Shown here: piece after piece, positions 1 through 64,000 of the stretch
How positions within the stretch are numbered: the stretch's first letter is position 1
Layout: each line of letters begins with the position of its first letter
Assembly (NCBI GenBank): GCA_943350765.1
Contig: CALRAJ010000004.1
Coordinates: 19,309-83,308, forward strand
Length of the DNA: 64,000 nucleotides
Source of the DNA: Candidatus Tayloriibacteriota bacterium
Lineage (GTDB): Bacteria > Patescibacteriota > Minisyncoccia > Phycocordibacterales > PALSA-1337
Direction of reading: 5' to 3'
Position numbers and translations under genes: made by a program
Notes under the pieces: generated by a model
Told to the model about the DNA's origin: nothing
What the model saw: the letters and a program-made list of their open reading frames with translations, nothing else
Database searches by the model: none

Positions 1-11
1 AGCCAATAGGG

Positions 12-194
12 TCAAGGTGTTTTATGGGGTTTAATGTCAGCCGTCCATCCAGCTTTGCGGTCGGGTCTCCAAGTAGCAATGCCGTATACCCATGTGATAC
101 CTCGTGGATAATCACTGACATCAAAAGCACTATTATCGAAAATATAGCGTCTATCTCTTGCATAATTTTGATTATATGATACCATATCATTCAC
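12..194 (-). CDS. small hypothetical ORF (60 aa) at the window edge
   Basis: ORF track only; no recognisable motif. Confidence 0.2.
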   Translation of the reverse strand: MNDMVSYNQNYARDRRYIFDNSAFDVSDYPRGITWVYGIATWRPDRKAGWTADIKPHKTP

Positions 195-206
195 TAAGTA
201 AAAACC

Positions 207-449
207 ATGTCAAAAGTCTGTGCAATCACAAAAAGGCATTCAATAATGGGCGGTGGCTATAGCAACGCCACTCGTGCTACTCAGTACAACCCTACTGGCA
301 AAGTCCGCAAATACGCCAATCTCCAAAAGAAGCGTGTTTATATTCCCGAACTCAAAAAGACCATGGTTCTCACTCTTTCTACTCGAGCTATCAAAACCAT
401 CAACAAAAACGGAGCTTATTCTGCACTCAAAAAAGCAGGGGTGATTTAA
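207..449 (+). CDS. rpmB: 50S ribosomal protein L28
   Basis: MSKVCAITKRH...NPTGKVRKYANLQKKRVYIPE aligns with the L28 family N-terminus; 80 aa, basic. Confidence 0.85.
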   Translation: MSKVCAITKRHSIMGGGYSNATRATQYNPTGKVRKYANLQKKRVYIPELKKTMVLTLSTRAIKTINKNGAYSALKKAGVI

Positions 450-467
450 AAAATAGCATATTTAGTT

Positions 468-507
468 CACCACCAAAAACCGCCCCAAAAGGCGGTTTTT
501 GGTGGTG
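468..507 (+). terminator. rho-independent terminator hairpin after rpmB
   Basis: caccaccaaaaaccgcc-ccaaaa-ggcggtttttggtggtg perfect inverted repeat. Confidence 0.6.
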
Positions 508-510
508 ATA

Positions 511-563
511 TTTAAACGGCTAAACACGAGTGTTTAGCCGTTTAGCAAGCCTCTACAGAGCCA
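511..563. repeat. REP-like palindromic element (ggctaaac...gtttagcc core plus ctctacagagcc)
   Basis: Same element recurs at 11125-11182 and 46334-46390. Confidence 0.6.
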
Positions 564-614
564 TTTATGCTTTTTTCGATTTTGGGGTGTTTTTGTAGTT
601 CTAACACCTCTAAA

Positions 615-1472
615 TTACTCGATTTCTATACCCCTACCATCTGTCTTTGTGACTATTGTCCCACTAGTATAAGTACCTAGTATTGGTATTTTTAATTTAG
701 AAAAAGTATCCACCGTCTCCTTATGTGGGTGGCCGTATTTATTGTTTTTCCCTGCCGAAATCACCACAAAATCTGGTGAAACTGCCCTTACAAATTCCTC
801 CCCACTCGAGGTTCGTGAGCCATGGTGAGCTACCTTGAGTACTGTACTATCGAGCGACTTTTTATCTGTCAAAACCAGATGTCGCTCGGTCTTTTGGGTA
901 GTATCCCCTGTCAGCATATATGAAACATTCCCACAAACAAGTCTGGCAATAATCGACCCGTCATTGGTCGTAAAATCTGAAACATCTTGATCAGGAAAAA
1001 TGATTTCGATATACACCCCCTCATCCAAAACAATCTTCATACCTTTGCGCACCAAAGTTTTGGTCGCTCGCTCAAGTATCACATCATTTTCAAATTGTTT
1101 ATATGTTGCAGATGGCGAATATGTCCCAGGCTCCACCACCTGCCGTACTTCATAGTTTTTTAACACATCAATAAATCCAGCGTAATGATCTGTGTCGGGA
1201 TTGGTTACTACTAGCATGTCTATAGAGCGGTCGTAAAAAGGCATCACTTTTGAAAGTTCCCGTAAAACGGCTCGATCTGGACCACCGTCTACTATCACCT
1301 GATTACCGTTTGGCGCTTCTATATATATTGCATCACCCTGCCCTACATCCAGAAAATCGACCTTCAGTACTCCACTGCGATCTTCGTGAATGACAGCATA
1401 CCAAATAAAAATGTTACCTACACACAACAGGATGGCGATCAATACCAGTGGTTTTTTCAAAAATAAATGCAT
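615..1472 (-). CDS. comEC: ComEC/Rec2-related metallo-beta-lactamase domain protein (C-terminal module of ComEC as a separate gene)
   Basis: LDVGQGDAIYIE, DTDHYAGF and VAHHGSRTS motifs typical of the ComEC MBL domain; N-terminal TM helix. Confidence 0.75.
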   Translation of the reverse strand: MHLFLKKPLVLIAILLCVGNIFIWYAVIHEDRSGVLKVDFLDVGQGDAIYIEAPNGNQVIVDGGPDRAVLRELSKVMPFYDRSIDMLVVTNPDTDHYAGFIDVLKNYEVRQVVEPGTYSPSATYKQFENDVILERATKTLVRKGMKIVLDEGVYIEIIFPDQDVSDFTTNDGSIIARLVCGNVSYMLTGDTTQKTERHLVLTDKKSLDSTVLKVAHHGSRTSSGEEFVRAVSPDFVVISAGKNNKYGHPHKETVDTFSKLKIPILGTYTSGTIVTKTDGRGIEIE

Positions 1473-1550
1473 CTATTTTAGTCTAACATACATAGTTTTA
1501 AATCCTATGCTATAATTTATTATATTAGTAATATCCAAACTCAACCCACC

Positions 1551-2147
1551 ATGAACCAATTTATCGAAACAAAATTTGATATTCCAACACTCAAGGGTAT
1601 TTCTGCAAAAACCGTGGTGGAGCATCTAAAGCTCTACTCTGGTTATGTAAAAAATAGTAATTTAATCTTAGAAAAAATCGACGAGCTAGCAAAGGAAGCC
1701 GACAAAAATGCTTACCTACTCGGAGAGCTTCAGCGTCGTTTTGGATTTGAGTTTGATGGTATGCGAAATCACGAATATTATTTCAAAAGTTTTGAAGGTG
1801 GGTCAAAAAGTTTACCCGAGAACAGTCTGCTGAAAAAAGCTGTCGAAAGTGAGTTTGGCTCATGGGATCTCTGGCTCGCCCGTTTCAAATCAATCACCCT
1901 CACTCGTGGTGTCGGCTGGGCAATACTTTACTACGACAAACAGACCAACCGCCTCCTAAACGCATGGGTTGATGAACAACACCTAGGACACCTTACCGGA
2001 CTACCACCCATACTTACACTCGATATGTGGGAACACTCTTTTGTTGCCGACTATCAGCCTTCAGGGAAAAAGCAATATGTTGAGGATTTTTTTGCAAATA
2101 TAAATTGGGAAGTGATTGAAAAGAATTTTGTAGAAGCAAAAAAATAA
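1551..2147 (+). CDS. sod: Fe/Mn superoxide dismutase family protein
   Basis: C-terminal LDMWEHSFVADYQ...NWEVIEKNF aligns with SodA/SodB DVWEHAYYIDY...NWEFVAKN; the NH and EH metal-ligand positions are present. Confidence 0.75.
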   Translation: MNQFIETKFDIPTLKGISAKTVVEHLKLYSGYVKNSNLILEKIDELAKEADKNAYLLGELQRRFGFEFDGMRNHEYYFKSFEGGSKSLPENSLLKKAVESEFGSWDLWLARFKSITLTRGVGWAILYYDKQTNRLLNAWVDEQHLGHLTGLPPILTLDMWEHSFVADYQPSGKKQYVEDFFANINWEVIEKNFVEAKK

Positions 2148-2158
2148 ATTATGGTAGA

Positions 2159-3709
2159 TCACTTTTTAGAAAAATGGTGGTCAAACTTTGTTGTAGTCAT
2201 ACGACTACTGCTCGCCAATTGGGATTGGCGGATGTAAACGACGACAAAAAATAATGCGTAAATGCAAACCAGTCCAAAAAATGAAATGCTCGGCATAGAC
2301 ACCGAAGCAAAAGGAAATGATGCCACTAGAGTGACTAGCGACACCTGATACCAAAGTAGTGAGTACGCAATACCTGCAAAAGGTAAAGCGAGATATGTAC
2401 CGATAAAAGCCATTAACCCTGCAATAAAGCCAAAAAGCATGGTTGCGGGAATGGTTGGTAAAATAAGTAGGTTTATGGGCAGTGCCACGAGAGAAAGTTG
2501 TCCTGTATTATATAGTAAAAGTGGAAGCACAAAAATCTGTGTCGCGAGCGTAGCTGAAACAATATCCCTTAGACCAAATCTTTCGGTAACCCAGGCTAGT
2601 CTATTTTTGATAATTGGTGACAGAGTAACAAGCCCTAGCGTTGCCATAAACGAAAGCTGAAATGACGGGTCAAAAACCAGAATAGCTGGGTTATGGAGCA
2701 CCATCAAAAATCCTGCTACAAAAAGCGCTCTGGTGATGTCGTATGTCCGTCCTGTTGCCGAAGCGACTATTACGAGAAGTGCCATGATACTTGCCCTCAC
2801 CACCGTGGCGCTTCCACCAGTCATGAGCGCAAAAAGAATAATACTTACAACACCCAAGGACATTCCAAAAAACTTCGGTAAAAAAGAAAATGCTTTCATG
2901 ATAGCGTCGCCGACCACTGTGATGTTGTAGCCCGAAAGTACGACAATGTGAATAATTCCCACCCGACGAAAATCGTCGAGCAGTTCTTTGCCCAAGGACT
3001 GTTTACCTCCCAACAAGAGTCCGCTCAAAAACGACCCATACGGCTCGGGAATAATTTTTGTAATTTTACCTATAAAACTATTTTTAAATGCAAAAAGCTT
3101 TGTTTGAATAAAACTACCATTGTTTGCCGAGATAAATCCTGTTTTTGGTCGCTCTATTAAATAATAAATACCGTCCTTTGCCAGATAGGCTGGGTAGTCA
3201 AACTGCCGACCATTATCGGTATCGAATTTTTTAGGTTTTTGTAGCTTCCCCACAATAATCATCTTGTCCCCATAAGCAAATCGAGGATAAAGTGCTGTTG
3301 TGATAAGTAACCTAGTGCCTTGAGATACTACCGTCAGCCGTGCCTCCTTCTCTCGAATATCTGGCTCAGCATCAATAATACCTGTTATAGAAATAATATT
3401 ATCCAGATGTCTATCGAGGTTCGATGACGCAGAAATCTGATTATTCATCGTCATACGAAAAATACCTGCACCAAAAGAACCCAGTAGAAGCGCTGCAAAA
3501 AGAATACTTGTCAGAGTTTTTGGCAAAGTATCTTTACCAAAACCAAGGGTGAAAGCATTTTTTTGTAATACTAGATAATAAGCAAAAAGTGCACCGGCGA
3601 TCACTATACAAAGTAGTGCGATATGGACACCAAGAGTCGTGACAGACCCTAGACCTACTCCAGAGAAAAATCCAGCAAGTACGATGTATATAAAAATAGA
3701 TTGAGTCAT
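2159..3709 (-). CDS. comEC: ComEC/Rec2 competence-channel membrane protein (transmembrane competence domain only)
   Basis: Polytopic; LLGGKQSLGKELLDDFRRVGIIHIVVLSGYNITVV matches the ComEC competence-domain signature. Confidence 0.75.
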   Translation of the reverse strand: MTQSIFIYIVLAGFFSGVGLGSVTTLGVHIALLCIVIAGALFAYYLVLQKNAFTLGFGKDTLPKTLTSILFAALLLGSFGAGIFRMTMNNQISASSNLDRHLDNIISITGIIDAEPDIREKEARLTVVSQGTRLLITTALYPRFAYGDKMIIVGKLQKPKKFDTDNGRQFDYPAYLAKDGIYYLIERPKTGFISANNGSFIQTKLFAFKNSFIGKITKIIPEPYGSFLSGLLLGGKQSLGKELLDDFRRVGIIHIVVLSGYNITVVGDAIMKAFSFLPKFFGMSLGVVSIILFALMTGGSATVVRASIMALLVIVASATGRTYDITRALFVAGFLMVLHNPAILVFDPSFQLSFMATLGLVTLSPIIKNRLAWVTERFGLRDIVSATLATQIFVLPLLLYNTGQLSLVALPINLLILPTIPATMLFGFIAGLMAFIGTYLALPFAGIAYSLLWYQVSLVTLVASFPFASVSMPSISFFGLVCIYALFFVVVYIRQSQLASSSRMTTTKFDHHFSKK

Positions 3710-3760
3710 CGTGTTTTCGAATTATAAAACTTTAAAAAAAGTTTTATAATTTGAAGGTTT

Positions 3761-4516
3761 TTAAAGTGCTACACCCCAATCTTTCAAAATAGCTGACTCG
3801 TCCTCTACCGAAAACGACTTTTTGTACCTTGCATCACTCACACCCTTTACTCTTTTTTCACAATCAGGCCAGCTCGCATGCCTAATCGCAATACCGCCTA
3901 CCACAGACAAGTACGAGTAGGCTTTTTTACCTTTTTGAGTTTTTATACCTATCTTGGGCCTATCCCCTTCTGTACGCACTGCGTGAGTATATTTTAAGAT
4001 ATCTTTTACAAGTGGATATTTTTCTAAAGTCCCATTATAAAGAGTTGGCGGTATGTTGTCTGCAAAGCTTGTTGCAATCTCATCGCATCTTTCATTACCT
4101 ACCACACCTTGATGACCATCCACTCGGTGCCAAGATATTTTTTTACCATCTGATGCTACGAGTAATGCTTTCCACAAATCTTGGTTTGCTACAGGTTTTT
4201 TATCTGATGTTATCCATTTTTTCTTTTGCCATGCAAATACCCAGCTTGTCATACCGTCCAAAACATATTTTGAGTCAGTAACGATCGTACACTCTGTACC
4301 TGCCGATATAGATTTTAAAGCTTCAAGTACCGCCATCAACTCCATTCTATTGTTTGTAGTCTGTATTTCTCGACTACCCAATTCTCTAACCATAAATTTA
4401 GAACTTTTATTTTCACTAGTTTGATCAGGTAAAATAATTATAGTACCCCAGCCCCCTCTACCAGGATTACCTCTGGATGAACCGTCAGTAAAAATTAAAA
4501 TATCTTTTTGTTGCAT
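3761..4516 (-). CDS. rnhA: ribonuclease HI with a ~95-aa C-terminal extension
   Basis: TDGSSRGNPGRGGWG...ELMAVLEALK...TDSKYV...WHRVDGHQGVVGNERCDEIA matches the RNase H catalytic core. Confidence 0.85.
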   Translation of the reverse strand: MQQKDILIFTDGSSRGNPGRGGWGTIIILPDQTSENKSSKFMVRELGSREIQTTNNRMELMAVLEALKSISAGTECTIVTDSKYVLDGMTSWVFAWQKKKWITSDKKPVANQDLWKALLVASDGKKISWHRVDGHQGVVGNERCDEIATSFADNIPPTLYNGTLEKYPLVKDILKYTHAVRTEGDRPKIGIKTQKGKKAYSYLSVVGGIAIRHASWPDCEKRVKGVSDARYKKSFSVEDESAILKDWGVAL

Positions 4517-4925
4517 ATTATAATAATAGCACGGCGAATGATTAAAATGTACAAAAATAGTATTCTGTAACCAAAATTACAAAAATCCCCCGAAGCCTAC
4601 AAGCTAGGTCGGGGGGAATGTTATGTCAGACAGGTTGTCTCTTGTCCTACAAAAAGTATGTAGACCTAGAGGTTGCGTTTATTCTTGACGGAACAAAAAC
4701 AAATCTCATATCTCAAAAAACAACAAGGTAAAGTCGGCATTCAAACTTTACAATGGCCATACAATCCCGAGATTGGCGCATACTAACTCGATCGGAAAGG
4801 TCTTGCTCGCGGTGGGTGAGAAGTACTGTTAACCCGTCAACCTGCCAAGAATACAGGCAGACAACCGCATGAAGATGTGAAAAATAATTGTCAGTATAAA
4901 TCATTATTTCTGACTTACCCAAAGC

Positions 4926-4954
4926 TACTATAGTAAATATAGTACATTTTGTCA
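4926..4954 (-). promoter_or_regulatory. sigma70-like promoter (TTGACA-N17-TATAGT) reading into the 4517-4925 non-coding region
   Basis: Consensus -35 and near-consensus -10 with a 17-nt spacer on the minus strand. Confidence 0.45.
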
Positions 4955-5008
4955 AGCATATAAAATAATGACTGTAATACTAAAGTTAATAATGACTAGG
5001 GTGCTGAA

Positions 5009-6811
5009 TTATTTATTCCTCAATACATCGACCACCCTAAGACGAAGCTCTGGAAAGTTTCTAAAATGAGACTTTTCAAAAGTGGCGACTAGATCAATAA
5101 ACTCTCCAGAAACAAGTTCCTTCCCCCAAGTATCCGCTGTCATAAAAAACCCGATCGCCTTTACCGATTTTCCTGTACTATTTTCAAAACCTATTTCTAG
5201 ATGATTTTTTTGTTTACCGAATACTTTAATATTCTTAATCAAAACATTTTTAAATATAAAAAGCGGTTTTGGATTACCTGTACCAAAAGGTGCGAGCTTT
5301 TCTACTTCTCGATAAGTGGTCCACGAGACATGGTCGATTTCTAGCTCTGCATCTACAGCGATTATTTCTGACTTATCACTCTGCTTTATCTGAGAAAGTC
5401 CAGCCAGAAGTGACTCCTCGAGTAGATGAACTTTCTCTTGTGCAAATGAAAAACCCGCCGCAAATGCATGGCCCCCAAATTGTAAAAATGTCCCCACTGG
5501 AGTTGCGTGCATCAGATCGAGCATGTGCATCGAACCATACGAGCGACATGAACCCTTGAGTATCCCCTCAGCCTCGGCTTCACGACCCCAAAGAAAAACT
5601 GGACAGGAAAATGCTTCGACGATATTTGAAGCGATAAGTCCGAGTAATGCGGGTCTCCAATCTGGGTTACCCATCACAATGAGTTTTGGGGACACCTCGT
5701 CTCCATACCGCTGTGAAACATGTTTTTTAATATCCTTGACCATGCCCGCCACCACACCTTTACGCTCAGTATTTTTAGCATCGAGATGTGTCGCAAGTGC
5801 ACCAGCTTCTGTGAGATCGGTAGTCGCAAAAAGCTTAAAGGCATCATACGGTATACCCATGCGTGACGCCGCATTGATGCGTGGAGCAATCATAAAACCA
5901 ATATCATCTTCACTCACATATCGCTGATCTATTTTTGTTACATTCAAAAGAGCTTGCAGTCCTACGCGTGGAGATTTTCTTAACACGGCCAGTCCGTAAT
6001 ACGCTAAAGCACGATTTTCTCCGACTAGCGGAACCATGTCAGAAAGAGTCGCGATGCCCGCCATATCAAGCAACCATTTTTCCCACCCCATAGGAATTGG
6101 AGAAATTGTTGTGTGTCGAAAGTCAAAAGTCGAAAGGCTCAACGCTAGCGCCTGCACAACTTTAAAAATCACCCCTGATCCGCACAACATCTTTTCTGGA
6201 TACTGACAATCAGTCTGTTTTGGATTGATTATTACAAGTGCAGATGGTGCGGGTGTCGGCACGAGATGATGGTCGGTAATAATTACATTGATACCGAGAT
6301 CTTCCGCGCAGGCTGTCGCCACCACATCAGCGATGCCACAGTCGATCGTGATCACGAGCTTCACCCCATTTTTTGCAAACTCCTTTACCGCTTCTTTATG
6401 AAAACCAAATCCCTCCTCGTGACGATGTGGAATATAATTTTCAAAGTTTTGATAGCCAATCTTTTTAAAAAAGTCATGGAGTATCACTGCACCAGGGACA
6501 CCATCATGATCGTAATCACTATATATAATTATCTTTTCTTTTTCGTCAATCGCTTTTAAGATTCTCTCCACCGCTTTTTTCATATCCTTGAGTAGAAAAG
6601 GATCGTGCATATCTCGAATATAGTCAGGCTTTAAAAATATATCTGCTTGCTCGCGTGTTGTAACACCTCTAGCAAGCAAAAGGTCGATGAGAAGCGGGTG
6701 AAACTCTGCCAAAGGTTTCTTGGCTTTTTCGGTATATTTTTCTCGTACAGAGTAATGTTTCATGAGATTAGTGTAGCACATTCGCCTTGCTAGGCTCAGT
6801 ACTCCCAACAC
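5009..6811 (-). CDS. recJ: single-stranded-DNA-specific exonuclease RecJ
   Basis: DHH motifs (IIIYSDYDHDGVPG, ITDHH) and DHHA1 region; the true start may be the internal MKHYSV. Confidence 0.85.
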   Translation of the reverse strand: MLGVLSLARRMCYTNLMKHYSVREKYTEKAKKPLAEFHPLLIDLLLARGVTTREQADIFLKPDYIRDMHDPFLLKDMKKAVERILKAIDEKEKIIIYSDYDHDGVPGAVILHDFFKKIGYQNFENYIPHRHEEGFGFHKEAVKEFAKNGVKLVITIDCGIADVVATACAEDLGINVIITDHHLVPTPAPSALVIINPKQTDCQYPEKMLCGSGVIFKVVQALALSLSTFDFRHTTISPIPMGWEKWLLDMAGIATLSDMVPLVGENRALAYYGLAVLRKSPRVGLQALLNVTKIDQRYVSEDDIGFMIAPRINAASRMGIPYDAFKLFATTDLTEAGALATHLDAKNTERKGVVAGMVKDIKKHVSQRYGDEVSPKLIVMGNPDWRPALLGLIASNIVEAFSCPVFLWGREAEAEGILKGSCRSYGSMHMLDLMHATPVGTFLQFGGHAFAAGFSFAQEKVHLLEESLLAGLSQIKQSDKSEIIAVDAELEIDHVSWTTYREVEKLAPFGTGNPKPLFIFKNVLIKNIKVFGKQKNHLEIGFENSTGKSVKAIGFFMTADTWGKELVSGEFIDLVATFEKSHFRNFPELRLRVVDVLRNK

Positions 6812-6883
6812 CTTCGTGTTTCCTGCACATTCGCCTTGCTAGGCTCAGTATGTCCGCCACCGGCATGGCTCCTACACATTCGC
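6777..6883. repeat. tandem 49-bp repeat, 2.2 copies (25-bp core cacattcgccttgctaggctcagta)
   Basis: Direct repeats at 6777-6801 and 6826-6850, plus a partial copy at 6875-6883; a related copy lies at 25127-25172. Confidence 0.6.
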
Positions 6884-6896
6884 TTTTTACATATAA

Positions 6897-6925
6897 TTGA
6901 GAAACATTTAAAACCAAGTTATACT
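6897..6925 (+). promoter_or_regulatory. promoter for the HIT gene (TTGAGA-N17-TATACT)
   Basis: Sequence motif only. Confidence 0.4.
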
Positions 6926-6931
6926 ACGGCT

Positions 6932-7336
6932 ATGGAAAGTTGTATTTTCTGCAAAATTATTGCGAGACAAATCCCAGCCGAGATCATCTACGAAGATGAA
7001 ACTGTTCTCGCGTTTCTTGATATCCACCCGACTAAACCCGGGCATACATTGATCATTCCAAAAGCACATCATAAAATGATGATCGATACTCCAGAAAATA
7101 TTGTTGCTGATGTGTTTGTAAAAGCCAAGAGACTGATGACCCCACTCAAACAATCTCTCAGTGCAGACTATGTCGCACTTTCAGTCGTCGGTGTCGATGT
7201 CCCACATTTTCATGTCCACCTCATCCCTCGAGGCACCTTAGACGGCCTCGCAGACTTCTGGCTAAGAAAAAAATACCCCGAAGGTGAAATGCAAAAAGTG
7301 GGAAAAAAGATTCGAGAAAAGATTGGTAAAAAATAA
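6932..7336 (+). CDS. HIT-family (histidine triad) nucleotide hydrolase
   Basis: CIFCKII...HFHVHLIPR histidine-triad motif; start moved to MESCIFC because the upstream part of the track ORF overlaps the repeats. Confidence 0.8.
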   Translation: MESCIFCKIIARQIPAEIIYEDETVLAFLDIHPTKPGHTLIIPKAHHKMMIDTPENIVADVFVKAKRLMTPLKQSLSADYVALSVVGVDVPHFHVHLIPRGTLDGLADFWLRKKYPEGEMQKVGKKIREKIGKK

Positions 7337-7370
7337 AAACCGCTTGAAAAACCAAGCGGGTAAAGTACTA

Positions 7371-7853
7371 CTACTTCTTGTAATAAGTGATCTTGCCTTT
7401 TACAGCAGGGTCAAACACGATCAAATGATCACCCAGACAAAAGTCTCCCTTTTTTGTGAGAAGTTTACCCAATTCGGGGGTAAACCTGATATGAAGATTT
7501 ATACCGTCATAACCACCGATAGTAACAACCTTGCCCTTGAATGGTGACACCTTGTGGAAATGAGGAAATGCTTGGTGACCAAAAAGTGAGGCCAGAAACT
7601 TTGCCCATGTTGTCTTTTTAGAATCCCGCAATTCCATCAGCCATTTTCGTGCCATGGTTCCAGTCATCTCTGTAGCCAGTTGAGCCACGGCAACAACTCT
7701 TTTTTCCTTACTTGGGTGACAGAGATACTCAAGTATGGATGTGAGCCGAACATTACGAGCTTTCGCTCTTTCCAGATCCTCCGCCCTCCTTCTTTTGAAT
7801 TCTGCTTGTTCCTGACGATCCTCCCTCAAACTATCTGACGCTGCATCGCTCAT
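7371..7853 (-). CDS. hypothetical protein (GC-rich islet)
   Basis: 160-aa ORF; codon composition differs from its neighbours. Confidence 0.45.
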   Translation of the reverse strand: MSDAASDSLREDRQEQAEFKRRRAEDLERAKARNVRLTSILEYLCHPSKEKRVVAVAQLATEMTGTMARKWLMELRDSKKTTWAKFLASLFGHQAFPHFHKVSPFKGKVVTIGGYDGINLHIRFTPELGKLLTKKGDFCLGDHLIVFDPAVKGKITYYKK

Positions 7854-8184
7854 AGATAACCTTTTTGTTAAGTTGCACTAAACTATTCTGACTATACTCT
7901 TTTAAATTTAAAAATCAAGCATTCTAAAAACATGTGTTTATAGACTTTTCAGTAAAATAAATAATTCTATCAAGAAAAACCTTAGTTAAAAAAGCTTTAA
8001 TACTTTCAAATTTAATCGGCCAACTAGAATTATATTGTTCTACTGTATATTTCATTTTTATTTACCCGACCCAAAGAGTATGGATTTGAAGTTTCTAACA
8101 GTATATCAAAAATACAAAAAAGAAAACCCCGAGCGAACTCGGAGTTTGTGTGAAAGACAAAAGTCGAAGGGTCTGGGGTCAGTG

Positions 8185-8910
8185 TTAAGTGACCGGAACC
8201 GAGGACTTGCGAAAGAGGAACCAGTCGTTGCCGCTGACGAAACATTTCAACCTGTCCATACTGGCTTCACGAACCCTGCCGTACCAACACACAGAGCAGG
8301 CCTGCTGCTGACGCTCGAAGGTACACTCGTCAGTAGCAACCAAATACATCTGGTCTTGACCGACGATCTGGTAAAGGTTTGAATGCTTTTTTGCAACCGC
8401 AAAAACCTCGCGTGGGGCAGTGTTCTCAAGCCTTTGGCTCTTTGCCCAATCCAGTGCCAATTGCCATGAACCATCAGCGTCTGGAAAGTTGAGAGCGATG
8501 TAATGGCCCATCATTTCACCTTTCCCTGTCGGCGGGTAGAGGTAACTGACTTTGTGGACATCGAAGTTGGCAGGAGTATTGGGGCCAGCAGATTCCACTG
8601 CATTGCCCCAAGGTTCGTCGAGGATGACCTCGGTGTTGGGGAGGATATGGAAACGGGCACCCGGGGGTGGCAGGATCATGTCAAACCTTAGGGTATCGAG
8701 TAGATAAGCTGCACCTCGAGGCCCCTTTGTATCAAGCCACCTCTGAAACTGACCTACAGTGACACCTTTTGCTCTGGCCATGTCACGAACTGAATCTGTT
8801 TGACCATCGGTAACAAGCTTTTCACTCATAACGATTTTCCTTAGTGTTGTAGCCCACCTAAAGCGACGAATATCTCGCCACCAAAAGCAGACGGTTTTAC
8901 TTGCTGTCAA
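8185..8910 (-). CDS. hypothetical protein (GC-rich islet; probable start at MSEKLV)
   Basis: 241-aa ORF noticeably GC-richer than the genome; rho-independent terminator (ccgagttcgctcgg plus a T-tract) immediately downstream at about 8120-8150. Confidence 0.5.
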   Translation of the reverse strand: MTASKTVCFWWRDIRRFRWATTLRKIVMSEKLVTDGQTDSVRDMARAKGVTVGQFQRWLDTKGPRGAAYLLDTLRFDMILPPPGARFHILPNTEVILDEPWGNAVESAGPNTPANFDVHKVSYLYPPTGKGEMMGHYIALNFPDADGSWQLALDWAKSQRLENTAPREVFAVAKKHSNLYQIVGQDQMYLVATDECTFERQQQACSVCWYGRVREASMDRLKCFVSGNDWFLFRKSSVPVT

Positions 8911-8921
8911 TTTGACCCATT

Positions 8922-8980
8922 GGTTTCATCACAGCAGAAAATAGACTAGTGTATAAGCTACTTTCTGCTGTGATGAGGTT
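8922..8980. promoter_or_regulatory. perfect ~17-bp inverted repeat (tttcatcacagcagaaa ... tttctgctgtgatgaaa) with a 25-bp AT-rich spacer; candidate operator
   Basis: Seen directly; sits in the upstream region of the 8185-8910 gene. Confidence 0.35.
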
Positions 8981-9117
8981 TATAATTCCAATGTAGATTT
9001 ACCTTTGAATCCGAACACCCTACCCCCTATTATACACCCATATAAATCACTTGTCAAGTGCCGGAGTAGAGGGGACATTGTTTAGATTGGTAATACGTAC
9101 CAGATTACCCCAATACA

Positions 9118-10248
9118 TTACTTGAGTACCTCTATCCCCGGCAAAGTTTCGTGTATCAAAAAATCGAGCATAGCGCCACCAGCGGTAGAAATAAAAGAAA
9201 AGCTTTTTTCGAGACCGAGCTTATGTATCACGGCTAGTGTATCTCCTCCTCCTACAATAGTCTTTGCACCGCACTCAGCAAGAACTTTTGCCAATTCTTC
9301 TGTCCCTTGTGAAAATCCATTTTCATAATCACCAAGAGGACCGTTCCAGACAACGAGCTGGCTTTTCCGTGCGAGTAGGGCGAGCACGGAAACTGCCCTT
9401 TCTCCCACATCAAGAATATTCTCCCCTACCAAAACCTGATCGGGTCTTTTGGTTTCTTTTGTACCACTCACAGTTTTTACCACCACAGCCTCAGGCAAAT
9501 ATAATTTTTTATTTTGCATCATCTCTGCTAGTTTAAAATCAAGTTTCGAAAAAAGTGAAGCGCCTATCTCATACCCCTGTTCCTTAAAAAAGTTATTCGC
9601 CAACGCACCACCCACAAATACAAAATCGGCTCGTTTCAAAAACTTTTCAACGAGTGGTATTTTAGTTTCAAGCTTGGCTCCAGCAAGAACAAAAAGAAAT
9701 GGTCTTTCTGGCACAAAAGCTTGCGACAGATTTTTTACCTCTTCCTCAAACAAAAGTCCCGCATATCCAGGAATACATTTTGGCACACCCACAATAGACG
9801 CGTGTGCACGGTGTGAGACTGAAAATGCCTCGTTTACATACACATCAGCGAGCGAGGCCAGCTCTTTTGCAAACTTTAAATCGTTTACTTTTTCTCCTTC
9901 CCATGTACGCAAATTCTCAAGCATCAGACATTCCCCAGATGGAAGTGTTTCAAAATCCTTCAAAACATTTCGATAATTTTCCACAAATCTCACCGTCACA
10001 AACTTTTGCATATAGTCAGCTACCACTTTTAAAGACACTTTTTCCTTACTCTCGATATGTCCGATAATCAAAACTTTTGCACCTGCTTTTTGCAAATACT
10101 GTATAGTCGGCAAGGACTGACGAATTCGAAAATCATCTACCACCCTACCATTTTGTATCGGTACATTGAGATCCAGACGAAGCAAAACCCTCACCCCATC
10201 TAAATGTGGAATATCTCGCACAGTCTTAAATGAGGTTTTAAATGCCAT
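9118..10248 (-). CDS. pgk: phosphoglycerate kinase
   Basis: N-terminal VLLRLDLNVP...DDFRIRQSLPTIQYL plus overall PGK architecture. Confidence 0.9.
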   Translation of the reverse strand: MAFKTSFKTVRDIPHLDGVRVLLRLDLNVPIQNGRVVDDFRIRQSLPTIQYLQKAGAKVLIIGHIESKEKVSLKVVADYMQKFVTVRFVENYRNVLKDFETLPSGECLMLENLRTWEGEKVNDLKFAKELASLADVYVNEAFSVSHRAHASIVGVPKCIPGYAGLLFEEEVKNLSQAFVPERPFLFVLAGAKLETKIPLVEKFLKRADFVFVGGALANNFFKEQGYEIGASLFSKLDFKLAEMMQNKKLYLPEAVVVKTVSGTKETKRPDQVLVGENILDVGERAVSVLALLARKSQLVVWNGPLGDYENGFSQGTEELAKVLAECGAKTIVGGGDTLAVIHKLGLEKSFSFISTAGGAMLDFLIHETLPGIEVLK

Positions 10249-10990
10249 CGATTTCTTTTAAAATTAAATTAAAACCTTCTGTATTTATACTTTCCCGACC
10301 CACAAGTAATCCGTCCACCTGACCCAGTAGGACAATATCTTTTGCATTTTTAAAAGTAACCGAGCCACCGTATAAAATCCTTACTGACAAAGCATACTCC
10401 TGCCCATAAGTATCTGCCAACACTTTTTTTATAAACAACCCTGTCTCTCGCACATCAGCTGGAGTCATAGCAACCGGAGCCCCAATAGTCCAGAGTGGCT
10501 CATACGCCACGATGAGTTGTTTTACATCTTTGCGAGCTAGCTTACCTAGCGAAGCAATAATTTGTGCCTTGAGTACTGCGAGATAATCCCCATTCTGATC
10601 ACGCTCCTTTTCCCCGACACAAAGTATCACCTGCAAACCAGCTCCTACTACAGCACCTATCTTTTGTGAGACAATTTCATCGGTTTCCCCCATCTTGCGT
10701 CGTTCGGCGTGTCCAACAATAACATATTTCACCCCCACCGATTTCAACATGTCGGCACTCACTTCACCAGTAAAAGACCCCGATTGTTCGAGAGACACAT
10801 TCTGTGCACCGAGAGAAAAGTTATCGGCAGTTTTAACTAAATGTGCGTATACAAATGGTGGACACACAACCGTGTCAATCTTTTTAGATTTTATAGCAAC
10901 TTTTTTAACGGTGGTTGCTATCCGACTCGCCTCCTCAGTGGTTTGGGGGTTCATTTTCCAGTTCCCTGCAATGATATATTTTTTCTTCAT
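10238..10990 (-). CDS. tpiA: triosephosphate isomerase
   Basis: IIAGNWKMN, VIVGHAERR and YEPLWTIG motifs; overlaps pgk by 11 bp. Confidence 0.9.
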   Translation of the reverse strand: MKKKYIIAGNWKMNPQTTEEASRIATTVKKVAIKSKKIDTVVCPPFVYAHLVKTADNFSLGAQNVSLEQSGSFTGEVSADMLKSVGVKYVIVGHAERRKMGETDEIVSQKIGAVVGAGLQVILCVGEKERDQNGDYLAVLKAQIIASLGKLARKDVKQLIVAYEPLWTIGAPVAMTPADVRETGLFIKKVLADTYGQEYALSVRILYGGSVTFKNAKDIVLLGQVDGLLVGRESINTEGFNLILKEIDGI

Positions 10991-11124
10991 ACAAATCAGT
11001 ATAGCATTTCAAGCTTAAAATTACGAAATTACATCGTTTGTACTTACCTAACTATGGAAGTTCGTGTAATCACTCGAGTTGTGAGACACGGCTCAACCGA
11101 AGCCTGTTTTAGCAAACCTATATT

Positions 11125-11182
11125 TAGAGCCACATTAAACGGCTAAACAGGGTGTTTAGCCGTTTAATGTGGCTCTGTAGAG
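11125..11182. repeat. REP-like palindromic element (second copy, perfect palindrome)
   Basis: gagccacattaaacggctaaacagggtgtttagccgtttaatgtggctc followed by tgtagag. Confidence 0.6.
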
Positions 11183-11218
11183 TCGTTTGGAAAATTGATA
11201 AATCAAGCGGTTTTGGAG

Positions 11219-11362
11219 TACCCCCAATTACGAAATGCGTTGAAGGCATGTCTTTTAAATGGACTTCGGAAGCGGGTAGCTGAGACTTGAGAGATTTTTC
11301 ACCAGAAAAATACTCGTGCCATTTAAAAGATGTGCCGAGAAAGCATTTCGTAATTGGGGGGG
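11219..11362. repeat. MITE-like ~140-bp palindromic element (copy A)
   Basis: Terminal inverted repeats ccccaattacgaaat...atttcgtaattgggg; the family recurs six more times in the window. Confidence 0.7.
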
Positions 11363-11397
11363 GGAGAGTGGCAAGTTTTTCATTTCAAAAATTTTGA

Positions 11398-13659
11398 CTA
11401 CTCCACCTCCTGCCAGCTCTGTATTTGGTATCCACCAGACGGACCAGAAGTAAAAATTAGGTTGGCTAAACCAGTTTCATACACCACTGACGAGCTATTT
11501 TGAAGTTTTATTTTCCAACCGGTCACTTCTTTTACACTCGCACTACTTTGTAATAAAACCTGACCATGTGGAGCATATATCAGCACTTTACCCGAAATAC
11601 TATTGGCTACACTAATAGCATCAACAGTACCACCGTTTTGAGCACTATTGTTTTGAGAGACAAGCATCACATAAGAATTTGTTCCAGAACCTAGAAATTG
11701 TGTGCTGTTTGAGAGAGTTATCTTGCTACCTGAGGTTCTGCTCGCGGGATTATCTGCAATAATAGCCACCGTCTTACCAGAAATAGATGGACTAATCTGA
11801 ATTGCTCCACTATTGCCCAAGATGATATTCCCCTTTACCCAAACCATACCGGCCAGGGTGAGTGTTGAAGAATTACTTACTTCTAGGTCGCAATTGATTT
11901 TTATCGGTCCTAGAGTTACATTTGCTGAACCCGTTATTTTATACGGACACGGAGTTGTGATCACTCCGCCATTTTCTGCATCTATTTTCCACTGATCTAT
12001 CACGGCATCAGATATAGGCAAGCTACTTGTGGCTTGGTCGGCACTATTTGGGAATGATGTACCCAGCACTTTGGCATTTACAGTGGTTTTAAAATATCCA
12101 TCTTTTTCTGCTACTGCATCAGCGATTTTATTTGCATAAATAGAACCCGTTGAATGTAATTGTGTTACAAAACCATTTGGTCCAGCAGACACCACATCAC
12201 CCAAAACCATATTACCCCCCGAAGCAGTGGCCTGATAGATGCGGAGCGGGCTTACAGCATTTACATTTGTTGTAAGTAGATAAATATATCCAGACGGAGC
12301 GCTGGCGAGATCGTATGGTGCCCCACCAGTAATGGTGATTGTATTTTTAATTTCTGGTAAGACAGTGTTTCCGATATTCCAGACCTGAAACTGTTTTGTA
12401 GTTGCCGAACTTACAGCTGTATAGAGATAACTTCCAGATGCAAAAAATGCCTGAGGTGCAGTGGAAGTATTTGCACTTGTGGATGTTGCAATAGTGGGAG
12501 CTGTGGGGGTAGTGATGTTTACCACCTGAATATTGCCACCTCCCTGAGAGCCTACATACGCGTATATACCATATAATGATACCGAGAGTGGACTTGTCGT
12601 GAGTGCTACCGACCCAACAAGTGTAGGTAACGCTGGATTAGCTAAGCTAAAAATCTCCAACTTACTAGACGCACCACCTTGACTAATAACATACAGATAC
12701 TGATCCTGAATACCAATGTCTATGGGTGCTGCGTTGGTGGCTACTGTTGCCAAAAGCGTCATGCTGGCTGGATTCGAGACATTGAGAACTTTGATTGCAT
12801 TGCCCGAAAATGAAGCGACATAGGCATAAGCACCAGCTACAACAATCCTCCTAGGGTTGCCAGTAACGGCGACCGCACCTCGGTATACTGGCGAAGCCTG
12901 ATTTGTGATGGAGTATGCGATTACATTATTATGACCAGATGAAGTAATAAAAAGATTACTACCAGAAACAACAATGTCTTTTTGCAAAGGATTGATACCA
13001 TTTGGATTAGTAACTGTGGAAACCACCGATGGGGATGCTGGATTTGCAATCGAAACGGTTTGAAGATTATTATTATTTACAACATAGAGGTAGTCACCGC
13101 TACGGGCAAGTCTCCCCGCATCTGGTCCAACATTTACAGTACCCACGAGAGTGGGAGAGATAGATCCAGAGGTAATACTCCCGCTTCCACCGACCCCTCC
13201 ACTTGAATAGATATTTCCTGAAACTGAGGAACTATTAGATAACATAACTCCTCCCTCGCCAACCTGTAGACCATAATTAAATCCTGTTCCTGCACCTGAA
13301 AATAAATCGCTTCCAACTCTTTTTATATACCCCCCGCGATCAGCCGAGGTTGTAATTCTTTTACCCCCTACTATGTCGACAATCGTACTACTCGCAGTAT
13401 AGCCATTTAAGGTCAAGGACTCGCTTGTTCCAACTTTTTTTGACTTTTTAAATCTATAGACAATATCTTCGTGTAGAGCTTCACCGATTGCGTAGCTTTC
13501 TCTAGACTTTACTATGTTTTGTGCATTTTTTAGGTCTCGTGTTACTACTTCAGAAGTGCCGATCACCACGATAAGTCCAATGATTAAGAAAAATACCACC
13601 GAAATAATCATTGCTTGTCCACCTTTCATCGATACATGTTTTAAATTATATTTATTCAT
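11398..13659 (-). CDS. large secreted or membrane-anchored protein with LVIVD-type beta-propeller repeats; last gene of the pilus operon and a candidate pilus-associated adhesin
   Basis: N-terminal hydrophobic helix, then recurring (Y/A)xYVxx...NxxNPxxP units (YLYVVNNNNLQTVSIANPASP, AYAYVASFSGNAIKVLNVSNPAS). Confidence 0.6.
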   Translation of the reverse strand: MNKYNLKHVSMKGGQAMIISVVFFLIIGLIVVIGTSEVVTRDLKNAQNIVKSRESYAIGEALHEDIVYRFKKSKKVGTSESLTLNGYTASSTIVDIVGGKRITTSADRGGYIKRVGSDLFSGAGTGFNYGLQVGEGGVMLSNSSSVSGNIYSSGGVGGSGSITSGSISPTLVGTVNVGPDAGRLARSGDYLYVVNNNNLQTVSIANPASPSVVSTVTNPNGINPLQKDIVVSGSNLFITSSGHNNVIAYSITNQASPVYRGAVAVTGNPRRIVVAGAYAYVASFSGNAIKVLNVSNPASMTLLATVATNAAPIDIGIQDQYLYVISQGGASSKLEIFSLANPALPTLVGSVALTTSPLSVSLYGIYAYVGSQGGGNIQVVNITTPTAPTIATSTSANTSTAPQAFFASGSYLYTAVSSATTKQFQVWNIGNTVLPEIKNTITITGGAPYDLASAPSGYIYLLTTNVNAVSPLRIYQATASGGNMVLGDVVSAGPNGFVTQLHSTGSIYANKIADAVAEKDGYFKTTVNAKVLGTSFPNSADQATSSLPISDAVIDQWKIDAENGGVITTPCPYKITGSANVTLGPIKINCDLEVSNSSTLTLAGMVWVKGNIILGNSGAIQISPSISGKTVAIIADNPASRTSGSKITLSNSTQFLGSGTNSYVMLVSQNNSAQNGGTVDAISVANSISGKVLIYAPHGQVLLQSSASVKEVTGWKIKLQNSSSVVYETGLANLIFTSGPSGGYQIQSWQEVE

Positions 13660-13661
13660 AT

Positions 13662-14177
13662 TTAATAAAAGTTTCGCAATACAGCGGTAGTATAAAATGT
13701 TTCCGTTTTTGTTTTACTACCGACAGAACTTTGTAAAGTAAGGCTGATTTTTACTGCGTTTGAAAGACTGTTTTGTATTTGATTGAAAACCAAATTGGTA
13801 ACTATGGTATTTGAAAGGGTGATCTGTCCACCATCCACTCCCCCAGTCATAACTTTTATTACCCCGCCACTTACATAGAACCTCACAGTGGTTACTGCTC
13901 CATTTGCAAGAGTTGTATTTAGAGTTAGCTGACCCGGACTAGTCACAAAAGTACTTTGTCCAGTATCTATAGACTGTGCCTGGCGGATTTCGTATACCAT
14001 TCTAGAGAGAGCAGAGGTAGCTGAAGCTGTAATATTTTTTGAGAGCTTGACATTATTATATGTCTTTGACATAGTCACCAAACCATTTACCACTAAGGTT
14101 GTTACACTCGTCAATAATGCAATGTACACTAGCATTTCAATGAGAGAAACCCCAGTTTTACGAATATTTGTGTGCAT
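13662..14177 (-). CDS. type IV pilin-like (pseudopilin) protein
   Basis: Prepilin-type N-terminus KTGVSLIEMLVYIALL; start placed at MHTNIRK. Confidence 0.7.
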   Translation of the reverse strand: MHTNIRKTGVSLIEMLVYIALLTSVTTLVVNGLVTMSKTYNNVKLSKNITASATSALSRMVYEIRQAQSIDTGQSTFVTSPGQLTLNTTLANGAVTTVRFYVSGGVIKVMTGGVDGGQITLSNTIVTNLVFNQIQNSLSNAVKISLTLQSSVGSKTKTETFYTTAVLRNFY

Positions 14178-14178
14178 A

Positions 14179-14685
14179 TTAGTTGTCAAACATATTAGTA
14201 ATATAACTTGAAATTTGTTTGCTGGTGGTGGCGGTACTTCCACTTATTTTAGGCCAAACTACTGTTACTGAATATCCTTTGGTATTTGGATCAAGTGTTC
14301 CACCAGAAGACACAATCTTGTCATTACTATCTCGATACACAGCCGAAAACACAACCTTTCTAGTATATATAGTATCTACCGTTTGTGGTGTAGTAGTCGA
14401 TTGCCAAGCTCCACCCGTCCAATTTAAATAATATGTAGTCCCAGCAGTAGTATTACCGATGTGAGATGCCCAGCTTGTATCACGCAGTAGACGGACAACT
14501 TCGAGACCCTCCTCAATCAGAAAACTGGCTTTGACTATCCTAGTATTGGCAAATTGAACTTTTAAATATGAAGAGTAAACACTAAACAGTGATGTGAAGG
14601 TTATGGATATGATAGCGGTTGCTACTACCACCTCCAGTATACTGAAACCAACTTTATACTTTATATTTTGATTCAGGAAAGACAT
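14179..14685 (-). CDS. type IV pilin-like (pseudopilin) protein
   Basis: KVGFSILEVVVATAIISI prepilin cleavage/methylation motif. Confidence 0.7.
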   Translation of the reverse strand: MSFLNQNIKYKVGFSILEVVVATAIISITFTSLFSVYSSYLKVQFANTRIVKASFLIEEGLEVVRLLRDTSWASHIGNTTAGTTYYLNWTGGAWQSTTTPQTVDTIYTRKVVFSAVYRDSNDKIVSSGGTLDPNTKGYSVTVVWPKISGSTATTSKQISSYITNMFDN

Positions 14686-14691
14686 GGTTTT

Positions 14692-15195
14692 TTATTGTAC
14701 CTCTACTATACCTGTTTTATAAACAGTTACTGTTTTATATTTACTTGGATTTGAAACTAACACTACTCTAAATGTACCGTTATTAGATGTGTTTCCTGTA
14801 AATCTATCGAAAACTACATCTGTACTGCCATCAACAAGAGAAATCGTATTTATGGATACCCGACTATTTAATAACAAAGGTATATTTGAGGTAGCCGATG
14901 CATTATAAGAGTTGCCTTTGAAAATAATCGGTCCAGTACTAGTCAGATGTACACCAAAGTTTGAAGCATTTTTTGCAGAGATTGTTAATGACCTAGATTC
15001 TGCAAAAACAGATACGACCGAATCTGTCGCCTTATTTAAGACTTCATTATCTGTACTGGATGACAAAGCACTTAGTGATATTGCCGATATAATAGCCATC
15101 ACCGCTAATGTAATAACAATCTCTATCAATGAGAAGCCTCTACCCACAAATGATACTGGCTGATATTTCCTTGTAAAAAGATGTAGCAAAAACAT
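14692..15195 (-). CDS. type IV pilin-like (pseudopilin) protein
   Basis: RGFSLIEIVITLAVMAIIS prepilin motif. Confidence 0.7.
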   Translation of the reverse strand: MFLLHLFTRKYQPVSFVGRGFSLIEIVITLAVMAIISAISLSALSSSTDNEVLNKATDSVVSVFAESRSLTISAKNASNFGVHLTSTGPIIFKGNSYNASATSNIPLLLNSRVSINTISLVDGSTDVVFDRFTGNTSNNGTFRVVLVSNPSKYKTVTVYKTGIVEVQ

Positions 15196-15198
15196 GTA

Positions 15199-16422
15199 TT
15201 ATTTTATTGTATCCATTACTGAATAGATCGGAGTAATCATCGATATGGCAAAAAATCCAACAGCCGCACCAATAATTACCATGAGCACTGGCTCAATGAT
15301 AGTGGACATGTCTTTCGTCTTTTGCTCTACTTCATCCTCATAAAAATCAGCGACTCCAATCAACATTTCTGCCATTTTACCAGTCTCTTCTCCCACACTT
15401 ATCATTTCCCCAACAAAAACTGGATACAAACGAGGAACTTCAATAAAAGAAGCGGATATTGGTACACCCTGCTGTATAGACTTCTCGGCTTTTTGTAAAA
15501 CTTCTTTGTAATATGAGTTTTGCAAAACATCTCCCGTAATCCGCACCGACTCTACCACAGGGACACCAGCGGACAATAGAGAAGCGAGGGTGCGTGCTGT
15601 GCGAGCCGAATTTACTTGTTTTACCAAAAGTCCAACGATCGGCAATCTAAGTACAACATAATCACGAATTCTCTTGCCTCTTTTTGTTTGCAATGGAAAA
15701 TAAATAGCCAAAACCACCGAAACCAAAAGTAAAAAAGCGTATATAAAATGGTTTTTAAGGAAATCACTTACAAAAATCACAATTTTTGTACTGAGAGGTA
15801 AGGCTACACCAAGCTCAGTAAAAGTTGCGGTAAGAGTTGGCACGACAAATATAAGCATTAAAACTGCAATAATAGCCATTACCCCCATAATAACTGCTGG
15901 GTAAATCATCGCCCCCTTGACCTTACGCTGTATAAAATATGAACGATCCATTTGCTTTGCCACTACTTTCAATGATCCAGCCAGACTACCACTCTGCTCA
16001 CCAGCAGTCACCATAGAAACAAATAATGAAGAAAACACTTTTGGATATTTTCTCATACCGTCGCTTAATGTTTGCCCGTGACTAATATCCTTATTTAAAT
16101 CAATTAAAATCTTTTTTAGGTTCTGATTTTTTGATTGGCGTTCCAAAACATCAAGTGCTCTGGAAACCGCTAGTCCTGCTTCCAACATTGCACCCAGATT
16201 TCTAGCAAAAATAATCTTGTCGTATATTTTTATTCCGCTAAATAGGCCTGTTTTTTTAAAAATAGTGGATATAAGGTTTCTCTCTGAGGCTGGCTCAATA
16301 CTTACAATACTGCCACCCGCATCTTTGAATTCTTTTGCAACTGCAAATTTATCGGTAGCCTCCCTGAAACCTTCTGTGGTTTTACCATCTATACCTATTA
16401 CTTTATAAGCAAATCTAGTCAT
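15199..16422 (-). CDS. pilC: type IV pilus platform protein PilC (GspF family)
   Basis: Two GspF repeats, three TM segments, PilC-like N-terminus MTRFAYKVIGIDGKTTEG. Confidence 0.85.
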   Translation of the reverse strand: MTRFAYKVIGIDGKTTEGFREATDKFAVAKEFKDAGGSIVSIEPASERNLISTIFKKTGLFSGIKIYDKIIFARNLGAMLEAGLAVSRALDVLERQSKNQNLKKILIDLNKDISHGQTLSDGMRKYPKVFSSLFVSMVTAGEQSGSLAGSLKVVAKQMDRSYFIQRKVKGAMIYPAVIMGVMAIIAVLMLIFVVPTLTATFTELGVALPLSTKIVIFVSDFLKNHFIYAFLLLVSVVLAIYFPLQTKRGKRIRDYVVLRLPIVGLLVKQVNSARTARTLASLLSAGVPVVESVRITGDVLQNSYYKEVLQKAEKSIQQGVPISASFIEVPRLYPVFVGEMISVGEETGKMAEMLIGVADFYEDEVEQKTKDMSTIIEPVLMVIIGAAVGFFAISMITPIYSVMDTIK

Positions 16423-16441
16423 GTATATTAAAAATTAAATT

Positions 16442-18208
16442 TTACTCAGAAATCACTCGCAAAACCTCCTCTATGGTTGTTACCCCCATTACGGCCTTAA
16501 AAATACCGTCTTCTATCATGGTGAGCATCCCCTCTTTTTTTGCCTGATCTTCAATCTGGTCACTTGTCGCCCCCTTCATTACAAGTTCTCGTATTGGTAA
16601 TGTTACTTTTAGTATTTCATGTATACCAATACGACCGCTATAACCATCTTCACTTTCAGGAGTTTTTACTGGCTTATAAAACGCAATTTTTTCCCAACTC
16701 ATGTTTTTGTCGACAATCTTTTCTTCTTTTAAGGCGGAAAGTACCCTCTCCAAATCGACAGACTTTGAAAGAGTGGCTATTTCTGTTTTAGTTAAAAAAT
16801 ATTTCTCTTTTGAGACACAAAGTTTGCGAATCAGTCTCTGTGCGATCACGACATTGATAGTTGAGACCAACAAAAATGGTTCAATCTTCATATCGAGCAA
16901 TCGTGGGATAGCTCCCGCAGCTGAGTTTGTATGGAGAGTAGAAAGCACTAGATGTCCAGTAAGAGCCGCGTTTACTGCAAGAGAAGCTGTCTCATTATCA
17001 CGAATTTCACCTACCATTATAATATCGGGGTCTTGTCGAACCAGAGTACGCAAACCGATAGAAAAAGTAAAACCGATTTCTGGTTTTACTTGGGTTTGAT
17101 TGATCCTAGCCATTTGATACTCCACAGGATCCTCGATTGTAGAAATATTTACATCGGCGGTATTTAAAATATCTAATACGGTATATAGAGTAGTGGTTTT
17201 ACCTGAGCCTGTTGGACCTGTCGTAAGTATCATACCCGTCGTCAACCTACTTGCATTGTGGATACGCTCAAGCCCTTCGCCATGAAAACCGAGGCCTTCG
17301 AGATTAAACCCTGAAGCATTTTCTCGAAGCAGTCGCATCACGGTTTTTTCACCATAGTAAGTCGGCAAAATCGAAACTCGAAACGAGACTTTTTCTCCAT
17401 TCAGCTCAATTTTAAAACGACCGTCTTGTGGTAAACGCTTTTCATCAAGCTTCAAGCTTGAGAGTACTTTTATACGGGCAGTGATGCCAGCCTCAATATT
17501 TTTTGGTAAAATCATGGCATCATGGAGAATTCCGTCTATACGATACCGAACTAAAAGCTGGGTTTCGAGTGGCTCTATGTGTATATCAGAAGCATTTTGA
17601 ATAATCGCATGTTTAAGCAATGTATCCACTACTCGTACTACAGGCAAATCCTCGGCTATTTTCTTTAGGTCGCTTTCACTAGCTGGTTTAGCCTCACTAT
17701 CACCAATTGACATTTCGTCCAATGGCTTGATGGTCAATGCTTCCTTCTGAATAATATCTCCGAACTCAGCTTTTAAACTTTTTTGATACTGTAATATTGC
17801 AGATTTGATTGATTCAGTATCGGTAAGGCGTGGCAAAATCTTTAAATGCACCTTCTTTTTGACAAAGTCTATTGCACTCAAATCATCTGTATCGAGCATT
17901 GCTACCTCCAACGAATCCTTACTCTGCTTAAAAGCCACAATGTTGTTATTTCTCGCAATAGGCTCAGGAATAAGTGAAAGTACTTTAAAGTCGAGCTTTT
18001 GGTCCTTGAGGTCTACAAACGGGATACCCAAAACATAGGCTTGGATACGATGTAGGTTATCATCTGTTATTTTACCTATTTTTACCAAAATACTACCTAT
18101 GTCTTTTCCGCTTTTTTCTGATTCTTCTTGTGCAGACTCGAAATCGGCCTTTGAAACCAGACCTGAATCTAAAATAAAGTCCTTGAATTGTTTTTGTTCA
18201 ATATACAT
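16442..18208 (-). CDS. pilB: type IV pilus assembly ATPase PilB (GspE family)
   Basis: Walker A TGPTGSGKTT, GspE N-domain, tetracysteine-replaced region; probable start MYIEQKQF. Confidence 0.85.
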   Translation of the reverse strand: MYIEQKQFKDFILDSGLVSKADFESAQEESEKSGKDIGSILVKIGKITDDNLHRIQAYVLGIPFVDLKDQKLDFKVLSLIPEPIARNNNIVAFKQSKDSLEVAMLDTDDLSAIDFVKKKVHLKILPRLTDTESIKSAILQYQKSLKAEFGDIIQKEALTIKPLDEMSIGDSEAKPASESDLKKIAEDLPVVRVVDTLLKHAIIQNASDIHIEPLETQLLVRYRIDGILHDAMILPKNIEAGITARIKVLSSLKLDEKRLPQDGRFKIELNGEKVSFRVSILPTYYGEKTVMRLLRENASGFNLEGLGFHGEGLERIHNASRLTTGMILTTGPTGSGKTTTLYTVLDILNTADVNISTIEDPVEYQMARINQTQVKPEIGFTFSIGLRTLVRQDPDIIMVGEIRDNETASLAVNAALTGHLVLSTLHTNSAAGAIPRLLDMKIEPFLLVSTINVVIAQRLIRKLCVSKEKYFLTKTEIATLSKSVDLERVLSALKEEKIVDKNMSWEKIAFYKPVKTPESEDGYSGRIGIHEILKVTLPIRELVMKGATSDQIEDQAKKEGMLTMIEDGIFKAVMGVTTIEEVLRVISE

Positions 18209-18372
18209 AGTTTTCTTTGATATAAGTATATCAAATAATCCACACAACTCCTCAAAATACACTGTGGACAAGTACAATCTTGGCTAGGTAATAATAGTTA
18301 TTACTATTGTAAAAAAATAAAAAGACCACCCGTGAAGATGGTCAGACTGTATACTTAGACACGGAGTATGGC

Positions 18373-19155
18373 TTATGCAACTTTTTCTACCGACCCATTA
18401 CCAGTCATAGACAACGAGCTACTCAATGCTTGAAGTTTGGCAACGAGCACGGTCTTCGCCACCGAGGTGATTTCTGTTGTACCGAAACCGCCCAAGCGCC
18501 TCGTAGTCATTCCAGAGAGCTCGGTAGCAAGGGCGGCTGAAACACCATGATAATTTTCCTTCACAAGCCCAGTGATAGCCTCCAGAAGTTCTCCGAAACG
18601 CTGATAGACTAGTGCCTCTCGCTCTGTAGGACCAAAGTATGCCGTGTGATACATCAGTATCGAGGGGTAGAACCCATGTCCTACCCCCATGGTTTTCTTA
18701 TCAATGCCCCCACTCACTTCGAAGTCGAGCAATAGTCCCCTCAGTCCCACCATACATTCATCTGGTGATCCAAGGAGATGAGCCGCTGCGTAACACGCAA
18801 CATAGATCTACTCCAACCTTCGAATGTAGAAGTGGTGCAGAGGGTCGGTCGGACCATGCACACATGCGCTCTGGAACGGTCTCATTTCACATGCCAGAGC
18901 ATAAGCCCAGAAGCCCACCTCGAGAAGCCGGCTGATCTTTGTACGGTTAGCTGGGTTATCCAGCGACTGTTTATCAAGTCCTGACCAAAGCTCATTTAGC
19001 TCAGTTTTGATTTTGGGAAACCTTAGCCAAAGCTCATCCAAAAACCCACTGAGTGGCTTCCCACGATACCAGCATTCATTTACACCAGCACCAATGCCAT
19101 AGACCACAAAACCGAATTGCGGAACTTTAAGAGAGACGAACTCGCGTTTTTCCAT
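18373..19155 (-). pseudogene. GC-rich gene apparently disrupted into two ORFs (18808-19155 and 18373-18753); function unknown
   Basis: Two adjacent same-strand ORFs in different frames separated by 54 bp; local GC much higher than the genome; terminator immediately downstream. Confidence 0.4.
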
Positions 19156-19254
19156 AAAACCATCACTTTCTGCTAGTTGTTTATGTTCTACCGACTTTTA
19201 AAGTACCACGAGGTACAGCATATTGCAAGTTTTCACTTGAATTTTATAGTTCAC

Positions 19255-19283
19255 TTGACAAATACCCTGCAACACGCTACACT
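19255..19283 (+). promoter_or_regulatory. sigma70-like promoter (TTGACA-N17-TACACT) upstream of nusA
   Basis: Sequence motif only. Confidence 0.4.
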
Positions 19284-19351
19284 CATCTTGTAAGTAACTA
19301 GTTCGCCTCCTCAGGCGGACTCGTTTTTTTAAAAAATACAAATAAAGGGTT

Positions 19352-19383
19352 CTCCCCTGAAAATCTACTGATTTTCAGGGGAG
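19352..19383. repeat. hairpin element with conserved TCTACTGA loop (cccctgaaaatctactgattttcagggg)
   Basis: Related hairpins at 24945-24982, 30341-30366 (partial) and 46401-46434. Confidence 0.55.
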
Positions 19384-19413
19384 GCGACCCAATATTTACT
19401 AACAAAAACACAT

Positions 19414-20577
19414 ATGTTTGATTTAAAAGTAATCAACTCAGTACTAGCCCAGATGGAAGAAGAGCGAGGTATTCCAAAAGAAAAAACCCTTGAAGCTATT
19501 AAACTAGCCCTCGCTACTGCATACAAAAAAGAATATGGTAAAAAAGGTCAGATAGTGAGAGCTGATTTTGACCTAAATACTGGTAAAACTGAGTTTTACC
19601 AGGTGAAAATCGTCGTAGATGAGTCAAAAGTCATTATGGAAGACGAGGCAGAAGATAATCTAGAAAATGTTGACATGGAAAATGTCCGTGTTCGATTTAA
19701 TCCCGAACATCACATCCTCCTTGCTGATGCAAAGAAGATTAAAAAAGGTGTCGCACTAGATGATGAAATGATTTTTCCCCTTGAACACAAAGACGACTAT
19801 GGTCGCATTGCTGCCCAGACTGCAAAGCAAATTATTATTCAAAAAATTCGAGAAGCCGAAAAGACCTCTGTGCTTGGCGAATATGGTAAACGAGAGGGTG
19901 AAATAGTAAATGGAACTGTCCAAAGAATGGAACGAGGTAATATCTTCATAGACATGGGGCGTACCACAGGTATTCTACCTTTCGAAGAGCAGATTCCAGG
20001 CGAAAGATATAAGCAGGGTGAGCGTGTTCGTGGATATCTTCAAATGGTAGAAGATGGTCAAAGAGGTGTACTTCTACGCATTTCTCGTGCCCACCCAAAG
20101 TTTTTAGCAAAACTTTTTGAAATTGAAGCTCCAGAAATCGCTTCGGGTACCGTGGCTATCAAGGCTATTGCTCGTGAAGCGGGGTCTCGTTCAAAAATAG
20201 CAGTGGCCTCAAATGATCCTCATATCGATCCCATCGGCTCAATGGTGGGACAGCGAGGAGTACGAGTATCCACAGTGATGAGCGAGCTTCATGGCGAGAA
20301 AATTGATATCATAGAATGGTCAGAGAAGCCAGAGAAGTTTATCGAGGACGCACTTTCACCTGCAAAAGTTTTATCAGTAAAACTTGATATAGCTAGCGGT
20401 AAGGCCAATGTAGAGGTAGCCCCAGATCAACAGTCTCTCGCAATAGGTAAAGGTGGGCAAAATGTCCGTCTAGCTGCAAAGCTCACTGGCTGGAAGATAG
20501 ATATTCAATCTGAGCCGGTAAAGATAGTGACAGTAGAAGCAGTGGCGGAAGTTGCACCTGAAATAAAAGCGGAGTAA
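19414..20577 (+). CDS. nusA: transcription termination/antitermination factor NusA
   Basis: NusA N-domain, S1 domain and two KH domains (GKGGQNVRLAAKLTGWKIDI). Confidence 0.9.
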   Translation: MFDLKVINSVLAQMEEERGIPKEKTLEAIKLALATAYKKEYGKKGQIVRADFDLNTGKTEFYQVKIVVDESKVIMEDEAEDNLENVDMENVRVRFNPEHHILLADAKKIKKGVALDDEMIFPLEHKDDYGRIAAQTAKQIIIQKIREAEKTSVLGEYGKREGEIVNGTVQRMERGNIFIDMGRTTGILPFEEQIPGERYKQGERVRGYLQMVEDGQRGVLLRISRAHPKFLAKLFEIEAPEIASGTVAIKAIAREAGSRSKIAVASNDPHIDPIGSMVGQRGVRVSTVMSELHGEKIDIIEWSEKPEKFIEDALSPAKVLSVKLDIASGKANVEVAPDQQSLAIGKGGQNVRLAAKLTGWKIDIQSEPVKIVTVEAVAEVAPEIKAE

Positions 20578-20697
20578 GAAATTCGTCGAAGGTGTATCTT
20601 TTTCCGAGACTTCGGAAGCGGGTAGTTGAGACGGAGAGATTTCCTACCAAAGAAATACTCGTGCTCGGAAAAAGATATGCCGAGAAAGAATTTCTTA
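20578..20697. repeat. degenerate MITE-like element (copy B, termini eroded)
   Basis: Core cttcggaagcgggtagttgagac...atactcgtgc...atatgccgagaaag matches the other copies. Confidence 0.5.
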
Positions 20698-20727
20698 TTT
20701 CTATCAAAAACATAACCAAAAAAACCC

Positions 20728-21276
20728 ATGCATTTTTTACACGACATCGCTCCAGGAACAGCTCAAAAGATCAATGTGATTATTGAGATTCCAAAAGGTT
20801 CAAAAAATAAATACGAAATCGACAAGGCGACTGGGATCATCGCTCTCGACCGAGTCGGACACACCAGCCAAGACTTCCCTTTTGACTACGGCTTTATTCC
20901 TCAGACACTTTGGGACGATGGCGACGCAATGGATGTAGTCGTACTTACCACCTACCCACTTTTTCCGGGAGTACTCGTGCGAGTGCGTCCAGTAGCTATT
21001 ATGAGCATGATAGACAGCGGTGATGCTGATGACAAGATCATTGCCGTGCCAGTAGACGATCCACGCTGGAATGATGTGGTCGATCTAGAAGACCTCAATC
21101 CGCACACCTTGCGAGAAATAGAGCATTTCTACTCAACCTATAAAAAACTTCAGAATAAAGAGGTGGTGATCAACGATTTCAAAGGCAAAGCAGCTGCTGA
21201 AGCAGCCTTTGCACGAGGTATCAAGTTTTATCAGGATGATATGAAGAAAAAAGGCAAGAAGGCTAAAACAAATTAG
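20728..21276 (+). CDS. ppa: inorganic pyrophosphatase
   Basis: EIPKGSKNKYE...DYGFIPQTLWDDGDAMDVVVL family-I PPase motifs. Confidence 0.9.
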   Translation: MHFLHDIAPGTAQKINVIIEIPKGSKNKYEIDKATGIIALDRVGHTSQDFPFDYGFIPQTLWDDGDAMDVVVLTTYPLFPGVLVRVRPVAIMSMIDSGDADDKIIAVPVDDPRWNDVVDLEDLNPHTLREIEHFYSTYKKLQNKEVVINDFKGKAAAEAAFARGIKFYQDDMKKKGKKAKTN

Positions 21277-21371
21277 TAAATTTGTTCGCCCTAGGGCGAT
21301 GGGTAGACCCGGGCTAGCCCAAACATTTTAGTAAAAATGTTTTAGGAGGAAGAAGAAGTAGCTAAACTCTA

Positions 21372-21411
21372 AAAACACCCCCGCGCCGAGTACGGCGCGG
21401 GGGTGTTTTTA
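21372..21411. terminator. bidirectional terminator hairpin between ppa and the ABC remnant
   Basis: aaaaacacccccgcgccgagtacggcgcgggggtgttttt. Confidence 0.6.
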
Positions 21412-21418
21412 TTTCTCA

Positions 21419-21763
21419 CTAAGCCTGTTGCTTATCCCAAAACTCTCGAAAACGCCCATCTCGCTCATACAACTCGTGAAATGTACCTGTTTCCAGTATT
21501 TTGCCCTCTTGTATCACAATAATCCTATTCATTTCTTTGATAGTCGAAAGTCGATGTGCGATAACCACAGCTGTCACATCTTTGAAAAAATGTGTGAGGG
21601 AATCCTGTATCTTTTGCTCAGATTCTACATCGAGGTGCGAGGTAGCTTCGTCTAGGAAAAGAATTTCTGGATTTTTAAACACTGCACGAATAAGGTATTC
21701 CCCACCGACGAGCACGCTGTAAGGTACCATTTTCATTAGATACCTTTCCTGTCCTAAGCACAC
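21419..21763 (-). pseudogene. C-terminal remnant of an ABC-transporter ATP-binding protein
   Basis: Only Walker B (ILFLDEATSHLD), the H-loop (AHRLSTI) and the C-terminus are present; Walker A and the permease part are absent. Confidence 0.55.
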
Positions 21764-21821
21764 ACAAAACGCCTGCTAGTCTGGAATTTCAGGCAAAATG
21801 TAACGCAAAACATTTCACAAC

Positions 21822-22529
21822 TTACAAAAGCAACAAACTCGCTATCGCCACCCCCGCCGTCTCAGCACGGAGAGTTTGTTTGCCCAGTGAGTAAATAGGG
21901 ATATTTTTGGATTTGAAAAGCTCAATCTCTTTTTCACTAAAACCTCCTTCGGGTCCAATGAGGACGCCCAAAGGATTTTTGCCCACCATCACAACAGACT
22001 TTTCAAAAGTTATTCCCTCGACATGAAACACTATCAGATTTTCTAAAATGGAATCTTTTTGTTCCAAAATATCGTTAAGTGAAACAGGTTCACAGACCTC
22101 AGGCACACTCGCCCAGCCAGACTGCTCAGTCGCCTCCACTACTATTTTCCTCGCCCTCTCCATATTCAAATCCTTTTTTTCGCTTCTTTCAGAAACAATC
22201 GGCACAAAACGATTCACCCCGAGCTCCGTCCCCTTTTGCAATACCCATTCAAAGTTGTCTTTTTTAATAAGCGAGAGATACATGGTGACTTTTTGCGCGG
22301 GAGATGAGAGTCCTTCCCACCTTTCCTTGACCAAAAACTCAGCTACCTTTTTTGTCAGCAAGGTGATTTCGCACAAGGTTTCACCTCCAGTTCCATCAAA
22401 CAAAATCACCGTATCACCAGCCTTAAACCGAAAAACCTTGCTCATTTGGTGCAATAACTCAGGGTTGGTGAGAGAAATCTGCTCTTTTCCGCCTATTTTC
22501 TCATCTACAAAGAATCTGTGTGTTTTCAT
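21822..22529 (-). CDS. rsmE: 16S rRNA (uracil1498-N3)-methyltransferase RsmE
   Basis: MKTHRFFV...GDTVILFDGTGGE...GPEGGFSEKEIE matches the RsmE family. Confidence 0.8.
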   Translation of the reverse strand: MKTHRFFVDEKIGGKEQISLTNPELLHQMSKVFRFKAGDTVILFDGTGGETLCEITLLTKKVAEFLVKERWEGLSSPAQKVTMYLSLIKKDNFEWVLQKGTELGVNRFVPIVSERSEKKDLNMERARKIVVEATEQSGWASVPEVCEPVSLNDILEQKDSILENLIVFHVEGITFEKSVVMVGKNPLGVLIGPEGGFSEKEIELFKSKNIPIYSLGKQTLRAETAGVAIASLLLL

Positions 22530-22625
22530 AAAATACAGTATACCTGTTTTTTACAAAAAGTCTGTTACTTTGCATCCCGTGAAAATATGGTATAGTATGA
22601 ATCCTAATCAGTAATCAAAACACCC

Positions 22626-23201
22626 ATGTCATATCTCATCCCCACAGTTATAGAAAAATCACCCTTTGGCGAACGAGCCTATGATATTTACTCTAGACTA
22701 CTTCGTGATGGTATTATTTTTCTTGGTGGACCGATCGATGACGGCGTAGCTAACACAGTCATTGCCCAGATGCTTTTCCTTCAGTCTGAAGATCCAAAAA
22801 AGGAGATTAGTCTGTATGTAAACTCTCCAGGAGGCTCAGTAACAGCTACACTTGCAATCATCGACACCATGAATTTTGTGAAAAACGATGTAGCGACCTA
22901 CTGCGTAGGTCTCGCTGCTTCTGGTGGTGCCATGGTGCTTTCTGCTGGCAAAAAAGGTAAAAGATATATCCTCCAAAATGCCGAGGTGATGATACACCAG
23001 CCACTTGGTGGTGCAGAGGGTCAAGCGACTGATATTGCCATCAGTGCAAAGCATATTTTGAGAACTCGAGAGAATCTAGCCAAAATGCTCGCTAAAAACT
23101 GTGATCAGACTGTGGCACAAATCGAAAAAGACATCGAACGAGACTTCTATATGTCTGCGGAGGAAGCAAAAAAATACGGAATTGTAGATAAAATTTTGTA
23201 A
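22626..23201 (+). CDS. clpP: ATP-dependent Clp protease proteolytic subunit
   Basis: [20 protein letters not shown]...NSPGGSVTA...MIHQPLGG; catalytic Ser and His context. Confidence 0.9.
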
Positions 23202-23386
23202 AATTGGACAAATACTAGTAAATACTATACTATATCTTTATTACTGGTATTAATTTGGTTCCGCCTTTTACCTTATCGGGCATAATAACAATGGTACAAT
23301 TACAAGAAAAAATGATACAAACCCAGAAAACATCTCGTATTTTATGCCGTTTTTAGCACTTTAAACAGAAGGCGGACTATCCGCAT

Positions 23387-24916
23387 ATGTCATTACAAAT
23401 CATCGTACTTATCATAAGCCTCGTAGGTCTTTTGGGTATTGCTCTTGGATATTATCTTCGACTTATAATTTCTTTGGGTAAAAGAGGTTCAATGGAATTA
23501 GAGATCAAAGAGATGCTCCTTGGGGCAAAGGAACAAGCAAAAAAGGTAACTACTGAGGCAGAAACAAAAGCTATCGAGACCATTCAAGAAGCTAGAAAAG
23601 AAGCTCGTGAAAAAGAAGAAAAACTCAAGCAAACAGAAATCCGCCTTATTAAAAAGGAGGACTTGCTCGATGGTCGCCAGTCAGATATAGACAAGGAAGT
23701 CGAGAACATCAAAGCTAAAATTATTGAGGTCAAGGACATTCGGGACAAAGCGGAAAGGCTTCATGCCGAAAAGAGGCTTGAGCTAGAGCGGACAGCTCGT
23801 ATGAGCGAAGTAGAGGCGAAACAAGAGCTGATCAAAACCATTGAAAAGCAGAACGAGGAAGACATACTCGTCCGTATGCAGAAGCTTGAAATGGCTGGGA
23901 CTGAAGCCTTAGAAAAAAAGGCTCAAAGTATTTTAGCTATTTCCATTCAACGAATGGCAAACTCTGTGGCAGGAGAAATGATGTCTACAAATGTCCCCAT
24001 AGTGAGTGATGACATAAAAGGTAAAATCATCGGAAAAGAAGGAAGAAATATCAAAGCTTTTGAAAGAATCACTGGCGTAGAGGTCATTGTCGACGACACC
24101 CCAGGAGCCATCACAATTTCGTCATTTGACCCTGTACGAAGGCAGGTGGCAAAGACCGCCCTCGAGGAACTCATCAAAGACGGTCGTATTCAACCTGCAA
24201 AAATAGAAAAAGTGGTAGAGGAAGCCCAGCAAAATATCAATAAAATAATCAAGGAAAAAGGTGAGCAGGCAGTCTACGAATGTGGGGTTATTGGTCTTGA
24301 TCCACGAATCATAGCTATCCTTGGACGCCTTCACTACCGTACAAGCTATGGTCAAAATGTACTACAACATTCCATAGAGATGTCACATATTGCTGGCATG
24401 ATAGCAAGCGAGCTAAAAGCCAATGTTTCCGTAGCAAAAGCAGGTGCCCTACTCCACGATCTTGGCAAAGCGGTGGATCACGAAGTCGCAGGTACTCATG
24501 TAGAAATCGGTCGTCGTATCTTGCAAAAGTTTGGAGCTAGTGAAGATATTATAAAGGCTATGCAGGCACATCACGAGGAATATCCTTATGAAACAGTCGA
24601 ATCTATTATTGTACAGTGTGCAGATGCTATTTCTGGTTCTCGTCCAGGGGCACGACAGGATAGCATTGAAAACTACCTGAAGCGTCTTGGTGACCTAGAA
24701 GCGATTGCCAATTCATTCAAGGGTGTTGAAAAGTCATACGCCTTACAAGCAGGTCGTGAGATCCGTATTTTTGTAAATCCTGAACAAATGACTGATCTAG
24801 AAGCAAAAACTCTGGCTCGAGATATTGCGATTAAAGTAGAAAAGGACTTGAAATACCCAGGTGAGATCAAGGTAAATGTAATCCGCGAGCTGAGAGCGAT
24901 AGAGTTTGCGAGGTAG
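23387..24916 (+). CDS. rny: ribonuclease Y
   Basis: N-terminal TM, coiled coil, KH domain (GKIIGKEGRNIKAFE) and HD domain (LLHDLGKA). Confidence 0.9.
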   Translation: MSLQIIVLIISLVGLLGIALGYYLRLIISLGKRGSMELEIKEMLLGAKEQAKKVTTEAETKAIETIQEARKEAREKEEKLKQTEIRLIKKEDLLDGRQSDIDKEVENIKAKIIEVKDIRDKAERLHAEKRLELERTARMSEVEAKQELIKTIEKQNEEDILVRMQKLEMAGTEALEKKAQSILAISIQRMANSVAGEMMSTNVPIVSDDIKGKIIGKEGRNIKAFERITGVEVIVDDTPGAITISSFDPVRRQVAKTALEELIKDGRIQPAKIEKVVEEAQQNINKIIKEKGEQAVYECGVIGLDPRIIAILGRLHYRTSYGQNVLQHSIEMSHIAGMIASELKANVSVAKAGALLHDLGKAVDHEVAGTHVEIGRRILQKFGASEDIIKAMQAHHEEYPYETVESIIVQCADAISGSRPGARQDSIENYLKRLGDLEAIANSFKGVEKSYALQAGREIRIFVNPEQMTDLEAKTLARDIAIKVEKDLKYPGEIKVNVIRELRAIEFAR

Positions 24917-24944
24917 AAACTGGCTAGAAAACATAGACAAGAAT

Positions 24945-24982
24945 AACATCCCCGAATTTTCTACCGAAAATTCGGGGATGTT
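24945..24982. terminator. terminator-like hairpin of the TCTAC-loop family (catccccgaattttctaccgaaaattcggggatg)
   Basis: Perfect stem followed by a T-run; lies after rny. Confidence 0.55.
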
Positions 24983-25126
24983 ATTTTTAAATACCTGGAC
25001 ATTCGCTTTGGTGGGCTCAGAATACAAAAACCATAAGGTTGCTTCGCTATTTTGGCCGATACCGAGGGGGATACCTCGGTACACACGATTTATATAGTCG
25101 CTCCGCTCCTTATAAATCGGTGCTTG

Positions 25127-25172
25127 CACTTCGCCTTGGTAGGCTCAGCACGGTCGGCACCGATATGCCTCC
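25127..25172. repeat. single copy of the 49-bp repeat unit found at 6777-6883
   Basis: cacttcgccttggtaggctcagca plus cggtcggcaccgatatgcctcc. Confidence 0.5.
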
Positions 25173-25323
25173 TTGCATAAAAAATGGCTTATTATATAAT
25201 GGTCACAGAGGTTAGATTTCTGTATGGAGGTATCTACACAGAAAGTTTTATAATAAATACACATAGGTCGATGTTTTTGTTTTCTATAATTTATTAGAAT
25301 TAGACAAGTAACTTTTTTACAAT

Positions 25324-25596
25324 ATGAATAAACAAGCAATTGTTGACGCAGTACACGCAATACTCGGTGGCACCAAAGTACAGGCTGAGCAGGCTGTAGA
25401 CACCGTAGTAGACTCAATCATCAATACCCTAAAGAAAGGTGAGGAAGTATCTATCGCAGGGGTAGGTATATTTTCAGTAAAGCAGAGAGCTGCTCGAGAC
25501 GCTCGCAACCCTCGCACAGGTGAAACCATCAAGGTTCCTGCGATGAAAGTACCGAAGTTTAGAGCTGCTAAAGCGTTGAAGGAAGCGGTGAAGTAG
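25324..25596 (+). CDS. hup: DNA-binding protein HU
   Basis: MNKQAIVDAV...GFGSF-like arm...RNPRTGETIKVPA matches the HU/IHF family. Confidence 0.9.
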   Translation: MNKQAIVDAVHAILGGTKVQAEQAVDTVVDSIINTLKKGEEVSIAGVGIFSVKQRAARDARNPRTGETIKVPAMKVPKFRAAKALKEAVK

Positions 25597-25640
25597 CATT
25601 TTATCGTCTTTTATTGGCCAAACTTACCGCTTTTGTGATC

Positions 25641-26429
25641 TTAGTTTGTACCCGTCTCACGACTCCACTTGGTATATAGTGCTTCGTTATCTTTATAATA
25701 TCCAGCCTTAAACTCTGGTGAATGTTTAAATATCTCAATCTCCTTGAAACCAACCTCGTCAGAAAGTAACGCATCCACTGACCGCTGAGCAACTTCATCC
25801 GGAGTTAGCCAATAGGTGAGATCGGCAAAAGGTCGCACCTTGAGCGCAGACTTCGTGACAGTAGAGCTCACATTAATAGAGAGCCCACTTACCCAATTCG
25901 GATAGAGGCCAACAGCCGACTGAATATACTGTCGACAGAGATTTTTTGCCTCACAGAAGCCCTCGATTACAAAGGGAGCATACTTATCAGGAATACCTCC
26001 AAGTAGAGCAACTTTTAGCTGAACAATCTTCCCCGACTCACAAACAGCATGTAGTATATTTATCAGATAACGCAGTGGGGATTTAAAGGTATTCACATTA
26101 GTATCGTATATATCCGGGTCAATAGTCTTCATCTTTTGGATAGTCGGGTATCCTCGGGGATCGTACTTGTCTACTCCGATTGTGTGTAGAAAGATCACCC
26201 TGTCATACTGGGCAAAATTAATAGACTTAAATGAACCCTCGATCGATCGCGCATCAGAAAGGTCACATCGCACTATTTGTATACATGGCGAGGTCAGAAG
26301 TAATGGAGTATTTCTAAGCACTGCAACAGTCTCTATCTGTTTCTCTGCAAGGACACTACAAAATTGCGTTCCTATTTCCCCTGCCGCCCCAGCAACAATT
26401 ACTATGGTTTTTATTTGTTTTATATTCAT
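25641..26429 (-). CDS. NAD(P)-binding Rossmann-fold protein (NmrA/SDR-like)
   Basis: N-terminal IVIVAGAAGEIG glycine-rich dinucleotide-binding motif. Confidence 0.55.
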   Translation of the reverse strand: MNIKQIKTIVIVAGAAGEIGTQFCSVLAEKQIETVAVLRNTPLLLTSPCIQIVRCDLSDARSIEGSFKSINFAQYDRVIFLHTIGVDKYDPRGYPTIQKMKTIDPDIYDTNVNTFKSPLRYLINILHAVCESGKIVQLKVALLGGIPDKYAPFVIEGFCEAKNLCRQYIQSAVGLYPNWVSGLSINVSSTVTKSALKVRPFADLTYWLTPDEVAQRSVDALLSDEVGFKEIEIFKHSPEFKAGYYKDNEALYTKWSRETGTN

Positions 26430-26542
26430 ACAATAGAAGTCTACCAGCTCTAGTTGACAATATCTAATAAAACTGTCTTTATATGTAGAAAGTAAACTGT
26501 TAGTTTACTTTCTACTATTAAAAAGCTATACTAGCCTTATAT

Positions 26543-27379
26543 ATGAGTCTTCTAAAACCAAGTACTCTCGAAGAAGTGGTGGTCAAGTTTTTATCGGAGG
26601 GCGAGAAATCCACAGCCACTCTACTTACAAAAATCAGAGAATCGGGCAGAGACATTACGAAACAAGGTTTCTATAAAGCTCTGCGGAAGTTAAAGGGCGA
26701 GGAGATCATTCTCGTATATCGAAAAATTGTTTCACTGGACACCGTTTGGATAAAGAAAATGGGTGATCTGTTTGAAGAAATCACCAAAGCACATGCACTC
26801 AGGCGAGATTCCTTCGATATCGTTGGACTTGACGACAGAGAAAGCATGACCTACTTATTTTCGAATGCAAAAAACCTGGATACTTTTTGGGGTTACATAC
26901 AGAGCATCCTCATACACAAAATAGAGCCGTGTGAGCCGATTTTTTCATACGACCCCCATTATTGGTTTTATATTGCCCGAAAAGAACGTGAACAGGAGCT
27001 ACTGAAAGAGATGGTCGAGCATAAACGCCAGTTTCTCATGACTGTCGGAGGTACTACCCCGCTCGACAAAGTCGTACGACAGGATTTCAACAACGACTAC
27101 CTTCAGTACAATTACAAAAAGATGTTTGACGCGCCTAATTATTACATTACCCTGCTCAGCGACTACATTATTGAAGTTACACTCGACATTTCTGTCTCGA
27201 CAGAGATAGAAAATATATATCAAAATGAAAAAGTGATTACTGCCGAAATCATTAATAGTTTAGACAAGCTTCTTTTATCTAAGGGCAGAAACAAAATAAA
27301 AATCTCAAGAAACAGAAAGAGAGCAGTTCTACTCCGCAAAAAATTCCAAAAGGATTTTTATAAACTGAGGGAAAAATAG
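26543..27379 (+). CDS. hypothetical protein with a predicted N-terminal winged-helix region
   Basis: ORF only; no recognisable catalytic motif. Confidence 0.4.
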   Translation: MSLLKPSTLEEVVVKFLSEGEKSTATLLTKIRESGRDITKQGFYKALRKLKGEEIILVYRKIVSLDTVWIKKMGDLFEEITKAHALRRDSFDIVGLDDRESMTYLFSNAKNLDTFWGYIQSILIHKIEPCEPIFSYDPHYWFYIARKEREQELLKEMVEHKRQFLMTVGGTTPLDKVVRQDFNNDYLQYNYKKMFDAPNYYITLLSDYIIEVTLDISVSTEIENIYQNEKVITAEIINSLDKLLLSKGRNKIKISRNRKRAVLLRKKFQKDFYKLREK

Positions 27380-27609
27380 CAGGCGGGAGACGCTTCGCTA
27401 TCTCACTCGCCCTCCGTTTGTCGAGCCCCTTAGAAACCTCGTCTACAGATGCACATCATCTACCGATGTGCCGAGGTTTCTAACACTCGAGTACTCGTTG
27501 TTTTCCTCCACGGGAAAACGCCTGTTTTCCCGACCCCTTTCCGGTTCGATTCTCCCTACCCACAAAAAATAAGAAAACCTCAGGTAAACTGAGGTTTTCT
27601 TATTTTTTG
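27380..27609 (+). repeat. conserved tRNA-Gly-associated module, copy 1 (structured; ends in an inverted mimic of the tRNA-Gly 3' half plus a terminator hairpin)
   Basis: About 70% identical to 31467-31658; conserved blocks ggcgggagacgcttcgctatc, gaaacctcgtctacagatgcacatcatctaccgatgtgcc, ggttcgattctccc. Confidence 0.6.
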
Positions 27610-27680
27610 TGCGGGACGGGAGAATCGAACTCCCACCAAGAGTTTGGAAAACTCCTATTCTACCATTAAACTAGTCCCGC
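27610..27680 (-). tRNA. tRNA-Gly (anticodon UCC)
   Basis: Manual cloverleaf: acceptor GCGGGAC/GUCCCGC, anticodon loop UUUCCAA, T-arm GGGAGUUCGAUUCUCCC. Confidence 0.85.
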
Positions 27681-27737
27681 CTACGCTTTTGCTCTGGCGG
27701 GGTAAAGCCCGCAAGACCTAATACCCACACATACTAT

Positions 27738-27770
27738 CAAACAAAACACTCCCTCGCAATGGAGGGAGTG
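27738..27770. terminator. bidirectional terminator hairpin
   Basis: aaacactccctcgcaatggagggagtgtttt. Confidence 0.6.
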
Positions 27771-28021
27771 TTTTGAGCTAGACTACTTTGCTTTTGAGCA
27801 AGTGCAAGCATTTGGAGCACACTTTGTACATGGAACTGCCATATTTTTTAAATCTCAGCTCTTTATCAAGCCGAAACAAATTAGGCTAATAAATGAAATT
27901 CGGGTTATTTAAACAATGCGCATTGCTCAAATAACAGCCTAAATTATACACCTAAATAACTCCAAAAATACAATAAAACAATACGTTGACGATATGTCAA
28001 TACCAGTATGAAGTCGTGGCT

Positions 28022-28372
28022 CTACTTCCTTTGAGAGTTGGCACGAGAGGACACCAGGAGCACTTTGTCAAAATCATCGTCCTTGACGACTTTATTTCGC
28101 TTTTTGAAACCGCAAACAACACATTCTTGCACCAAAACATAGTCCCCTGCCTTATTTTCCACCTCCACAGGTTTCATTAGTCCCCCACAGGTGGCTTTTC
28201 GGTCCCCGGGGTGAATATCCACATGTTTGCTGTAGAGACATTTCGGGCAATGATTGGTATAGCCATTCCCCACCACCTCATATTTGCAGTGTTCGCAGGT
28301 AAAATTTTCAATTGTGCGGGTGAATTGTTTAGACATAAGGTTTAGATTAGTATGAATGTAAAACAAAGTCAA
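28022..28372 (-). CDS. RNHCP-domain zinc-ribbon protein
   Basis: CEHCKYEVVGNGYTNHCPKCLYSKHVDIHPGDR...CGG...CVVCGFKK: paired CxxC clusters and the NHCPxCL(Y/W)SKHVD signature. Confidence 0.6.
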   Translation of the reverse strand: MTLFYIHTNLNLMSKQFTRTIENFTCEHCKYEVVGNGYTNHCPKCLYSKHVDIHPGDRKATCGGLMKPVEVENKAGDYVLVQECVVCGFKKRNKVVKDDDFDKVLLVSSRANSQRK

Positions 28373-28459
28373 AGTCGTGTTATGAGGACTTTTTAAAATT
28401 AAAAAACCCCGAGATCAATCTCGAGGCTTGTGTTAACTTTCTAAACCCGATTATCTTTT

Positions 28460-29383
28460 TTATACACTAGTAGGTAGTTCCACTTCTACATCAAACCGTG
28501 CTTCTTTGTAGTAAGCCACTACGAATTCCTCCTGACCAAGTTCATGGTAACTTCCCAGACTTTTATTGAAGCGTGAACGACAAGTCACAACAAGAAAAGG
28601 GTCTGGGGGTGGTAAAGTTTTCACAGGAGAGTAGTATCGAACATGTTCTTCCTTTAAACCTGGACCTTTCATCCGCAACTCTCTAGCAAGAAATCTCCTG
28701 TCATCACTATCCAGTAACATTACAGTGAAGGCTAGCTCTGAACAGCCCACTTCATCAGTGGCCCTCATTTTGATTTCAGCAGCGATTTCTATTACCATTT
28801 TTGGAATAGGGAGCCGGTGATCATATATCGGCTCTGTTCTCCAATAAAACAATGCCCCCTGACCAATATCCTTCAGTTTAAAGAGAGTATCGATTGGTAA
28901 AGGCATATTCGAGGCAGTATTGCCGTACACAACAATTGCTATCAGTCCAAAAACAAGAGCAAATCCTCCGAAGATATTGCCGATACCAAAGAACTTATAT
29001 ACTCCGTATCCAGTAGCAACAACGGGTACAAGGTATATCGCAACCGCACAGACAGCACACAAGAACTGCATGGCTCGAACACAAAGTCTGGCCGTCAGAA
29101 ACTTGCCTGCCATATACTCCATGAATGGTAAGATGCCGGCAGCAAGATTGTACTTAAACTCCAACCACGCCATCCTGCGACGCACTGCTTTGGCATCGAA
29201 GTATCCAATTCCCGCCTCGCGTAGCACTCTCTGGAGAGGTGGCTCCGTATGGCGCATCACCTCATCAAGATTATAACCAACCACTCTGGAAAACTTTTCC
29301 ATTTCTGCCGTACAGTGATCTTTGACATATTGAATTTTCATTGAACTATTTAATCGACTGATTCGTACCACAGCGATACTCAT
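28460..29383 (-). CDS. hypothetical polytopic membrane protein
   Basis: Several hydrophobic helices in the central third (AVCAVAIYLVPVVATGYGVYKFFGIGNIFGGFALVFGLIAIVVYG); terminator at 28399-28425. Confidence 0.5.
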   Translation of the reverse strand: MSIAVVRISRLNSSMKIQYVKDHCTAEMEKFSRVVGYNLDEVMRHTEPPLQRVLREAGIGYFDAKAVRRRMAWLEFKYNLAAGILPFMEYMAGKFLTARLCVRAMQFLCAVCAVAIYLVPVVATGYGVYKFFGIGNIFGGFALVFGLIAIVVYGNTASNMPLPIDTLFKLKDIGQGALFYWRTEPIYDHRLPIPKMVIEIAAEIKMRATDEVGCSELAFTVMLLDSDDRRFLARELRMKGPGLKEEHVRYYSPVKTLPPPDPFLVVTCRSRFNKSLGSYHELGQEEFVVAYYKEARFDVEVELPTSV

Positions 29384-29516
29384 CCTCGATTTCCTTTCAT
29401 TGTATAGATTATCACGAAATACTAGTTATGTAAATATATTATCGTCTATTCTAGTATATTTGCATATTATATCTATATAATGTATACTATTACTGACGAA
29501 TTATCTCGTCATCTAT

Positions 29517-30266
29517 ATGGAATATTTACTTGAAAAACTGGGTGTAAACAAAACCGACACAAAAATATATATCTTTCTTGTAGAGGTTGGCTGGTGTTCA
29601 GTTGCCCAAATTGCTCGGGATATCAATCTACCTCGACAGACTGTTTATAGCGGACTGAAACAACTTCTTTCTATTGGTATTGTGGAGCAAAGTAGGACAA
29701 AAAAGTCTGGACTTTTCTACGCTGATCCACAAATATTGATTAGTACCATCAATAAACACAATATCGAGCTTGAAAGGGCGAAATCTACTTTAGAGAAAAA
29801 CTTACCCGAAATATTGCTTCAAAAGAAGAGGTATACACAAAGTTACCCAACCATAACCTACTATGAAGGTGAAAAAAGCTTACAGCGGCTCTTCGATGAC
29901 ATTTTAAGCCAATTTAAAACTAAAAAAGATACTGTCTTTCGTGGGTTTGGGGTTAATACCGTGAAAGATAAGTTGAGTGGCTACGCAGAAAAATTTATCA
30001 AAGAACGAGCGAAATACGATGTTGAAACGCGCTTGATTATCGGCCTAGGTCCAGATGACTTTGGCATTTCAGGCGCCGATCCACTCGGGAGAGAAGTAAA
30101 ACGCATCCCAATCCCCTCTCAAGATGCTGGAGTGTATATGGTTGCCAATCGCCTCTATATATTTTCTTACAAAAACAAAAATGGTATCATGATCGAGGAC
30201 GAAAGCGTTGTAAAGTTTCTACGAGAAGTCTTTGATTATTTGTGGCAAGGAATGAATAGTAGGTAA
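29517..30266 (+). CDS. TrmB-family HTH transcriptional regulator
   Basis: N-terminus LEKLGVNKTDTKIYIFLVEVGWCSVAQIARDINLPRQTVYSGLKQLLSIGIV matches the TrmB wHTH pattern. Confidence 0.6.
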   Translation: MEYLLEKLGVNKTDTKIYIFLVEVGWCSVAQIARDINLPRQTVYSGLKQLLSIGIVEQSRTKKSGLFYADPQILISTINKHNIELERAKSTLEKNLPEILLQKKRYTQSYPTITYYEGEKSLQRLFDDILSQFKTKKDTVFRGFGVNTVKDKLSGYAEKFIKERAKYDVETRLIIGLGPDDFGISGADPLGREVKRIPIPSQDAGVYMVANRLYIFSYKNKNGIMIEDESVVKFLREVFDYLWQGMNSR

Positions 30267-30272
30267 TTTTGT

Positions 30273-30289
30273 CGGGGCGCCGGGAGTTT
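30273..30289. repeat. 17-bp direct repeat of the tRNA-Pro 3' end (gtcggggcgccgggag), att-like
   Basis: Identical to 30455-30470, the 3' end of the tRNA-Pro gene 170 bp away in the same orientation. Confidence 0.5.
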
Positions 30290-30455
30290 CTCCCTCGACT
30301 TTTTCCTCGCCGTCACTCGGAAAAGTCTGGGCACCAGCTCACATAATTTTCTACTGAAAATTATTGGCTCCGCTGTTCGAATCCCGACGTAAGCCGTACC
30401 CACGGCTTACTGCGCCCCGAGCGCGAAAAAACGGCATAAAGCCGTTTTTTCAGTG

Positions 30456-30538
30456 TCGGGGCGCCGGGATTCGAACCCGGAGTCACTTGTTCCCAAAACA
30501 AGCATGTTAGCCGTTACACCACGCCCCGATATATTTAG
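30456..30538 (-). tRNA. tRNA-Pro (anticodon UGG)
   Basis: Manual cloverleaf: acceptor CGGGGCG/CGCCCCG, anticodon loop UUUGGGA, T-arm CCGGGUUCGAAUCCCGG. Confidence 0.85.
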
Positions 30539-30685
30539 ATCACTCTCCTGAACCAATATATACTAGCACAAAGTCTTAAAAAGACATAGAAAATAGAAAT
30601 TTCTTTCAAGCATACACATATCACACAAAAACAATTCACGACCGTTAACTATTTATATATCTATAACCAGCCAATAGCAAAAATT

Positions 30686-31126
30686 TTATAAAATAATATC
30701 TTCCAAAATCTCCACACTTCCCTCTTTTGTTTCCTGACTTATATACACCGACGCTAGGTCAAATTGCCAGGATATGTCTTCTGACAGATTTTTCTCCAGA
30801 AGATAGCTTTCTATGGTCTTGGCTAGTCTTTTGACTTTTAGACCATGCATGTTGTCCTCGGGACGGTAGCTGTCACCCATTCCTGATGTTTCATGTGGAA
30901 CATTACCGCCAGTCGCCTCTGCGTTGCTACGGCGTACCAAGCAAGAAACACTCTTTACTTCAATAAAATGAAGCTTTCCTCCCCTTTTTGCCACAATATC
31001 GATCTCTCCCCACTTTTTGGTATAGTTTCGCTCGATTATTGAGAAACCTTGTTTTTTGAGAAATTTACATGCGATATCCTCACCGAGCTCACCCAATTTC
31101 TGTGTTTTTGATGTAAATAGTTTCAT
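30686..31126 (-). CDS. yraN: YraN (UPF0102) family endonuclease-like protein
   Basis: LGELGEDIACKFLKKQGFSIIERNY...GEIDIVAKRGGKLHFIEVKS matches the YraN signature; an insertion lies in the middle. Confidence 0.65.
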   Translation of the reverse strand: MKLFTSKTQKLGELGEDIACKFLKKQGFSIIERNYTKKWGEIDIVAKRGGKLHFIEVKSVSCLVRRSNAEATGGNVPHETSGMGDSYRPEDNMHGLKVKRLAKTIESYLLEKNLSEDISWQFDLASVYISQETKEGSVEILEDIIL

Positions 31127-31466
31127 ATGTAACACTTATTTATGTTTTCACGTGAAACATTTCATGTGAAATCGCCTATTTTTATCAATATACCTATATT
31201 TATAGGCCTATCTTTACAAAAAATACCTCATTTACGGACATTGTCATCGTCGACTATGAGCCATATTCTGTGTCCTTTATGAACACTGTCCACATAGTTA
31301 TCCACAGTTTTCCAAAAATAGCCTTGTTTTTAGGGGATAAGTTGAGTAAGTGGTTTGGGACAAAAGAAGAGGTACCCGATGGAAGTTTTAAAGGACATGG
31401 GGAAGTATAGCATGGATTATATAGAATATGGCGATAGATGCTTTGGCATCAAACTCAAAATGGAGC

Positions 31467-31658
31467 GGGCGGGGGAGACGCTTCGCTATCGAACTTCCTC
31501 GGAAACCTCGTCTACAGATGCACATCACCTACCGATGTGCCAGGGTTTTCCGACGCTCGTCGGGCTCGCTGCCTTCCTCAACAGGGAACTCCCGTTCCCG
31601 ACCCCATCCCCATTCGATTCTCCCTGCCTGACACAAAAAATCTTCGATTTATTTTTTG
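31467..31658 (+). repeat. conserved tRNA-Gly-associated module, copy 2
   Basis: Paralogous to 27380-27609; ends in ttcgattctccctgcc, the inverted image of the adjacent tRNA-Gly(GCC) 3' end. Confidence 0.6.
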
Positions 31659-31729
31659 TGCGGGCAGGGAGAATCGAACTCCCGTCTCAATCTTGGCAAG
31701 ATCGTGTTCTACCACTAAACCATGCCCGC
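31659..31729 (-). tRNA. tRNA-Gly (anticodon GCC)
   Basis: Manual cloverleaf: acceptor GCGGGCA/UGCCCGC, anticodon loop UUGCCAA. Confidence 0.85.
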
Positions 31730-31733
31730 ATAT

Positions 31734-32405
31734 CTATTTCTCAACAAGTGCTAAAAATTCTTTCTCCAGTAGTGCTAGCCATACTAACACTTTCTCTTTT
31801 AAAAATCTACTGGACACACCAGCTACTGCTGTGCCATACGCCAATTTCTTTACCTTGCTTCGACTTGGAATAATCATTGTTTTTTGAAAATTATCCCTAT
31901 CTAGAGACACTTTTTCTGACCAAAAACATTCAGTTTCGTTTATATTCATATCGAGATAGCCGATTACAGATAACCAGATTCTATCCTTTGGAACTCCACA
32001 TATATTCTCCAAAAAAGAAAGGAATATTTTAACTATGGCCGGCTCAGAATTTGAAATTCTCACCTGATATTTATTCGCCTTATCACCTTCTCCCCAATAA
32101 AGAAACATCCCAGCAAGAAATAGAGGATTTGTTTTTAGTGTTTGGAATTCTGTCTCAGCATCATCCTTCGCCTCGATATAAAGCTTGTTCAATCTTTCTC
32201 CTCTGATACGATTCAGATTCTTCAGACTTTCTGCATTTGTCTGTATGAGTTTTTTAGAAAGATTTTCCCTTATTTCGGCGGACCATTCCTTTTGACTAAA
32301 CCACTCAGAAAGAGTCGCTTTTGACATGCCTAACAAACTCCTAATTTCGTTATAGCTTTTGCCTTCTTTCCTTAGATTTATTGCAATTTCTTTATCTTTT
32401 CTCAT
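31734..32405 (-). CDS. hypothetical protein with an N-terminal HTH and a LAGLIDADG-like motif
   Basis: HTH GKSYNEIRSLLGMSKATLSEW; central LAGMFLYWGEGDK followed by a hydrophobic alpha/beta segment. Confidence 0.4.
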   Translation of the reverse strand: MRKDKEIAINLRKEGKSYNEIRSLLGMSKATLSEWFSQKEWSAEIRENLSKKLIQTNAESLKNLNRIRGERLNKLYIEAKDDAETEFQTLKTNPLFLAGMFLYWGEGDKANKYQVRISNSEPAIVKIFLSFLENICGVPKDRIWLSVIGYLDMNINETECFWSEKVSLDRDNFQKTMIIPSRSKVKKLAYGTAVAGVSSRFLKEKVLVWLALLEKEFLALVEK

Positions 32406-32494
32406 ACATTATAAGTATAGCACTATGGTTCGACTTACAGCAAACGCTTACGAATTAGCCTCTCGTCAAACGATGGATAGCTAACAAAAATCTG

Positions 32495-32566
32495 TGCACC
32501 TATCAGGACTCGAACCTGAAATAACGGTTCCGAAGACCGTTGTGATATCCATTTCACCATAGGTGC
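32495..32566 (-). tRNA. tRNA-Arg (anticodon UCG)
   Basis: Manual cloverleaf: acceptor GCACCUA/UAGGUGC, anticodon loop CUUCGGA, T-loop UUCGAGU. Confidence 0.8.
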
Positions 32567-32640
32567 AAATACAAAATACTTTAACCCAAACACTATACCG
32601 CACATTCGCTAAAAATCAAAATATGTACTAGAATAAAGCC

Positions 32641-34215
32641 ATGAAACTGTCAACAAATGTCATTTTTGACACTTCTCTAGGTAAACATATACCCGAAGAG
32701 GTTTCACATGTAACCGAAACCTTGGAAAAAGGCGGTTTTGAAGCATATTTGGTAGGCGGATGCACCAGAGACCTTCTTCTAGGTAGAAAACCTAAAGACT
32801 GGGATGTTACGACAGACGCTACTCCAGAGCAGATTATTGCTCTATTTCCAAAGACTTTTTATGAAAATGTCTATGGCACTGTCGGCGTGGTCAATGAAAA
32901 GACCGAGGATGAAACACTCAAAGTGATTGAAGTCACCCCATATCGCCTCGAAGCAGGGTACTCGGATCATCGCCGACCAGACAGCGTTACTTTTAGTACA
33001 AAGCTCGAAGACGATCTCAAGCGACGAGATTTCACGATTAACGCTATCGCCCTTGGACTTAAAAGAGAACAAGAAGTAACTAAACACCAAGAAACAATAA
33101 CCCAAGGCTCTAAAAGCCTCGTGGCTAAAGTTTCACAAGAAACACTCGTAGACCCTTATAAAGGACAAAAGGATTTAAAGGACAAGGTTATACGCACTGT
33201 GGGAGCACCTCAGGATCGCTTTGAGGAAGATGCTTTGCGTATCATTCGCGCTATTCGACTTTCCGCTGAGCTTAGTTTCACGATTAACGCCGAGACAGCG
33301 AAGGCGATCGAGGAAAAGTCCCCTTTACTTGCCAAAATATCAAAAGAACGCATTCGAGATGAGTTTACTCGCATTCTTATGTCAGATACTCCAATGACCG
33401 CACTCGCTGTGGCTCAAAAACTCGGTGTTTTGAAATATATCGTACCCGAGCTTGAGCAGGGTATCGGAATCGAACAAAACAAAGCCCACGCCTACACAGT
33501 TTGGGAGCATCTGCTTCGATCTTGCCAGCATGCAGTAGACAAAAAGTGGCCCCTAGACATTCGTCTTACCGCTCTTTTTCACGACATCTCAAAGCCTGAG
33601 ACACGCAGATGGTCAAACGAATCCGCTCAGTGGACTTTTTATGGTCATGATGTGGTTGGTGCCCGTGTAACAGCTAAAATCCTAGAAAACTTAAGATTTC
33701 CAAAGAAAATGAGTGAGAAAATTGTAAAACTAGTCAGATGGCACATGTTTTTTTCAGATACTGAAAACATTACTCTTTCGGCGGTACGACGAATCATTAC
33801 TAATGTCGGCACAGAAAACATTTGGGATCTCATGAATGTACGGGTGTGTGATAGGGTGGGAACAGGTAGACCCAAGGAACAGCCGTATCGGCTACGCAAA
33901 TATCATGCCATGATAGACGAAGCGCTCCGCGACCCGATTTCTGTCGGAATGTTAAAAATAGACGGGACTACACTTATAAAAGACTTAGGTATGAATCCTG
34001 GTCCAAAAATAGGACACACCTTACATGCATTACTCGAAGAAGTACTAGAGGAACCAAAAAAGAATACTCTTGTATATCTTAAAACCAGAGCTACGGAGCT
34101 TGCAAATCTTGGTGACGAGGAGCTAAAAAAGATAGGGGAAGCGGGTAAACGAAAAAAGGCTATGGAAGAGGAAAAGGAACTTGCCGAGATACAAAAAAAG
34201 CATTGGGTGAAATAG
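32641..34215 (+). CDS. cca: CCA-adding tRNA nucleotidyltransferase with HD domain
   Basis: Pol-beta head motif LVGGCTRDLLLGRKPKDWDVTTDA, RRDFTINA, HD motif FHDISKP. Confidence 0.85.
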   Translation: MKLSTNVIFDTSLGKHIPEEVSHVTETLEKGGFEAYLVGGCTRDLLLGRKPKDWDVTTDATPEQIIALFPKTFYENVYGTVGVVNEKTEDETLKVIEVTPYRLEAGYSDHRRPDSVTFSTKLEDDLKRRDFTINAIALGLKREQEVTKHQETITQGSKSLVAKVSQETLVDPYKGQKDLKDKVIRTVGAPQDRFEEDALRIIRAIRLSAELSFTINAETAKAIEEKSPLLAKISKERIRDEFTRILMSDTPMTALAVAQKLGVLKYIVPELEQGIGIEQNKAHAYTVWEHLLRSCQHAVDKKWPLDIRLTALFHDISKPETRRWSNESAQWTFYGHDVVGARVTAKILENLRFPKKMSEKIVKLVRWHMFFSDTENITLSAVRRIITNVGTENIWDLMNVRVCDRVGTGRPKEQPYRLRKYHAMIDEALRDPISVGMLKIDGTTLIKDLGMNPGPKIGHTLHALLEEVLEEPKKNTLVYLKTRATELANLGDEELKKIGEAGKRKKAMEEEKELAEIQKKHWVK

Positions 34216-34876
34216 GCCTAGAAAAATAGACAAGAAAAAGCCGCTTCAATGCGACCATGGTTAGATAGGGTGGCAGAGAAGCGGCTTTTAAAATGGGAAG
34301 AATTGTTGATGAGAAATTGGATCGGATTGACCATTGATCTCGATGCTAGAAATAGAACACAGCATCTAAAAATTTAAGGTTGGAGAAGTGTGGACTGCCC
34401 AACAACCAGATCAGGGTTACCAGATCTTTATTCTTTTTCAACTTTCTTCGAGTTATGGAAGAGCGTGCGCCGCTAGTTTTTTCTCGGTAAAAACTTTTGG
34501 CCTGTTATTATTATAGCAAATCAAAAAGACATGTAAAGGACACACCTGTGGATAACTTTTTTGACACTGTCTTTTATAGGAGTACACTTATACTCGGTAT
34601 AGAACAAAGGGATGCTTAAAGGACATCCAACAATTAAAAGGCTTTCTTATGAGTATACTTAAAAAGATAAGTCGCCCAGACTCAAAACCGAGTGTTATTG
34701 AGAAAAAAGTTAATAGGATTCTGAGGCTTTTGAGAAAAGGGAAGGACCACCAAGCATTCAAACTTTGTGGACAATTCTAAATTCAACTTCAACCCTTGGG
34801 GTACTATTATTTATACCGAGCAAATGCCCGGTATTTTTATGGGTAAATTATACACTCAACATTTTTATCCTACTTA

Positions 34877-35018
34877 CCCCAAATTACGAAATACTGTCGC
34901 AGGCGTATCTTTTAAAAGGACTTCGCAAGACGGGTAGTCGAGACTTGAGGAAAATTTCAGCAGAAATTTATCCGTGCCTTTTAAAAGATATGCCGAGAAA
35001 GGCATTTCGTGATTGGGG
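34877..35018. repeat. MITE-like palindromic element (copy C)
   Basis: ccccaaattacgaaatactgtcgcaggcgtatcttttaaaagg...cctttaaaagatatgccgagaaaggcatttcgtgattgggg. Confidence 0.7.
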
Positions 35019-35025
35019 TACTTAC

Positions 35026-35793
35026 CTAATCTTTCAACTCAATCATAATCGGGCAATGATCCGAACCTAGTACAGAATCTAGAATCTCGGCCCGCGTCAA
35101 ACAGGGGAGTAGATCGGGAGAAATAAAAAAGTAGTCTATGCGCCAGCCTATATTCCTATCACGAGCAAATGTCTTCATGTCCCACCACGAATACTGGACT
35201 TTTTCTCGGTGTAGATATCTGAATGTATCGATATAGCCAGCCGACACGACTGTATCCAGCCACACTCGCTCAGTAGGCAAAAAACCAGTGTTATTGGCAT
35301 TTTCCTTTGGTCTGGCTAGGTCTATTTCATTGTGGGCGGTATTTATATCACCAGTAAAAATAATTGATTTTCCAGATTTACGAAGTTTTTCAATATGTTT
35401 TAAAAACGCATCATAAAAACGCAATTTATAGTCTAGTCGCTCGGGACCACCACCTCCGTTGGGAAAGTAGATATTAAATAAAACAAAATCCTTGAAGTGA
35501 AGCTCGAGTAGACGACCCTCCTGATCTAGCTCTGGTACACCCATACCGTACTCAACCTTTTCAGGCTTTATTTTTGTATATACCGCTACACCACTATAGC
35601 CTTTTCTCATCTTTGAGTGGTCGAAATAGCTATGATAGCCCACAGGGTAAACAACCTCCTGTGTAAGCTGTTCTCTATGAGCTTTTGTTTCTTGTAGGCA
35701 AAAAATATCTACATCTTCATTGACCAGCCAGTCGAAACCACCCTTTCTGTGATTTGCCCTGATACCGTTTACATTCCAAGAGATAATTCGCAT
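35026..35793 (-). CDS. xth: exodeoxyribonuclease III (AP endonuclease)
   Basis: MRIISWNVNGIRA...CLQETK...SDHCPI matches the ExoIII/APE1 family; start set at MRIISWNV. Confidence 0.85.
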   Translation of the reverse strand: MRIISWNVNGIRANHRKGGFDWLVNEDVDIFCLQETKAHREQLTQEVVYPVGYHSYFDHSKMRKGYSGVAVYTKIKPEKVEYGMGVPELDQEGRLLELHFKDFVLFNIYFPNGGGGPERLDYKLRFYDAFLKHIEKLRKSGKSIIFTGDINTAHNEIDLARPKENANNTGFLPTERVWLDTVVSAGYIDTFRYLHREKVQYSWWDMKTFARDRNIGWRIDYFFISPDLLPCLTRAEILDSVLGSDHCPIMIELKD

Positions 35794-35873
35794 AACCACA
35801 GTGTAGGGTTTGTGATCAAAAAAGTAAAGTAAATAAAAACTCGACCCTACGGATCGAGATCTGAACAACTCTT

Positions 35874-36143
35874 TCACGAACCCAAACTATGAGGAACTCG
35901 CACAAAACACTCAAGCCCCTCATCAATCGTGGCGGCCGTTACATCGGCCGGTAAAACCAACCGCCATAAACCACGAATGTGATCAATACCTAGGGAAAAA
36001 TGTTCGTAACCTGGATTTCCCGCAAGTGTTCTCGCGAGAAAGCCTCTCAATTCCCTGATAGCTTTGCCACGGGCTGTTTTGGATTTCACATGACTCTTGA
36101 AATCCAGATGAATTGTTTTTGTCATAAGAACTTTGCATACCAC
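35874..36143 (-). CDS. hypothetical small protein (GC-rich islet)
   Basis: ORF only; composition atypical for the genome. Confidence 0.4.
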   Translation of the reverse strand: MVCKVLMTKTIHLDFKSHVKSKTARGKAIRELRGFLARTLAGNPGYEHFSLGIDHIRGLWRLVLPADVTAATIDEGLECFVRVPHSLGS

Positions 36144-36273
36144 AATTTTGATTTTGATAGGTAACCGAAACCGAAGATTACTATACCAGAAGTTTTAAAT
36201 AAAGCAATGTTTGGACAAATAAAAAACCAACCCCTAAAACATTCTCTGGTTGGCTTGGTGAACTGAAAAAGAA

Positions 36274-36663
36274 CTAGGTGACGACCGTGATGATTCCGTC
36301 CCCATGATCGGTAATCTCACCATCACCCCCCTCAGTACTGGCGACAAGGGGTGCTGATCGGTGATCTGGATAGTAGTTTTGCTGGTTGAGCTCCGGAAGT
36401 ACGCTAAACCCACAAGCTTCGAGAATTTCGATGATTTCAGGGTGGCTTTCGCTGAATTCATCGTGTGGTTTGATCGAGAAGCACCTAAGCTTTGCTCCGT
36501 CAATTTCAACCACCCTGACCAAGGGTTTTGGATAATCCCCATGCACCAAAGCAGCCTCGAGGATTTTGCCGTAAAACATAATGGTATCAGCCAAAAGACC
36601 CAGCATCATGTCCTCTTGTACTTCGTCCTGTTGGACTTTTGAAAAAAACTCAATCTTGCTCAT
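36274..36663 (-). CDS. hypothetical acidic protein (GC-rich islet)
   Basis: ORF only; composition atypical; an overlapping alternative-frame ORF at 36234-36542 is less likely. Confidence 0.4.
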   Translation of the reverse strand: MSKIEFFSKVQQDEVQEDMMLGLLADTIMFYGKILEAALVHGDYPKPLVRVVEIDGAKLRCFSIKPHDEFSESHPEIIEILEACGFSVLPELNQQNYYPDHRSAPLVASTEGGDGEITDHGDGIITVVT

Positions 36664-36812
36664 ATTATTTATTTTTGACCAACTACACCGCAGGTCTGGC
36701 TACACACCAAACTATTACGAATCTACCCCTTATTATAGTACACTTGAGTACAAAAGTCAAGTACCCAAATAACTCGCTGTGTCTAGCAAAATACCGCAGG
36801 AAACATCTACAC

Positions 36813-37730
36813 CTACTTTTTACCCCTATTGTGAAAACTTTTATGTATGTCCCGCAGATGTTTATCTGTCACATGAGTGTATATTTGAGTAGTGCTAATA
36901 TTCGCATGTCCCAAAAGTGCCTGCACACTACGAAGATCTGCTCCATTTGAAAGCAAGTCCGTAGCAAAGCAATGCCTTATCACATGGGGAGTAACTTTTT
37001 TGGAAATACCTGCCGAAATAGCGTGGTGTTTTACAATACGCTCTATAGAACGGCGTGTCAGCCCAGCTTCTTCTCCAGCCCCTCGTTCTTTATTTATTTT
37101 TACAAACAGTGCATCGTCGATATCGTCTCTTTTGTCCAAATAAGCTTTGACCGAAGACTTGGCGGTATCAGATAGGAAAACCACCCGCACTTTTTCACCC
37201 TTTCCACGAATAGAAAACTCGTCCCGACGAATATCCAAATCTCTCGATAGGGAACACAGCTCAGAAACACGCAGACCTGTAGAAAAGAGAAGCTCTAGTA
37301 TTGCCCTATCACGAAGTCCTTGAAGAGTACCTGTCTTTGGTGCATTGAGAAGTCGAACAAGATCCTCTGGAGAAATGAGGTCTAATGATCTTTCAGAAGT
37401 TTTTGCTAACTCGATCGCCTCTGGCGAAAGGGAAGAGACACCAAGCTTTTGCAAATACTTTAAAAAAGCTCTGAGTGCAATAAGATAATAGTTTTGGGTC
37501 TTTTTTTTTAAAGTTTCTCCTGTGGCACGATTATTACCAGTAGACTGTCTATTGAGCCACAGGCGAAATTCTCGTACTAATGTTTCAGTAATACTTTTGG
37601 GATCTGTAGTTTTAGCAAAGACTAAAAAACGGGTCAAATAATGGTCATAGTTTTCGACAGTTTTTATACTGCGACCCTTTTCTATCTCTACATATTCGAG
37701 AAATTGTGTTTTTAGCTCCAAAAGATTCAT
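36813..37730 (-). CDS. xerC: Xer-type site-specific tyrosine recombinase
   Basis: N-terminal SAM-like ENYDHYLTRFL; C-terminal catalytic HVIRHCFATDLL...LLGHANISTTQIYTHV. Confidence 0.8.
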   Translation of the reverse strand: MNLLELKTQFLEYVEIEKGRSIKTVENYDHYLTRFLVFAKTTDPKSITETLVREFRLWLNRQSTGNNRATGETLKKKTQNYYLIALRAFLKYLQKLGVSSLSPEAIELAKTSERSLDLISPEDLVRLLNAPKTGTLQGLRDRAILELLFSTGLRVSELCSLSRDLDIRRDEFSIRGKGEKVRVVFLSDTAKSSVKAYLDKRDDIDDALFVKINKERGAGEEAGLTRRSIERIVKHHAISAGISKKVTPHVIRHCFATDLLSNGADLRSVQALLGHANISTTQIYTHVTDKHLRDIHKSFHNRGKK

Positions 37731-37799
37731 GTCGCACAATATTATAGCACGAAAACCGTCTGCTCTTTGCAACAGGCGGAGTTTTGTCGATTTTTTACT

Positions 37800-38378
37800 T
37801 TATTCTTCCAAGATATTGAGTTTTCCACTAATACTTTCTGCTCGAGCATCGATACCTAGAGCCTCCGGAGAAACTGGGTCTAGCCCAGACTTCGCCGTAC
37901 TCAAAAGGGATAAGGTCTTTCGACACCCTTCTCTTATCTGTACATCTGTACCAAGATCATCTACCCCCATACCCACAAGTTTTTCTCTGTATAAAATAAG
38001 CCTGTCGAGTTCCTCCTCTGCTTGTACTATCTCTGTGTTCCTCGCAACCCTTTGTCTTTCTGCTTGATTTTTTATAGCTATTTCTGCTTCTGCAAGATGA
38101 ATCAGTGCTGCAATTTTCGCTGTTTCACCCTTATTCTCCACAACCATTTCAGTTAGTCTGTCATTGACCCAGAAAGCCTTTTCTTCTGAACCAAGGCTAC
38201 TCACATCATCTGGCATTACCTGTCTAATATTTGCTTTGTCTGCATCTGCAAAAGTAGCGAGCCAGCGCATGTATTCTTCTAGGCGTTTTTTTGGGTCATT
38301 TGGCCATGATTCCTCAGCAAATCTCTGTATATCCTCCACTTTTTTTGGACCATCATTCAATCTTTCATTACTTGCCAT
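37800..38378 (-). CDS. hypothetical coiled-coil protein
   Basis: ORF only. Confidence 0.4.
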   Translation of the reverse strand: MASNERLNDGPKKVEDIQRFAEESWPNDPKKRLEEYMRWLATFADADKANIRQVMPDDVSSLGSEEKAFWVNDRLTEMVVENKGETAKIAALIHLAEAEIAIKNQAERQRVARNTEIVQAEEELDRLILYREKLVGMGVDDLGTDVQIREGCRKTLSLLSTAKSGLDPVSPEALGIDARAESISGKLNILEE

Positions 38379-38572
38379 AAATTATTTTTATTACTCTACT
38401 AATATATGTAGTATAGCAAATTTAAATTAAATATAAACCTAAACACTAACACTCGTTGAAATTAAGAAATTACCTCTTGCTGGCGCCTTTAGCCTTATAT
38501 TAAGGCTTAATATGGTATTTGACTGCTCTTTTGCTTGCAAATAAATCTCTTTTATGCTAGTATATACAGGCA

Positions 38573-38842
38573 ATGTTAACAGCAACAAAGAAGCTAAAAA
38601 TTATCAAGGGTGCGCAAATTCATGAAAAGGACTCTGGCTCTCCAGAGGTTCAGATTTCTATACTATCAAAAAAGATTGACGAGCTTGCAAGTCATCTGAA
38701 AAAACACAACAAAGACAACCATTCTCGCCGTGGTCTACTAGCCATGGTTGCTGATCGTCAGACCCACATCAAATATCTCCAGCGAAAGGATATTAAACGC
38801 TACAATACTATCGCAAAGAAGCTAGATCTAAAGAAAAAGTAG
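38573..38842 (+). CDS. rpsO: 30S ribosomal protein S15
   Basis: GSPEVQISILSKKIDELASHLKKHNKDNHSRRGLLAMVADRQTHIKYL matches S15. Confidence 0.9.
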   Translation: MLTATKKLKIIKGAQIHEKDSGSPEVQISILSKKIDELASHLKKHNKDNHSRRGLLAMVADRQTHIKYLQRKDIKRYNTIAKKLDLKKK

Positions 38843-39042
38843 CTTTTTGACACCAGTCCTCCTGTTTCTTTGAGCTTTTTTGATACTAGAGTTAAGCACC
38901 TTATTAGCAAACTGATTTTCATGCATCGGTATATCATTTTAAACCGATAAAACTCAAGTTTTTATCACTCGGCAGTTGCTGGCAACCAGTGCTATACTTG
39001 AGTGACCAAGGTATATTTTATAAATAATAAATTAACATTTTT

Positions 39043-39666
39043 ATGACAGTAATCAAACACAAGGAACAACGAGTTGGTATTTTTATCGACACACAAAACC
39101 TATATCATTGTGCAAAAAACCTTTACCACGCTAGGGTTAACTTTGGCCAAGTAGTAAAAGACGCCCTTGCCGGACGAGCCCTTATCAGAGCAGTCGCCTA
39201 TGTTATCACTACCGAATCTGGTGATGAGAAAAACTTTTTTGAAGCATTGAGTAAGGTTGGAATTGAAACCAAGACCAAAGACCTACAAATTTTCGCTGGC
39301 GGAAGCAAAAAAGCCGACTGGGATGTAGGTCTCGCGGTAGATGCTATCAAACTTGCACCCAAGCTCGATACAGTTATCCTAATTTCAGGGGATGGAGATT
39401 TTGTCCCACTAGTGCAGTACCTCCAAATACATGAGGGATGTCAGGTAGAAGTGCTTTCTTTCGGTAAGTCTACCTCAAGCAAGCTTATTGAGTCTGCTGA
39501 TGACTTTATTGATCTAGACGATAATCCACGCAAATATCTGATGGGTGGAGCACAGACACGAAACAAACGAGGAGGTGATCGGAGCGAACAAAATGAAAAT
39601 AGCGAGGACAGGCCGCTTCGTAGTTCACAAACTAGCGACCAGCCCAACATATCTCCCAAAAAATAG
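39043..39666 (+). CDS. NYN-domain (LabA-like) predicted RNase
   Basis: GIFIDTQNLYH...ILISGDGDF NYN/PIN-like motifs; low-complexity acidic tail. Confidence 0.65.
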   Translation: MTVIKHKEQRVGIFIDTQNLYHCAKNLYHARVNFGQVVKDALAGRALIRAVAYVITTESGDEKNFFEALSKVGIETKTKDLQIFAGGSKKADWDVGLAVDAIKLAPKLDTVILISGDGDFVPLVQYLQIHEGCQVEVLSFGKSTSSKLIESADDFIDLDDNPRKYLMGGAQTRNKRGGDRSEQNENSEDRPLRSSQTSDQPNISPKK

Positions 39667-39683
39667 TTGGGTACGAAGAGCAA

Positions 39684-39736
39684 ACCAAAGAATCCCTTAT
39701 TTGTCTTTTGGACAAATAAGGGATTCTTTGGTTTAT
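39684..39736. terminator. strong 22-bp-stem terminator hairpin
   Basis: aaccaaagaatcccttatttgtc-tttt-ggacaaataagggattctttggtt. Confidence 0.65.
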
Positions 39737-39772
39737 TCTAAAAATACGGTATACTTTCAATAATAACCAGCA

Positions 39773-40744
39773 ATGGATACTACATTCAATCCACCTCCCG
39801 GGGATACAGGACAATCAGTGCCACCTATGAGTCCGCCAGATAAGGTCTCTATTAGGCCTATTCGTACCTACGAGAGCGACACGGCTGATGTACTTCGTAG
39901 TCAAAATGCCTCTTTGATTAAAATCGCAATCGCTGAAGATACTCGTCGACAAGAAATACCCACGGTGACTGAAGAGCAGGGTGAGCAAGTAGATGGAAGT
40001 TTAACAAAAAAAAGCCTCATGGTTTTGTTGAGCCTGGTACTCTTGGCTGGGGGAGCAGGGGTACTATATTATATATATAGTACTTCACAAAAAAATACCG
40101 CTGAAAAAGCATCGTTAGCTCTTACAAGCATTATTCCCTACCAAAAAGCCTTCGAAATAAATATACCTATAGAAAATCTAACTCGAGATGCATTTATAGC
40201 TAAAATAAACCAAGAAATCAAAAACTCAAAATCTCTAGATGGATCTATTGGATATATCCACACCACAATCAACGGAAGTAGTGGTAAAGAAATACTTTCT
40301 ACTGAAAAACTTCTGTCAATACTCAATACCTCAGCATCAAGTGAATTTAGCAGATCCCTAGACCCCCAACATATGTTTGGAATAATTGGTACCACTAAAA
40401 ATAGTCCTTTCTTGATATTAAAAACAAACTTTTACCAGAATGGCTTTGTCGGTATGTTGGCTTGGGAAAAAACACTTGCCGATGATTTTGAAGGACTCCT
40501 AACCAACACACCACTCGTAGAAAGTACCACTACACCTAAAAATAGTAGTGATCTACTTAGACCAGAACAAAAATTTACTGACATCGTTATGCAAAATCAA
40601 GATGTAAGGGTACTCAGGGATAGTTTGGGTACGACGCGTATCGTCTATAGTTTTATTGATAATAATACAATCGTGATCGCTCCAGACGAGCTGGCATTGT
40701 TAGGAATTATCAATATAGCTAACAAGAAAAGGTTTTTACGCTAA
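39773..40744 (+). CDS. hypothetical single-pass membrane protein
   Basis: Proline-rich N-terminus, one TM helix (LMVLLSLVLLAGGAGVLYYIY), extracytoplasmic domain. Confidence 0.5.
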   Translation: MDTTFNPPPGDTGQSVPPMSPPDKVSIRPIRTYESDTADVLRSQNASLIKIAIAEDTRRQEIPTVTEEQGEQVDGSLTKKSLMVLLSLVLLAGGAGVLYYIYSTSQKNTAEKASLALTSIIPYQKAFEINIPIENLTRDAFIAKINQEIKNSKSLDGSIGYIHTTINGSSGKEILSTEKLLSILNTSASSEFSRSLDPQHMFGIIGTTKNSPFLILKTNFYQNGFVGMLAWEKTLADDFEGLLTNTPLVESTTTPKNSSDLLRPEQKFTDIVMQNQDVRVLRDSLGTTRIVYSFIDNNTIVIAPDELALLGIINIANKKRFLR

Positions 40745-40804
40745 AACATAAAAGTTACTTAGATAGCCGTTTACTTTTTTACTCCACTCTGTTACCATTA
40801 CCCA

Positions 40805-41173
40805 ATGACAATGGACACTACAAAATATAAAAAACTACTAGAAAAGGAACTGAAAACTCTCGAAGGTGAGCTTGAGAGTATCGGGCAGAGAAGTCCCTCA
40901 AATCCAAACGACTGGGAAGCTAAGCCAAACAAAATCGACGCACTTGCTTCTGATGATATGGAAGTGGCTGAAAGTATCGACGAATTTGAAGATAACGCAG
41001 GGATAGTGAAACAGCTCGAGGTTCAGTATAATGATGTAAAACACGCACTCAAAAAAATAAGTGATGGTACCTATGGAATCTGCGAAAATAATGGTCACGA
41101 GATCGAGACGGCTCGATTGGAAGCAAATCCTTCAGCTAAAAACTGTATCCTTCACATGAATTTGCAAAAATAA
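40805..41173 (+). CDS. DksA/TraR-family C4 zinc-finger protein
   Basis: Coiled-coil N-terminus plus C-terminal GICENNGHEI...NCILH cysteine pairs. Confidence 0.55.
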   Translation: MTMDTTKYKKLLEKELKTLEGELESIGQRSPSNPNDWEAKPNKIDALASDDMEVAESIDEFEDNAGIVKQLEVQYNDVKHALKKISDGTYGICENNGHEIETARLEANPSAKNCILHMNLQK

Positions 41174-42795
41174 TGAGTTTTGCAAAAGTCTATAGCGCTC
41201 AGACCAATTATCTCAAAGCTCAAATAATTACAATTGAAGTGGATATTTCAAAGGGATTATATGCTTTTTCTATTGTCGGCATGCCCGACAAGGCTGTGGA
41301 AGAGTCCAAAGACCGATTTTCTGCAGCCATCAAAAATTCTGGTTTTAAGTCGCCAAAACAGAAAAATCAAAAGGTGATCGTGTCTCTAGCCCCAGCCCAA
41401 CTCAAAAAAGAAGGTCCGAGCTTTGATCTTGCCATAGCACTTGCATACCTACTTGCATCAAAGGAGATCCAGTTTGACTACACTAAAAAGCTTTTTCTAG
41501 GCGAGCTATCTCTAGACGGCTCCTTGCGAGCAGTCACAGGTATCCTTCTACTCGTTATAGAAGCAAAGAAACGAGGGTACACTGAAATATATGTACCAAA
41601 GGACAATGCTCTCGAAGCTGCACTAATAGAAGGTATCACCGTTTTTCCTGTTACTGATCTAAAGGAAATAGTCGAGCATTTTGGAGGTAAGGTAGGGGAG
41701 CCTAAATCAGAAGATATTTTGTCTGAAATTAAAAAATCTACAAAAAAACAAACTGTAACGCCCACAGGAGATATTGTACAAATTAAAAAAATCGTCCCCC
41801 AGCCCAAAACCGTACTTCGTAAAAAAGTTACCGCCTCCACCATAGACTTTTCTGATGTCCGAGGACAAGAAAGTGCGAAACGCGGTCTAGAAATAGCAGC
41901 GGCAGGTGGACACAACATTGCCATGTACGGACCACCTGGCACTGGCAAAACCATGCTCGCTAAAGCTTTTTGCCATATATTGCCACCACTTTCTTTTGAA
42001 GATATGCTTGAAGTTACGGGAATACACTCGGTCGCAGGCGCTTTGCGTGGAGGGCTTATGACTGAGGCACCTTTTCGTGCGCCTCATCACACATCCTCTT
42101 ATGTAGCACTAGTTGGAGGAGGGTCCACACCGAAACCCGGCGAGATCACCCTCGCACACAAAGGAGTACTATTTCTCGATGAATTCCCTGAGTTTGACCG
42201 GAAGGTAATCGACTCTCTCCGTCAACCACTTGAGGATAGGGTGGTGAGCATATCACGAGCAAAAGGCTCTGTGCTTTTCCCTGCACATTTTATCCTCATT
42301 GCTACCATGAATCCCTGCCCGTGTGGCAACTACGGCATCAAGGGCAAAGAGTGTGTCTGTAGTGCTTTATCATCTCAGAGATACCAGCTCAAAATATCTG
42401 GACCAATAATAGACCGTATCGATATCTGGCTCGAGGTTGGCTCAGTCAGTCACGCTGACCTTGCTCGCAAAGACAAAACAGGGGAGACAACCGAGTCAAT
42501 CAAAAATCGAGTACTCGAAGCTCGCACAATCCAAGAATCCCGTTTCAAAAAAGCTAGCAAGCCAATAAAAACCAACGCCGAAATGTCAGCCAAGCAAATA
42601 GAAGAGCTTATTGACCTTGATCCCGAAACAACAAAGATTTTAAACACCTCAGCAGAAAAGCTCGACCTTTCAGCTCGGGCATACCACAAAATCATCAAGC
42701 TTGCCCGCACTATCGCCGACCTCGACAAGAGTGAACGAGTCCTCACACCTCACATCCTCGAAGCCTTGCAATATCGCCCAAGAAAAAGATCATAG
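41173..42795 (+). CDS. comM: YifB/ComM-family Mg-chelatase-like AAA+ ATPase
   Basis: Lon-like N-domain, Walker A YGPPGTGKT, Walker B VLFLDEFPEF, C4 cluster CPCGNYG...CVC. Confidence 0.85.
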   Translation: MSFAKVYSAQTNYLKAQIITIEVDISKGLYAFSIVGMPDKAVEESKDRFSAAIKNSGFKSPKQKNQKVIVSLAPAQLKKEGPSFDLAIALAYLLASKEIQFDYTKKLFLGELSLDGSLRAVTGILLLVIEAKKRGYTEIYVPKDNALEAALIEGITVFPVTDLKEIVEHFGGKVGEPKSEDILSEIKKSTKKQTVTPTGDIVQIKKIVPQPKTVLRKKVTASTIDFSDVRGQESAKRGLEIAAAGGHNIAMYGPPGTGKTMLAKAFCHILPPLSFEDMLEVTGIHSVAGALRGGLMTEAPFRAPHHTSSYVALVGGGSTPKPGEITLAHKGVLFLDEFPEFDRKVIDSLRQPLEDRVVSISRAKGSVLFPAHFILIATMNPCPCGNYGIKGKECVCSALSSQRYQLKISGPIIDRIDIWLEVGSVSHADLARKDKTGETTESIKNRVLEARTIQESRFKKASKPIKTNAEMSAKQIEELIDLDPETTKILNTSAEKLDLSARAYHKIIKLARTIADLDKSERVLTPHILEALQYRPRKRS

Positions 42796-42825
42796 GATTG
42801 GGTTCCAGAAGTAAAAAACTCCTAA

Positions 42826-43911
42826 CTAAAACGGATTCTTAGCACCTCGAATCTCAAAGTGGACATGTGGACCAGTAGAGTTACCCGTTGAACCCAAAAG
42901 TCCGACCAGCTGACCTTGTTTGACAGTCTGACCTTCAGTAACAATATTATAAGAAAGGTGTGCATATAATGTCTGCGTACCGTTTGGGTGAGCGATTACT
43001 ACATAGTTACCATACCCAGCATTCCATGTACCCGTACGACTGATTATTACCTCGCCAGGAGCTGAGGCGATGATTGGTGTTCCAGTTTTAGCACCGATAT
43101 CTATGCCGTTGTAGCCGTGCAACCCTTGGGTTTTATGCCCACCCACAATCGGTCTTATGTAATACCCCTCATAATATGGAGCATTTGCCCCTTTGACTAG
43201 ACTTTTACCAGGTTTTGGCTTTACGGCAATCGTAGCTGTATGAATAGCTACAACCTCACCATCAGGGATAATCAGTGTTTGACCCACAGCTAAAACTGTA
43301 CTAGCTTTTAAATTATTGTACTGGACAACTTCATTAAAATCCGCACGGTATTTTGTAACAATGCTTTTAATCGTATCGCCATTTTTAACAACATGTTGTA
43401 CTCCAGAAATAGGCAAAATAACCAATGTTTGACCTGGTTTGATTGTTCCAGTAGCCGAAATATCATTTGACCAGCGTATGGTATTGGCAGATACTCCAAA
43501 TATGTTTGCAATCGTACTCAAAGAATCTCCCTCTCGTACTACATAAATACTAATCTGGTCTGAGCTAGGAGTTTCTACTATATCCGCAATAGTTCCGACA
43601 GGACCACTTTCAGTAAGAAGTGCCGTACCACCTACAATAGTTATATCTCCACCCCCCTTGGCTGGGTTTGGATCTGTATTTAAAGCTGCCTGTAAAAGCG
43701 GGATATTTTGAGAATTTTTTTCTGCTACCTCTACCTTTGGAAAAATAGTGTCGTCAAGTATATCTGTGATAAAAGAAAAGAAGCCTGCATAGGCTCTAAA
43801 TGGTAAAGAAATAAGCAATAACAGCAAAAAAAGCTTTTTTGAAAAAAGCTCGGAAGTGATAGTTGTAACGGCTTTGTTGAGCCGTATTTTTGTAAACCAA
43901 GATACTCGCAC
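42826..43911 (-). CDS. LysM-domain M23-family peptidoglycan endopeptidase
   Basis: Signal peptide, two LysM repeats (VVREGDSLSTIANIFGV; HVVKNGDTIKSIVTKY), M23 motifs HGYNGIDIG...GSTGNSTGPHVHFE. Confidence 0.85.
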   Translation of the reverse strand: MRVSWFTKIRLNKAVTTITSELFSKKLFLLLLLISLPFRAYAGFFSFITDILDDTIFPKVEVAEKNSQNIPLLQAALNTDPNPAKGGGDITIVGGTALLTESGPVGTIADIVETPSSDQISIYVVREGDSLSTIANIFGVSANTIRWSNDISATGTIKPGQTLVILPISGVQHVVKNGDTIKSIVTKYRADFNEVVQYNNLKASTVLAVGQTLIIPDGEVVAIHTATIAVKPKPGKSLVKGANAPYYEGYYIRPIVGGHKTQGLHGYNGIDIGAKTGTPIIASAPGEVIISRTGTWNAGYGNYVVIAHPNGTQTLYAHLSYNIVTEGQTVKQGQLVGLLGSTGNSTGPHVHFEIRGAKNPF

Positions 43912-44104
43912 CTACTCATAGTAGGCTTTTACCACACCGAAGTCAATAGGTAAAATGGTACCCTGTGGATAACTAATAAACGGCAACTTTTGTCAAGGTC
44001 GCACCCCGAAACTATCGGTGATTTTTTATAGAATTTTCCGCCTCGACACCCATCATGCCGTCCGTAGTAATTAAGCATTACAAAACTATTTCATGTCTAA
44101 ACAA

Positions 44105-44246
44105 CCCCAAATTACGAGATACTGTCGCAGGCGTATCTTTTAAAGGGGGTTCGCAGGCGGGTAGCCGAGATTTCAGGAAAAAATTAGTAAATTTTTATCC
44201 GTACCCTTTAAAAGATATGCCAAGAAAAGTATTTTGTAATTTGGGG
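44105..44246. repeat. MITE-like palindromic element (copy D)
   Basis: ccccaaattacgagatactgtcgcaggcgtatcttttaaagg...ccctttaaaagatatgccaagaaaagtattttgtaatttgggg. Confidence 0.7.
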
Positions 44247-44266
44247 TAAACAAGCTCCCTATCCCC

Positions 44267-46213
44267 TTAGAAATCAATAAAAATTGCTTTCACTCCTCGC
44301 ACTTCTTCTCGCTCCTCACTTTCTATCAAATCTAGATCTATATCCGAAATAAATTCTGATGGTGTATTAACCTTTTGTGCCCCAAAAATAGTGCGTATGA
44401 CGGCATGAGTCAGATATATCTTCTTTCTCGCTCGTGTGAGTGCTACATAGAAGAGTCTTCGTTCCTCCTCAGCCTGATTTTTATCCAATGCATCTTCGTT
44501 AAGTTTCTTGTGAGGAAAAAGGTCTGTCTCTAAACCTGGAATGATGACATAGTCGAACTCAAGCCCTTTTGAGGCGTGGACGGTCATTAGCTTTACGGCA
44601 TTCTTATCTTTTGTTAGCTCGTCCTGATCAGTCGCAAGTGCTGCCTCCTCAAGCATTTTTTCAAGTCCTTCACCCTGTGGGAGAACATCGTACTTACTAG
44701 CCAAAGTTACTAGCTCACGAATATTTTCTAGATTCTCCATGCCCTCTTCGCCTTCTTTCCTAAACATTCCTTCCATACCGCTATCTGTAATAATCATTTT
44801 TACCACTTGAGAAGGTGGCAACGACAAGGCCGCCTGCTTTATCCGCTCGAGCAAAGACATAAAACTTGCCACTTTTTGTTGCATTGCTGGAGGTAAAGCA
44901 CCGTGTACTGGATCAAATATCTTGAGCAGAGTAACCTTTCCAATACCACGAGGTGGGATATTGATTACTCTACCTACATCTGCAAAACTATCTCTGTTTA
45001 GCGATGCTTTTATAAACGACAAAACATCTTTGACCTCCTTTCGGTCAAAAAATCTAGTTCCGAGAATCTGATAGGGAACACTCTTGTGCAAAAAAGCCTC
45101 CTCGAGTACTCGTGACTGGAAGTTTGCCCGATAAAGCACCGCTATGTCTCTAGGCGAAGCACCCGCCTCGATTAGTTTTTTAGCAGTATTTGCTACAAAG
45201 TTTGCTTCCTCTGCCTCCTCGTAAGCCTGAAAAACGGTAATCTTTTCACCTTCGATATTTTTAGTAAATAAATTCTTATCCTTACGCATTACATTTTTTG
45301 CAATCACCTGATTGGCAGCTGCCAGGATATTTTGTGTCGAACGATAATTTTCTTCCATCACAATCACTGTTGCGTCTGCATAATCTTTTTCAAAATTCAA
45401 GATATTTTGGATGTTAGCACCTCGCCAGCTATAAATAGTTTGGTCCGCGTCTCCCACCACACAAATATTGTGGTGTTTTTCAGCGAGAAGTGAAGCGATT
45501 TGATACTGTACCCTGTTGGTATCTTGATATTCGTCAATATGCACATATTGCCAGAGGTTTTGATACTTTGTACGGACTTCTGGATCATTTTGCAAAAGTA
45601 ATGCTGTTTTTAGAAGTAGATCATCAAAATCAAGTGATTTTTCTTTTTTCAAAATATCTTCGTATTTTGACCAAATTTTTGCCACCATATCATTCCAATA
45701 TTCACCACCCCACTTATCTGCATAGCTTGTATGTGTACTGAGATTGCCTTTCTCTCGAGAAATGGTAGCGAGTATTTTTGATGGCTCAAATTGTTTTGGA
45801 TCGAGCTGACTTGCTTCTATAGCTTCTTTTATTGCTCTTTTTGAATCGTTTCGATCGTAAATAGTAAAATGTCGAGTAAGCCCGAGCTTGATGGCGTTTT
45901 CTTTAATAATATGCACTCCAAGTGAGTGAAAAGTCGAGATAAATGTTCGTTCAGAAGATGAAACCGGGAGGTTGAGCATCTTATCATCTTCCAAAAGTCT
46001 GTTCATACGATCCCTCATTTCCTTGGCTGCTTTGTTGGTAAAAGTAATTGCTAAAATAGCATGTGGCGCTACTCCAGTTTTGATCAAATTCAAAATCCTG
46101 TGTGTTAATGTCTTGGTTTTACCTGCACCTGCACCCGCAACAATAAGGAGTGGACCGTTTTTGTGTTCTACCGCCTTTTTTTGTTGGATATTAAGTCCTT
46201 CGAGATGAGTCAT
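44267..46213 (-). CDS. pcrA: UvrD/PcrA-family ATP-dependent DNA helicase
   Basis: Walker A AGAGAGKTKTL, motifs TFTNKAAKEM, DEYQDTN, VGDADQTIYSWRGA. Confidence 0.85.
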   Translation of the reverse strand: MTHLEGLNIQQKKAVEHKNGPLLIVAGAGAGKTKTLTHRILNLIKTGVAPHAILAITFTNKAAKEMRDRMNRLLEDDKMLNLPVSSSERTFISTFHSLGVHIIKENAIKLGLTRHFTIYDRNDSKRAIKEAIEASQLDPKQFEPSKILATISREKGNLSTHTSYADKWGGEYWNDMVAKIWSKYEDILKKEKSLDFDDLLLKTALLLQNDPEVRTKYQNLWQYVHIDEYQDTNRVQYQIASLLAEKHHNICVVGDADQTIYSWRGANIQNILNFEKDYADATVIVMEENYRSTQNILAAANQVIAKNVMRKDKNLFTKNIEGEKITVFQAYEEAEEANFVANTAKKLIEAGASPRDIAVLYRANFQSRVLEEAFLHKSVPYQILGTRFFDRKEVKDVLSFIKASLNRDSFADVGRVINIPPRGIGKVTLLKIFDPVHGALPPAMQQKVASFMSLLERIKQAALSLPPSQVVKMIITDSGMEGMFRKEGEEGMENLENIRELVTLASKYDVLPQGEGLEKMLEEAALATDQDELTKDKNAVKLMTVHASKGLEFDYVIIPGLETDLFPHKKLNEDALDKNQAEEERRLFYVALTRARKKIYLTHAVIRTIFGAQKVNTPSEFISDIDLDLIESEEREEVRGVKAIFIDF

Positions 46214-46243
46214 GGGGACATCATAACACGAGGTGATGACAAA

Positions 46244-46303
46244 GCCCGAAAAAGGGTCAACGGCTCAGTCGTTTACGACTGAGCCGTTGACCCTTTTTCG
46301 GGC
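46244..46303. terminator. very long (26-bp stem) bidirectional terminator hairpin
   Basis: gcccgaaaaagggtcaacggctcagtcgtttacgactgagccgttgaccctttttcgggc. Confidence 0.6.
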
Positions 46304-46333
46304 TAAAATATCCGTTTTAAACATTTTTAAGAT

Positions 46334-46390
46334 ATGGCTCTGTAGAGCCATGCTAAACGGCTAAACGCGGGCGTTTAGCCGTTTAAATTT
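46334..46390. repeat. REP-like palindromic element (third copy)
   Basis: ggctctgtagagcc plus gctaaacggctaaacgcgggcgtttagccgtttaaa. Confidence 0.6.
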
Positions 46391-46400
46391 AGGCTGGTTT

Positions 46401-46434
46401 GTCCCCGAAATTTTCTACTGAAAATTTCGGGGAC
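46401..46434. repeat. TCTAC-loop hairpin element (gtccccgaaattttctactgaaaatttcggggac)
   Basis: Family member; see 19352 and 24945. Confidence 0.55.
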
Positions 46435-46483
46435 TTCAATCCCTTTTTTCATAAATCCCTCCCGCCATGCTACTCTTATACTT

Positions 46484-47305
46484 ATGATACCAGCCAAAAA
46501 GTCATTGGGTCAAAACTTTCTCCACTCTATGGGTGCGGTCAATGCTATGGTAGAAGCATCTAGTCTAAACGAAAGCGACACTGTTCTTGAAATAGGTCCG
46601 GGTAAGGGAGTTTTGACGGACTTTCTTCTAAAAAAAGTTCGGCAGGTGGTAGCCGTGGAAAAGGATGACCGCCTGATACCACATCTCACCGAACGCTTTG
46701 AGAAAGAAGTCGTATCTGGTAAATTAAAAATAATTCACGCAGACATTCTTGAGATTTCGCCAAAAGACCTCGGTCTTTTGGCGAAATCCTACAAGCTTGT
46801 TGCCAATATCCCTTATTACATCACGGGGGAGCTAATCCAAAAGTTTCTCGAGACCGACACCCAGCCAATACTCATGACTTTAATGCTTCAAAAAGAGGTT
46901 GCTAGACGAATAGTGGCAAAGGATGGCAAAGAAAGCATCTTGTCGCTCTCAGTAAAATCCTACGGCGTCCCTAAATATATTCAAACCGTTAGTGCTGGAT
47001 GTTTTATACCCAAACCCTCAGTTGACTCAGCTATTTTGCTGGTAGATAATATTTCTGACACTTTTTTTAAATACGCCAACTCCAAAGAAGATGGGGGATC
47101 GACAACAAATCAACAAAAATTCTTTTTTTCACTCATAAAATCTGGTTTTGCTCACAAAAGGAAAAAACTCATCAGAAATCTTGAAACTATTACCCAAAAG
47201 ACCACATTAGAAAATGCTTTTTCAAAGCTCGATCTCACTATCAACACCCGGGCAGAAGATCTCTCGCTAGAACAGTGGAAAACTCTTGCACATTTACTAA
47301 AATAA
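46484..47305 (+). CDS. rsmA: 16S rRNA (adenine1518/1519-N6)-dimethyltransferase
   Basis: KKSLGQNFL...VLEIGPGKGVLT...NIPYYI matches KsgA. Confidence 0.9.
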   Translation: MIPAKKSLGQNFLHSMGAVNAMVEASSLNESDTVLEIGPGKGVLTDFLLKKVRQVVAVEKDDRLIPHLTERFEKEVVSGKLKIIHADILEISPKDLGLLAKSYKLVANIPYYITGELIQKFLETDTQPILMTLMLQKEVARRIVAKDGKESILSLSVKSYGVPKYIQTVSAGCFIPKPSVDSAILLVDNISDTFFKYANSKEDGGSTTNQQKFFFSLIKSGFAHKRKKLIRNLETITQKTTLENAFSKLDLTINTRAEDLSLEQWKTLAHLLK

Positions 47306-47385
47306 TTTGCTATAATTAACCCTGTGTATATCCCTCCTTTTCTAAAGGGAGAATTCGTACAAAAAGTCTCAGTCTACCCAAACTT

Positions 47386-48378
47386 TTGAAACCAATTACC
47401 AAAAAAGGGGTAATGATAATCCTCACCACCGTAATCGTCAGTTTCGGTATATTTTTTGTTGCTACATGGTCACAAAAATCTTCTCAAAAAATCACCTACA
47501 CAGGGCTTGAGGCGGTAAAACCCGGAGAAGAGCTGACAGACACAACTTCAGAAATAGATTCGGATGGAGACAACCTAAAAGACTGGGAAGAAGTTTTGTG
47601 GCGTACCGACCCCAGAAAGGCCGATACGGATCTAGATGGCACATCAGATGGTCAAGAGGTAAAGGAGGGTAGAAATCCCACCGTAAAGGGACCCAAGGAC
47701 AAAATATCAGAAAATCCATTTACTCAAAATCAAGATGGTTTAAAAAATGCTCCACCACTCACAATCACCGATAAGTTTGCCAGAGATGTCTTTGACCAAT
47801 ACATGACAGCCAAGCAGGCAAACGGTGGGACACCTCTGACCACCGATGAGCAGAGGACTATTGTACTCAAAATGCTCGATGCCAGCGATGATGTCCTGGC
47901 AAAGATAGAGTACTCTCGGACTGATTTAAATATCGCCAAAAATAGCTCATCCGAAACTATCCGTGCGTACGGCAATGAGCTAGGCAGAATAATCCACACT
48001 TATTCTATTACCGCAAAAGACGAGGGTATTATACTTCGCGATAGCATCAAAGATAATGACCCCGAGCTTGTAAAACAGCTCGACCCTATTATCAAATCAT
48101 ACCAAAATCTTCTGAGTAATTTCCTCAAAGCACGAATCCCTGCAAACGCGGTGTTTATCCACCTTACGCTAATAAATAGTTTTAGTGATATAATTACGAC
48201 TGTCCAAGGGATGCGAAATATCTATACTGATCCGATAGCTACACTTCAGGGTGCAGGGCATTTCCCAGAGGCACGGGCAAGTGTTGTAAATGCTCTTGTC
48301 CGTGTTAAGGCATACTTCAAGGAAAATGGAGTAGTGTTTACCCAAGGGGAACAAGGGTACATTTTTAATTCAAACTGA
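47386..48378 (+). CDS. membrane-anchored protein with thrombospondin-type-3-like Ca-binding repeats
   Basis: N-terminal TM; DSDGDNLKDWEE and DTDLDGTSDGQE aspartate-rich repeats. Confidence 0.5.
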   Translation: MKPITKKGVMIILTTVIVSFGIFFVATWSQKSSQKITYTGLEAVKPGEELTDTTSEIDSDGDNLKDWEEVLWRTDPRKADTDLDGTSDGQEVKEGRNPTVKGPKDKISENPFTQNQDGLKNAPPLTITDKFARDVFDQYMTAKQANGGTPLTTDEQRTIVLKMLDASDDVLAKIEYSRTDLNIAKNSSSETIRAYGNELGRIIHTYSITAKDEGIILRDSIKDNDPELVKQLDPIIKSYQNLLSNFLKARIPANAVFIHLTLINSFSDIITTVQGMRNIYTDPIATLQGAGHFPEARASVVNALVRVKAYFKENGVVFTQGEQGYIFNSN

Positions 48379-48382
48379 TAGC

Positions 48383-50056
48383 ATGGTCAGAAACACTTTT
48401 TACAAAATTATAAGCGTAGCTCTTATATTTTCTTTTGTTTTTTCATCTACTTTTTTTATACAACCACCTAAAAAAGCAGAGGCTTTTGCCGCACTAACAT
48501 TTGACGGGGGAAACTTTATACAAAACACCCTGTCAGCCATTGCTGATACTGCAAGTAGTATTGCTGAATACGCTATCCAGTACAAGGAGTTTGTCCTCGA
48601 TGGTATTGTCAACTACATCGCCAAAGCCGTTCTCCGCCAGCTCACCACCAGTGTGGTGAACTGGATAAACAGCGGCTTTGACGGCAACCCATCCTTTGTT
48701 ACCGACCCAGCTGGCTTTTTTGCAAATATTGCCAACGAGGAGATTGGTAAGTTTATAGAAGGATCATCAGACCTCAACTTTCTCTGTAGCCCATTCCGTA
48801 TCGATGTTCGCATCGCTCTGGCATTCCAGTATTCGCCATTTAAAAAGAGGATTACTTGTACTTTTACCGATTCAGTCATAAACCTAAGTAATGCAGTGGG
48901 TGGTGCAACCATAAACGGCAAAAGTTTCACTAAGGGCAACTTTAGCAACGGAGGTTGGGATAATTGGATTTCACTCACCACCAATCCTCAAAACAATGTC
49001 TACGGCGCCACACTCATGGCACAGGTAGAGCTTTCGAGGCGTATCGCCGACAGACAAAAAAACAGCCAGAAAGAGCTCGATCACGGTCGAGGTTTCCTCT
49101 CATGGAAGAGCGATTGTACTGGCAAAAGCTCTGCCAATGCTGCTGAATATCGTACTCAGCTCGCAGAGGTTGGGGACAAAAATAGTGATAATTATGACGC
49201 CGAGGAAGCTACTCGCTACAAAAACATGTTACGGGCAGAGGAGAATACTGGCTGTAAGGTAAACACCCCTGGTTCTGTCATAGAGGGTCAGCTAGGCAAA
49301 GTCCTCGGCAGTAGTATAGACAGCCTCGGCCTAGCCGATGAGTTCAACGAAATCGTCAACGCCCTCTTTGCCCAGCTAGTAAATCAGGTAGTCGGTGGTG
49401 GGGGTGGTCTCCGTGGTGCGAGCCAGCCTACCTACGATGGCTCCTCATACTTAGACAAGCTCGGAGCAGCTCAAGACGCCGACACACTTAAAAATATCAG
49501 CTCTAGGGGTGCGGATGGGATAGATAAGTCGCTCGAGCTCATGGATAGATACAAGGCCGAAAAGCAAGCCTCGTTCACTGTAGTACTGATCGCTGAAAAC
49601 AAGCTTGTCCAGCTAGAAATGTGCTATACCCGCAAAGTCTCGACCCCCCAGACACCACCACTCAGTACCTATCAGGTAGACGAGGCAAACCGTCTTGCGA
49701 GCGAAGCTCGTGCAAGTATAGAGACCAATATAGCCTCAATAAAAAACCAGCTAAGCAATGATATCACTGCAGCAAACACAATTATCAATAAACTAGAGGT
49801 ACTCAAGTCTCGCATCGCCAACACCACATCACTCGATGACACCCTAAAGGCGACTTCAGAGTATGAAGCGTTACTCACGAGCAAGGGTCCAGATGCTATA
49901 AACGACGAGATCGATGTGTCAGTAGCTACAGTACAAAAAGAGGATATCTCTGCTAAAATGAAGGTGTTAAATACCGAGACAGATCGCAAGATCGGTATCT
50001 GCGAATCTGGTCAAATAGATGTAGGGAACACTGGCCAGCAAGGCGATCGAACATGA
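48383..50056 (+). CDS. secreted hypothetical protein of the T4SS-like cluster
   Basis: Signal/TM N-terminus; no assignable family; translationally coupled to the next gene (4-bp overlap). Confidence 0.5.
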   Translation: MVRNTFYKIISVALIFSFVFSSTFFIQPPKKAEAFAALTFDGGNFIQNTLSAIADTASSIAEYAIQYKEFVLDGIVNYIAKAVLRQLTTSVVNWINSGFDGNPSFVTDPAGFFANIANEEIGKFIEGSSDLNFLCSPFRIDVRIALAFQYSPFKKRITCTFTDSVINLSNAVGGATINGKSFTKGNFSNGGWDNWISLTTNPQNNVYGATLMAQVELSRRIADRQKNSQKELDHGRGFLSWKSDCTGKSSANAAEYRTQLAEVGDKNSDNYDAEEATRYKNMLRAEENTGCKVNTPGSVIEGQLGKVLGSSIDSLGLADEFNEIVNALFAQLVNQVVGGGGGLRGASQPTYDGSSYLDKLGAAQDADTLKNISSRGADGIDKSLELMDRYKAEKQASFTVVLIAENKLVQLEMCYTRKVSTPQTPPLSTYQVDEANRLASEARASIETNIASIKNQLSNDITAANTIINKLEVLKSRIANTTSLDDTLKATSEYEALLTSKGPDAINDEIDVSVATVQKEDISAKMKVLNTETDRKIGICESGQIDVGNTGQQGDRT

Positions 50057-52248
50057 AAAAATATCTACCTCACATTTTCATATTAGCACTCATCCTCGGC
50101 TGGGCTGGGACTTTTGGGGTGGGGGTGGTGCATGCAGGTTCACCACTTGAAGCTGGTTTAGACTATATTGCAGCACAAACAGGAAACATGATACTCACCG
50201 CAATGTCCTCACTAGTCTATGTCTCTGGACTTCTTTTGGATTTATCTCTGCAGTGGACATTAAACATGGCGGCCTTGGTAAAAGGTATACCCGCTATTGA
50301 GCTCGGCTGGAAGGTTTTCCGCGACCTCAGCACCATGTTCTTTATTTTTATCCTTCTCTACACCGCTATCAGCACTATTTTAGGAAAAGGTAGTGTTGAA
50401 GATGCAAAAAAGGTGGTAGTAAGTATTGTAGTAGCAGGACTTCTCATAAACTTTAGCTTGTTCTTTACCAAAATAGTCATTGATACCTCAAATGTTATTT
50501 CTCTTGGGTTTTATAAGGCCTTAGTACCTGATGGTGCAAGTAGAAAAGATGGTCTTTCTGCAATTTTTATGCAGAGCCTCTATCTCCAAACTGTCTATGA
50601 TGCACAAGGAATAGGGACAGCATCTGTTTCAAATTCAAATCTTTCTGGCTCTGGACTAGTAGCTGGTGCAAGTTGGACGAAATTATTTATCAACACCCTT
50701 ATGGGGTCATTGGTGATGCTGGTCGCCTCCATCGTATTTTTAGCGGGAGCATTTTTCTTTACTGTCCGTATTGTAATGCTTTTACTACTTATGGTTACTT
50801 CTCCTATAGCCTTTGCAGGACAAGCCCTCTCTGGGAAAGCCGAGAAGCTAGCCGAAAAGTGGAAAGATGAGCTAATAAACCAATGTCTTTTTATGCCAGC
50901 CTACCTAGCCATTACCTATGTAGGAATAAAAATTGTCGCCTCTCAAGCCTTTCAGGACGCCGTTAACCCTGCCAAGGCGAGTTTCTCTACGGTTGCCGTA
51001 GGGAATGTTGGTGTTATATTTAACTACCTCATCGTTATCGTATTCCTGATGGCTGCCCTGATACTAGCAAAACAGTTTGGGGTGATGGGAGCTGAAACTG
51101 TCAATGGCTGGGCTGAGGGGGCACTCAAAGCGGTACCAAACCTTACTGCGAGAAAAACGCTGGGTGGAGCAGGACACTGGGCAGAAAGAAAGCTTGAAAA
51201 TACAGTCATCGGGAACAGTGGTGTCGGCAGGTCACTTCGAAGTATCAGTACTGGTGCATTAGCAAATCAAAAATTCCTCGGAGACAAGTCCTACACGGAT
51301 GATGTAAAAGAAGGTAAGGAAATCAAAGCAAAAAGAAATCAGATCAATGATAATGCAACCATACGGGCTGGTGCTAGCGCTAGAGCTGCTGTTGCAAGTA
51401 GAGGTGTAGGAGCTACTGTTACAAATGAAGAGCGGGCACAAATTGATGCTGGTGAAATAGCACTCCAGAGAATGTCGTCTTCTGATATTGTTACACAAAC
51501 CCCTCAGATGCTGACGGAAAACGCAAAGAATTTAAATGAGGCTCAAGTTAAAGCAATCATGAAGAGTGATAAATTTACAGATGAAAATAAAGAGGAAATG
51601 CTCAAAGCCCGATTTGCACCAGTCGACGAAGCACTTGGGGTTCTTCATGAGGTTCTTGATAGAAGACCACCCGCTTCACCCACTGAAATAGATGCTGCAA
51701 AAGCTAAGCTTGGTGACGCAATTAGTGGTCTTTCCGATACTGACATAGAAAACCTTGGTTATGAACGCTTAAAAGACCCTGTTCTTATTGATGCACTCCC
51801 TTACTCGAAAATAAAAATTGCTACAGATAAGAAAACTGAAGGTTATAGTACTGATCAGAAAAAATTCTTCAAGGAAAGGAAGTTTAAACCTTTTACAGAC
51901 GCACTCGCCGCAATTCCTCCCAATCCAGTTGCTATTGAGAAAGAACTTGGAGCTCTCAGACTCAGTTCGGATGAGGTTGCTGAACTCGGCAAAAAAACCC
52001 TAGTTAAGTTAGCAGAAAATAAATGCTTGCCAACATTAGCACTTCCAAAGATAGCTGAAAAAATGACAAGTCAGGGAGAGCGTGATGAGATTATAGATGC
52101 CATAAAAGCTGCGCACGGAGGAAACCTTGCAGGCTTCCTAAACGATCCCAACAGGGCAGAGCTTCCTGACGCAACAGTTGCAACGCTTTCAAAAAAGGAC
52201 AAGGCTATTTACAGCTTCTTTATAGGTCCAATCGGCAGAAGTTTTTAA
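50053..52248 (+). CDS. VirB6/TrbL-like polytopic membrane protein of the T4SS-like cluster
   Basis: Signal peptide, at least six TM helices in the first 400 aa, then a hydrophilic C-terminal domain; architecture of the TrbL/VirB6 family. Confidence 0.55.
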   Translation: MKKYLPHIFILALILGWAGTFGVGVVHAGSPLEAGLDYIAAQTGNMILTAMSSLVYVSGLLLDLSLQWTLNMAALVKGIPAIELGWKVFRDLSTMFFIFILLYTAISTILGKGSVEDAKKVVVSIVVAGLLINFSLFFTKIVIDTSNVISLGFYKALVPDGASRKDGLSAIFMQSLYLQTVYDAQGIGTASVSNSNLSGSGLVAGASWTKLFINTLMGSLVMLVASIVFLAGAFFFTVRIVMLLLLMVTSPIAFAGQALSGKAEKLAEKWKDELINQCLFMPAYLAITYVGIKIVASQAFQDAVNPAKASFSTVAVGNVGVIFNYLIVIVFLMAALILAKQFGVMGAETVNGWAEGALKAVPNLTARKTLGGAGHWAERKLENTVIGNSGVGRSLRSISTGALANQKFLGDKSYTDDVKEGKEIKAKRNQINDNATIRAGASARAAVASRGVGATVTNEERAQIDAGEIALQRMSSSDIVTQTPQMLTENAKNLNEAQVKAIMKSDKFTDENKEEMLKARFAPVDEALGVLHEVLDRRPPASPTEIDAAKAKLGDAISGLSDTDIENLGYERLKDPVLIDALPYSKIKIATDKKTEGYSTDQKKFFKERKFKPFTDALAAIPPNPVAIEKELGALRLSSDEVAELGKKTLVKLAENKCLPTLALPKIAEKMTSQGERDEIIDAIKAAHGGNLAGFLNDPNRAELPDATVATLSKKDKAIYSFFIGPIGRSF

Positions 52249-52259
52249 TAAATTAAAGT

Positions 52260-53096
52260 ATGTACACAAAAGAACAAAAATTAGACGCGTATCGCAAACT
52301 CCCTGAGGAAATAAAAGCTGTCATTTCTGCTGAAGATGTGACTGATAAGATTACCGCGGTAGGAAACAAGCACAACCTCCTCATCGACAAACAAGGAATG
52401 CTTGTCGACGAAATCGGTCTCGTCATGTTCGGGCTCACTCATCCAGACAAGTTTGTAGACAGTCTGAAAAATCGTCTTGGGATATCACATGACGATGCCG
52501 AGGCTATCGCCACTGATGTAAACAATGAAATCTTGCTCGAAATCCGCGAAGAATTGAAAAAGATTAGTGCAAAAAATGCCGAGACAGAAAAAACCTCCAA
52601 TCTCGCTCACGATAGCCTAGACCCTGTCGAGACGGACGAGCATCACGCCACCCTAAAGAGGGAAGACATCCTGAGAGATATTGAGGATCCCGCTCCAACA
52701 CAGAATCCAACCCTAACTAGAACCACTCTTCCTTTAGCAAGGACCGTCATTGCAAAAGATGCCGAGGCTATTCAGCCTGCCGTAGCCAAAACCTCCCCAC
52801 CTCCATCAAACCTCCCTGTTGCCTATAACGACAACGACCTACCCACCGTTATCCCTCAAATGGATCATTCCTACCCGACACCAGCAAAAAAAGAAGTAGC
52901 TCCCGATAGTCCAGCAACCACTTTAGTCAGAACAGTCCCACTCACACAGACTGTCCTTGCAAAGGAAACCACTCCAAACATCGTTTCCGCCAAACTCAGT
53001 GGGGTAGTCGTTACCACGACCACAAGGATCCCTGAAAAGCCGTCTGCTACAAAAACCCCCTACAAAACAGACCCCTATCGAGAGGGGATAAATTAA
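52260..53096 (+). CDS. hypothetical protein with an internal duplicated TLxRTxPLxxTVxAK motif
   Basis: ORF; repeats TLTRTTLPLARTVIAKD and TLVRTVPLTQTVLAKE. Confidence 0.45.
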   Translation: MYTKEQKLDAYRKLPEEIKAVISAEDVTDKITAVGNKHNLLIDKQGMLVDEIGLVMFGLTHPDKFVDSLKNRLGISHDDAEAIATDVNNEILLEIREELKKISAKNAETEKTSNLAHDSLDPVETDEHHATLKREDILRDIEDPAPTQNPTLTRTTLPLARTVIAKDAEAIQPAVAKTSPPPSNLPVAYNDNDLPTVIPQMDHSYPTPAKKEVAPDSPATTLVRTVPLTQTVLAKETTPNIVSAKLSGVVVTTTTRIPEKPSATKTPYKTDPYREGIN

Positions 53097-53197
53097 CAGA
53101 CAAAATAACCCCGAAGCCGAGACTCTGATTTGACTTTTTTAAACATTCTGCTAATATGTATGTATTCAGACGAAAAGGGATCCAAACGGCTAACTAC

Positions 53198-53731
53198 CTA
53201 AGGAGCCCTTTTCTTTTTTAGCTCTATCTTTGCTCTTATATTTTCTAGATAATCAAAGTATCTAGACCCAATCTCTTTATACAAAGATGATGCGAACTTT
53301 TTATTCGGAAATAAAACCTTCTCAAACCTATTTTCTTCTATCAAAAAATCAACTACAAGTTTGTAATCTCCGTCCCCAGAAACCAAAACAATTTTTGTAA
53401 AATCTTCTTTTTTATACATCTTTTTCATAATATGAAAAATAATATCTGAATCGACATTTCCTTTTTTCTTTCCCATCATCGCTGGATTGTGTTCTCGGAA
53501 TATGAGAACAAAACCAGCACTTTGTATTTCTTCGTATAAATCTTGATTTTCTTCTTGAACATAACCTAGAAAATAGTAGGCTTTACCCACACTGTATTTT
53601 TGCTCAAGATACACACGAAATCTTGTGAGGTCAATTCTCCAAGGGTCGGCTTCTCGCTTAGCAGTACCCATATACAGATTCTGTCCATCTACAAACGCAA
53701 GGTTATTTGTGTGCTTAGTATTCGTGTTCAT
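53198..53731 (-). CDS. NYN-domain predicted RNase (second paralogue-type), embedded in the T4SS-like cluster
   Basis: AFVDGQNLY...IVLVSGDGDY NYN motifs. Confidence 0.65.
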   Translation of the reverse strand: MNTNTKHTNNLAFVDGQNLYMGTAKREADPWRIDLTRFRVYLEQKYSVGKAYYFLGYVQEENQDLYEEIQSAGFVLIFREHNPAMMGKKKGNVDSDIIFHIMKKMYKKEDFTKIVLVSGDGDYKLVVDFLIEENRFEKVLFPNKKFASSLYKEIGSRYFDYLENIRAKIELKKKRAP

Positions 53732-53903
53732 AGTGTGTTTTTGATTTTATCTTAACATAATTAGCATTATAAACACCATTAGATACTTATCCCCAAATAA
53801 CCTCTAAGGGTCATTATTTCACATATAGCAAATATCCTTGATTTTAGTATAATCAAGTAAAGAAAAACTGTATCAAATTATAAGATTTTTATTCACCGCC
53901 ATT

Positions 53904-54332
53904 ATGCGTTTCCAAGTACCACAATTTATCGAAATAGAAGACAAAATAATCGGTCAATTTACCTTTAAGCAGTTTGTCTACATGGGTGGTGGTCTCGGAC
54001 TTTCTTTTGTTGTCTACAATTTTCTAAATATCTACATCGCCCTGATTCTTATTGCTCCGATACTCGCCTTTGCTGGTGCTCTCGCATTTTACAAGCCATA
54101 CAACCCCAGCCAAATACCTTTTTCAGCTCTGGTAGAGTCCGCTGTCAGGTACATAAGCAACGAAAAGCTCTATATCTGGAAGAAAAAAGACCGTCTAGTA
54201 ACACCAAGTGGTACCGGCGAGCTTGTGGACACAGCGATGCTTAGTGTACCAAAGCTTTCGGATAGCAAGCTCAAAGACCTTACATGGAGCCTCGACATAA
54301 ACAACAGTCTCTATTCAGACAAAAGACATTAA
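53904..54332 (+). CDS. PrgI-family (VirB3-like) small membrane protein
   Basis: MRFQVPQFIEIEDKIIGQFTFKQFVYM... followed by two TM helices: the canonical PrgI N-terminus. Confidence 0.65.
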   Translation: MRFQVPQFIEIEDKIIGQFTFKQFVYMGGGLGLSFVVYNFLNIYIALILIAPILAFAGALAFYKPYNPSQIPFSALVESAVRYISNEKLYIWKKKDRLVTPSGTGELVDTAMLSVPKLSDSKLKDLTWSLDINNSLYSDKRH

Positions 54333-54381
54333 ACAACACCTATATTTCTGCTCGAGAGCAGGGCGTGATATACTTAAAACC

Positions 54382-55029
54382 ATGGCGACACTCAGCTCAA
54401 AAACAACTCAAGATTTTGTACCCATAAAAGAGGTAAAGAATGGCATCGTTATTCTCAAAGACGGTGGTATGCGAGGTATACTCATGGCTTCATCTCTAAA
54501 CTTTGCTTTAAAATCTACAGACGAGCAAAACTCCATCATCTACCAATTCCAAAACTTTTTGAACTCTCTCGACTTTTCTGTGCAAATATTTATCCAATCA
54601 AAGCGCCTGGATATTCGCCCATACATAGCGCTCCTAGAAAACAGATACAAGGAACAACCGGGGGACCTCATGAAAATCCAGACCCGCGAGTACATAGAGT
54701 TTATCAAAAACTTTACCGACAACTCCAGTATCATGACAAAAAGCTTTTTTATCGTCGTTCCTTACTCGCCAGCAATTCTACAAACAAAAGATAGTATTGT
54801 GGGCAAGCTTCTCGGCAAAAAATCTTCTACCGAGGTCGATGTAAATAAGCAAAAAATAGAGGATTTTGAAGAACACCGTAGTCAGCTCGAGCAGAGACTG
54901 AGCGTGGTAGAGCAAGGTCTCGTGAGATCTGGGGTACGAGTAGTACAGCTGGGCACCGAGGAGATAGTCGAGCTGTATTATCGCATATTCAATCCTGGAG
55001 ATATGGAAAAGCCGATACAGCTTACATAA
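54382..55029 (+). CDS. VirB4-like protein, N-terminal domain (separate ORF)
   Basis: Sits directly upstream of the ATPase ORF with a 28-bp gap and a frame change; size and position fit the VirB4 N-domain. Confidence 0.5.
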   Translation: MATLSSKTTQDFVPIKEVKNGIVILKDGGMRGILMASSLNFALKSTDEQNSIIYQFQNFLNSLDFSVQIFIQSKRLDIRPYIALLENRYKEQPGDLMKIQTREYIEFIKNFTDNSSIMTKSFFIVVPYSPAILQTKDSIVGKLLGKKSSTEVDVNKQKIEDFEEHRSQLEQRLSVVEQGLVRSGVRVVQLGTEEIVELYYRIFNPGDMEKPIQLT

Positions 55030-55057
55030 TCACCGAGAACTAAGCTATACTTAACAC

Positions 55058-56866
55058 ATGGGAATATTCTCAAACTTATTTGGACCAAAAAAAGAAGTGC
55101 CGATCGCATCTATTTTGCCTCAGCAGATATATAATGCTGGCGTACTTGAGCTAAAGGATATCATTGCTCCATCGGCACTAAAAGTAAGCCCTAAAGAGCT
55201 CAATCTTGGTGAGAAGATCGCCCGCACCTTTTTCGTCATTTCTTATCCTCGATTTCTTTCTGATAGCTGGTTTGCACCTATTATAAACCTCGACAAAGTT
55301 TTCAACATTTCTATTTTTATTCACCCTGTCGATACCGCAAAAGCCCTCCGCACATTCCAGACCAAAGTAGCCGAGGTGCAGAGTCAGATCAATGTTCGAG
55401 AAAAAAAGGGTCTAGTGCGTGACCCAATGCTCGATACTGCCTATCGTGACCTCGAGCAACTCCGCGACAGCCTCCAGCAAGCTCAAGAAAAACTTTTTGA
55501 TGTGGGTGTTTACATTACTATCTATGGCGATAGTGCAGGGGAGCTAGACAAAACCGAGTCTGAGATCAAATCCGTACTCGAGTCAAAGCTTGTATACCTA
55601 AAACCCGCCCTTTTCCAGCAGGAGCAAGGCTACAAGAGCATTTTACCTATTGCTACCGACGAGCTCAATGTACACTCAAAACTCAACTCCTCACCACTCT
55701 CCAGTCTCTTTCCGTTTGTTTCATTTGACCTCACTTCAGACAAAGGTATTCTGTATGGTATCAATCGTCACAACTCTAGCCTTGTGCTTTTTGACCGTTT
55801 TCTACTCGAAAACTACAACTCAGTAACCTTTGCAAAAGCTGGTTCTGGTAAATCATATGCCGTAAAGCTCGAAATTCTCCGCACCCTGATGTTTGAGACT
55901 GAGGTTATCGTTATTGATCCAGAAAAGGAGTACGAATACATGTCCGAGGCAGTCGGCGGACGATACTTCAATATTTCGCTCACATCAGAGCATCATATCA
56001 ACCCTTTTGATCTTCCTATCCCTAGAGAAGATGAGTCTGCGTCAGATGTATTGCGTTCAAATATTGTAAACCTTGTCGGTCTATTTCGTATTATGATGGG
56101 AGGGCTTACTCAGGAAGAAGACGCTATCATCGACCGAGCTATCACGGAAACATATGCACTCAAAGACATCACCGCTGAGTCTGATTTTCGCAATGTCGAG
56201 CCACCACTTCTTTCAGATTTTGAGCTGGTACTGGCTGGTATGGAGGGAGGGGAGTCACTGGTACAAAAGCTTAGTAAATATACAAAAGGAACTTGGTCTG
56301 GCTTTATCAACAGACCGTCAAATGTAGACATCAACAAAAAGTTTGTAGTCTTTTCGCTCCGTGATATGGAAGATGAGCTCAAACCTGTCGCTATGTATAT
56401 TGTTACTCATTATATCTGGAATGCTATTCGCAAAAACCTCAAAAAACGCCTGTTGGTCATCGACGAGGCGTGGTGGATGATGAAATCCGACGACACAGCA
56501 TCATTCCTCCTCGGTCTTGCCAAAAGAGGACGAAAATACTATCTCGGTCTTGCTACCATCACTCAAGATGTTGATGACTTTCTCAAATCACCTTATGGTC
56601 TGCCAATTATTACTAACTCTTCCATTCAAATACTACTAAAACAGTCTCCGTCATCTATAGATATTCTTCAGAAGACCTTCAATCTCACCGACGAGGAAAA
56701 ATACCTTTTGCTCGAGTCGGATATTGGAGAGGGTATATTCTTTGTTGGTCTCAAGCATGTAGCTATTAAGGTAATCGCCTCATATACCGAGGACCAAATC
56801 ATTACGACGAATCCCGAGCAGGTTTTGGCGATCAAGCGAGCAAAAGACGAGCTCGCAGGGCAGTAA
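55058..56866 (+). CDS. VirB4/TraC/PrgJ-family conjugation ATPase (ATPase domain)
   Basis: Walker A FAKAGSGKSYAVK, Walker B LLVIDEAWWMM, C-terminal GLATITQDVDDF. Confidence 0.8.
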   Translation: MGIFSNLFGPKKEVPIASILPQQIYNAGVLELKDIIAPSALKVSPKELNLGEKIARTFFVISYPRFLSDSWFAPIINLDKVFNISIFIHPVDTAKALRTFQTKVAEVQSQINVREKKGLVRDPMLDTAYRDLEQLRDSLQQAQEKLFDVGVYITIYGDSAGELDKTESEIKSVLESKLVYLKPALFQQEQGYKSILPIATDELNVHSKLNSSPLSSLFPFVSFDLTSDKGILYGINRHNSSLVLFDRFLLENYNSVTFAKAGSGKSYAVKLEILRTLMFETEVIVIDPEKEYEYMSEAVGGRYFNISLTSEHHINPFDLPIPREDESASDVLRSNIVNLVGLFRIMMGGLTQEEDAIIDRAITETYALKDITAESDFRNVEPPLLSDFELVLAGMEGGESLVQKLSKYTKGTWSGFINRPSNVDINKKFVVFSLRDMEDELKPVAMYIVTHYIWNAIRKNLKKRLLVIDEAWWMMKSDDTASFLLGLAKRGRKYYLGLATITQDVDDFLKSPYGLPIITNSSIQILLKQSPSSIDILQKTFNLTDEEKYLLLESDIGEGIFFVGLKHVAIKVIASYTEDQIITTNPEQVLAIKRAKDELAGQ

Positions 56867-56952
56867 GTAACATATTTTTTACCTTTTTAGGCGATTAATA
56901 TGTGTCAGAATTGTAAAATCTTTTCTGTTATCTTTTTTAATCTTAATCAACC

Positions 56953-57465
56953 ATGGCAAGTCGAATAAGTAAAACCGAGTGGAAGATATTAGTGGGTTTA
57001 GCTGTTATTGTAGACGGGATACAGATAATCCTCGACTTTTTTGGTATTGGTATTATAGTTAATCGCTTTATTGATGTAGCTGTTGGTATCGCCCTACCGC
57101 TATATCTCCAAACACAAGGGGTAAGTATGGCAAATCCAAAAAGATTACTGGGTATGCTCGGAGCATTTGTCGGTGAAATGATACCCGTAGTAGATAGTCT
57201 TCCCCTGTGGACAGCTGATGTACTTTTTACATGGAGTACTGTCAAAGCTGAGGAGCTGATAGCCAAAGCACCTGGTGGCAAAATGCTGGCAAAAAAGATT
57301 CAAAACTCTCAAAATACTCCGGGACCATCTGACGAAGGCGAGGTTGATGAAGGTTCAAATGATACAGACCTAGACAATATCGATTTAAATGCTGAAGTAG
57401 GAGACTCAAATAATTCTCCCCAACGAGACCGTCCTGTCTTGCAAGACATCCGCCCACGGCTATGA
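56953..57465 (+). CDS. small integral membrane protein with an acidic C-terminal tail
   Basis: Three hydrophobic segments; DEGEVDEGSNDTDLDNIDL tail. Confidence 0.45.
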   Translation: MASRISKTEWKILVGLAVIVDGIQIILDFFGIGIIVNRFIDVAVGIALPLYLQTQGVSMANPKRLLGMLGAFVGEMIPVVDSLPLWTADVLFTWSTVKAEELIAKAPGGKMLAKKIQNSQNTPGPSDEGEVDEGSNDTDLDNIDLNAEVGDSNNSPQRDRPVLQDIRPRL

Positions 57466-57478
57466 TAAAATATAAGTA

Positions 57479-58516
57479 ATGAAATTACGCTCTGTTTATT
57501 TTAATCTTTTCTGTTTAGTAGTCTTTAGTGTTTTTTCTCTGGCTTCTTTTTCACATACTCACGCACAAATCACAAACGATATACCCAGTGCCATAGAGGT
57601 AGACATCGCCCCTCAAAATCCTGGTCCAAATACCGAGACCAGCATCACTATCAAAAACTACTCCACCGATCTCGACCGGGCCACCATCACTTGGTCACTA
57701 AACAACAAACAGCTACAAAAAGCTGTCGGCTCTACTCATTTTGAATTTCGCACAGGTCCTTTGGGAACCCCCTCGGTCGTTACTGTTGTTATTAACACCG
57801 TGAGTGGTAGGACTATTCGCAAAAACATCACCCTCCGGCCATCTGAGGTAGACCTCGTGTGGGAGACTAGTGGCTATACACCACCTTTTTATCGTGGAAA
57901 ATCTATTTATGTCAATCAAGGCTTTGTAACAGTCGTGGCAATCCCAAATATGGTCGGGATAAATGGCAAAAAACTAAACTCTAAAAATCTAGTCTACAAA
58001 TGGAGCGTGGATGGGGAGATAAAGGGCAGTGACTCTGGATATGGCAAGGATAGTTTCGTATTCCAAGGGGGTATTGTGCCACAGCCTACTACTATATCCG
58101 TCGAGGCCTCGTCTCTGACCGATGGTACCCGTGCCTCGGCTAGTATTGAGCTCGATCCAGAGAGACCCGAACTTTTGCTATACCAAGACGATCCTCTCTA
58201 CGGCATATTCTACAACAGAGCTCTACTCGAAACATTTCGCCTTACAGATGATGAGGTCACTTTTCTAGCTTTACCATATTTCTTTTCTGGTAAAACACCG
58301 ACCGTTTCAAGCCTCAGCTATGTATGGAGTATGAACGGTACCGATCTCGGTGACACCGCAAAGAAAAATAGGGTTACCTTGAGAAGGAGCGGCCAGACCG
58401 AGTCGGGGAGTGCTACTATTAGTATCGGTCTAGAAAACTCCCGAGACATCCTACAGGGCGCTAGGCACGATCTCTCCATATCTTTTGAAGCCAAGGGCAA
58501 GGAGGTAAAATTTTAA
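57479..58516 (+). CDS. secreted hypothetical protein (signal peptide)
   Basis: MKLRSVYFNLFCLVVFSVFSLASFSHTHAQ signal peptide; beta-rich. Confidence 0.5.
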   Translation: MKLRSVYFNLFCLVVFSVFSLASFSHTHAQITNDIPSAIEVDIAPQNPGPNTETSITIKNYSTDLDRATITWSLNNKQLQKAVGSTHFEFRTGPLGTPSVVTVVINTVSGRTIRKNITLRPSEVDLVWETSGYTPPFYRGKSIYVNQGFVTVVAIPNMVGINGKKLNSKNLVYKWSVDGEIKGSDSGYGKDSFVFQGGIVPQPTTISVEASSLTDGTRASASIELDPERPELLLYQDDPLYGIFYNRALLETFRLTDDEVTFLALPYFFSGKTPTVSSLSYVWSMNGTDLGDTAKKNRVTLRRSGQTESGSATISIGLENSRDILQGARHDLSISFEAKGKEVKF

Positions 58517-58522
58517 CATTTT

Positions 58523-59770
58523 ATGAAAAATACTTTTACAAAAAGATTATTAGCATCAACACTACTTACAGCCATCGTGATGCTTTTTGTTGGTACACTT
58601 GTAGCTATTCCAGTCAATATATCTGCCCAAGCAGGCACCCAAACTACCGTAAAGGAAACTCCTTGTGTTTCCACCAAAGATGCATACTGTCTTCTCGAGC
58701 CACTCTCAATAGGTGGAAAAGTTGAGACAAAAGTAGCCATAGCCGACTACCTGAAACAACTATTCAAAATAGGTATCGGTCTTGCTGGGCTTTTTGCAGT
58801 ATTTATGATTGTGTTAGGTGGACTTGAGTATATGAGTACTGATGCGGTTACCAAAAAGGAATCTGGCAAAGAAAAGATACAAAATGCTCTCATCGGTCTC
58901 GCTCTCGCCCTCGGCTCATACCTCATACTAAACACCATAAATCCCCAGCTACTTGAGTTTAGTGGGGGACTAGAGCCAGTGGGTACTTTAGCGACAAGAG
59001 AGAGGTATGATGACGGTCTTCAAGCTCGTCTCAATAATATTGAAAATGGCAGACAGCGCGAAAGGGCACTGAGAGCCGATGGTCAAGCAGAAGCAGCAGA
59101 TGACCTCCATCGAGAAGTTCAGGTTGTGGATATTATTGATAGAACGATACTCAACCTACAAAAAAAAGAGGGGGACAAAGCAAACACAAATTATATCCAG
59201 TCTGCAAAAGCTAGTATCGGTCAGCAATACGACAAAGCTATAGTAAAAATACAAACAGCTATTGAAAAAGACAGGTCTGACCGAGCCACAAAAAAAGCAG
59301 GTATAACGACCCAGATAAAAGACCTCGAGTCTTCGGGAGTGCTTACAGCAGACCAAACTCAAAAATTAGCAGACCTTAAAAATGAATTACTGGGATTGGA
59401 AAACTATGTAAACGAAAGCGCTCGATTGACTGAAAAAGTAAGTACTTTGCGAAAGCAAAAAACAAATTCATTGGATGTAATGGAAAAATATTTTATTCAT
59501 GAAGTAGAAACTATTAAATTTACAAGCAGTACCCAAACCATATTTCGTGCATTAAGAACCTACTCAGACACCACCGCAGCCAAAGTTGCAAAAGACCTTG
59601 TGGTTAAAATTTCTAGTGAATCAGAGCAACTAATAAAAACATCTAAGAATGACCAGCCAGAATTAGCTATAAAAATAAAAAATGATAGTGATCAGAGAAT
59701 ACAAAGAATAACAAGTTGGCTCGCACAAGAATTCAAAAAAAACCTTAACGGCACCGAAACAACAAACTAA
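58523..59770 (+). CDS. VirB2/TrbC-like pilin with a long coiled-coil C-terminal extension
   Basis: Signal peptide, then two adjacent TM helices (IGIGLAGLFAVFMIVLGGL; ALIGLALALGSYLILNTI) typical of T4SS pilins, then ~250 aa predicted coiled coil. Confidence 0.5.
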   Translation: MKNTFTKRLLASTLLTAIVMLFVGTLVAIPVNISAQAGTQTTVKETPCVSTKDAYCLLEPLSIGGKVETKVAIADYLKQLFKIGIGLAGLFAVFMIVLGGLEYMSTDAVTKKESGKEKIQNALIGLALALGSYLILNTINPQLLEFSGGLEPVGTLATRERYDDGLQARLNNIENGRQRERALRADGQAEAADDLHREVQVVDIIDRTILNLQKKEGDKANTNYIQSAKASIGQQYDKAIVKIQTAIEKDRSDRATKKAGITTQIKDLESSGVLTADQTQKLADLKNELLGLENYVNESARLTEKVSTLRKQKTNSLDVMEKYFIHEVETIKFTSSTQTIFRALRTYSDTTAAKVAKDLVVKISSESEQLIKTSKNDQPELAIKIKNDSDQRIQRITSWLAQEFKKNLNGTETTN

Positions 59771-59772
59771 CC

Positions 59773-61062
59773 ATGTCCAAAAAAACCCTCATTACTCTCA
59801 TACTCCTCCTTCTTCTCATCACTGCAGGGATTTTTGGCTACTTTTTTTATTCGATCAGGCCCACGCCCCTCGTGATAGACACCAACAAAGACAAAAACAC
59901 CCATTTTCCTTTTGGTAGCGGTAACACTTACCCCACAAATACTGGCAGAGATACTGCCACCAGTACAGGTGCTACAAGTACTTCTACCAGCACACGGAAC
60001 ACCTACACTCGCACACCCGCCCTACCAGTACTCCGCCACCTTTCTACAGTACCTACCGCAGGGGCAGGGGCTTATGACAGCTCTCGGGGCACTCAGATAC
60101 GCTACATCGAGCGAGGCACTGGCTACATCTACCAAGCCAGTAACCTAAACCTTGACCAGATCAAGCTTTCAAATACCCCGATTATAAAAATCTACGAAGC
60201 GCTCTGGACAAGTAAAAATAATGCCTTAATTATTCGCCGTCTCAAGGGGGATACTGACACCATCGACAGCTTCTACAGCACCCTCAACACAACCCCAACC
60301 ATAAAAAACGCCTCGAGTACGACCTCTTTATCTGACTCACTCATTTCCAGCGTATCTTCAGACTACCTAGGTGCAAACATTAGCAGTGCAGTGTTGTCGC
60401 CAAAAAAGGACTCTCTTTTTTACCTAATTCCTGATGGTAGTGGGGGGGTATCTGGTATTATTGCCAAAGTAGATGGAACTAAAAAAGTACTCGTCTTTAG
60501 CTCACCCCTCAAGGGTTGGGTCACACAATGGCCTGCAGATAACACCATCGCGCTCACTAGCAAATCTTCCTCAAAGAGTGCTGGCTTCTTATACTTTGTA
60601 TCTAGTCTGACGGGTTCTTCGACCAAAGTACTCGGAGGAATAAACGGCTTTACAACCCTGACTAGTACGGATACAAATACCGTCCTTTATTCAAAAACCA
60701 ACAACGACAGCTTCACGCTCAACTCATTTAATGTAAAAAATGGCAACAAAGAACAAATAAGCCTCACCACCTTGCCTGAAAAGTGTGTTTGGAGCGCAAA
60801 AGAAAAGAATAGTGCTTATTGTGCGGTGCCAAAAAGTATTCCAAGTGGTAGCTACCCAGAAAGCTGGTATCAAGGGAAAGTATTTTTCAACGACGAAATC
60901 TGGAAAATCGACACTTTTATAGGAACACTCGAGCATATTGCTGACCTTAATAGTCTGTCTGGGCAAGAGATTGACGCGACAAACCTAAGTCTAAATGGTA
61001 AAGAAGACCTGCTACTTTTTACAAACAAACAAGACCTCACCTTATGGAGCTTGGATATATAA
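59773..61062 (+). CDS. membrane-anchored Ser/Thr-rich beta-rich protein
   Basis: N-terminal TM, low-complexity TST linker, repeated hydrophobic beta-like segments. Confidence 0.45.
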   Translation: MSKKTLITLILLLLLITAGIFGYFFYSIRPTPLVIDTNKDKNTHFPFGSGNTYPTNTGRDTATSTGATSTSTSTRNTYTRTPALPVLRHLSTVPTAGAGAYDSSRGTQIRYIERGTGYIYQASNLNLDQIKLSNTPIIKIYEALWTSKNNALIIRRLKGDTDTIDSFYSTLNTTPTIKNASSTTSLSDSLISSVSSDYLGANISSAVLSPKKDSLFYLIPDGSGGVSGIIAKVDGTKKVLVFSSPLKGWVTQWPADNTIALTSKSSSKSAGFLYFVSSLTGSSTKVLGGINGFTTLTSTDTNTVLYSKTNNDSFTLNSFNVKNGNKEQISLTTLPEKCVWSAKEKNSAYCAVPKSIPSGSYPESWYQGKVFFNDEIWKIDTFIGTLEHIADLNSLSGQEIDATNLSLNGKEDLLLFTNKQDLTLWSLDI

Positions 61063-61070
61063 GATAGTGA

Positions 61071-61393
61071 CCCCGAATTACGAAATACCGTCGCAGGCGT
61101 ATCTTTTCGAGGGGGCTCGCAGGTCGACGAGCGAAGGCGAGGAAGATACTGCATCTACCAAGATACATGTGCATGGGTAGCCCTCTGCCTTCGCTAAAGC
61201 TACGGCATGGCGAGGGAGATTTCAGAGATTTTTCAGTAGAAAAATACTCGTACCCCATCTACAGGTGGTCTATTGGTTAGGAATAGACATCTGTGGACGA
61301 TCTATCCCTAACCGATAGACCTCGAAAAGATACGCCAAGAAAGGGTCGATCGTTTGTGATCGACACCTGTAGACGGTATTTTGTAATTCTGGG
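61071..61393. repeat. expanded composite MITE-like element (copy E, ~320 bp with nested palindromes)
   Basis: Family termini ccccgaattacgaaatac...tattttgtaattctggg enclose extra inverted repeats (catctacaggtg/cacctgtagacg; ggttagg/cctaacc). Confidence 0.65.
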
Positions 61394-61402
61394 TAGTGAA
61401 AA

Positions 61403-62140
61403 CTAGGCTTTCTCAGCAATATGAAACTTGCGACGCACCACTATCTCCTGACCGATAGCGAAAATGTTACTGACAGTCCAATACAGGGCTACTGCTGACA
61501 AGATATTGTAAGAGATAAAGAACACCATGACAGGGAAAACATATTTCATTTGCACTTGCATACTACGAGCCAAATCATCTTTGAAGCTAGGCTGTGTACC
61601 TGTATTAGCTGGCGCAGTAATCGCTGGTATCGCAAACTTGATCTGAAAATACTGCGATATAGCAGCGACTAAAGCGAGCCATGTGCTCTTTTGCCCTATA
61701 TCTACAATACCGAAAAATTGCATGTTCACTGCAAGTGGGGTATGGATAAACGAGTAGAGTAGGTCTGTGTTGATTGTGGGTAAGCCAGATTTTAAAAAGA
61801 TAGAGTATAGACCAATAATGATAGGGAACTGGATTAATATCAGCACAATACCTCCAAATGGGTTTATTTTCTTCTCCCGATACAAATCCATGGTTTTTTG
61901 ACCTTGTGCTTGCTTGTCATCTTTATACTTTACACGAATAGAAGCTAGTTCTGGCTCCAACGCTTTCATTTTGACCTGAGTAACAATAGCCTTTTTTGCT
62001 AGTGGAAAAAGTACCAGCTTTACAACTATCGTCAGAATGATAACCGCCAATCCAACATCCGCCCAAGGTAAAACTCCAATAAGAAAAATAAGTCCGTTGT
62101 ATAACGGCTGGTAAACAATCTCATGGTACAAAGTCATCAT
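61403..62140 (-). CDS. yidC: membrane protein insertase YidC (short form)
   Basis: Five TM segments, conserved ...PLAKK...K...L.PE...I..KYKDD...M.LYREKKINP; classic position next to rnpA. Confidence 0.85.
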   Translation of the reverse strand: MMTLYHEIVYQPLYNGLIFLIGVLPWADVGLAVIILTIVVKLVLFPLAKKAIVTQVKMKALEPELASIRVKYKDDKQAQGQKTMDLYREKKINPFGGIVLILIQFPIIIGLYSIFLKSGLPTINTDLLYSFIHTPLAVNMQFFGIVDIGQKSTWLALVAAISQYFQIKFAIPAITAPANTGTQPSFKDDLARSMQVQMKYVFPVMVFFISYNILSAVALYWTVSNIFAIGQEIVVRRKFHIAEKA

Positions 62141-62199
62141 ATATATGTATACTATCCTACTTGACGATGATTATCAATAAATCCTTTTTAATTTATTTA

Positions 62200-62338
62200 C
62201 CTGAATTACGAAATGCGTTGAAGGCGTATCTTTTAAATGGACTTCGCAAGGCGGGTAGCCGAGACTTGAGAGATTTTCTAGTAAGAAAATACTCGTGCCA
62301 TTTAAAAGATATGCCGAGAAAGTATTTCGTAATTTGGG
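62200..62338. repeat. MITE-like palindromic element (copy F)
   Basis: cctgaattacgaaatgcgttgaaggcgtatcttttaaatgg...ccatttaaaagatatgccgagaaagtatttcgtaatttggg. Confidence 0.7.
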
Positions 62339-62345
62339 TTGCTAC

Positions 62346-62687
62346 CTACAAAATAAGCCCAGACTGCTTGAGTAGGGCAGTGATTTCTTTTTTTATTTGA
62401 TCAAACGATAGCCCAAGTGAGCCAGTTTTAAAAAGAAATACAGCTGAGACACCCTTTTTTATCTCAGGTATAAAACCTTCTACCGAGGAGATTGCTCTTC
62501 TACGAAGAAGATTCCTATCTACTGAAAGTATTGCCACCTTTTTAGGTACAGTTACAGAAAAAGTACTAGGTGTGATATCGTCCTTTTTTATTCCTCTTAG
62601 AACTATATGTGGTGAATGAAAAGAAAGACCTTTTTTCAGGACCTCTGCAAAAACAGCCTTATGTACCCTCAATTTACGAGGAAGCAT
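62346..62687 (-). CDS. rnpA: ribonuclease P protein component
   Basis: MLPRKLRVHKAVFAEVLKKG...; basic; immediately downstream of rpmH. Confidence 0.8.
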   Translation of the reverse strand: MLPRKLRVHKAVFAEVLKKGLSFHSPHIVLRGIKKDDITPSTFSVTVPKKVAILSVDRNLLRRRAISSVEGFIPEIKKGVSAVFLFKTGSLGLSFDQIKKEITALLKQSGLIL

Positions 62688-62701
62688 GTATTTTGGGTTG
62701 A

Positions 62702-62836
62702 CTAAACAACGAGACGAGTGCGTCCTTTGGCTCGACGACGCTTTATCACATTTCTACCAGCAGTAGTACGACGACGCTTTATAAAGCCGTGTGATCTTGC
62801 TCTCTTTCGCTTTTTTGGTTTGTATGTAAACGACAT
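62702..62836 (-). CDS. rpmH: 50S ribosomal protein L34 (44 aa; absent from the ORF track because it is under 60 aa)
   Basis: Manual translation [44 protein letters not shown]. Confidence 0.85.
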
Positions 62837-62938
62837 AAAAAACATCATACTCTGTATTAGCTAAAAAATCAAGTCGCTTCTCTACCTACATCTAAAATCA
62901 GCCCTAAAATCCCATAATGGTGGTTATTTCTTAATTTA

Positions 62939-62995
62939 CCCCAAATTACGAGATACTGTCGTAGGCGTATCTTTTAAAAGGACTTTCACATCGGT
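62939..62995. repeat. half copy of the MITE-like element inside the rpmH-dnaA origin region (copy G)
   Basis: ccccaaattacgagatactgtcgtaggcgtatcttttaaaaggactt, then the similarity ends. Confidence 0.55.
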
Positions 62996-63045
62996 AGGGT
63001 GGTGTGCCCACTGCATACTTCATTTTGTTATTTAGGTTAAATTTC

Positions 63046-63095
63046 TTATCCCCACCTTATACACATCATATGCACATAAATGTGTGTTTTCCACA
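63046..63095. promoter_or_regulatory. cluster of three one-mismatch DnaA boxes (TTATCCCCA, TTATACACA, TTTTCCACA) upstream of dnaA; candidate oriC or dnaA autoregulatory region
   Basis: Three near-consensus TTATCCACA 9-mers within 50 bp, AT-rich surroundings, conserved rpmH-dnaA gene context. Confidence 0.5.
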
Positions 63096-63146
63096 AGTTC
63101 AGTATTATTATAAAAGGTATATACTAAGTGAGTAAAAATTTAATCT

Positions 63147-64000
63147 ATGCCACATACACTCGTCGATAATTCTAAGCTTTGGGAAAATGTACTAGTGGAG
63201 ATTGAGCTTGCGGTATCAAAAGCCAACTTTAGTACATGGTTTAAAGGGACATACATCTCCAAACAAGAAGATGGTGTTGTTTTTGTGAGTGTACCAAATG
63301 CTTTTGTAAAAGATTGGCTAAATAATAAATACCACAATACTATACTAAAAATCCTTAGAAACTTTAGCGAGCAAGTTCGAGCGCTCGAGTATATTGTTAC
63401 CAAAGATGATGGTAAAAAAAGGGAAGTCCTCGATAGCCACAAACCTTCTATTACTCAATCAAACACAGAGCTACCTCTGCACGACTTTTATATCAATAAA
63501 GATGATAACCTGAACCCAAAATACACCTTTGATAATTTTGTGGTTGGACCATTTAACGAGCTTGCCCACGCTGCGGCTCAGGCAGTGATTAGAAAACCGG
63601 GGGTTACCTACAATCCTTTTTTTGTATATGGCAATACAGGGCTTGGAAAAACCCATCTTACTCAGGCAATAGGTAACCATATAAAAAATACTCATCCTGG
63701 AAAAAAAGTATACTATATGACTTCTGAGAAATTTACTATCGAATACATGAATGCCGTGTCTATTAATAGCCAAAAGGTTAATCAATTTAAAGAAAGATAC
63801 CGAAAATATGATGTTTTAATTGTAGATGATATTCAATTTTTTGCAGGAAAAGACAAATCTCAAGAGGAGCTATTTCACCTTTTTAATAGCCTGTACGAAA
63901 ACAACAAACAGATCATCTTTTCTTCTGATAAACACCCAAATTTCATTCCAAACCTAGAAGAACGCCTAAAGTCTCGTTTTGGGGCGGGTATGATTGTTGA
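63147..64000 (+). CDS. dnaA: chromosomal replication initiator DnaA (3' end runs past the window)
   Basis: Manual translation from ATG 63147: MPHTLVDNSKLWENV...AAA+ Walker A GNTGLGKTHL, Walker B VLIVDDIQF, SRFGAGMIV; absent from the ORF track because no in-window stop. Confidence 0.9.
   Translation, partial: MPHTLVDNSKLWENVLVEIELAVSKANFSTWFKGTYISKQEDGVVFVSVPNAFVKDWLNNKYHNTILKILRNFSEQVRALEYIVTKDDGKKREVLDSHKPSITQSNTELPLHDFYINKDDNLNPKYTFDNFVVGPFNELAHAAAQAVIRKPGVTYNPFFVYGNTGLGKTHLTQAIGNHIKNTHPGKKVYYMTSEKFTIEYMNAVSINSQKVNQFKERYRKYDVLIVDDIQFFAGKDKSQEELFHLFNSLYENNKQIIFSSDKHPNFIPNLEERLKSRFGAGMIV

Follow-up and report, generated by a model that had tools for sequence, protein, structure and literature searches.

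A GC-rich gene in a variable pgk-HIT slot is probably a stand-alone copy of a DGR variable protein

Two open reading frames of no evident function, ORF1 and ORF2, lie on the minus strand between a HIT gene (plus strand, ending at 7336) and the pgk-tpiA pair (minus strand, 9118–10990), and the locus raises the question of what these genes are and whether they arrived together from a foreign donor. We addressed this in a 64-kb window (the whole stretch of DNA analysed, 64,000 nucleotides), for which a first-pass annotation had correctly placed both genes between HIT and pgk-tpiA, opposite to HIT, and had proposed that they form a GC-rich foreign cassette. That annotation also found no assignable motif in either protein, which our searches bear out: ORF1, ORF2 and a second GC-rich pair had no match in Pfam, PHROGs, NCBIfam or PADLOC. 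ORF2 starts at ATG 8829, in agreement with the public gene call (P0001) and with the N-termini of its homologues. A start at TTG 8910 is a mechanical call, ruled out by ATG 8829 with its AAGGA site, by the public call and by the homologue N-termini; the counterpart of 8830–8910 in homologues is conserved yet non-coding, with stops in frame. The features of the locus are collected in Table 1.

Table 1. Features of the pgk-HIT slot, in window coordinates.
Feature	Coordinates	Strand	Description
Window-specific segment	7338..9121		Variable pgk-HIT slot; missing from two sisters
ORF1 terminator	7359..7340	-	
ORF1	7371..7853	-	160-aa orphan protein; separate transcription unit
ORF1 promoter-like site	7918..7891	-	
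ORF2 intrinsic terminator	8114..8147	-	AAACTCCGAG-TTCG-CTCGGGGTTT, then T run
ORF2	8185..8829	-	214 aa, DGR variable-protein homologue; N-terminal three-helix domain (aa 8-48), alpha/beta domain (aa 59-208)
VR-equivalent	8206..8322	-	Codons 170-208 (TFERQQQAC...DWFLFRK); gapless alignment to VRs of L004, L009, L011, L057
Ribosome-binding site AAGGA	8838..8842	-	8 nt ahead of ATG 8829; position kept in leader alignment
Leader motif 2	8844..8897	-	Two-part hairpin; P1 8892-8885/8859-8852, P2 8882-8875/8869-8862
Leader hairpin 1	8926..8976	-	Arms 8976..8958 / 8944..8926, 19 bp including one G.U, 13-nt loop
Sigma-70-type promoter of ORF2	9029..9057	-	TTGACA-17-TATAAT, 12/12 matches

The identity of ORF2 came from its relatives. 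Six of these (P0002–P0007) share 46–52% identity with ORF2 over 77–100% of the query (E-values of 1e-41 to 1e-51), and a profile search extended the family to 483 cluster representatives at E ≤ 1e-3. At four loci (L004, L009, L011 and L057) the last ~115 nt of the family gene constitute a variable repeat (VR) that is paired with a template repeat (TR), the VR-bearing genes being those of P0002, P0003 and P0005 together with the L057 gene. The VR/TR mismatches number 17, 6, 10 and 13, respectively, and all of the internal ones (46/46) fall on TR adenines. At every relative linked to a diversity-generating retroelement (DGR) the TR is less than 0.5 kb from the family gene. Genes for the accessory protein Avd (bAvd) and the reverse transcriptase (RT; RVT_1) adjoin the family gene in L004; in L009 bAvd adjoins it and the RT was picked up by tblastn, as were both Avd and RT in L057. 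Because the C-terminal segments of its relatives are demonstrated VRs, ORF2 belongs by homology to a DGR variable-protein family, whose members are, on the evidence of their repeats, DGR targets in the relatives. A Pfam search with 52 family members gave no match, NCBIfam has no model for the family, and a protein scan of viral contigs returned no ORF2 relatives. A search of the genome contig collection with the VR-end pattern gave 43 matches, the only family member among them being L017, an ORF2 relative in a 31%-GC Saccharibacteria MAG and the sole taxonomically labelled homologue locus; family loci are apparently present in other Patescibacteria (candidate phyla radiation, CPR). As a separate observation, ORF2 and DGR-linked relatives share a conserved 3′ end of the VR-equivalent and conserved sequence just beyond it (GGTCAC/CCTCGG-type motifs).

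The window contains the target gene and none of the machinery. A repeat search and blastn-short found no second copy of 8101–8400 in the 64 kb, tblastn with the L004 RT and Avd reached a best E-value of 0.27 with no RT or Avd in the 64 kb, the small GC-rich ORFs at 18373–19155 had no bAvd match in Pfam, and the pre-TR element of the relatives occurs nowhere in the window. Compared with every known family TR, the window VR differs at 25–34 of ~88 non-adenine sites, and the observed TR types are therefore unfit as its template; an enrichment of its divergence at adenine sites was considered and was not significant (p = 0.08–0.35). Seven contigs from at least three sample accessions, which may share one population, encode an identical 214-aa protein, the sole member of its 90% cluster. 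L001–L003 are 99.97–100% identical to the window. We saw no VR heterogeneity among contigs or samples, a comparison of weak power given seven identical proteins that possibly come from one population. We consider it probable that ORF2 is a stand-alone copy of a DGR variable protein, small and cytoplasmic-looking, whose diversifier was lost or never brought along. This would replace the vague label of a foreign islet by an identity, a DGR variable-protein gene split from its retroelement in a reduced, Patescibacteria-grouping genome.

Several relatives show DGR decay at intermediate stages. L011 retains the TR and pieces of the RT and Avd, in L005 the TR is missing while the ~190-nt pre-TR element is still there, and in L056 only the first ~90 nt of the pre-TR element are left. 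These graded loci (full DGR; TR with RT/Avd fragments; pre-TR element only; nothing) bear on how hypervariable binders become fixed, and pose the question of whether the fixed copies are still useful. In the relatives, the Avd/RT pair would rewrite the gene's final ~115 nt from the nearby TR with adenine-specific errors, diversifying a C-terminal ligand-binding surface, probably of C-type-lectin-like fold. The window would carry the target module only, comprising a strong promoter, a ~190-nt two-hairpin leader, a ribosome-binding site, the gene and a family-type terminator. ORF2 may have been acquired without the diversifier, or the diversifier may have been lost afterwards, and ORF2 would now be one fixed variant of a binding protein, expressed under its conserved leader RNA. 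We infer ligand binding by the protein, and loss of the DGR at ORF2 instead of remote targeting. C-terminal read-through past ...FRK was examined as a mark of DGR-less copies and set aside, as such read-through is also seen in L057, where the DGR is complete.

The AF2 model of ORF2 was of high quality (pLDDT 94.4, pTM 0.85). Foldseek against the PDB and BFVD gave no significant match; the best geometrically sensible matches, themselves not significant, were the C-type-lectin folds 8oks_A and 3gpr_B, and the family profile returned only noise from PDB sequences. For the N-terminal domain there is a weak, non-significant likeness (3bpv, E = 0.23) to helix-turn-helix regions of the MarR type. TvpA and AvpA are among the DGR variable proteins with solved structures and a C-type-lectin fold. 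This group also includes Mtd, from Bordetella phage BPP-1 (PMC2408619), and TaqVP (PMC6328139), and 8oks_A trimerises in the manner of Mtd (PMC10769870). Like Mtd and TaqVP, ORF2 has its C-terminal variable region on an alpha/beta domain, with a conserved aromatic and basic end (...DWFLFRK). [quoted passage not shown]

A closer comparison is offered by the CPR, for which the first survey of DGR variable proteins is said to be that of Paul et al. in 2017. CPR DGR variable proteins correspond to DGR clade 2, and these targets are typically without transmembrane or recognisable domains and are probably novel C-Lec variants (Roux et al. 2021, PMC8144416). ORF2 resembles them in being small, in lacking a signal peptide, a transmembrane segment and any Pfam domain that can be recognised, and in having a variable region that consists of the C-terminal ~40 residues, while its relatives share with them the adenine-only VR/TR mismatches beside Avd and RT. 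The window copy differs from these targets in that TR, Avd and RT are missing from the 64 kb and no variants were seen, and the family differs from CPR DGR targets generally in having neither a Pfam nor an NCBIfam model.

Composition had been the starting point for the foreign reading, in which both ORFs were said to be GC-richer than all of their neighbours. This holds for ORF2, with a GC content of 51.0% and a GC3 of 0.53 over 8185–8910 (51.8% over the real coding sequence, 8185–8829), placing it at z = +3.5 relative to 53 window genes (mean 41.4%, s.d. 2.9%, maximum 47.9%). It fails for ORF1, whose GC content of 44.7% (GC3 0.43, z = +1.1 against the same genes) is within the normal range, and whose codon usage is near native (z = −0.8) with a clear coding signal in the called frame. 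At all 13 loci the ORF2-family gene exceeds its surroundings in GC, with a difference of 4–20 points, even at the 31%-GC Saccharibacteria locus. The GC excess belongs to the ORF2 family and is no donor signature; as it occurs whatever the GC of the host, high GC cannot identify a donor, and as it is family-wide, composition cannot date the transfer of ORF2. This intrinsic high GC is a caution against reading donors from composition.

We compared the slot with two sister loci (L064 and L066), in which PGK is 80–82% identical to that of the window. The gene order T4P-tpiA-pgk-[slot]-HIT-recJ is kept in the sisters, but the slot content differs, with an unrelated 156-aa gene in both and an extra 305-aa gene in L064. 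Alignments by blastn to the sisters end at 9122–9131 and restart at 7337 (L064) or 7030 (L066), leaving the intervening segment without counterpart, and the presence/absence check suggested earlier returned no syntenic orthologues. As the sisters have the same synteny but fill the slot differently, both ORF1 and ORF2 are lineage-specific, and the segment is best read, from these alignments, as a putative lineage-specific acquisition. The earlier description as a recently acquired islet is upheld in part, by the composition of ORF2 and by the absence of the segment in two sisters; the composition of ORF1 speaks against it, and recency finds no measure in the GC excess. No mobility gene, integrase, tRNA or target-site duplication was found at the segment. 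A 10-mer flanking the segment, AGATTGGTAA, was considered as an att site or target-site duplication and rejected, being missing in the sisters with, by our estimate, ~1.6 chance matches expected in the region; it is probably a chance match.

ORF1 has no homologue besides itself among 5.8e9 proteins, and we found no relationship between it and the 156-aa protein of the sister slot. A single-sequence AF2 model was unusable (pLDDT 50). With a promoter-like site and a terminator to itself, ORF1 forms a transcription unit separate from that of ORF2. ORF1 is an unrelated, lineage-specific orphan sharing the slot with ORF2.

The promoter of ORF2 is the sole zero-mismatch site of its form in the window. 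Similar promoters (TTGACA...GGTGTATAAT) precede the family genes in L009 and L063, and in the sister genomes the unrelated gene of the slot likewise has such a site ahead of it (TTGACC-N15-GTGTATAAC), so that the promoter may either have come with ORF2 or belong to the slot. Downstream, at about +46 to +96 (about 53–131 nt 3′ of the −10), lies an inverted repeat that had been described as perfect and 17 bp long; the repeat upstream of ORF2 is real, with 19-nt arms that are 95% complementary and include 15 consecutive perfect pairs. Where the DNA has its lone mismatch, the sense RNA forms a G.U pair; its folding energy is −31.3 kcal/mol (z = −9.7) against −27.7 for the antisense, and the sense RNA of the leader hairpin is the more stable at 4 of 4 loci. 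A core, CCACAGCAGAAAG/TTTTCTGCTGTGG, is common to the window, L005 and L056, and occurs nowhere else in the window. In L061 the same stem base is followed by a different but complementary inner stem with ~110 nt between the arms, and in L009 an unrelated 24-bp hairpin takes the place of hairpin 1. Many family members lack the hairpin 1 repeat, yet have leader motif 2.

Leader motif 2 lies directly upstream of the ribosome-binding site of ORF2. In an alignment of 11 loci, its 16 pairs have 93.2% of cells paired, compared with 84.2 ± 1.6% in shuffled alignments (0 of 500 reach this value), and eight pairs have compensatory changes (again 0 of 500 shuffles; 11 sequences), while slid controls were 37–48% paired. 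A covariance model of the motif (R1) gave one match per family locus at 43–65 bits. Elsewhere in the window nothing passed (next best 15 bits, E = 0.11), and on 850 kb of viral contigs sharing a 17-nt leader seed R1 found only chance matches of at most 22 bits. In Rfam, the long hairpin drew spurious miRNA-model matches only (20–26 bits against gathering thresholds of 63–110) and motif 2 none; Rfam 15 likewise had no match in the DGR region of L057.

At the other end of the gene, the claim that ORF2 has its own rho-independent terminator proved correct, with a stem (8147..8124) of 10 bp including five GC pairs, a TTCG loop and the tail TCTTTTTTGT. A terminator of the form AACCCCGA-loop-TCGGGGTTT-TCTTTTTGTAT also stands 3′ of the family genes in L005, L056 and L057, and the hairpin is more diverged in L061 and L010. 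The terminator that had been called private is, judged by this recurrence, the ORF2 family's own.

We weighed these results against three other explanations. The original proposal, that a high-GC, actinobacterial donor recently supplied ORF1 and ORF2 as a cassette of toxin/immunity, defence or host-derived genes, we regard as very improbable, even though ORF2 is a GC outlier, the segment is missing from sister genomes and both proteins are unannotated. As a two-gene unit the cassette fails on ORF1, which has no homologue, is missing beside ORF2 relatives at all 12 other loci, has ordinary GC and codon usage and makes up a separate transcription unit. A toxin–antitoxin or defence function is contradicted by the lack of any PADLOC, Pfam or NCBIfam match, by an ORF1–ORF2 co-occurrence that is not conserved and by the homology of ORF2 to DGR variable proteins, its relatives being DGR targets. 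The actinobacterial donor fares no better: the closest named relatives of the window PGK are Parcubacteria/Patescibacteria, not Saccharibacteria, grouping the organism with the former; no actinobacterial homologue is present among the loci examined; and the GC content, which had been taken as the sign of such a donor, is raised at all 13 loci, including that of the 31%-GC Saccharibacteria relative. A more serious rival, although still unlikely, is that ORF2 is an active DGR target diversified in trans by a TR, Avd and RT outside the 64-kb window. Some DGRs act on targets located far from their RT, ORF2 is intact with strong expression signals, and its 3′ VR end and downstream motifs are conserved with DGR-linked relatives. 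Weighing more heavily against it are the absence of TR, RT, Avd and the pre-TR element from the window where all DGR-linked relatives have the TR within 0.5 kb of the gene, the differences of the window VR from known TRs at non-adenine sites, and a protein that is identical on seven contigs and alone in its 90% cluster. A stand-alone copy remains our preferred reading of ORF2.

The inverted repeat had been called an operator, and the third explanation is that 8926–8976 acts as DNA, an operator bound by a dimeric repressor, either the three-helix domain of ORF2 or another regulator. Both arms keep the palindromic core CACAGCAGAAA in L005 and L056 as well as in the window, and the N-terminal domain is weakly (non-significantly) MarR-like, but we consider an operator decidedly unlikely. 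A repressor operator is a palindrome at the promoter with half-site sequence under selection, whereas this repeat lies away from the promoter, downstream of it and within a family-conserved leader, and many family members dispense with it while retaining motif 2. Moreover, arms of unrelated sequence stay complementary up to the loop, even when ~110 nt apart in L061, and the sense strand pairs G.U at the mismatch; pairing maintained up to the loop with differing arm sequences, together with the greater sense stability at 4 of 4 loci, favours an RNA hairpin over a repressor site. Of the two conserved RNA hairpins in the leader, the inverted repeat is the first.

The leader of ORF2 would presumably have a regulatory role. 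Between L061 and the window, 3 of 54 leader positions differ although the proteins are only 42% identical. Like cis-regulatory 5′ leaders, the ORF2 leader has covarying helices, stands between a strong promoter and a ribosome-binding site, and is much more conserved than its protein; unlike riboswitches or protein-binding leaders, it shows no expression platform (no terminator and no obvious anti-SD pairing). [quoted passage not shown] 2017, PMC5737381). The leader is like them in being a conserved structured RNA at retroelement loci, and the pre-TR element of the relatives is of such a kind; it is unlike them in lying upstream of the target gene, away from the RT, in persisting at loci without a DGR and in having no Rfam 15 family.

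Tentatively, and with more doubt than confidence, we suggest that the ~190-nt leader (hairpin 1 and motif 2) could be an undescribed class of cis-regulatory RNA dedicated to one DGR variable-protein family. If so, constraint on the leader would far exceed that on the protein and would outlast decay of the DGR; a candidate ligand or protein, possibly the three-helix domain of ORF2 itself, would gate expression of the variable protein; and the 'orphaned' copies would be domesticated fixed variants and no relics. The leader and the structured pre-TR element of the relatives would then make up the RNA anatomy of this DGR group. Both are candidate structured RNAs without an Rfam entry, the leader being present in the window and the pre-TR element in relatives only. 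The seed of the pre-TR element had 13 matches in viral contigs.

Both genes between pgk and HIT lie on the minus strand, flanked by HIT (+) and pgk-tpiA (-), confirming the placement opposite to HIT in the first-pass annotation. The reading of both as GC-rich holds for only one of them. The window has a GC content of 41.4%, and gene GC across its 53 long ORFs averages 41.4% (sd 2.9%, maximum 47.9%). ORF2 is a clear outlier at 51.8% GC over its real coding sequence (z = +3.5 against the 53 ORFs; 51.0%, GC3 0.53, over the mechanical ORF 8185-8910), whereas ORF1 (7371-7853) is not (44.7%, GC3 0.43, z = +1.1). Codon-usage log-likelihood, trained on the window's genes, gave z = -0.8 for ORF1 and -1.6 for ORF2, and in both cases the called frame scored far above the other five, so both look like real genes. 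The 8910 start of ORF2 is spurious, produced by ORF extension; the public call (P0001, 214 residues) begins at ATG 8829, which is preceded by an AAGGA ribosome-binding site and is where homologue N-termini align, with in-frame stops in the homologues' equivalent of the upstream region. A publicly annotated 71-residue ORF overlapping the 3' end and terminator of ORF2 is probably spurious.

Neither protein matched a model in Pfam, PHROG, NCBIfam or PADLOC, and ORF1 had no homologue among 5.8 billion proteins searched. ORF2 has six homologues, at 46-52% identity. Downstream of the gene for P0003 (comparison locus L004) come a bAvd gene and an RVT_1 reverse transcriptase (RT); downstream of that for P0002 (L009) come bAvd and the beginning of an RT that shares 64% identity with the L004 RT over 115 residues. 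A fourth locus, L057, found by metagenome scan, has both Avd and RT as detected by tblastn. The final ~115 nt of the gene recur 0.45-0.5 kb downstream in L004, L009, L011 and L057, with 17, 6, 10 and 13 mismatches, respectively, every one of them at an adenine in the downstream copy; apart from these, differences are confined to the final codon, at the edge of the repeat. Because the mismatches are adenines of the downstream copy, these are pairs of variable repeat (VR) and template repeat (TR), the defining signature of a diversity-generating retroelement (DGR). Among the homologues of ORF2 are DGR target proteins, and the proposed toxin/immunity or defence role finds no match in PADLOC, Pfam or NCBIfam.

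ORF2 is probably an orphaned DGR variable-protein gene. The leader and terminator of its family are present, a local DGR is absent, and the segment is missing from the sister genomes. Within the window, tblastn detected neither RT nor Avd, repeat search and short-word blastn turned up no further copy of the VR region, and no part of the conserved element found ahead of the TR in relatives was detected. The window copy is the far end of a decay series. L011 keeps an intact TR, but its RT is reduced to residues 203-337 and its Avd to 82-111, so its diversifier was lost recently. L005 still has the ~190-nt pre-TR element and lacks TR, Avd and RT, L056 has just the initial ~90 nt of this element, and L010, L017, L060, L061 and L063 have none of these components in the available flanks. 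The 214-residue ORF2 protein is identical on seven contigs from at least three sample accessions (its 90% cluster has one member), so no diversification is visible, with the reservation that the samples may share one population. That a remote DGR, elsewhere in the genome and outside the 64-kb window, would act on ORF2 is unlikely. As an orphaned target, ORF2 would code for a ligand-binding protein with a C-terminal surface that past mutagenic homing moulded and that no longer changes; it would be transcribed from a strong promoter through a regulatory leader, the diversifier presumably having been lost or never transferred.

In the DGR group, a conserved element of ~180-220 nt lies between the terminator of the target gene and the TR. 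It begins CGGTAGTAGGCGAATCTG and includes the hairpin GGCATTAYGATGCC; RNAalifold predicts 48 pairs from five sequences, 19 with compensatory changes. It has no Rfam match and could correspond to the 5' portion of the DGR RNA.

A profile search placed 483 representatives of 50% clusters in the family at E<=1e-3 (136 at E<=1e-30), mostly of 160-250 residues and ending ...WF.FRK, with no Pfam model and no PDB relative by sequence. The AlphaFold2 model of ORF2 (52-sequence alignment) is confident (pLDDT 94.4, pTM 0.85), comprising a three-helix N-terminal domain (8-48) and an alpha/beta domain (59-208), with the VR on the last four strands of the latter. ORF2 has neither a signal peptide nor a transmembrane segment. 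The family fits the description of DGR targets in the candidate phyla radiation, which as a rule have no transmembrane or recognisable domains and are likely to bear new variants of C-Lec (Roux et al., PMC8144416). At all 13 family loci examined (the window, L004, L005, L009-L011, L017, L056-L058, L060, L061 and L063), the GC content of the family gene exceeds that of its flanks by 4 to 20 points, across host GC of 31-55%, including a 31%-GC Saccharibacteria locus. Since the excess belongs to the gene family, it is uninformative on a high-GC donor, and the suggested actinobacterial source falls away. Frequent transfer, amino-acid composition and adenine depletion by mutagenic homing are all possible causes.

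Upstream regions of family genes are conserved at the DNA level far beyond their proteins; over the 54-nt motif 2, L061 differs from the window at 3 positions, for proteins 42% identical. This two-part hairpin consists of P1 (GUCUGCUU/AGGUGGGC) and P2 (GGUGGCGA/UCGUCGCU), with 15 pairs predicted by RNAalifold across 11 loci and one added P2 pair making 16. Of the alignment cells, 93.2% are paired, against 84.2+/-1.6% in column shuffles (0/500 reach this value); eight pairs show compensatory changes (0/500 shuffles), and pairing falls to 37-48% on sliding the 3' partners. A covariance model gives one match per family locus (43-65 bits), with nothing else passing in the window (next best 15 bits, E=0.11) and with scores no higher than 22 bits across 850 kb of viral contigs selected for sharing the 17-nt seed. 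The leader motif has no match in Rfam 15 and is a candidate new RNA motif.

Further upstream, about 50-100 nt downstream of the promoter, is hairpin 1, which had been described as a perfect 17-bp operator. The repeat is indeed upstream of ORF2, but its 19-nt arms are 95% complementary, with 15 consecutive perfect pairs and no perfect 17-mer. L005 and L056 share its core (CCACAGCAGAAAG/TTTTCTGCTGTGG); in L061 the stem base is the same, the inner stem differs and the arms are about 110 nt apart, and L009 has an unrelated 24-bp hairpin at this position. A DNA repressor operator is improbable here, as the arms vary among loci near the loop and at the base yet remain complementary, the one position mismatched in DNA forms a G.U pair in the sense transcript, and the sense hairpin is stabler than the antisense at 4/4 loci (-31.3/-27.7, -33.6/-32.0, -37.2/-34.7 and -35.0/-30.1 kcal/mol). 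An RNA hairpin within a structured leader fits these features better; the leader as a whole folds at -65.3 kcal/mol (z = -4.7).

The ORF2 terminator, called private, is present and family-wide: the form AACCCCGA-loop-TCGGGGTTT-TCTTTTTGTAT lies downstream of the family gene in L005, L056 and L057, with more diverged hairpins in L061 and L010, and it is part of the family's conserved module. The AT-rich sequence directly past it is unrelated to anything in the other loci.

Coordinates of features in the window and in comparison loci
Feature	Location	Strand	Remarks
ORF2 promoter	9057..9029	minus	perfect TTGACA-17-TATAAT; signal scan
Hairpin 1 arms	8926-8944, 8958-8976
Motif 2	8844-8897	minus	directly upstream of ribosome-binding site
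ORF2 terminator hairpin	8147..8124	minus	signal scan
71-aa ORF	8030-8245	minus
ORF1 promoter-like site	7918..7891		signal scan
ORF1 terminator	7359..7340		signal scan
49-nt tandem direct repeats (two)	6776-6873		80% identical
Weaker 49-nt copies	22103-22151, 25125-25173
GC-rich ORF pair	18373-18753, 18808-19155	minus	126-aa ORF, GC 50.4%, z=+3.1; 115-aa ORF, GC 48.9%, z=+2.5
Dispersed repeats	11229-11355, 20575-20700, 34871-35001, 44099-44228, 61065-61254, 62192-62334, 62933-62994
Direct-repeat pair	27428-27479/31497-31548		90%
Direct-repeat pair	27600-27683/31649-31732		77%
Pre-TR element	L004:10757-10981, L057:5715-5945, L009:1451-1673, L011:753-996
Pre-TR element	L005:4764-4950		no TR
Pre-TR element	L056:2385-2475		partial
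Decayed DGR	L011:997-1480		TR intact, 10/10 VR mismatches at adenines
Sister slot cargo	L064:9222-10696, L066:9219-9689		unannotated 156-aa gene in both

The closest named relatives of the window's PGK are Parcubacteria and Patescibacteria (59% and below), so the organism belongs to Patescibacteria other than Saccharibacteria. Two sister genomes (L064 and L066; PGK 80-82% identical) share the order T4P genes-tpiA-pgk-[slot]-HIT(-)-recJ, which the further-extending L066 continues as RNaseH-comEC-SOD. ORF2 has no tblastn match in either sister locus. Nucleotide homology ends at 9122-9131 and resumes at 7337 (L064) or 7030 (L066), so segment 7338-9121 is lineage-specific; acquisition, as proposed earlier, is the likeliest reading. 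The promoter past pgk resembles both the sisters' slot promoter (TTGACC-N15-GTGTATAAC) and family promoters in L063 and L009, so the left edge of the insertion could lie anywhere from 9121 to about 9020. The insertion shows neither an integrase nor a tRNA, and no convincing target-site duplication; the 10-mer AGATTGGTAA occurs at 7320 and 9084 and is absent from both sisters. Their 156-residue slot proteins share 86% identity and show no relationship to ORF1, and L064 additionally carries a 305-residue homoserine-dehydrogenase-like gene; GC is 48.5% for the former gene and 51.7% for the latter, against 43-44% for the locus. Gene turnover seems to have recurred at this slot.

ORF1 and ORF2 each have their own promoter or promoter-like site and terminator and are thus separate transcription units. 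The two-gene cassette dissolves accordingly: ORF1, of near-native composition and without homologue, is an unrelated orphan sharing the slot by chance. A low-confidence model of ORF1 shows a long helix at the N-terminus and a C-terminus rich in beta structure.

Elsewhere in the window, the 49-nt tandem repeats overlap the recJ start region, upstream of HIT. A second small GC-rich ORF pair adjoins the type IV pilus ATPase gene; neither member matches Pfam (bAvd included), PHROGs or NCBIfam, and the sole PADLOC match, of the 115-residue ORF to GajB (E=0.034), is non-significant. Dispersed intergenic repeats of ~60-110 nt, 65-87% identical and sharing cores such as ATTACGAAATAC...GGCGTATCTTTTAAA, could represent either a REP/MITE-like element or a structured RNA. 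Of two direct-repeat pairs ~4.05 kb apart, the less similar looks like minus-strand tRNA genes.

Follow-up and report, generated by a model that had tools for sequence, protein, structure and literature searches.

A 64-kb window (the whole stretch of DNA analysed) from a Parcubacteria (CPR) metagenome-assembled genome carries a palindromic sequence of about 140 bp at several places, which raises the question of what such a repeat is and how it came to be there. Genomes of CPR/Patescibacteria are very small and gene-dense. The repeats are probably non-autonomous DNA transposable elements, a MITE family native to a Parcubacteria clade; the probability of this reading was put at about 0.7.

Copies were sought in the window with motifs and profile models. 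The terminal motif CCCCAAATTACGAAAT, with up to three mismatches, matched 12 times against 0.81 expected, and none of 100 shuffles reached 12. A degenerate left-end pattern (27-28 nt) gave six matches, on the + strand only, against none expected. nhmmer and a covariance model recovered the same seven copies and no further ones in the window: five full copies (129-142 bp), one composite of 323 bp and one 5' half copy. All seven had been named by the sequence-only reading and were present where it had placed them or a few bases away. Every copy was on the + strand and, as had been claimed, intergenic; coding sequence takes up about 85% of the window. The family accounts for 1.7% of this origin-proximal window, or for about 11% of the non-coding part. 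The copies, with the neighbouring DnaA-box-like sequences, were as follows.

11221..11360, + strand: full copy of subfamily A; 156.6 bits with the covariance model, inner pairs 100% intact.
20573..20701, + strand: full-length copy with diverged termini in the nusA-ppa spacer; 136.1 bits, 98% paired.
34871..35025, + strand: full copy at 34877-35018; the target-site duplication, TACTTA(C), occupies 34871-34877 and 35019-35025.
44098..44253, + strand: full copy at 44105-44246, bordered by the perfect 7-bp duplication TAAACAA (44098-44104 and 44247-44253).
61065..61399, + strand: composite copy (61071-61393) with its 6-bp duplication, TAGTGA, at 61065-61070 and 61394-61399; 28.4 bits with the covariance model.
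62200..62338, + strand: full copy in the rnpA-yidC spacer; 161.6 bits.
62939..62990, + strand: 5' half copy in the rpmH-dnaA spacer.
63046..63095, + strand: three DnaA-box-like 9-mers (TTATCCCCA, TTATACACA and TTTTCCACA) upstream of dnaA, given for context only.

The copy at 11221 lies between tpiA (10238-10990, - strand) and an LVIVD beta-propeller gene (11398-13659, - strand), is 88% identical to the copy at 62200, and had no clear target-site duplication. The copy at 20573 had been called eroded, but it is full-length, with termini that differ; its 5' terminal stem contains TAA (20575-20577), the stop codon of nusA. The duplication of the 34877 copy is directly followed by the stop codon of a convergent gene (35026-35877), and the 44105 copy is flanked by an M23 peptidase gene and uvrD, both on the - strand. 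The composite fills the entire spacer between two convergent genes. To the family hairpin it adds three hairpin inserts: one in the bulge on the 5' side (~61127-61226), one following the apical hairpin (~61257-61321) and one within the 3' internal loop (~61345-61377). The composite folds at -152 kcal/mol (z -10). The half copy retains the left terminal repeat, the 5' internal loop, the 5' strand of the inner stem and the start of a variant bulge, CTTTCACATCGGTAG. It had been assigned to the replication origin; more exactly, it lies in the rpmH-dnaA spacer, some 55 bp away from three DnaA boxes. A second, larger cluster of six DnaA boxes lies beyond the window in the dnaA-dnaN spacer, and GC skew changes sign at dnaA. 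All eight copies of this genome region share one orientation, including a mini copy beyond dnaA, which is also on the + strand.

Each full copy can be drawn as one long fold-back structure. Terminal inverted repeats (CCCCAAATTACGAAAT ... ATTTCGTAATTTGGGG; arms of 42-44 nt, 76-86% complementary) pair into an outer stem of about 17 bp. This is followed by a conserved, purine-rich 6x6 internal loop (GUYGAA / GAGAAA) and an inner stem of about 18 bp with a near-invariant core, TATCTTTT/AAAAGATA. The inner stem leads to a three-way junction bearing an apical 10-bp hairpin and, on the 5' side only, a conserved run of CTTCGCAAGG, a small hairpin (CGG-GTAG-CCG) and AGAC. Copies folded at -61 to -71 kcal/mol (z about -8 to -9). 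Three features described from sequence were confirmed: the inner inverted pair, the asymmetric conserved core and the long hairpin. Besides the half copy and the composite, an internally deleted 46-bp mini copy was present. Open reading frames in the repeats were spurious products of element symmetry, the DMPRK and GSRDLR peptides being translated repeat, and no copy contained a transposase ORF.

Known hairpin classes were also compared. The copies do not have the make-up of an intrinsic terminator, a short GC-rich hairpin with a U-tract behind it: the AT-rich terminal stems end in GGGG with no T-run, and a terminator scan called two inserted hairpin modules of the composite and did not call the family hairpin itself. 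Copies might still act as terminators or transcribed RNAs, as had been suggested from the sequence. An integron attC site, which would have RYYYAAC/GTTRRRY boxes and follow each cassette of an array, was rejected: most copies carry GTCGAAG or GTCGCAG rather than GTTRRRY, and the copies are spaced 0.7-23 kb apart among housekeeping genes.

Diverged relatives (45-91% identity) turned up in several metagenomes and in three or more further Parcubacteria genomes, the hosts being Parcubacteria, Ca. Taylorbacteria and Patescibacteria genomes together with metagenomes. At least 23 distinct full copies were collected across genomes. One contig (L003) terminates within a copy.

Evidence for mobility came from the ends of the copies and from their sites. 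Perfect 6-7-bp target-site duplications abutted the ends of 5 of 27 copies, against 0.7% in a cross-pair null (binomial P 1.3e-6), and one further copy had a duplication matching at 5 of 6 bases. The five duplications (TACTTA(C), TAAACAA, TAGTGA, TATTATA and TATTTTA) are in one register, AT-rich and begin with TA, and the best-preserved copies carry them. The flanking genes are non-homologous between genomes, so that the insertion sites are unrelated intergenic positions. In L020, L021 and L022 the T4SS-yidC-rnpA-rpmH-dnaA region is syntenic with the window and YidC is 80% identical, yet the copies are absent; the rnpA-yidC spacer measures 205 bp in the window and 44 bp, free of the element, in L021 and L022. 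The reverse case was found in L015, which has two copies where the window spacers are only 51 bp and 78 bp, and where the aligned empty site in the window reads TAATATA. The duplications and the empty sites in syntenic relatives support a non-autonomous transposable element, and the description of the repeats as MITE-like palindromic elements was borne out.

The same copies showed very strong covariation. Across 47 pairs, 93.1% of cells were paired (shuffles 74%, slid controls 39-52%); compensatory double changes occurred at 40 of the 47 pairs, and none of 500 shuffles reached any of these measures. Loops and junctions were more conserved than stems (majority-base frequency 0.87 in unpaired and 0.73 in paired columns). 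The sense strand was the better folder in 23 of 23 aligned copies, its mean advantage being 7.9 kcal/mol (Wilcoxon 2.7e-5), and DNA folding parameters gave the same asymmetry. G.U pairs outnumbered A.C mismatches (56 vs 21 across aligned copies; 18 copies with an excess of G.U and one with the reverse), and one pair had a conserved G.U. Structure was kept at 45-55% sequence identity (L013b, L014b). The shape of the hairpin is far more strictly conserved than its sequence. Covariation had been proposed as the mark of an RNA and simple identity as that of a MITE; this is a false choice, since both signals are present.

Insertion would occur through a staggered 6-7-bp cut, which points to a DDE-type transposase. 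The most likely mover is such a transposase acting in trans and encoded by a separate insertion sequence, although about 330 kb (the window plus about 270 kb of related loci) yielded neither a transposase gene nor an autonomous insertion sequence whose ends match. The compensatory changes, the greater conservation of loops than stems and the excess of G.U over A.C suggest that lineages still transposing have been under selection to keep one particular strand folding precisely on its own, with particular bases in its loops and junction. The folded strand could be DNA during transposition, or RNA read through from neighbouring genes. Any mRNA that runs through an inserted copy would gain a long hairpin, and effects on termination, processing or stability are therefore likely by-products.

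Several observations sit less easily with this transposable-element reading. A duplication was not recognisable in 22 of the 27 copies, and 17 of these retain 94% of their pairs, which is not expected of a neutrally decaying, purely selfish MITE; selection after insertion, gene conversion between copies or misplaced ends would be needed. A transposase that binds double-stranded terminal repeats leaves the conservation of loops above stems and the strand-biased folding unaccounted for. The shared orientation of the eight copies in this genome region also counts against it. There is also an unlikely variant: the active form would be the folded single strand (RNA or one DNA strand), read by a partner protein through the conserved internal loop and three-way junction and yet integrated by a 6-7-bp staggered cut, or a selfish element would have been recruited genome-wide by CPR hosts as an RNA-level signal. 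To our knowledge, a folded single-strand active form combined with a 6-7-bp staggered cut is undescribed for bacterial transposons.

A family of free-standing structured small RNA genes, that is, a new ncRNA class in which the RNA is the product and multi-copy spread is secondary, is decidedly unlikely. It would suit the covariation, the three-way junction, the conserved loop and junction bases, the G.U preference and the survival of structure in the most diverged copies. Similarity, however, ends exactly at the hairpin ends. Comparison of the flanks of the copies gave no conserved promoter before the element and no terminator or U-tract after it, and a promoter within the hairpin could not yield a full hairpin transcript. 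Orientation relative to neighbouring genes was random (tandem, 11 antisense and 5 sense; 7 convergent and 5 divergent), and a gene for a small RNA would not explain the target-site duplications or the copies missing from syntenic relatives. The repeat had no match in Rfam (release 15) at gathering score and only chance hairpins at E<=10, so the family is not in Rfam; the only Rfam matches in or near copies were tRNAs, plus a tmRNA at one related locus.

Selection at each site for host cis-regulatory hairpins (bidirectional terminators, RNase III sites or mRNA stabilisers), with mobility a matter of history only, is very unlikely. All 28 copies examined for placement are intergenic, and the distance to a gene end is mostly 0-40 bp; the composite sits where the spacer of relatives has two terminator-like hairpins; copies without duplications have kept their pairs; and ERIC and Correia elements are documented to act in such ways (PMC3184786). 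But no copy was found at an orthologous site in two species: relatives whose YidC is 80% identical have none of the three copies nearby, and the window in turn lacks those of L015. No U-tract follows the hairpin, both orientations are found although only one yields the stronger RNA hairpin, and gene 5' ends adjoin copies about as often as 3' ends (26 and 30).

The most improbable account is that of an end or relic of a single-strand DNA transposon, moved in folded single-stranded form by an HUH/Y1 enzyme, in the manner of REP/BIME with RAYT or of IS200/IS605 palindrome-associated elements. HUH/Y1 transposition produces no target-site duplication and does not need terminal inverted repeats, and the IS608 strand rule is the opposite of the placement found here, where, on our reading, the better-folding strand is the leading-strand template in the window. 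The strand-biased folding under DNA parameters, the conserved loops on covarying stems, the 8/8 co-orientation and the negative local GC skew in element orientation (22 of 28 copies) would fit it, but the 6-7-bp duplications abut the terminal repeats, L010, L014, L015 and L018 have copies of both orientations a few kb apart, the mini copy past the origin is still + oriented, no Y1 or RAYT gene was seen near copies, and replication-linked orientation bias is also documented in DDE insertion-sequence families (PMC3971601).

For the host, the family has supplied the stop codon of nusA, entered the rnpA-yidC operon and come to neighbour the DnaA boxes upstream of dnaA. It also breaks assemblies, creates spurious ORFs and provides a ready marker of strain-level variation. 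Transposon footprints, covariation, loop conservation and strand asymmetry occur together here, which makes a clean case on selection for whole-element folding in fold-back MITEs; the same question applies to bcr1 and ERIC. A literature search found no description of a MITE for CPR/Patescibacteria.

The repeats were accordingly classed as a new, structure-constrained MITE family, nearest in kind to bcr1, ERIC and the Correia elements. MITEs that fold as long stem-loops have precedent (PMC3184786). Several features are shared with bcr1 (Bacillus cereus group, group A interspersed repeats), which is about 150 bp long, non-coding and intergenic, has a distribution that is not conserved between related genomes, lacks an internal transposase, and combines short (5-bp) direct repeats with compensatory changes that uphold a defined secondary structure (PMC3184786). 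It differs in its direct repeats (6-7 bp in the Parcubacteria family), in forming a cruciform-like stem-loop pair and not a single long fold-back with a three-way junction, and in its Firmicutes host. Transcription is known for bcr1, the Parcubacteria family being known here from sequence alone; no sequence similarity between the two was seen.

ERIC/IRU and Correia (NEMIS/CREE) elements of Proteobacteria are likewise MITEs, of 104-157 bp, and each forms one long hairpin from end to end. They lie between genes and often by gene ends, and are flanked by TA; they are co-transcribed and affect mRNA processing (PMC3184786). They duplicate TA only, in contrast to the 6-7 bp starting with TA found here, and the Parcubacteria family has no IHF site or validated promoter. 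We know of no asymmetric conserved junction in them, nor of loops conserved above stems.

Rickettsia palindromic elements (RPE) are often inserted in frame within genes, unlike the Parcubacteria copies, which are all intergenic and supply a stop codon only to nusA. Both are palindromic repeats (about 105-146 bp in RPE) spread through a reduced genome (PMC3184786, Table 1). REP/BIME with RAYT and IS200/IS605 elements resemble the family in strand asymmetry and in having a hairpin as the recognised feature. Their hairpins of 20-40 nt or paired sub-terminal hairpins, and their Y1 transposase, have no counterpart here, and they lack terminal inverted repeats and target-site duplication, both of which the Parcubacteria family has.

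The repeat family described by the sequence-only reading proved real and correctly placed. Its terminal motif gave 12 matches in the window against 0.81 expected, and a longer left-end pattern gave 6 against 0 expected, on the + strand every time. The same seven copies were recovered with a profile HMM and with a covariance model, and no others were found in the window. Orientation (+) refers to the sense strand, i.e. the better-folding strand of the element, lying on the forward strand of the window.

Copies of the family in the window (profile HMM and covariance model)
11221-11360, +, full copy
20573-20701, +, full copy
34877-35018, +, full copy
44105-44246, +, full copy
61071-61393, +, 323-bp composite copy
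62200-62338, +, full copy
62939-62990, +, 5' half copy

The element termini in this genome are CCCCAAATTACGAAAT. Full copies were predicted to fold into hairpins of -61 to -71 kcal/mol (z about -8 to -9). The family accounts for 1.7% of the window, or about 11% if only non-coding DNA is counted. Every window copy is intergenic, as first reported, despite a coding fraction of ~85%, and the DMPRK and GSRDLR peptides are indeed translated repeat. The copy at 20573, previously called eroded, is actually full length and 98% paired; its termini differ, and the nusA stop codon lies within it. One copy had been assigned to the replication origin. It is the half copy, and its site is the spacer between rpmH and dnaA, with three DnaA boxes about 55 bp away. 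At dnaA the GC skew does switch sign, but a further six DnaA boxes lie in the dnaA-dnaN spacer, outside the window. A 10 kb genome extension to the left of the window contained no additional copy.

The window sequence was matched by the metagenome-assembled genome GCA_943354485.1 and by identical ENA and Logan contigs. Its genes comprise housekeeping functions and a T4SS-like cluster; for YidC, the nearest homologues carry the labels Patescibacteria, Parcubacteria or Paceibacterota. The cluster (about 50000-61062: PrgI, TraC-like, TraG-type P-loop ATPase, T4SS pilin-like) directly adjoins yidC-rnpA-rpmH-dnaA, a position kept in the syntenic relatives L020 and L021. By pattern scans, the family was also located in Ca. 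Taylorbacteria AH-24oct19-230, Parcubacteria SLM_LV1_02b-A19, Parcubacteria ant_bin.105, and metagenome contigs from JGI, ENA and Hainich groundwater. The central-pattern genome scan returned nine loci; an earlier genome scan with the left-end pattern returned no match. No family match was obtained in viral contigs (two patterns) or in plasmids and phages (blastn). One metagenome hit, L007, was a chance match within an ORF and was discarded. Identity among copies was 45-91%. In Parcubacteria SLM_LV1_02b-A19 (L011), 3 nt separate the end of the copy at 3526-3664 from the 5' end of a tmRNA gene (3668-4065), and the two share an orientation.

Mobility was assessed from flanking genes, target-site duplications (TSDs) and empty sites. 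The genes flanking copies differ from genome to genome. An apparent synteny between the window and loci L006 and L010 was rejected, as the flanking ORFs (648/648 and 753/754 aa) agree in length by coincidence and encode unrelated proteins. In 5/27 copies, perfect direct repeats directly adjoin the element on both sides, always in one register. When left and right flanks from different copies were paired as a null, a perfect match occurred in 0.7% (binomial P 1.3e-6). A sixth direct repeat, at the copy in L009, matches in 5/6 bases.

Perfect target-site duplications
Copy 34877: TACTTA(C)
Copy 44105: TAAACAA
Whole 323-bp composite: TAGTGA
L015 copy: TATTATA
L016 copy: TATTTTA

Relatives sharing the gene order T4SS, yidC, rnpA, rpmH, dnaA, dnaN, with a YidC 80% identical, had no copy at the three corresponding sites; the rnpA-yidC spacer is 205 bp in the window versus 44 bp in the syntenic relatives lacking the copy. 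The reverse case was seen in L015, which is syntenic with window 615-6811 and holds two copies where the window spacers are 51 and 78 bp. There, TAATATA in the window aligns with the TATTATA duplicated in L015. Derivatives of transposon type were the half copy, the composite and an internally deleted mini copy, which retains the outer stem and 3' loop only. The end of contig L003 falls inside a family copy, as expected of a dispersed repeat.

Mini copy, outside the window
L001 20724-20769, +, 46-bp mini copy (ACCCCAAATTACGAAAT-GTGCCGATAAAG-TATTTCCTAATTTGGGG), about 7.5 kb past dnaA

A consensus fold of 47 pairs was derived from 23 distinct copies. The proposed check for compensatory change came out clearly: 40 pairs have changes on both sides, and 0/500 shuffles reached any of five measures. 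Standard pairs occupy 93.1% of cells versus 74% for column shuffles, and only 39-52% of cells were paired when the partner was slid by 1-3 columns. Pairing of the terminal repeats gives the outer stem. The other parts of the fold are an internal loop, 6x6 and conserved (GUYGAA / GAGAAA), an inner stem, and a three-way junction with an apical hairpin and a stretch conserved on the 5' side only. This junction stretch contains a small covarying hairpin (CGG/CCG, CGG/CUG, CGCG/CGCG, AGCU/AGCU). Conservation is higher in unpaired columns (0.87) than in paired columns (0.73). Seventeen copies without a recognisable TSD still hold 94% of pairs, which suggests that inserted copies are maintained, that copies undergo gene conversion with one another, or that ends were set wrongly. 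The internal loop resembles hairpin ribozyme loop A (GUC facing AGAA on the opposite strand); this was rejected, the loop being 6x6 rather than 4x4, loop B being absent and Rfam ribozyme models giving no match.

The aligned strand folds better in 23/23 copies, with a mean gain of 7.9 kcal/mol. There are 56 G.U cells against 21 A.C cells (G.U excess in 18 copies, A.C excess in 1), and covariance-model scores were 93-166 bits for sense and 22-60 bits for antisense. The asymmetry was unchanged under DNA energy parameters, so RNA and single-stranded DNA are inseparable by sequence alone. All seven window copies and the mini copy are in + orientation (8/8 in the genome region), among neighbouring genes of either strand (30 +, 34 -); the mini copy stays + although it belongs to the opposite replication arm. 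Read in the element orientation, local GC skew is negative for 22/28 copies, copies on the same contig not being independent. At four other loci, from other genomes, copies a few kb apart differ in orientation. Replication-related, family-specific orientation bias is known for DDE insertion sequences (PMC3971601), so orientation bias alone is no argument for a single-strand mechanism.

We regard it as improbable that the element is active as a folded single strand, be it by a new mechanism or in a role recruited by the host. A free-standing RNA gene and a host regulatory element acting site by site are both unlikely as the primary explanation, because no Rfam family matched, as the proposed search established (at gathering score and permissive E-values, just tRNAs, tmRNA and chance hairpin matches), neither a conserved promoter nor a U-tract was present at the copies, copies are oriented at random to the genes beside them (tandem, 11 antisense and 5 sense; 7 convergent; 5 divergent), and copies are not conserved between species at orthologous sites. 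The best promoter-like site, TTGAGA-16-AATACT, scored 9/12, and shuffles did as well. Membership of the HUH/Y1 single-strand transposons (REP/RAYT, IS200/IS605) fails, because those lack duplications and terminal repeats. The element sequence fitted no kink-turn, IHF site, attC site or internal sigma-70 promoter.

Other repeats were recorded in the same region. Two non-coding stretches, paralogous and each about 200 nt long (27380-27590 and 31450-31640; 79% identical), adjoin the two tRNA-Gly genes and had no match in Rfam. Both terminate in an inverted partial tRNA T-arm copy (TTCGATTCTCCC) and contain the hairpin CCTCG-TCTACAGATGCACATCATCTACCGATGTGCC-GAGG. Their 18-mer CACATCGGTAGATGATGT reappears in the expanded bulge of a family copy (L012:1581-1761), and the half copy at 62939-62990 carries their CACATCGGTAG. 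Within the composite, the 3' internal loop holds a nested hairpin module, CCGTCTACAGGTG-TCGATCACAAACGATCGA-C (window 61345-61377); the module also occurs alone in L020 (about 9890-9925) inside a different ~135-nt insert in the rnpA-yidC spacer. This suggests a second small mobile hairpin family able to nest in the first. Where genes converge, this genome and its relatives have near-perfect long hairpins with the common core AACGGCTCA...TGAGCCGTT; these probably act as bidirectional terminators or else form a further repeat family. A 49-nt unit is tandemly duplicated (80% identical) at 6776-6873, covering the recJ 5' end and the neighbouring ORF start; weaker look-alikes at 22103 and 25125 (61-63%) may be chance.

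Hairpins with the AACGGCTCA...TGAGCCGTT core
Window 46243-46304
Window 11108-11194
L001 20670-20705
L021 3060-3120

We conclude that the family is a structure-constrained MITE. Insertion is most likely the work of a DDE-type transposase supplied in trans, which would cut the target with a 6-7-bp stagger. We infer this step, since the search for a partner was negative: none of the large ORFs of the window, which are housekeeping genes (including ComEC, RecJ, PGK, PilB/C-like, RNase Y, Xer-like integrase and ComM), encodes a transposase, and all-against-all comparison of ORFs across loci gave no multi-copy transposase-like protein. The source lineages appear to have been selected for a precise one-strand fold. 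The family bears on annotation and strain typing, and offers a clean case for the question of what selects whole-element folding. No literature report of MITEs in Parcubacteria, Patescibacteria or CPR was found. Among described elements, the nearest analogue is bcr1 from the Bacillus cereus group, an element of about 155 bp with 5-bp direct repeats, a non-conserved distribution and compensatory changes (PMC3184786). The wider class includes ERIC, Correia and RPE elements (PMC3184786), and the present family is new within this known type of structured fold-back MITE.

Follow-up and report, generated by a model that had tools for sequence, protein, structure and literature searches.

Introduction

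REP/REPIN sequences and MITEs are small, non-coding hairpin repeats that lie in the 3′ flanks of genes, are lineage specific, and occur in multiple copies; the termini of REPs and MITEs are constant in sequence, and MITEs are bordered by short direct target duplications. Downstream of E. coli tyrT, 178-bp repeat units each start with the last ~19 nt of tRNA-Tyr. In tmRNA, the bacterial Y RNA YrlA, viral 3′ tRNA-like structures, and mascRNA, an acceptor-plus-T-stem helix closes a larger structured RNA. New units join integron cassette arrays beside a fixed site, and CIMEs are integrase-less remnants of tRNA-targeting elements. Integration of CTXϕ produces one functional dif site and two inverted dif-like sites (PMC3089051). 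At tRNA genes, tycheposons accumulate in tandem arrays in which partial tRNAs are displaced outward (bioRxiv 10.1101/2020.12.28.424599).

Here, we describe modules on the 3′ side of tRNA genes in a 64,000-nucleotide stretch of DNA from Candidatus Tayloriibacteriota (the window) and in related Parcubacteria. A first-pass annotation of the window had reported two tRNA-Gly genes, each abutting a conserved plus-strand module that ends in an inverted mimic of the tRNA 3′ half. This observation was partly confirmed but incomplete, as only the inverted copy had been recognized. We found no published account of such an element.

Results

Three tRNA genes in the window are followed by modules of one design

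Read on the tRNA strand, each unit starts with the tRNA 3′ end (S), which comprises the T-loop, the 3′ strand of the T-stem, and the 3′ strand of the acceptor stem. A palindromic A-run/hairpin/T-run spacer follows, and after it the near arm, in which S is inverted. A structured core separates the near arm from the far arm, where S is repeated in direct orientation. The units are 130–250 bp overall, protein-less, and carry no trace of an ORF. In the window, modules of 150–190 bp are present on the 3′ side of tRNA-Gly(UCC), tRNA-Gly(GCC), and tRNA-Pro, and absent from that of tRNA-Arg. The tRNA genes here do not encode CCA, and a CCA-adding enzyme gene is adjacent (32641–34215). The first-pass annotation had proposed searches with ARAGORN and the Rfam tmRNA, tRNA-like, and 6S models; the modules gave no ARAGORN match and matched no tRNA, tmRNA, 6S, Y-RNA-type, or other Rfam model, and there is no Rfam family for them. 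No module promoter was detected.

Both tRNA-Gly genes were confirmed on the minus strand by ARAGORN and Rfam, at 27610–27680 for tRNA-Gly(UCC) (66.7 bits) and 31659–31729 for tRNA-Gly(GCC) (68.1 bits). Their flanks are homologous, as reported, with 157/186 aligned columns identical (84%); overall identity falls to ~67% because of 50 additional gap columns. All of the conserved blocks originally quoted are present: GGGAGACGCTTCGCTATC, the 40-nt GCACATC/GATGTGC stem block, and TTCCCGACCCC.

In module 1, S is the last ~21 nt of tRNA-Gly(UCC), from T-loop to discriminator, without CCA. The spacer (27565–27609) consists of an A-run, a 10-bp hairpin, and a T-run, forming a bidirectional-terminator-like palindrome that runs on into the palindrome of S and inverted S; weak miRNA-precursor-type Rfam matches at this spacer are explained by the long hairpin. 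The near arm (27543–27564, minus strand) is the inverted tRNA-Gly(UCC) 3′ end and reads TGTGGGTAGGGAGAATCGAACC on the tRNA strand. The core (27403–27542, minus strand) is of type A and contains, in plus-strand coordinates, the P2 hairpin (27512–27531), the linker TTCCTCCAC (27503–27511), extra hairpins (27482–27502 and 27402–27433), and the P1 stem (27433–27441 with 27473–27480). A degenerate direct copy of the tRNA 3′ end, GAT[AGCGAAGCG]TCTCCCGCCTGC on the tRNA strand, forms the far arm (27379–27402, minus strand); it includes a 9-nt GCGAAGC mini-hairpin (27391–27399) and abuts the stop codon of ORF 26543–27379(+).

Module 2 has a short A-run/T-run palindrome with a weak hairpin as its spacer (31634–31658), orthologous to the spacer in the related contig L017. 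Its near arm (31612–31633, minus strand), GGCAGGGAGAATCGAA, is the inverted tRNA-Gly(GCC) 3′ end, and its type-A core (31495–31611, minus strand) contains, in plus-strand coordinates, P2 (31583–31599), the linker (31574–31582), an extra hairpin (31552–31573), and P1 (31502–31510 with 31542–31551). The far arm (31462–31494, minus strand), GTTCGAT[AGCGAAGCG]TCTCCCCCGCCCGCTCC on the tRNA strand, repeats the T-loop, T-stem, and acceptor 3′ sequence in direct orientation, with the mini-hairpin inserted within it. The block GGGAGACGCTTCGCTATC is thus a direct tRNA 3′-end copy (GTTCGAT[AGCGAAGCG]TCTCCC...) split by the 9-nt mini-hairpin, an identity missed by the first-pass annotation.

Each Gly flank does end in an inverted T-loop/T-stem/acceptor copy that is palindromic with the tRNA gene, matching the antisense at 18/21 positions in copy 1 and in a 16/16 run in copy 2. 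The proposal that each end matches its own tRNA variant holds for copy 2 and strongly for the family as a whole, but not for copy 1, which has TACCC against GTCCC in the tRNA. Similarly, the terminator hairpin reported between tRNA and module has a good bidirectional-terminator appearance in copy 1 but is weak in copy 2; a simple terminator scan listed neither Gly spacer hairpin. The window Gly copies have 3–5 arm mismatches, and the folding z-score of module 2 is ~0, no better than shuffled sequence. Both are old, decaying type-A members.

The 7-bp stem in the first-pass annotation corresponds to a hairpin element of ~40 nt (HP), TCTACAGAT-GCACATC-ATCTACC-GATGTGC-C, which lies in the P1 loop of module 1 (27442–27472, minus strand) and nests likewise in module 2 (31511–31541). 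A search with this block gave two matches, with none expected by chance. In L017, L019, and L032, the type-A copies have no HP in P1, and HP is also found away from tRNAs, at the tips of long locus-specific palindromes. It is a separate nested element, younger than its type-A host module, and the best-conserved block of the Gly copies.

A third module of the same design (30272–30421), with a different core, was overlooked in the first pass. It follows tRNA-Pro(UGG) (30456–30528, minus strand; ARAGORN and Rfam) after an A-run/hairpin/T-run spacer that again forms a bidirectional-terminator-like palindrome (30422–30455). The near arm (30375–30421, minus strand) has an acceptor part (30410–30421) and a T part (30375–30389), with 1/16 mismatch to the tRNA-Pro antisense, and is interrupted by the hairpin H1 (30390–30409, minus strand; loop UGGGUA on the tRNA strand). 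In the type-B core (30287–30374, minus strand), several helices meet at a junction; the joining segments are conserved and the hairpins covary. The far arm (30272–30286, minus strand), TCCCGGCGCCCCGA on the tRNA strand, repeats the tRNA-Pro 3′ end in direct orientation with 14/14 matches and starts 6 nt past the stop of a TrmB-like ORF, 29517–30266(+). In the predicted fold (−69.4 kcal/mol, z = −6.2), an acceptor-like helix of 9 bp, stacked on a helix resembling the T-stem, closes the structure.

Module arms copy the neighboring tRNA

The comparison set comprised approximately ten metagenome-assembled genomes. On related Parcubacteria contigs, modules were found at 21 of 24 tRNA genes, representing at least eight tRNA identities. 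In a split antisense test, 21/24 tRNAs of the module clade had 0–3 mismatches in 16 positions, compared with 5–8 for 10/10 outgroup tRNAs. When arms were paired with their own tRNA, 16/24 pairs had two or fewer mismatches in 16, compared with 0/450 non-cognate pairs. What had been described as locus-specific co-variation is in fact a copy of the neighboring tRNA's end at both ends of the module.

At its start, the near arm has the 5′ acceptor sequence of the tRNA itself, following a U. In L019, a near arm tracks the tRNA change U66 to C, and the S, spacer, and near arm of Gly-UCC form one continuous palindrome with arms of ~35 nt. At the tRNA-Arg of L017, the near arm equals the present allele and the far arm the ancestral allele, seen in L032 and L029. 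Far arms decayed faster than near arms in 16 modules, with the reverse in 2. A few cores are exceptions. In L003, two have no tRNA-like arms: one lies 3′ of a protein gene (4318–4463) and the other 3′ of a tRNA (501–650).

Type-B and type-C cores preserve a fold on the tRNA strand

In type B, 93.9% of cells were paired, with 18 double-change pairs; none of 500 shuffles equaled this, and slid controls gave 40–52%. In type C, 90.9% of cells were paired, with 23 double-change pairs, and again none of 500 shuffles was equal. Types B and C therefore preserve their helices through compensatory changes. G·U pairs on the tRNA strand that would become A/C mismatches on the opposite strand numbered 12 in type B, and the asymmetry in type C was 9 versus 4 in favor of the tRNA strand, so both types fold on the tRNA (minus) strand. 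For type A, the strand is ambiguous and covariation is thin.

These data do not support the plus-strand assignment of the first-pass annotation or a convergent plus-strand transcript. Its description of the modules as structured is right in spirit, as the sister families covary strongly and the closing helix reproduces the acceptor/T-stem minihelix.

Cores are exchanged and stacked at orthologous tRNA genes

At least three unrelated core families share the common frame. Type A was found with Gly-UCC, Gly-GCC, Cys, and Trp; type B with Pro, Gly-GCC, and, in a variant form, Leu-CAA; and type C with Pro, Arg, Leu-UAA, and Gly-GCC. At the orthologous tRNA-Gly(GCC), the core is of type A in the window and L017, of type B in L019, L020, and L035, and of type C in L032; wherever it is B or C, the remnant of a truncated type-A unit is found beyond the newer one, away from the tRNA. 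Tandem units also occur at L019 Pro and L003 Leu-CAA; newer units adjoin the tRNA, and older, truncated units are farther away. Modules are present even within a four-tRNA array with ~200-bp spacers. Between L019 and L020, the type-B core is identical at 91/92 positions and the adjacent yraN coding sequence at 81%, which bears the signs of recent spread or exchange of the core.

Relatives that have the tRNA without the module, a pattern that the first-pass annotation had set against a dedicated functional RNA, are represented by L029–L031; these are more distant, keep the same gene order, and have no modules. Outgroup tRNAs end in plain A-run/hairpin/T-run palindromes. The region is identical in four strains of the window organism, with no strain polymorphism, and we saw neither an excised or circular form nor an empty- and filled-site pair within one population. 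The core patterns were not found in a viral contig collection. No recombinase, transposase, or reverse transcriptase was linked to the modules. The sole recombinase in the window is a Xer-like gene (36813–37772), of which the module-less outgroup L029 also has one; in L022, one module has a large serine recombinase 1.2 kb away.

Discussion

Like the folded attP of CTXϕ (an IMEX) and integron attC sites, the modules hold inverted target-like copies ~90–150 nt apart, could form a hairpin whose stem mimics the duplex target, fold strand specifically (types B and C), and keep structure more than sequence. The CTXϕ product, one functional target followed by two inverted target-like copies, has the same arrangement as S, spacer, inverted S, core, and S, and new modules, as in cassette arrays, are added next to the fixed site. 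Unlike in these systems, the target is the T-loop-to-acceptor end of many tRNA genes rather than dif or attI, the rest of the circle would be a terminator-like spacer of 25–45 nt with no phage genome or cassette ORF, and the hairpin loop is a conserved multi-helix core with arms that vary with the target; the attC R-box consensus GTTRRRY is absent.

The modules resemble integrase-carrying elements that target tRNA genes, such as tycheposons, in their position at tRNA-gene 3′ ends, with the complete tRNA on one side and a partial copy of its 3′ end on the other, and in the outward displacement of older elements by successive integrations, which leaves degenerate partial tRNAs. Those elements, however, are kilobases long, with a tRNA-specific tyrosine recombinase and one tRNA per integrase lineage, whereas the modules are ORF-less units of 130–250 bp, place one core behind many tRNAs, and have an extra inverted att copy and a covarying secondary structure. 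They are small, non-coding, hairpin-forming, lineage specific, multi-copy, and located 3′ of genes like REP/REPINs and MITEs, and nested insertion into hairpins (HP) is a further likeness, but their termini are locus specific, copying 12–21 nt of the neighboring tRNA in both orientations; the window showed neither a RAYT nor a transposase gene. E. coli tyrT likewise reiterates tRNA 3′-end copies in the gene's own 3′ flank, but as direct tandem repeats at one locus, with no inverted copy and no structured cores common to many tRNAs. Like tmRNA, YrlA, viral 3′ tRNA-like structures, and mascRNA, the modules have a larger structured part closed by a helix of acceptor-plus-T-stem type, and an RNA of this kind would in principle be open to RNase P, RNase Z, and the CCA-adding enzyme. 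They differ from these RNAs in lacking covariance-model and ARAGORN matches, a tag ORF, and a T-loop structure, the last because the type-A T-loop is fully paired with the antisense copy; in addition, their helix copies whichever tRNA lies upstream, and they are dispensable and rapidly replaced in evolution.

We think it rather unlikely that the modules encode tRNA-like small RNAs, read from the tRNA strand, that are useful to the host or at least expressed. Pairing between the near and far arms would give an exact equivalent of the upstream tRNA's acceptor-plus-T-stem minihelix, with H1 of types B and C at the place of the D and anticodon arms and a large structured insert instead of the T-loop; tRNA-like processing by RNase P, RNase Z, and the CCA-adding enzyme would then yield a stable RNA of 150–190 nt whose function resides in the core. 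The compensatory covariation and conserved loop and junction nucleotides of types B and C are equally expected of a host-useful RNA, and the G·U asymmetry toward a tRNA-strand fold, the stacked acceptor-like and T-stem-like helices of the Pro fold, the near arm that opens with the tRNA's 5′ acceptor sequence after a U, and the CCA-less tRNA genes beside a CCA-adding enzyme gene all agree with it. Yet the modules are dispensable (window tRNA-Arg and the outgroups do without) and interchangeable (cores swap at an orthologous site), a terminator-like hairpin with a U-run separates them from the tRNA with no promoter detected, and tRNA, tmRNA, and Y-RNA-type models do not match them. The proposed acceptor helix is frequently poor, including in both window Gly copies, because far arms decay faster than near arms, and a need for a tRNA-like end would not explain why the neighboring tRNA is the one copied.

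Two further explanations dispense with such an RNA. In one, which we consider improbable, the modules are not elements but overgrown bidirectional terminators or insulators, extended when fold-back or quasi-palindrome template switching in replication duplicates, on the right side of a hairpin, what lies to its left. Extension of a terminator palindrome into the tRNA 3′ end would give the near arm, a second round at the next hairpin would give the far arm, and the cores would be ordinary 3′-flank hairpins common by descent or gene conversion. This fits the continuous palindrome at L019 Gly-UCC, the plain palindromes behind outgroup tRNAs, and HP at the tips of long palindromes elsewhere; near arms also follow single-nucleotide changes in the tRNA and outlast far arms, as intrastrand correction predicts. 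It leaves unexplained the complex cores A, B, and C that replace each other behind many tRNAs, the core near-identity between genomes whose coding genes are 81% identical, and the asymmetric conserved inserts (H1 with its UGGGGA loop in the near arm, the GCGAAGC mini-hairpin in the far arm). Templated correction should erase asymmetric bulges. The other, to which we attach very little probability, takes the modules as relics of double-stranded integrative elements (prophages or islands) for which the 3′ end of the tRNA served as attB. In this view, the far arm is the attR copy after displacement, and the remainder of the module is one decayed terminus of an originally larger, integrase-carrying element. 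Direct T-loop-to-3′-end repeats flank the units, which build up in tandem with the newest beside the tRNA, as described for integrase-carrying elements at tRNA genes (bioRxiv 10.1101/2020.12.28.424599); the older tRNA-Arg allele retained in the L017 far arm and the L022 serine recombinase fit as well. Against it, the units are uniformly short and free of ORF traces, their structure is conserved and covarying, nearly every examined tRNA is occupied, even within the four-tRNA array, and the core patterns are absent from viral contigs. Integrases are tRNA specific, yet the same cores occur at many tRNAs, and elements of that kind have no internal inverted att copy.

Of the three readings offered in the first-pass annotation (a tRNA-like RNA, a regulatory antisense, or a mobile-element att site), the last fits best because the modules vary in presence, swap cores, stack in tandem, and are absent from distant relatives. 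We give about an even chance to the modules being small (~130–190 bp), protein-less, folded, non-autonomous, structure-dependent insertion modules of tRNA-gene 3′ flanks in one clade of ultra-small Parcubacteria (Patescibacteria). The hairpin formed by near arm, core, and far arm would recreate in its stem the acceptor/T-stem duplex of the target gene and so imitate the attachment site in folded form. A small single-stranded circle bearing this hairpin could exchange one strand with the tRNA gene, presumably through a recombinase acting in trans, and the junction may be resolved by replication, as for CTXϕ at dif and integron cassettes at attI. The predicted product is S, the rest of the circle (spacer), inverted S, the loop (core), and S. 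A recombinase model alone leaves the match of the arms to many different tRNAs unexplained; the arms are probably copied from, or corrected against, the resident tRNA gene rather than carried unchanged, and this is the least understood step. The units would thus be mobile or recently mobile non-autonomous elements that insert at the ends of tRNA genes.

Units behind the tRNA genes carry the tRNA end in both orientations

ARAGORN and Rfam agree on four minus-strand tRNA genes: tRNA-Gly(UCC) (27610–27680), tRNA-Pro(UGG) (30456–30528), tRNA-Gly(GCC) (31659–31729), and tRNA-Arg(UCG) (32495–32566). CCA is encoded in none of the four, nor at any related locus; in the tRNA genes read, a CA dinucleotide follows the discriminator (…GCA-CA, …CGA-CA, …CCT-CA) and forms part of the mirrored palindrome. 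The first-pass annotation had described related stretches behind the two tRNA-Gly genes, each with an inverted mimic of the tRNA 3′ half. The two stretches are homologous (157 of 186 aligned columns identical, 50 gap columns), and every sequence block quoted for them is present.

Read on the tRNA strand, each unit follows the order tRNA 3′ end (S), palindromic spacer, near arm, core, far arm. S comprises the T-loop, the 3′ strands of the T-stem and the acceptor, and the discriminator, and the palindromic spacer is made up of an A-run, a hairpin, and a T-run. The near arm is the reverse complement of S and corresponds to the mimic already described; the far arm, a copy of S in direct orientation, had escaped that description. 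In the Gly modules the far arm runs GTTCGAT[AGCGAAGCG]TCTCCC and continues into the acceptor 3′ strand. Since the far arm reads as S, the previously quoted block GGGAGACGCTTCGCTATC is a T-loop/T-stem copy with a 9-nt GCGAAGC mini-hairpin inserted. The inner arm ends (…GAATCGAAC and GTTCGAT…) are T-loop sequence. The unit behind tRNA-Pro (30272–30421) has the same design around a core unrelated to that of the Gly modules; its far arm matches the tRNA-Pro end at 14 of 14 positions, and its near arm, interrupted by the hairpin H1, has 1 mismatch in 16. The 7-bp stem of H1 varies in sequence around a constant UGGGGA/UGGGUA loop.

For most tRNAs, the 3′ end recurs in sense orientation 136–220 nt downstream, and the units are ORF-free and about 130–250 bp long, of which only 25–45 nt is terminator-like. 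The A-run/hairpin/T-run arrangement is visible by eye in the spacers of Gly module 1 and the Pro module, neither of which is listed by a consensus terminator scan, and the spacer of Gly module 2 is weak as a terminator. The promoter and terminator consensus scan was uninformative.

The arms copy the adjacent tRNA, whatever its identity

The comparison set consisted of metagenome assemblies from about ten genomes, with syntenic contigs from approximately eight related genomes reached via YraN homologues (contigs numbered L001–L036). Each tRNA was tested for an antisense copy of its final 16 nt, with a hairpin permitted between the acceptor and T portions. Among tRNAs of the clade that carries modules, 21 of 24 gave a match with 0–3 mismatches; 5–8 mismatches were found for the window tRNA-Arg, tRNA-Tyr of L001, and tRNA-Lys of L002, and for all 10 tRNAs of three more distant relatives. 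At two mismatches or fewer, 16 of 24 own-tRNA pairs qualified versus 0 of 450 non-cognate pairs; therefore, the arms copy the adjacent tRNA, of any identity.

Near arms are better preserved than far arms (16 modules versus 2). The near arm in L019 has a change that matches a local tRNA variant, U66-to-C, and at tRNA-Arg of L017 the near arm carries the present allele and the far arm the ancestral allele, which is still found in L032 and in the outgroup contig L029. In both window Gly copies, the near and far arms have diverged independently, with 3–5 uncompensated mismatches.

Unrelated cores share one frame and turn over

The Gly-type core is found behind tRNA-Cys in L002, with arms that match tRNA-Cys (19 and 21 nt), and behind tRNA-Trp in L003, with arms of Trp. 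In a four-tRNA array of L002 (Cys, Leu, Lys, Leu), a unit follows every gene. At least three unrelated cores occur within the one frame. Type A consists of a P2 hairpin, a GGAGGAAGGAUU linker, and a P1 hairpin, and lies behind tRNA-Gly(UCC), Gly(GCC), Cys, and Trp; type B, the core of the window's Pro module, lies behind Pro and Gly(GCC), with variants at Leu(CAA); and type C lies behind Pro, Arg, Leu(UAA), and Gly(GCC). Type-B-like cores lacking tRNA-copy arms were also seen in L003 at 4318–4463 (−) and 501–650 (+), one behind a protein gene and the other behind a tRNA, with a palindrome entering the tRNA by only 4 nt. Naked cores are therefore possible, which bears on whether arms are added after insertion.

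The orthologous tRNA-Gly(GCC) beside yraN has a type A unit in the window and in L017, with a common spacer, type B in L019, L020/L022, and L035/L036, and type C in L032/L033. At the type B and C loci a type A remnant, either the far arm alone or P1 plus far arm, persists just distal to the new unit. Two tandem units are present at tRNA-Pro of L019 and at tRNA-Leu(CAA) of L003. An orphan unit in L020 (2300–2480; also in L022) retains ancestral tRNA-Arg-type arms (GTGCACCCG...TGAGGGATTCGAA ... TTCCCTCC), with no tRNA-Arg gene in front of it, just a degenerate remnant containing GTTCGAA. The cores of L019 and L020 are identical at 91 of 92 positions, against 81% identity in the adjoining coding gene, and these genomes with near-identical cores have different spacers and H1 stems. 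No strain polymorphism was found in the window organism, the window being identical in GCA_964952345.1 and three other assemblies.

The more distant L029, L030, and L031 (YraN identity approximately 56%–58%) have the same order of CCA enzyme, Arg, Gly(GCC), yraN, Pro, and Gly(UCC), and none has units; their tRNAs are separated by 11–57 nt or followed by plain A-run/hairpin/T-run terminators. This is the observation that the first-pass annotation had itself set against a dedicated RNA gene. The units behave as inserted DNA: they are lineage-specific, dispensable, replaceable, and accreting, with the newest copy beside the target. Among the matches listed in hairpin-pattern scans of a genome collection and of metagenome contigs, there were only Patescibacteria/Parcubacteria contigs and one chance palindrome. 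A phage origin was rejected after the core patterns gave nothing in a viral contig collection, or chance matches inside coding regions.

A separate 40-nt hairpin element is nested in the type A core

The 40-nt block with the GCACATC/GATGTGC stem (consensus CGTCYACAGAT-GCACATC-N7-GATGTGC-C) is a separate element inside the P1 loop. The type A copies of L017, L019, and L032 lack it, and their P1 is simple (GGGAGAACC-GUG-GGUUCCCC). Copies were located at 27442–27472 and 31511–31541 in the window and at L001 4347–4379, L006 7520–7552, L007 1756–1788, L009 243–269, L010 5983–6015, L011 140–166, L013 2570–2602, and L015 177–203. A 28-nt hairpin pattern occurs twice in the window, with zero occurrences expected by chance. 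In many Patescibacteria contigs the element forms the tip of long, locus-specific palindromes, also far from tRNAs, and at least three copies sit just 3′ of highly expressed genes (rplB in L015, rpsI in L006, and a cold-shock gene in L010), and these keep the orientation relative to the gene upstream that the element has in the tRNA modules. The element resembles either an independent mini-insertion into hairpin loops or a motif for protein binding. Because it is nested and found elsewhere, its near-identity between the two Gly modules is due to gene conversion or a more recent insertion rather than to constraint acting on the module as a whole.

Types B and C are predicted to fold on the tRNA strand

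For type B, RNAalifold on five sequences gave −51.7 kcal/mol with a covariation term of −4.6 on the tRNA strand, versus −43.8 and −0.24 on the opposite strand, and 12 G·U cells on the tRNA strand become A/C mismatches on the other. Pair counts showed 93.9% of type B cells paired, with 18 double-changed pairs, none of 500 shuffles as good, and slid controls at 40%–52%. The corresponding values for type C (six sequences) were 90.9%, 23, 0 of 500, and 41%–56%, with 9 G·U cells in the core helices on the tRNA strand versus 4 A/C mismatches on the opposite strand. A leading-strand mutation bias may inflate the G·U excess, but a ratio this large at >90% pairing is unlikely to come from bias. Single-sequence folds are good on either strand. 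The aligned sequences support a fold of types B and C on the tRNA strand and fit RNA and single-stranded DNA equally. In the modelled fold, an acceptor-like helix formed by the acceptor parts of both arms would stack on a T-stem-like helix, with H1 at the junction and the core in the T-loop position.

The plus-strand RNA originally proposed is rejected, for types B and C only, by the G·U/A·C asymmetry. Structural support is weakest for type A, to which the two Gly modules belong: covarying pairs are few, there is no strand preference, and folding of the second window copy does not surpass that of its shuffled versions (z = +0.13).

The units fall outside known RNA and coding classes

The ARAGORN and Rfam checks (tRNA and tmRNA models) suggested by the first-pass annotation returned nothing on the module bodies. 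At gathering score, the RF00005-clan tRNA, tmRNA, tmRNA_permuted, and mascRNA models found only the four true tRNAs in the window, and a permissive Rfam search (E up to 10) of 27200–32800 gave no match to the module bodies; what it found was limited to the spacer palindrome, with miRNA-type hairpin noise, and the tRNA-Pro end, overlapped by a 19.9-bit tmRNA_permuted match. No tmRNA was found by ARAGORN or by Rfam at threshold, and the indels between the Gly module copies are not multiples of three, as examined for a tmRNA tag frame. No Rfam 15 family reached its gathering threshold for types A, B, or C or the 40-nt element.

Several other candidates were rejected. The ORFs that cross the modules (31355–31873 and 31438–31887) run through the tRNA and have no Pfam match. 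A retroviral-type primer-binding site would make the near arm complementary to the mature tRNA including CCA, but the copy continues into the genomic CA and A-run. The loop of H1 is constant irrespective of the tRNA, which argues against an anticodon-arm mimic. A hammerhead ribozyme link was dismissed with its lone match (L004 2840–2892 (+), type III, 49.1 bits versus a gathering score of 48.5), which lies in an unrelated GC-rich, island-like stretch. Literature searches on Patescibacteria/CPR and tRNA-like, inverted-repeat, or downstream-of-tRNA features found nothing relevant.

Genomic neighborhood

The neighboring window genes are of a housekeeping, Patescibacteria type: RNase Y, CCA-adding enzyme, YraN, NusA, ComEC, RecJ, and type IV pilus genes. 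All genomes of the group have the CCA-adding enzyme gene (32641–34215 in the window) next to their tRNA cluster. The window tRNA-Arg has no unit, and the gap to the next gene is only 89 nt (32406–32494); this flank includes AAGTCGAACC...ATAGTGC, which could be leftover arms. A 223-amino-acid ORF without a Pfam match (31734–32405 (−)), with an N terminus that is helix-turn-helix-like in appearance, lies between tRNA-Arg and tRNA-Gly(GCC). In relatives L017, L019, and L032 this place is taken by the tRNA-Arg module, which the ORF, as an inserted gene, may have displaced.

A DnaA-box-like cluster (31280–31310) lies between yraN and tRNA-Gly(GCC), comprising TGTCCACA (31287–31294) and a perfect TTATCCACA (31298–31306), accompanied by repeated GTCC(T/C)TT motifs. 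It is also found upstream of yraN in L017, L020, L029, L030, L032, L034, and L035 and is retained even in distant relatives without modules. Cumulative GC skew has no turning point there; therefore, the cluster may be a DnaA-regulated promoter rather than oriC. Each of the two well-placed modules starts within 0–6 nt of a convergent gene's stop codon: 26543–27379 (+), encoding a 278-amino-acid protein of unknown family, and 29517–30266 (+), encoding a TrmB-like regulator. TrmB-like genes recur close to these tRNA loci in L017, L019, and L020. Transcription of the opposite strand, if it occurs, would make the modules the 3′ UTRs of the two convergent mRNAs.

A Pfam survey of about 50 window proteins for a linked enzyme yielded nothing beyond a Xer recombinase of housekeeping type and a cluster resembling type IV secretion, and there was no Y1 transposase among the window proteins scanned. 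The Xer-like gene (36813–37772), the sole window recombinase, lies at a distance of 5 kb and has a counterpart in the outgroup that lacks modules. The secretion-like cluster (47386–56866) includes a weak TrbL/VirB6-like match, a PrgI-like protein, and a VirB4/TraG-type ATPase, and is flanked by NYN-domain genes. A large serine recombinase gene lies beside the syntenic tRNA region of a related genome (L022 63–1688).

Discussion

The units resemble tRNA-targeting integrative elements in the site occupied and the mode of accumulation, and folded-hairpin attachment sites in the order of their parts; therefore, we class them as tRNA-gene-targeting insertion elements, and infer that they are non-autonomous modules directed to tRNA gene ends. 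What is unusual is that target-copying arms occur in both orientations and that the structured cores are interchangeable. As with integrase-type elements, a direct repeat of the tRNA 3′ end flanks the insert (14 of 14 positions at Pro), but those elements carry their own tRNA-specific integrase and use one tRNA per lineage, whereas the units here are ORF-free and the same core sits at several tRNAs. The integrase-carrying tycheposons accrete in tandem at tRNA genes and push partial tRNAs outward (bioRxiv 10.1101/2020.12.28.424599). MITE and REP/REPIN elements have constant terminal inverted repeats, unlike the termini here, which vary by locus and equal the local tRNA end.

Integron cassettes and CTXphi share a folded-hairpin principle. 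In CTXphi, a hairpin folded from two inverted dif-like sites, with approximately 90 nt between them, mimics dif; after exchange of a single strand, replication completes the integration, leaving one functional dif and two inverted dif-like sites in the chromosome (PMC3089051). Such sites (integron attC and CTXphi attP) have imperfect inverted repeats that, on one particular strand, form a hairpin resembling the duplex recombination site. In the units, the inverted arms copy the target, and a strand-specific fold, of RNA or of single-stranded DNA, is supported for types B and C, type A having no strand preference. The known sites are marked by R boxes (RYYYAAC/GTTRRRY, in attC) or a dif-like 11-6-11 site and by dependence on IntI or XerCD; the arm ends of the units are T-loop sequence and do not fit GTTRRRY, and no dif-like site is present in the modules. 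The order S, spacer, inverted S, core, S is the one that a folded-hairpin attachment site would leave, but the analogy leaves the match of the arms to so many tRNAs unexplained. We think that the arms may be copied from, or corrected against, the resident tRNA gene, conceivably through fold-back priming or quasi-palindrome correction in the S/spacer/inverted-S palindrome.

Together these steps would amount to a hitherto unrecognized Patescibacteria homing system in which small structured DNA (or RNA-derived) modules, with a hairpin stem that copies the acceptor/T-arm of the target tRNA, insert behind the gene and have the mimic re-templated by the neighboring tRNA; we advance this tentatively, as one possibility. 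The covariation and the minihelix-like closure would equally suit a tRNA-like transcript matured by RNase P, RNase Z, and the CCA enzyme, but the units are dispensable and interchangeable, a terminator-like spacer precedes them, and their far arms decay, which makes this a rather doubtful explanation. Overgrowth of bidirectional terminators by templated palindrome extension accounts well for the near arm; we consider it unlikely, as shared complex cores, asymmetric inserts, and core swapping are left unexplained. Least probable are ordinary relics of integrase-carrying elements: direct repeats and accretion would follow from such an origin, but it offers no account of why the units are uniformly small, structured, and furnished with an inverted copy, or of why a single core is found at many tRNAs; the core patterns are also absent from the viral contig collection.

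If the homing reading is true, the attachment site would be self-reprogramming, and a few core families could colonize a whole tRNA gene set. If mobile, the units would be the smallest known tRNA-gene-targeting elements and the first with an attachment sequence that adapts to many tRNAs, and the mechanistic question would be how each end of the insert acquires a 12–21 nt copy of the target. With no Rfam family to cover them, cores B and C and the widespread 40-nt hairpin element qualify as new candidates for structured nucleic acids. The modules can also be a hazard for annotation, passing for pseudo-tRNA ends, spurious ORFs (31355–31873), and apparent conserved sRNAs, and as fast-evolving sequences they are markers of strain history in Parcubacteria. 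Host genomes of the Patescibacteria type are known for extreme streamlining. The addition of 150–250 bp of folded DNA behind most tRNA genes of such genomes would mean either that the units are very effective parasites or that they are useful at tRNA 3′ ends, where candidate uses are termination, insulation from convergent genes, and processing.
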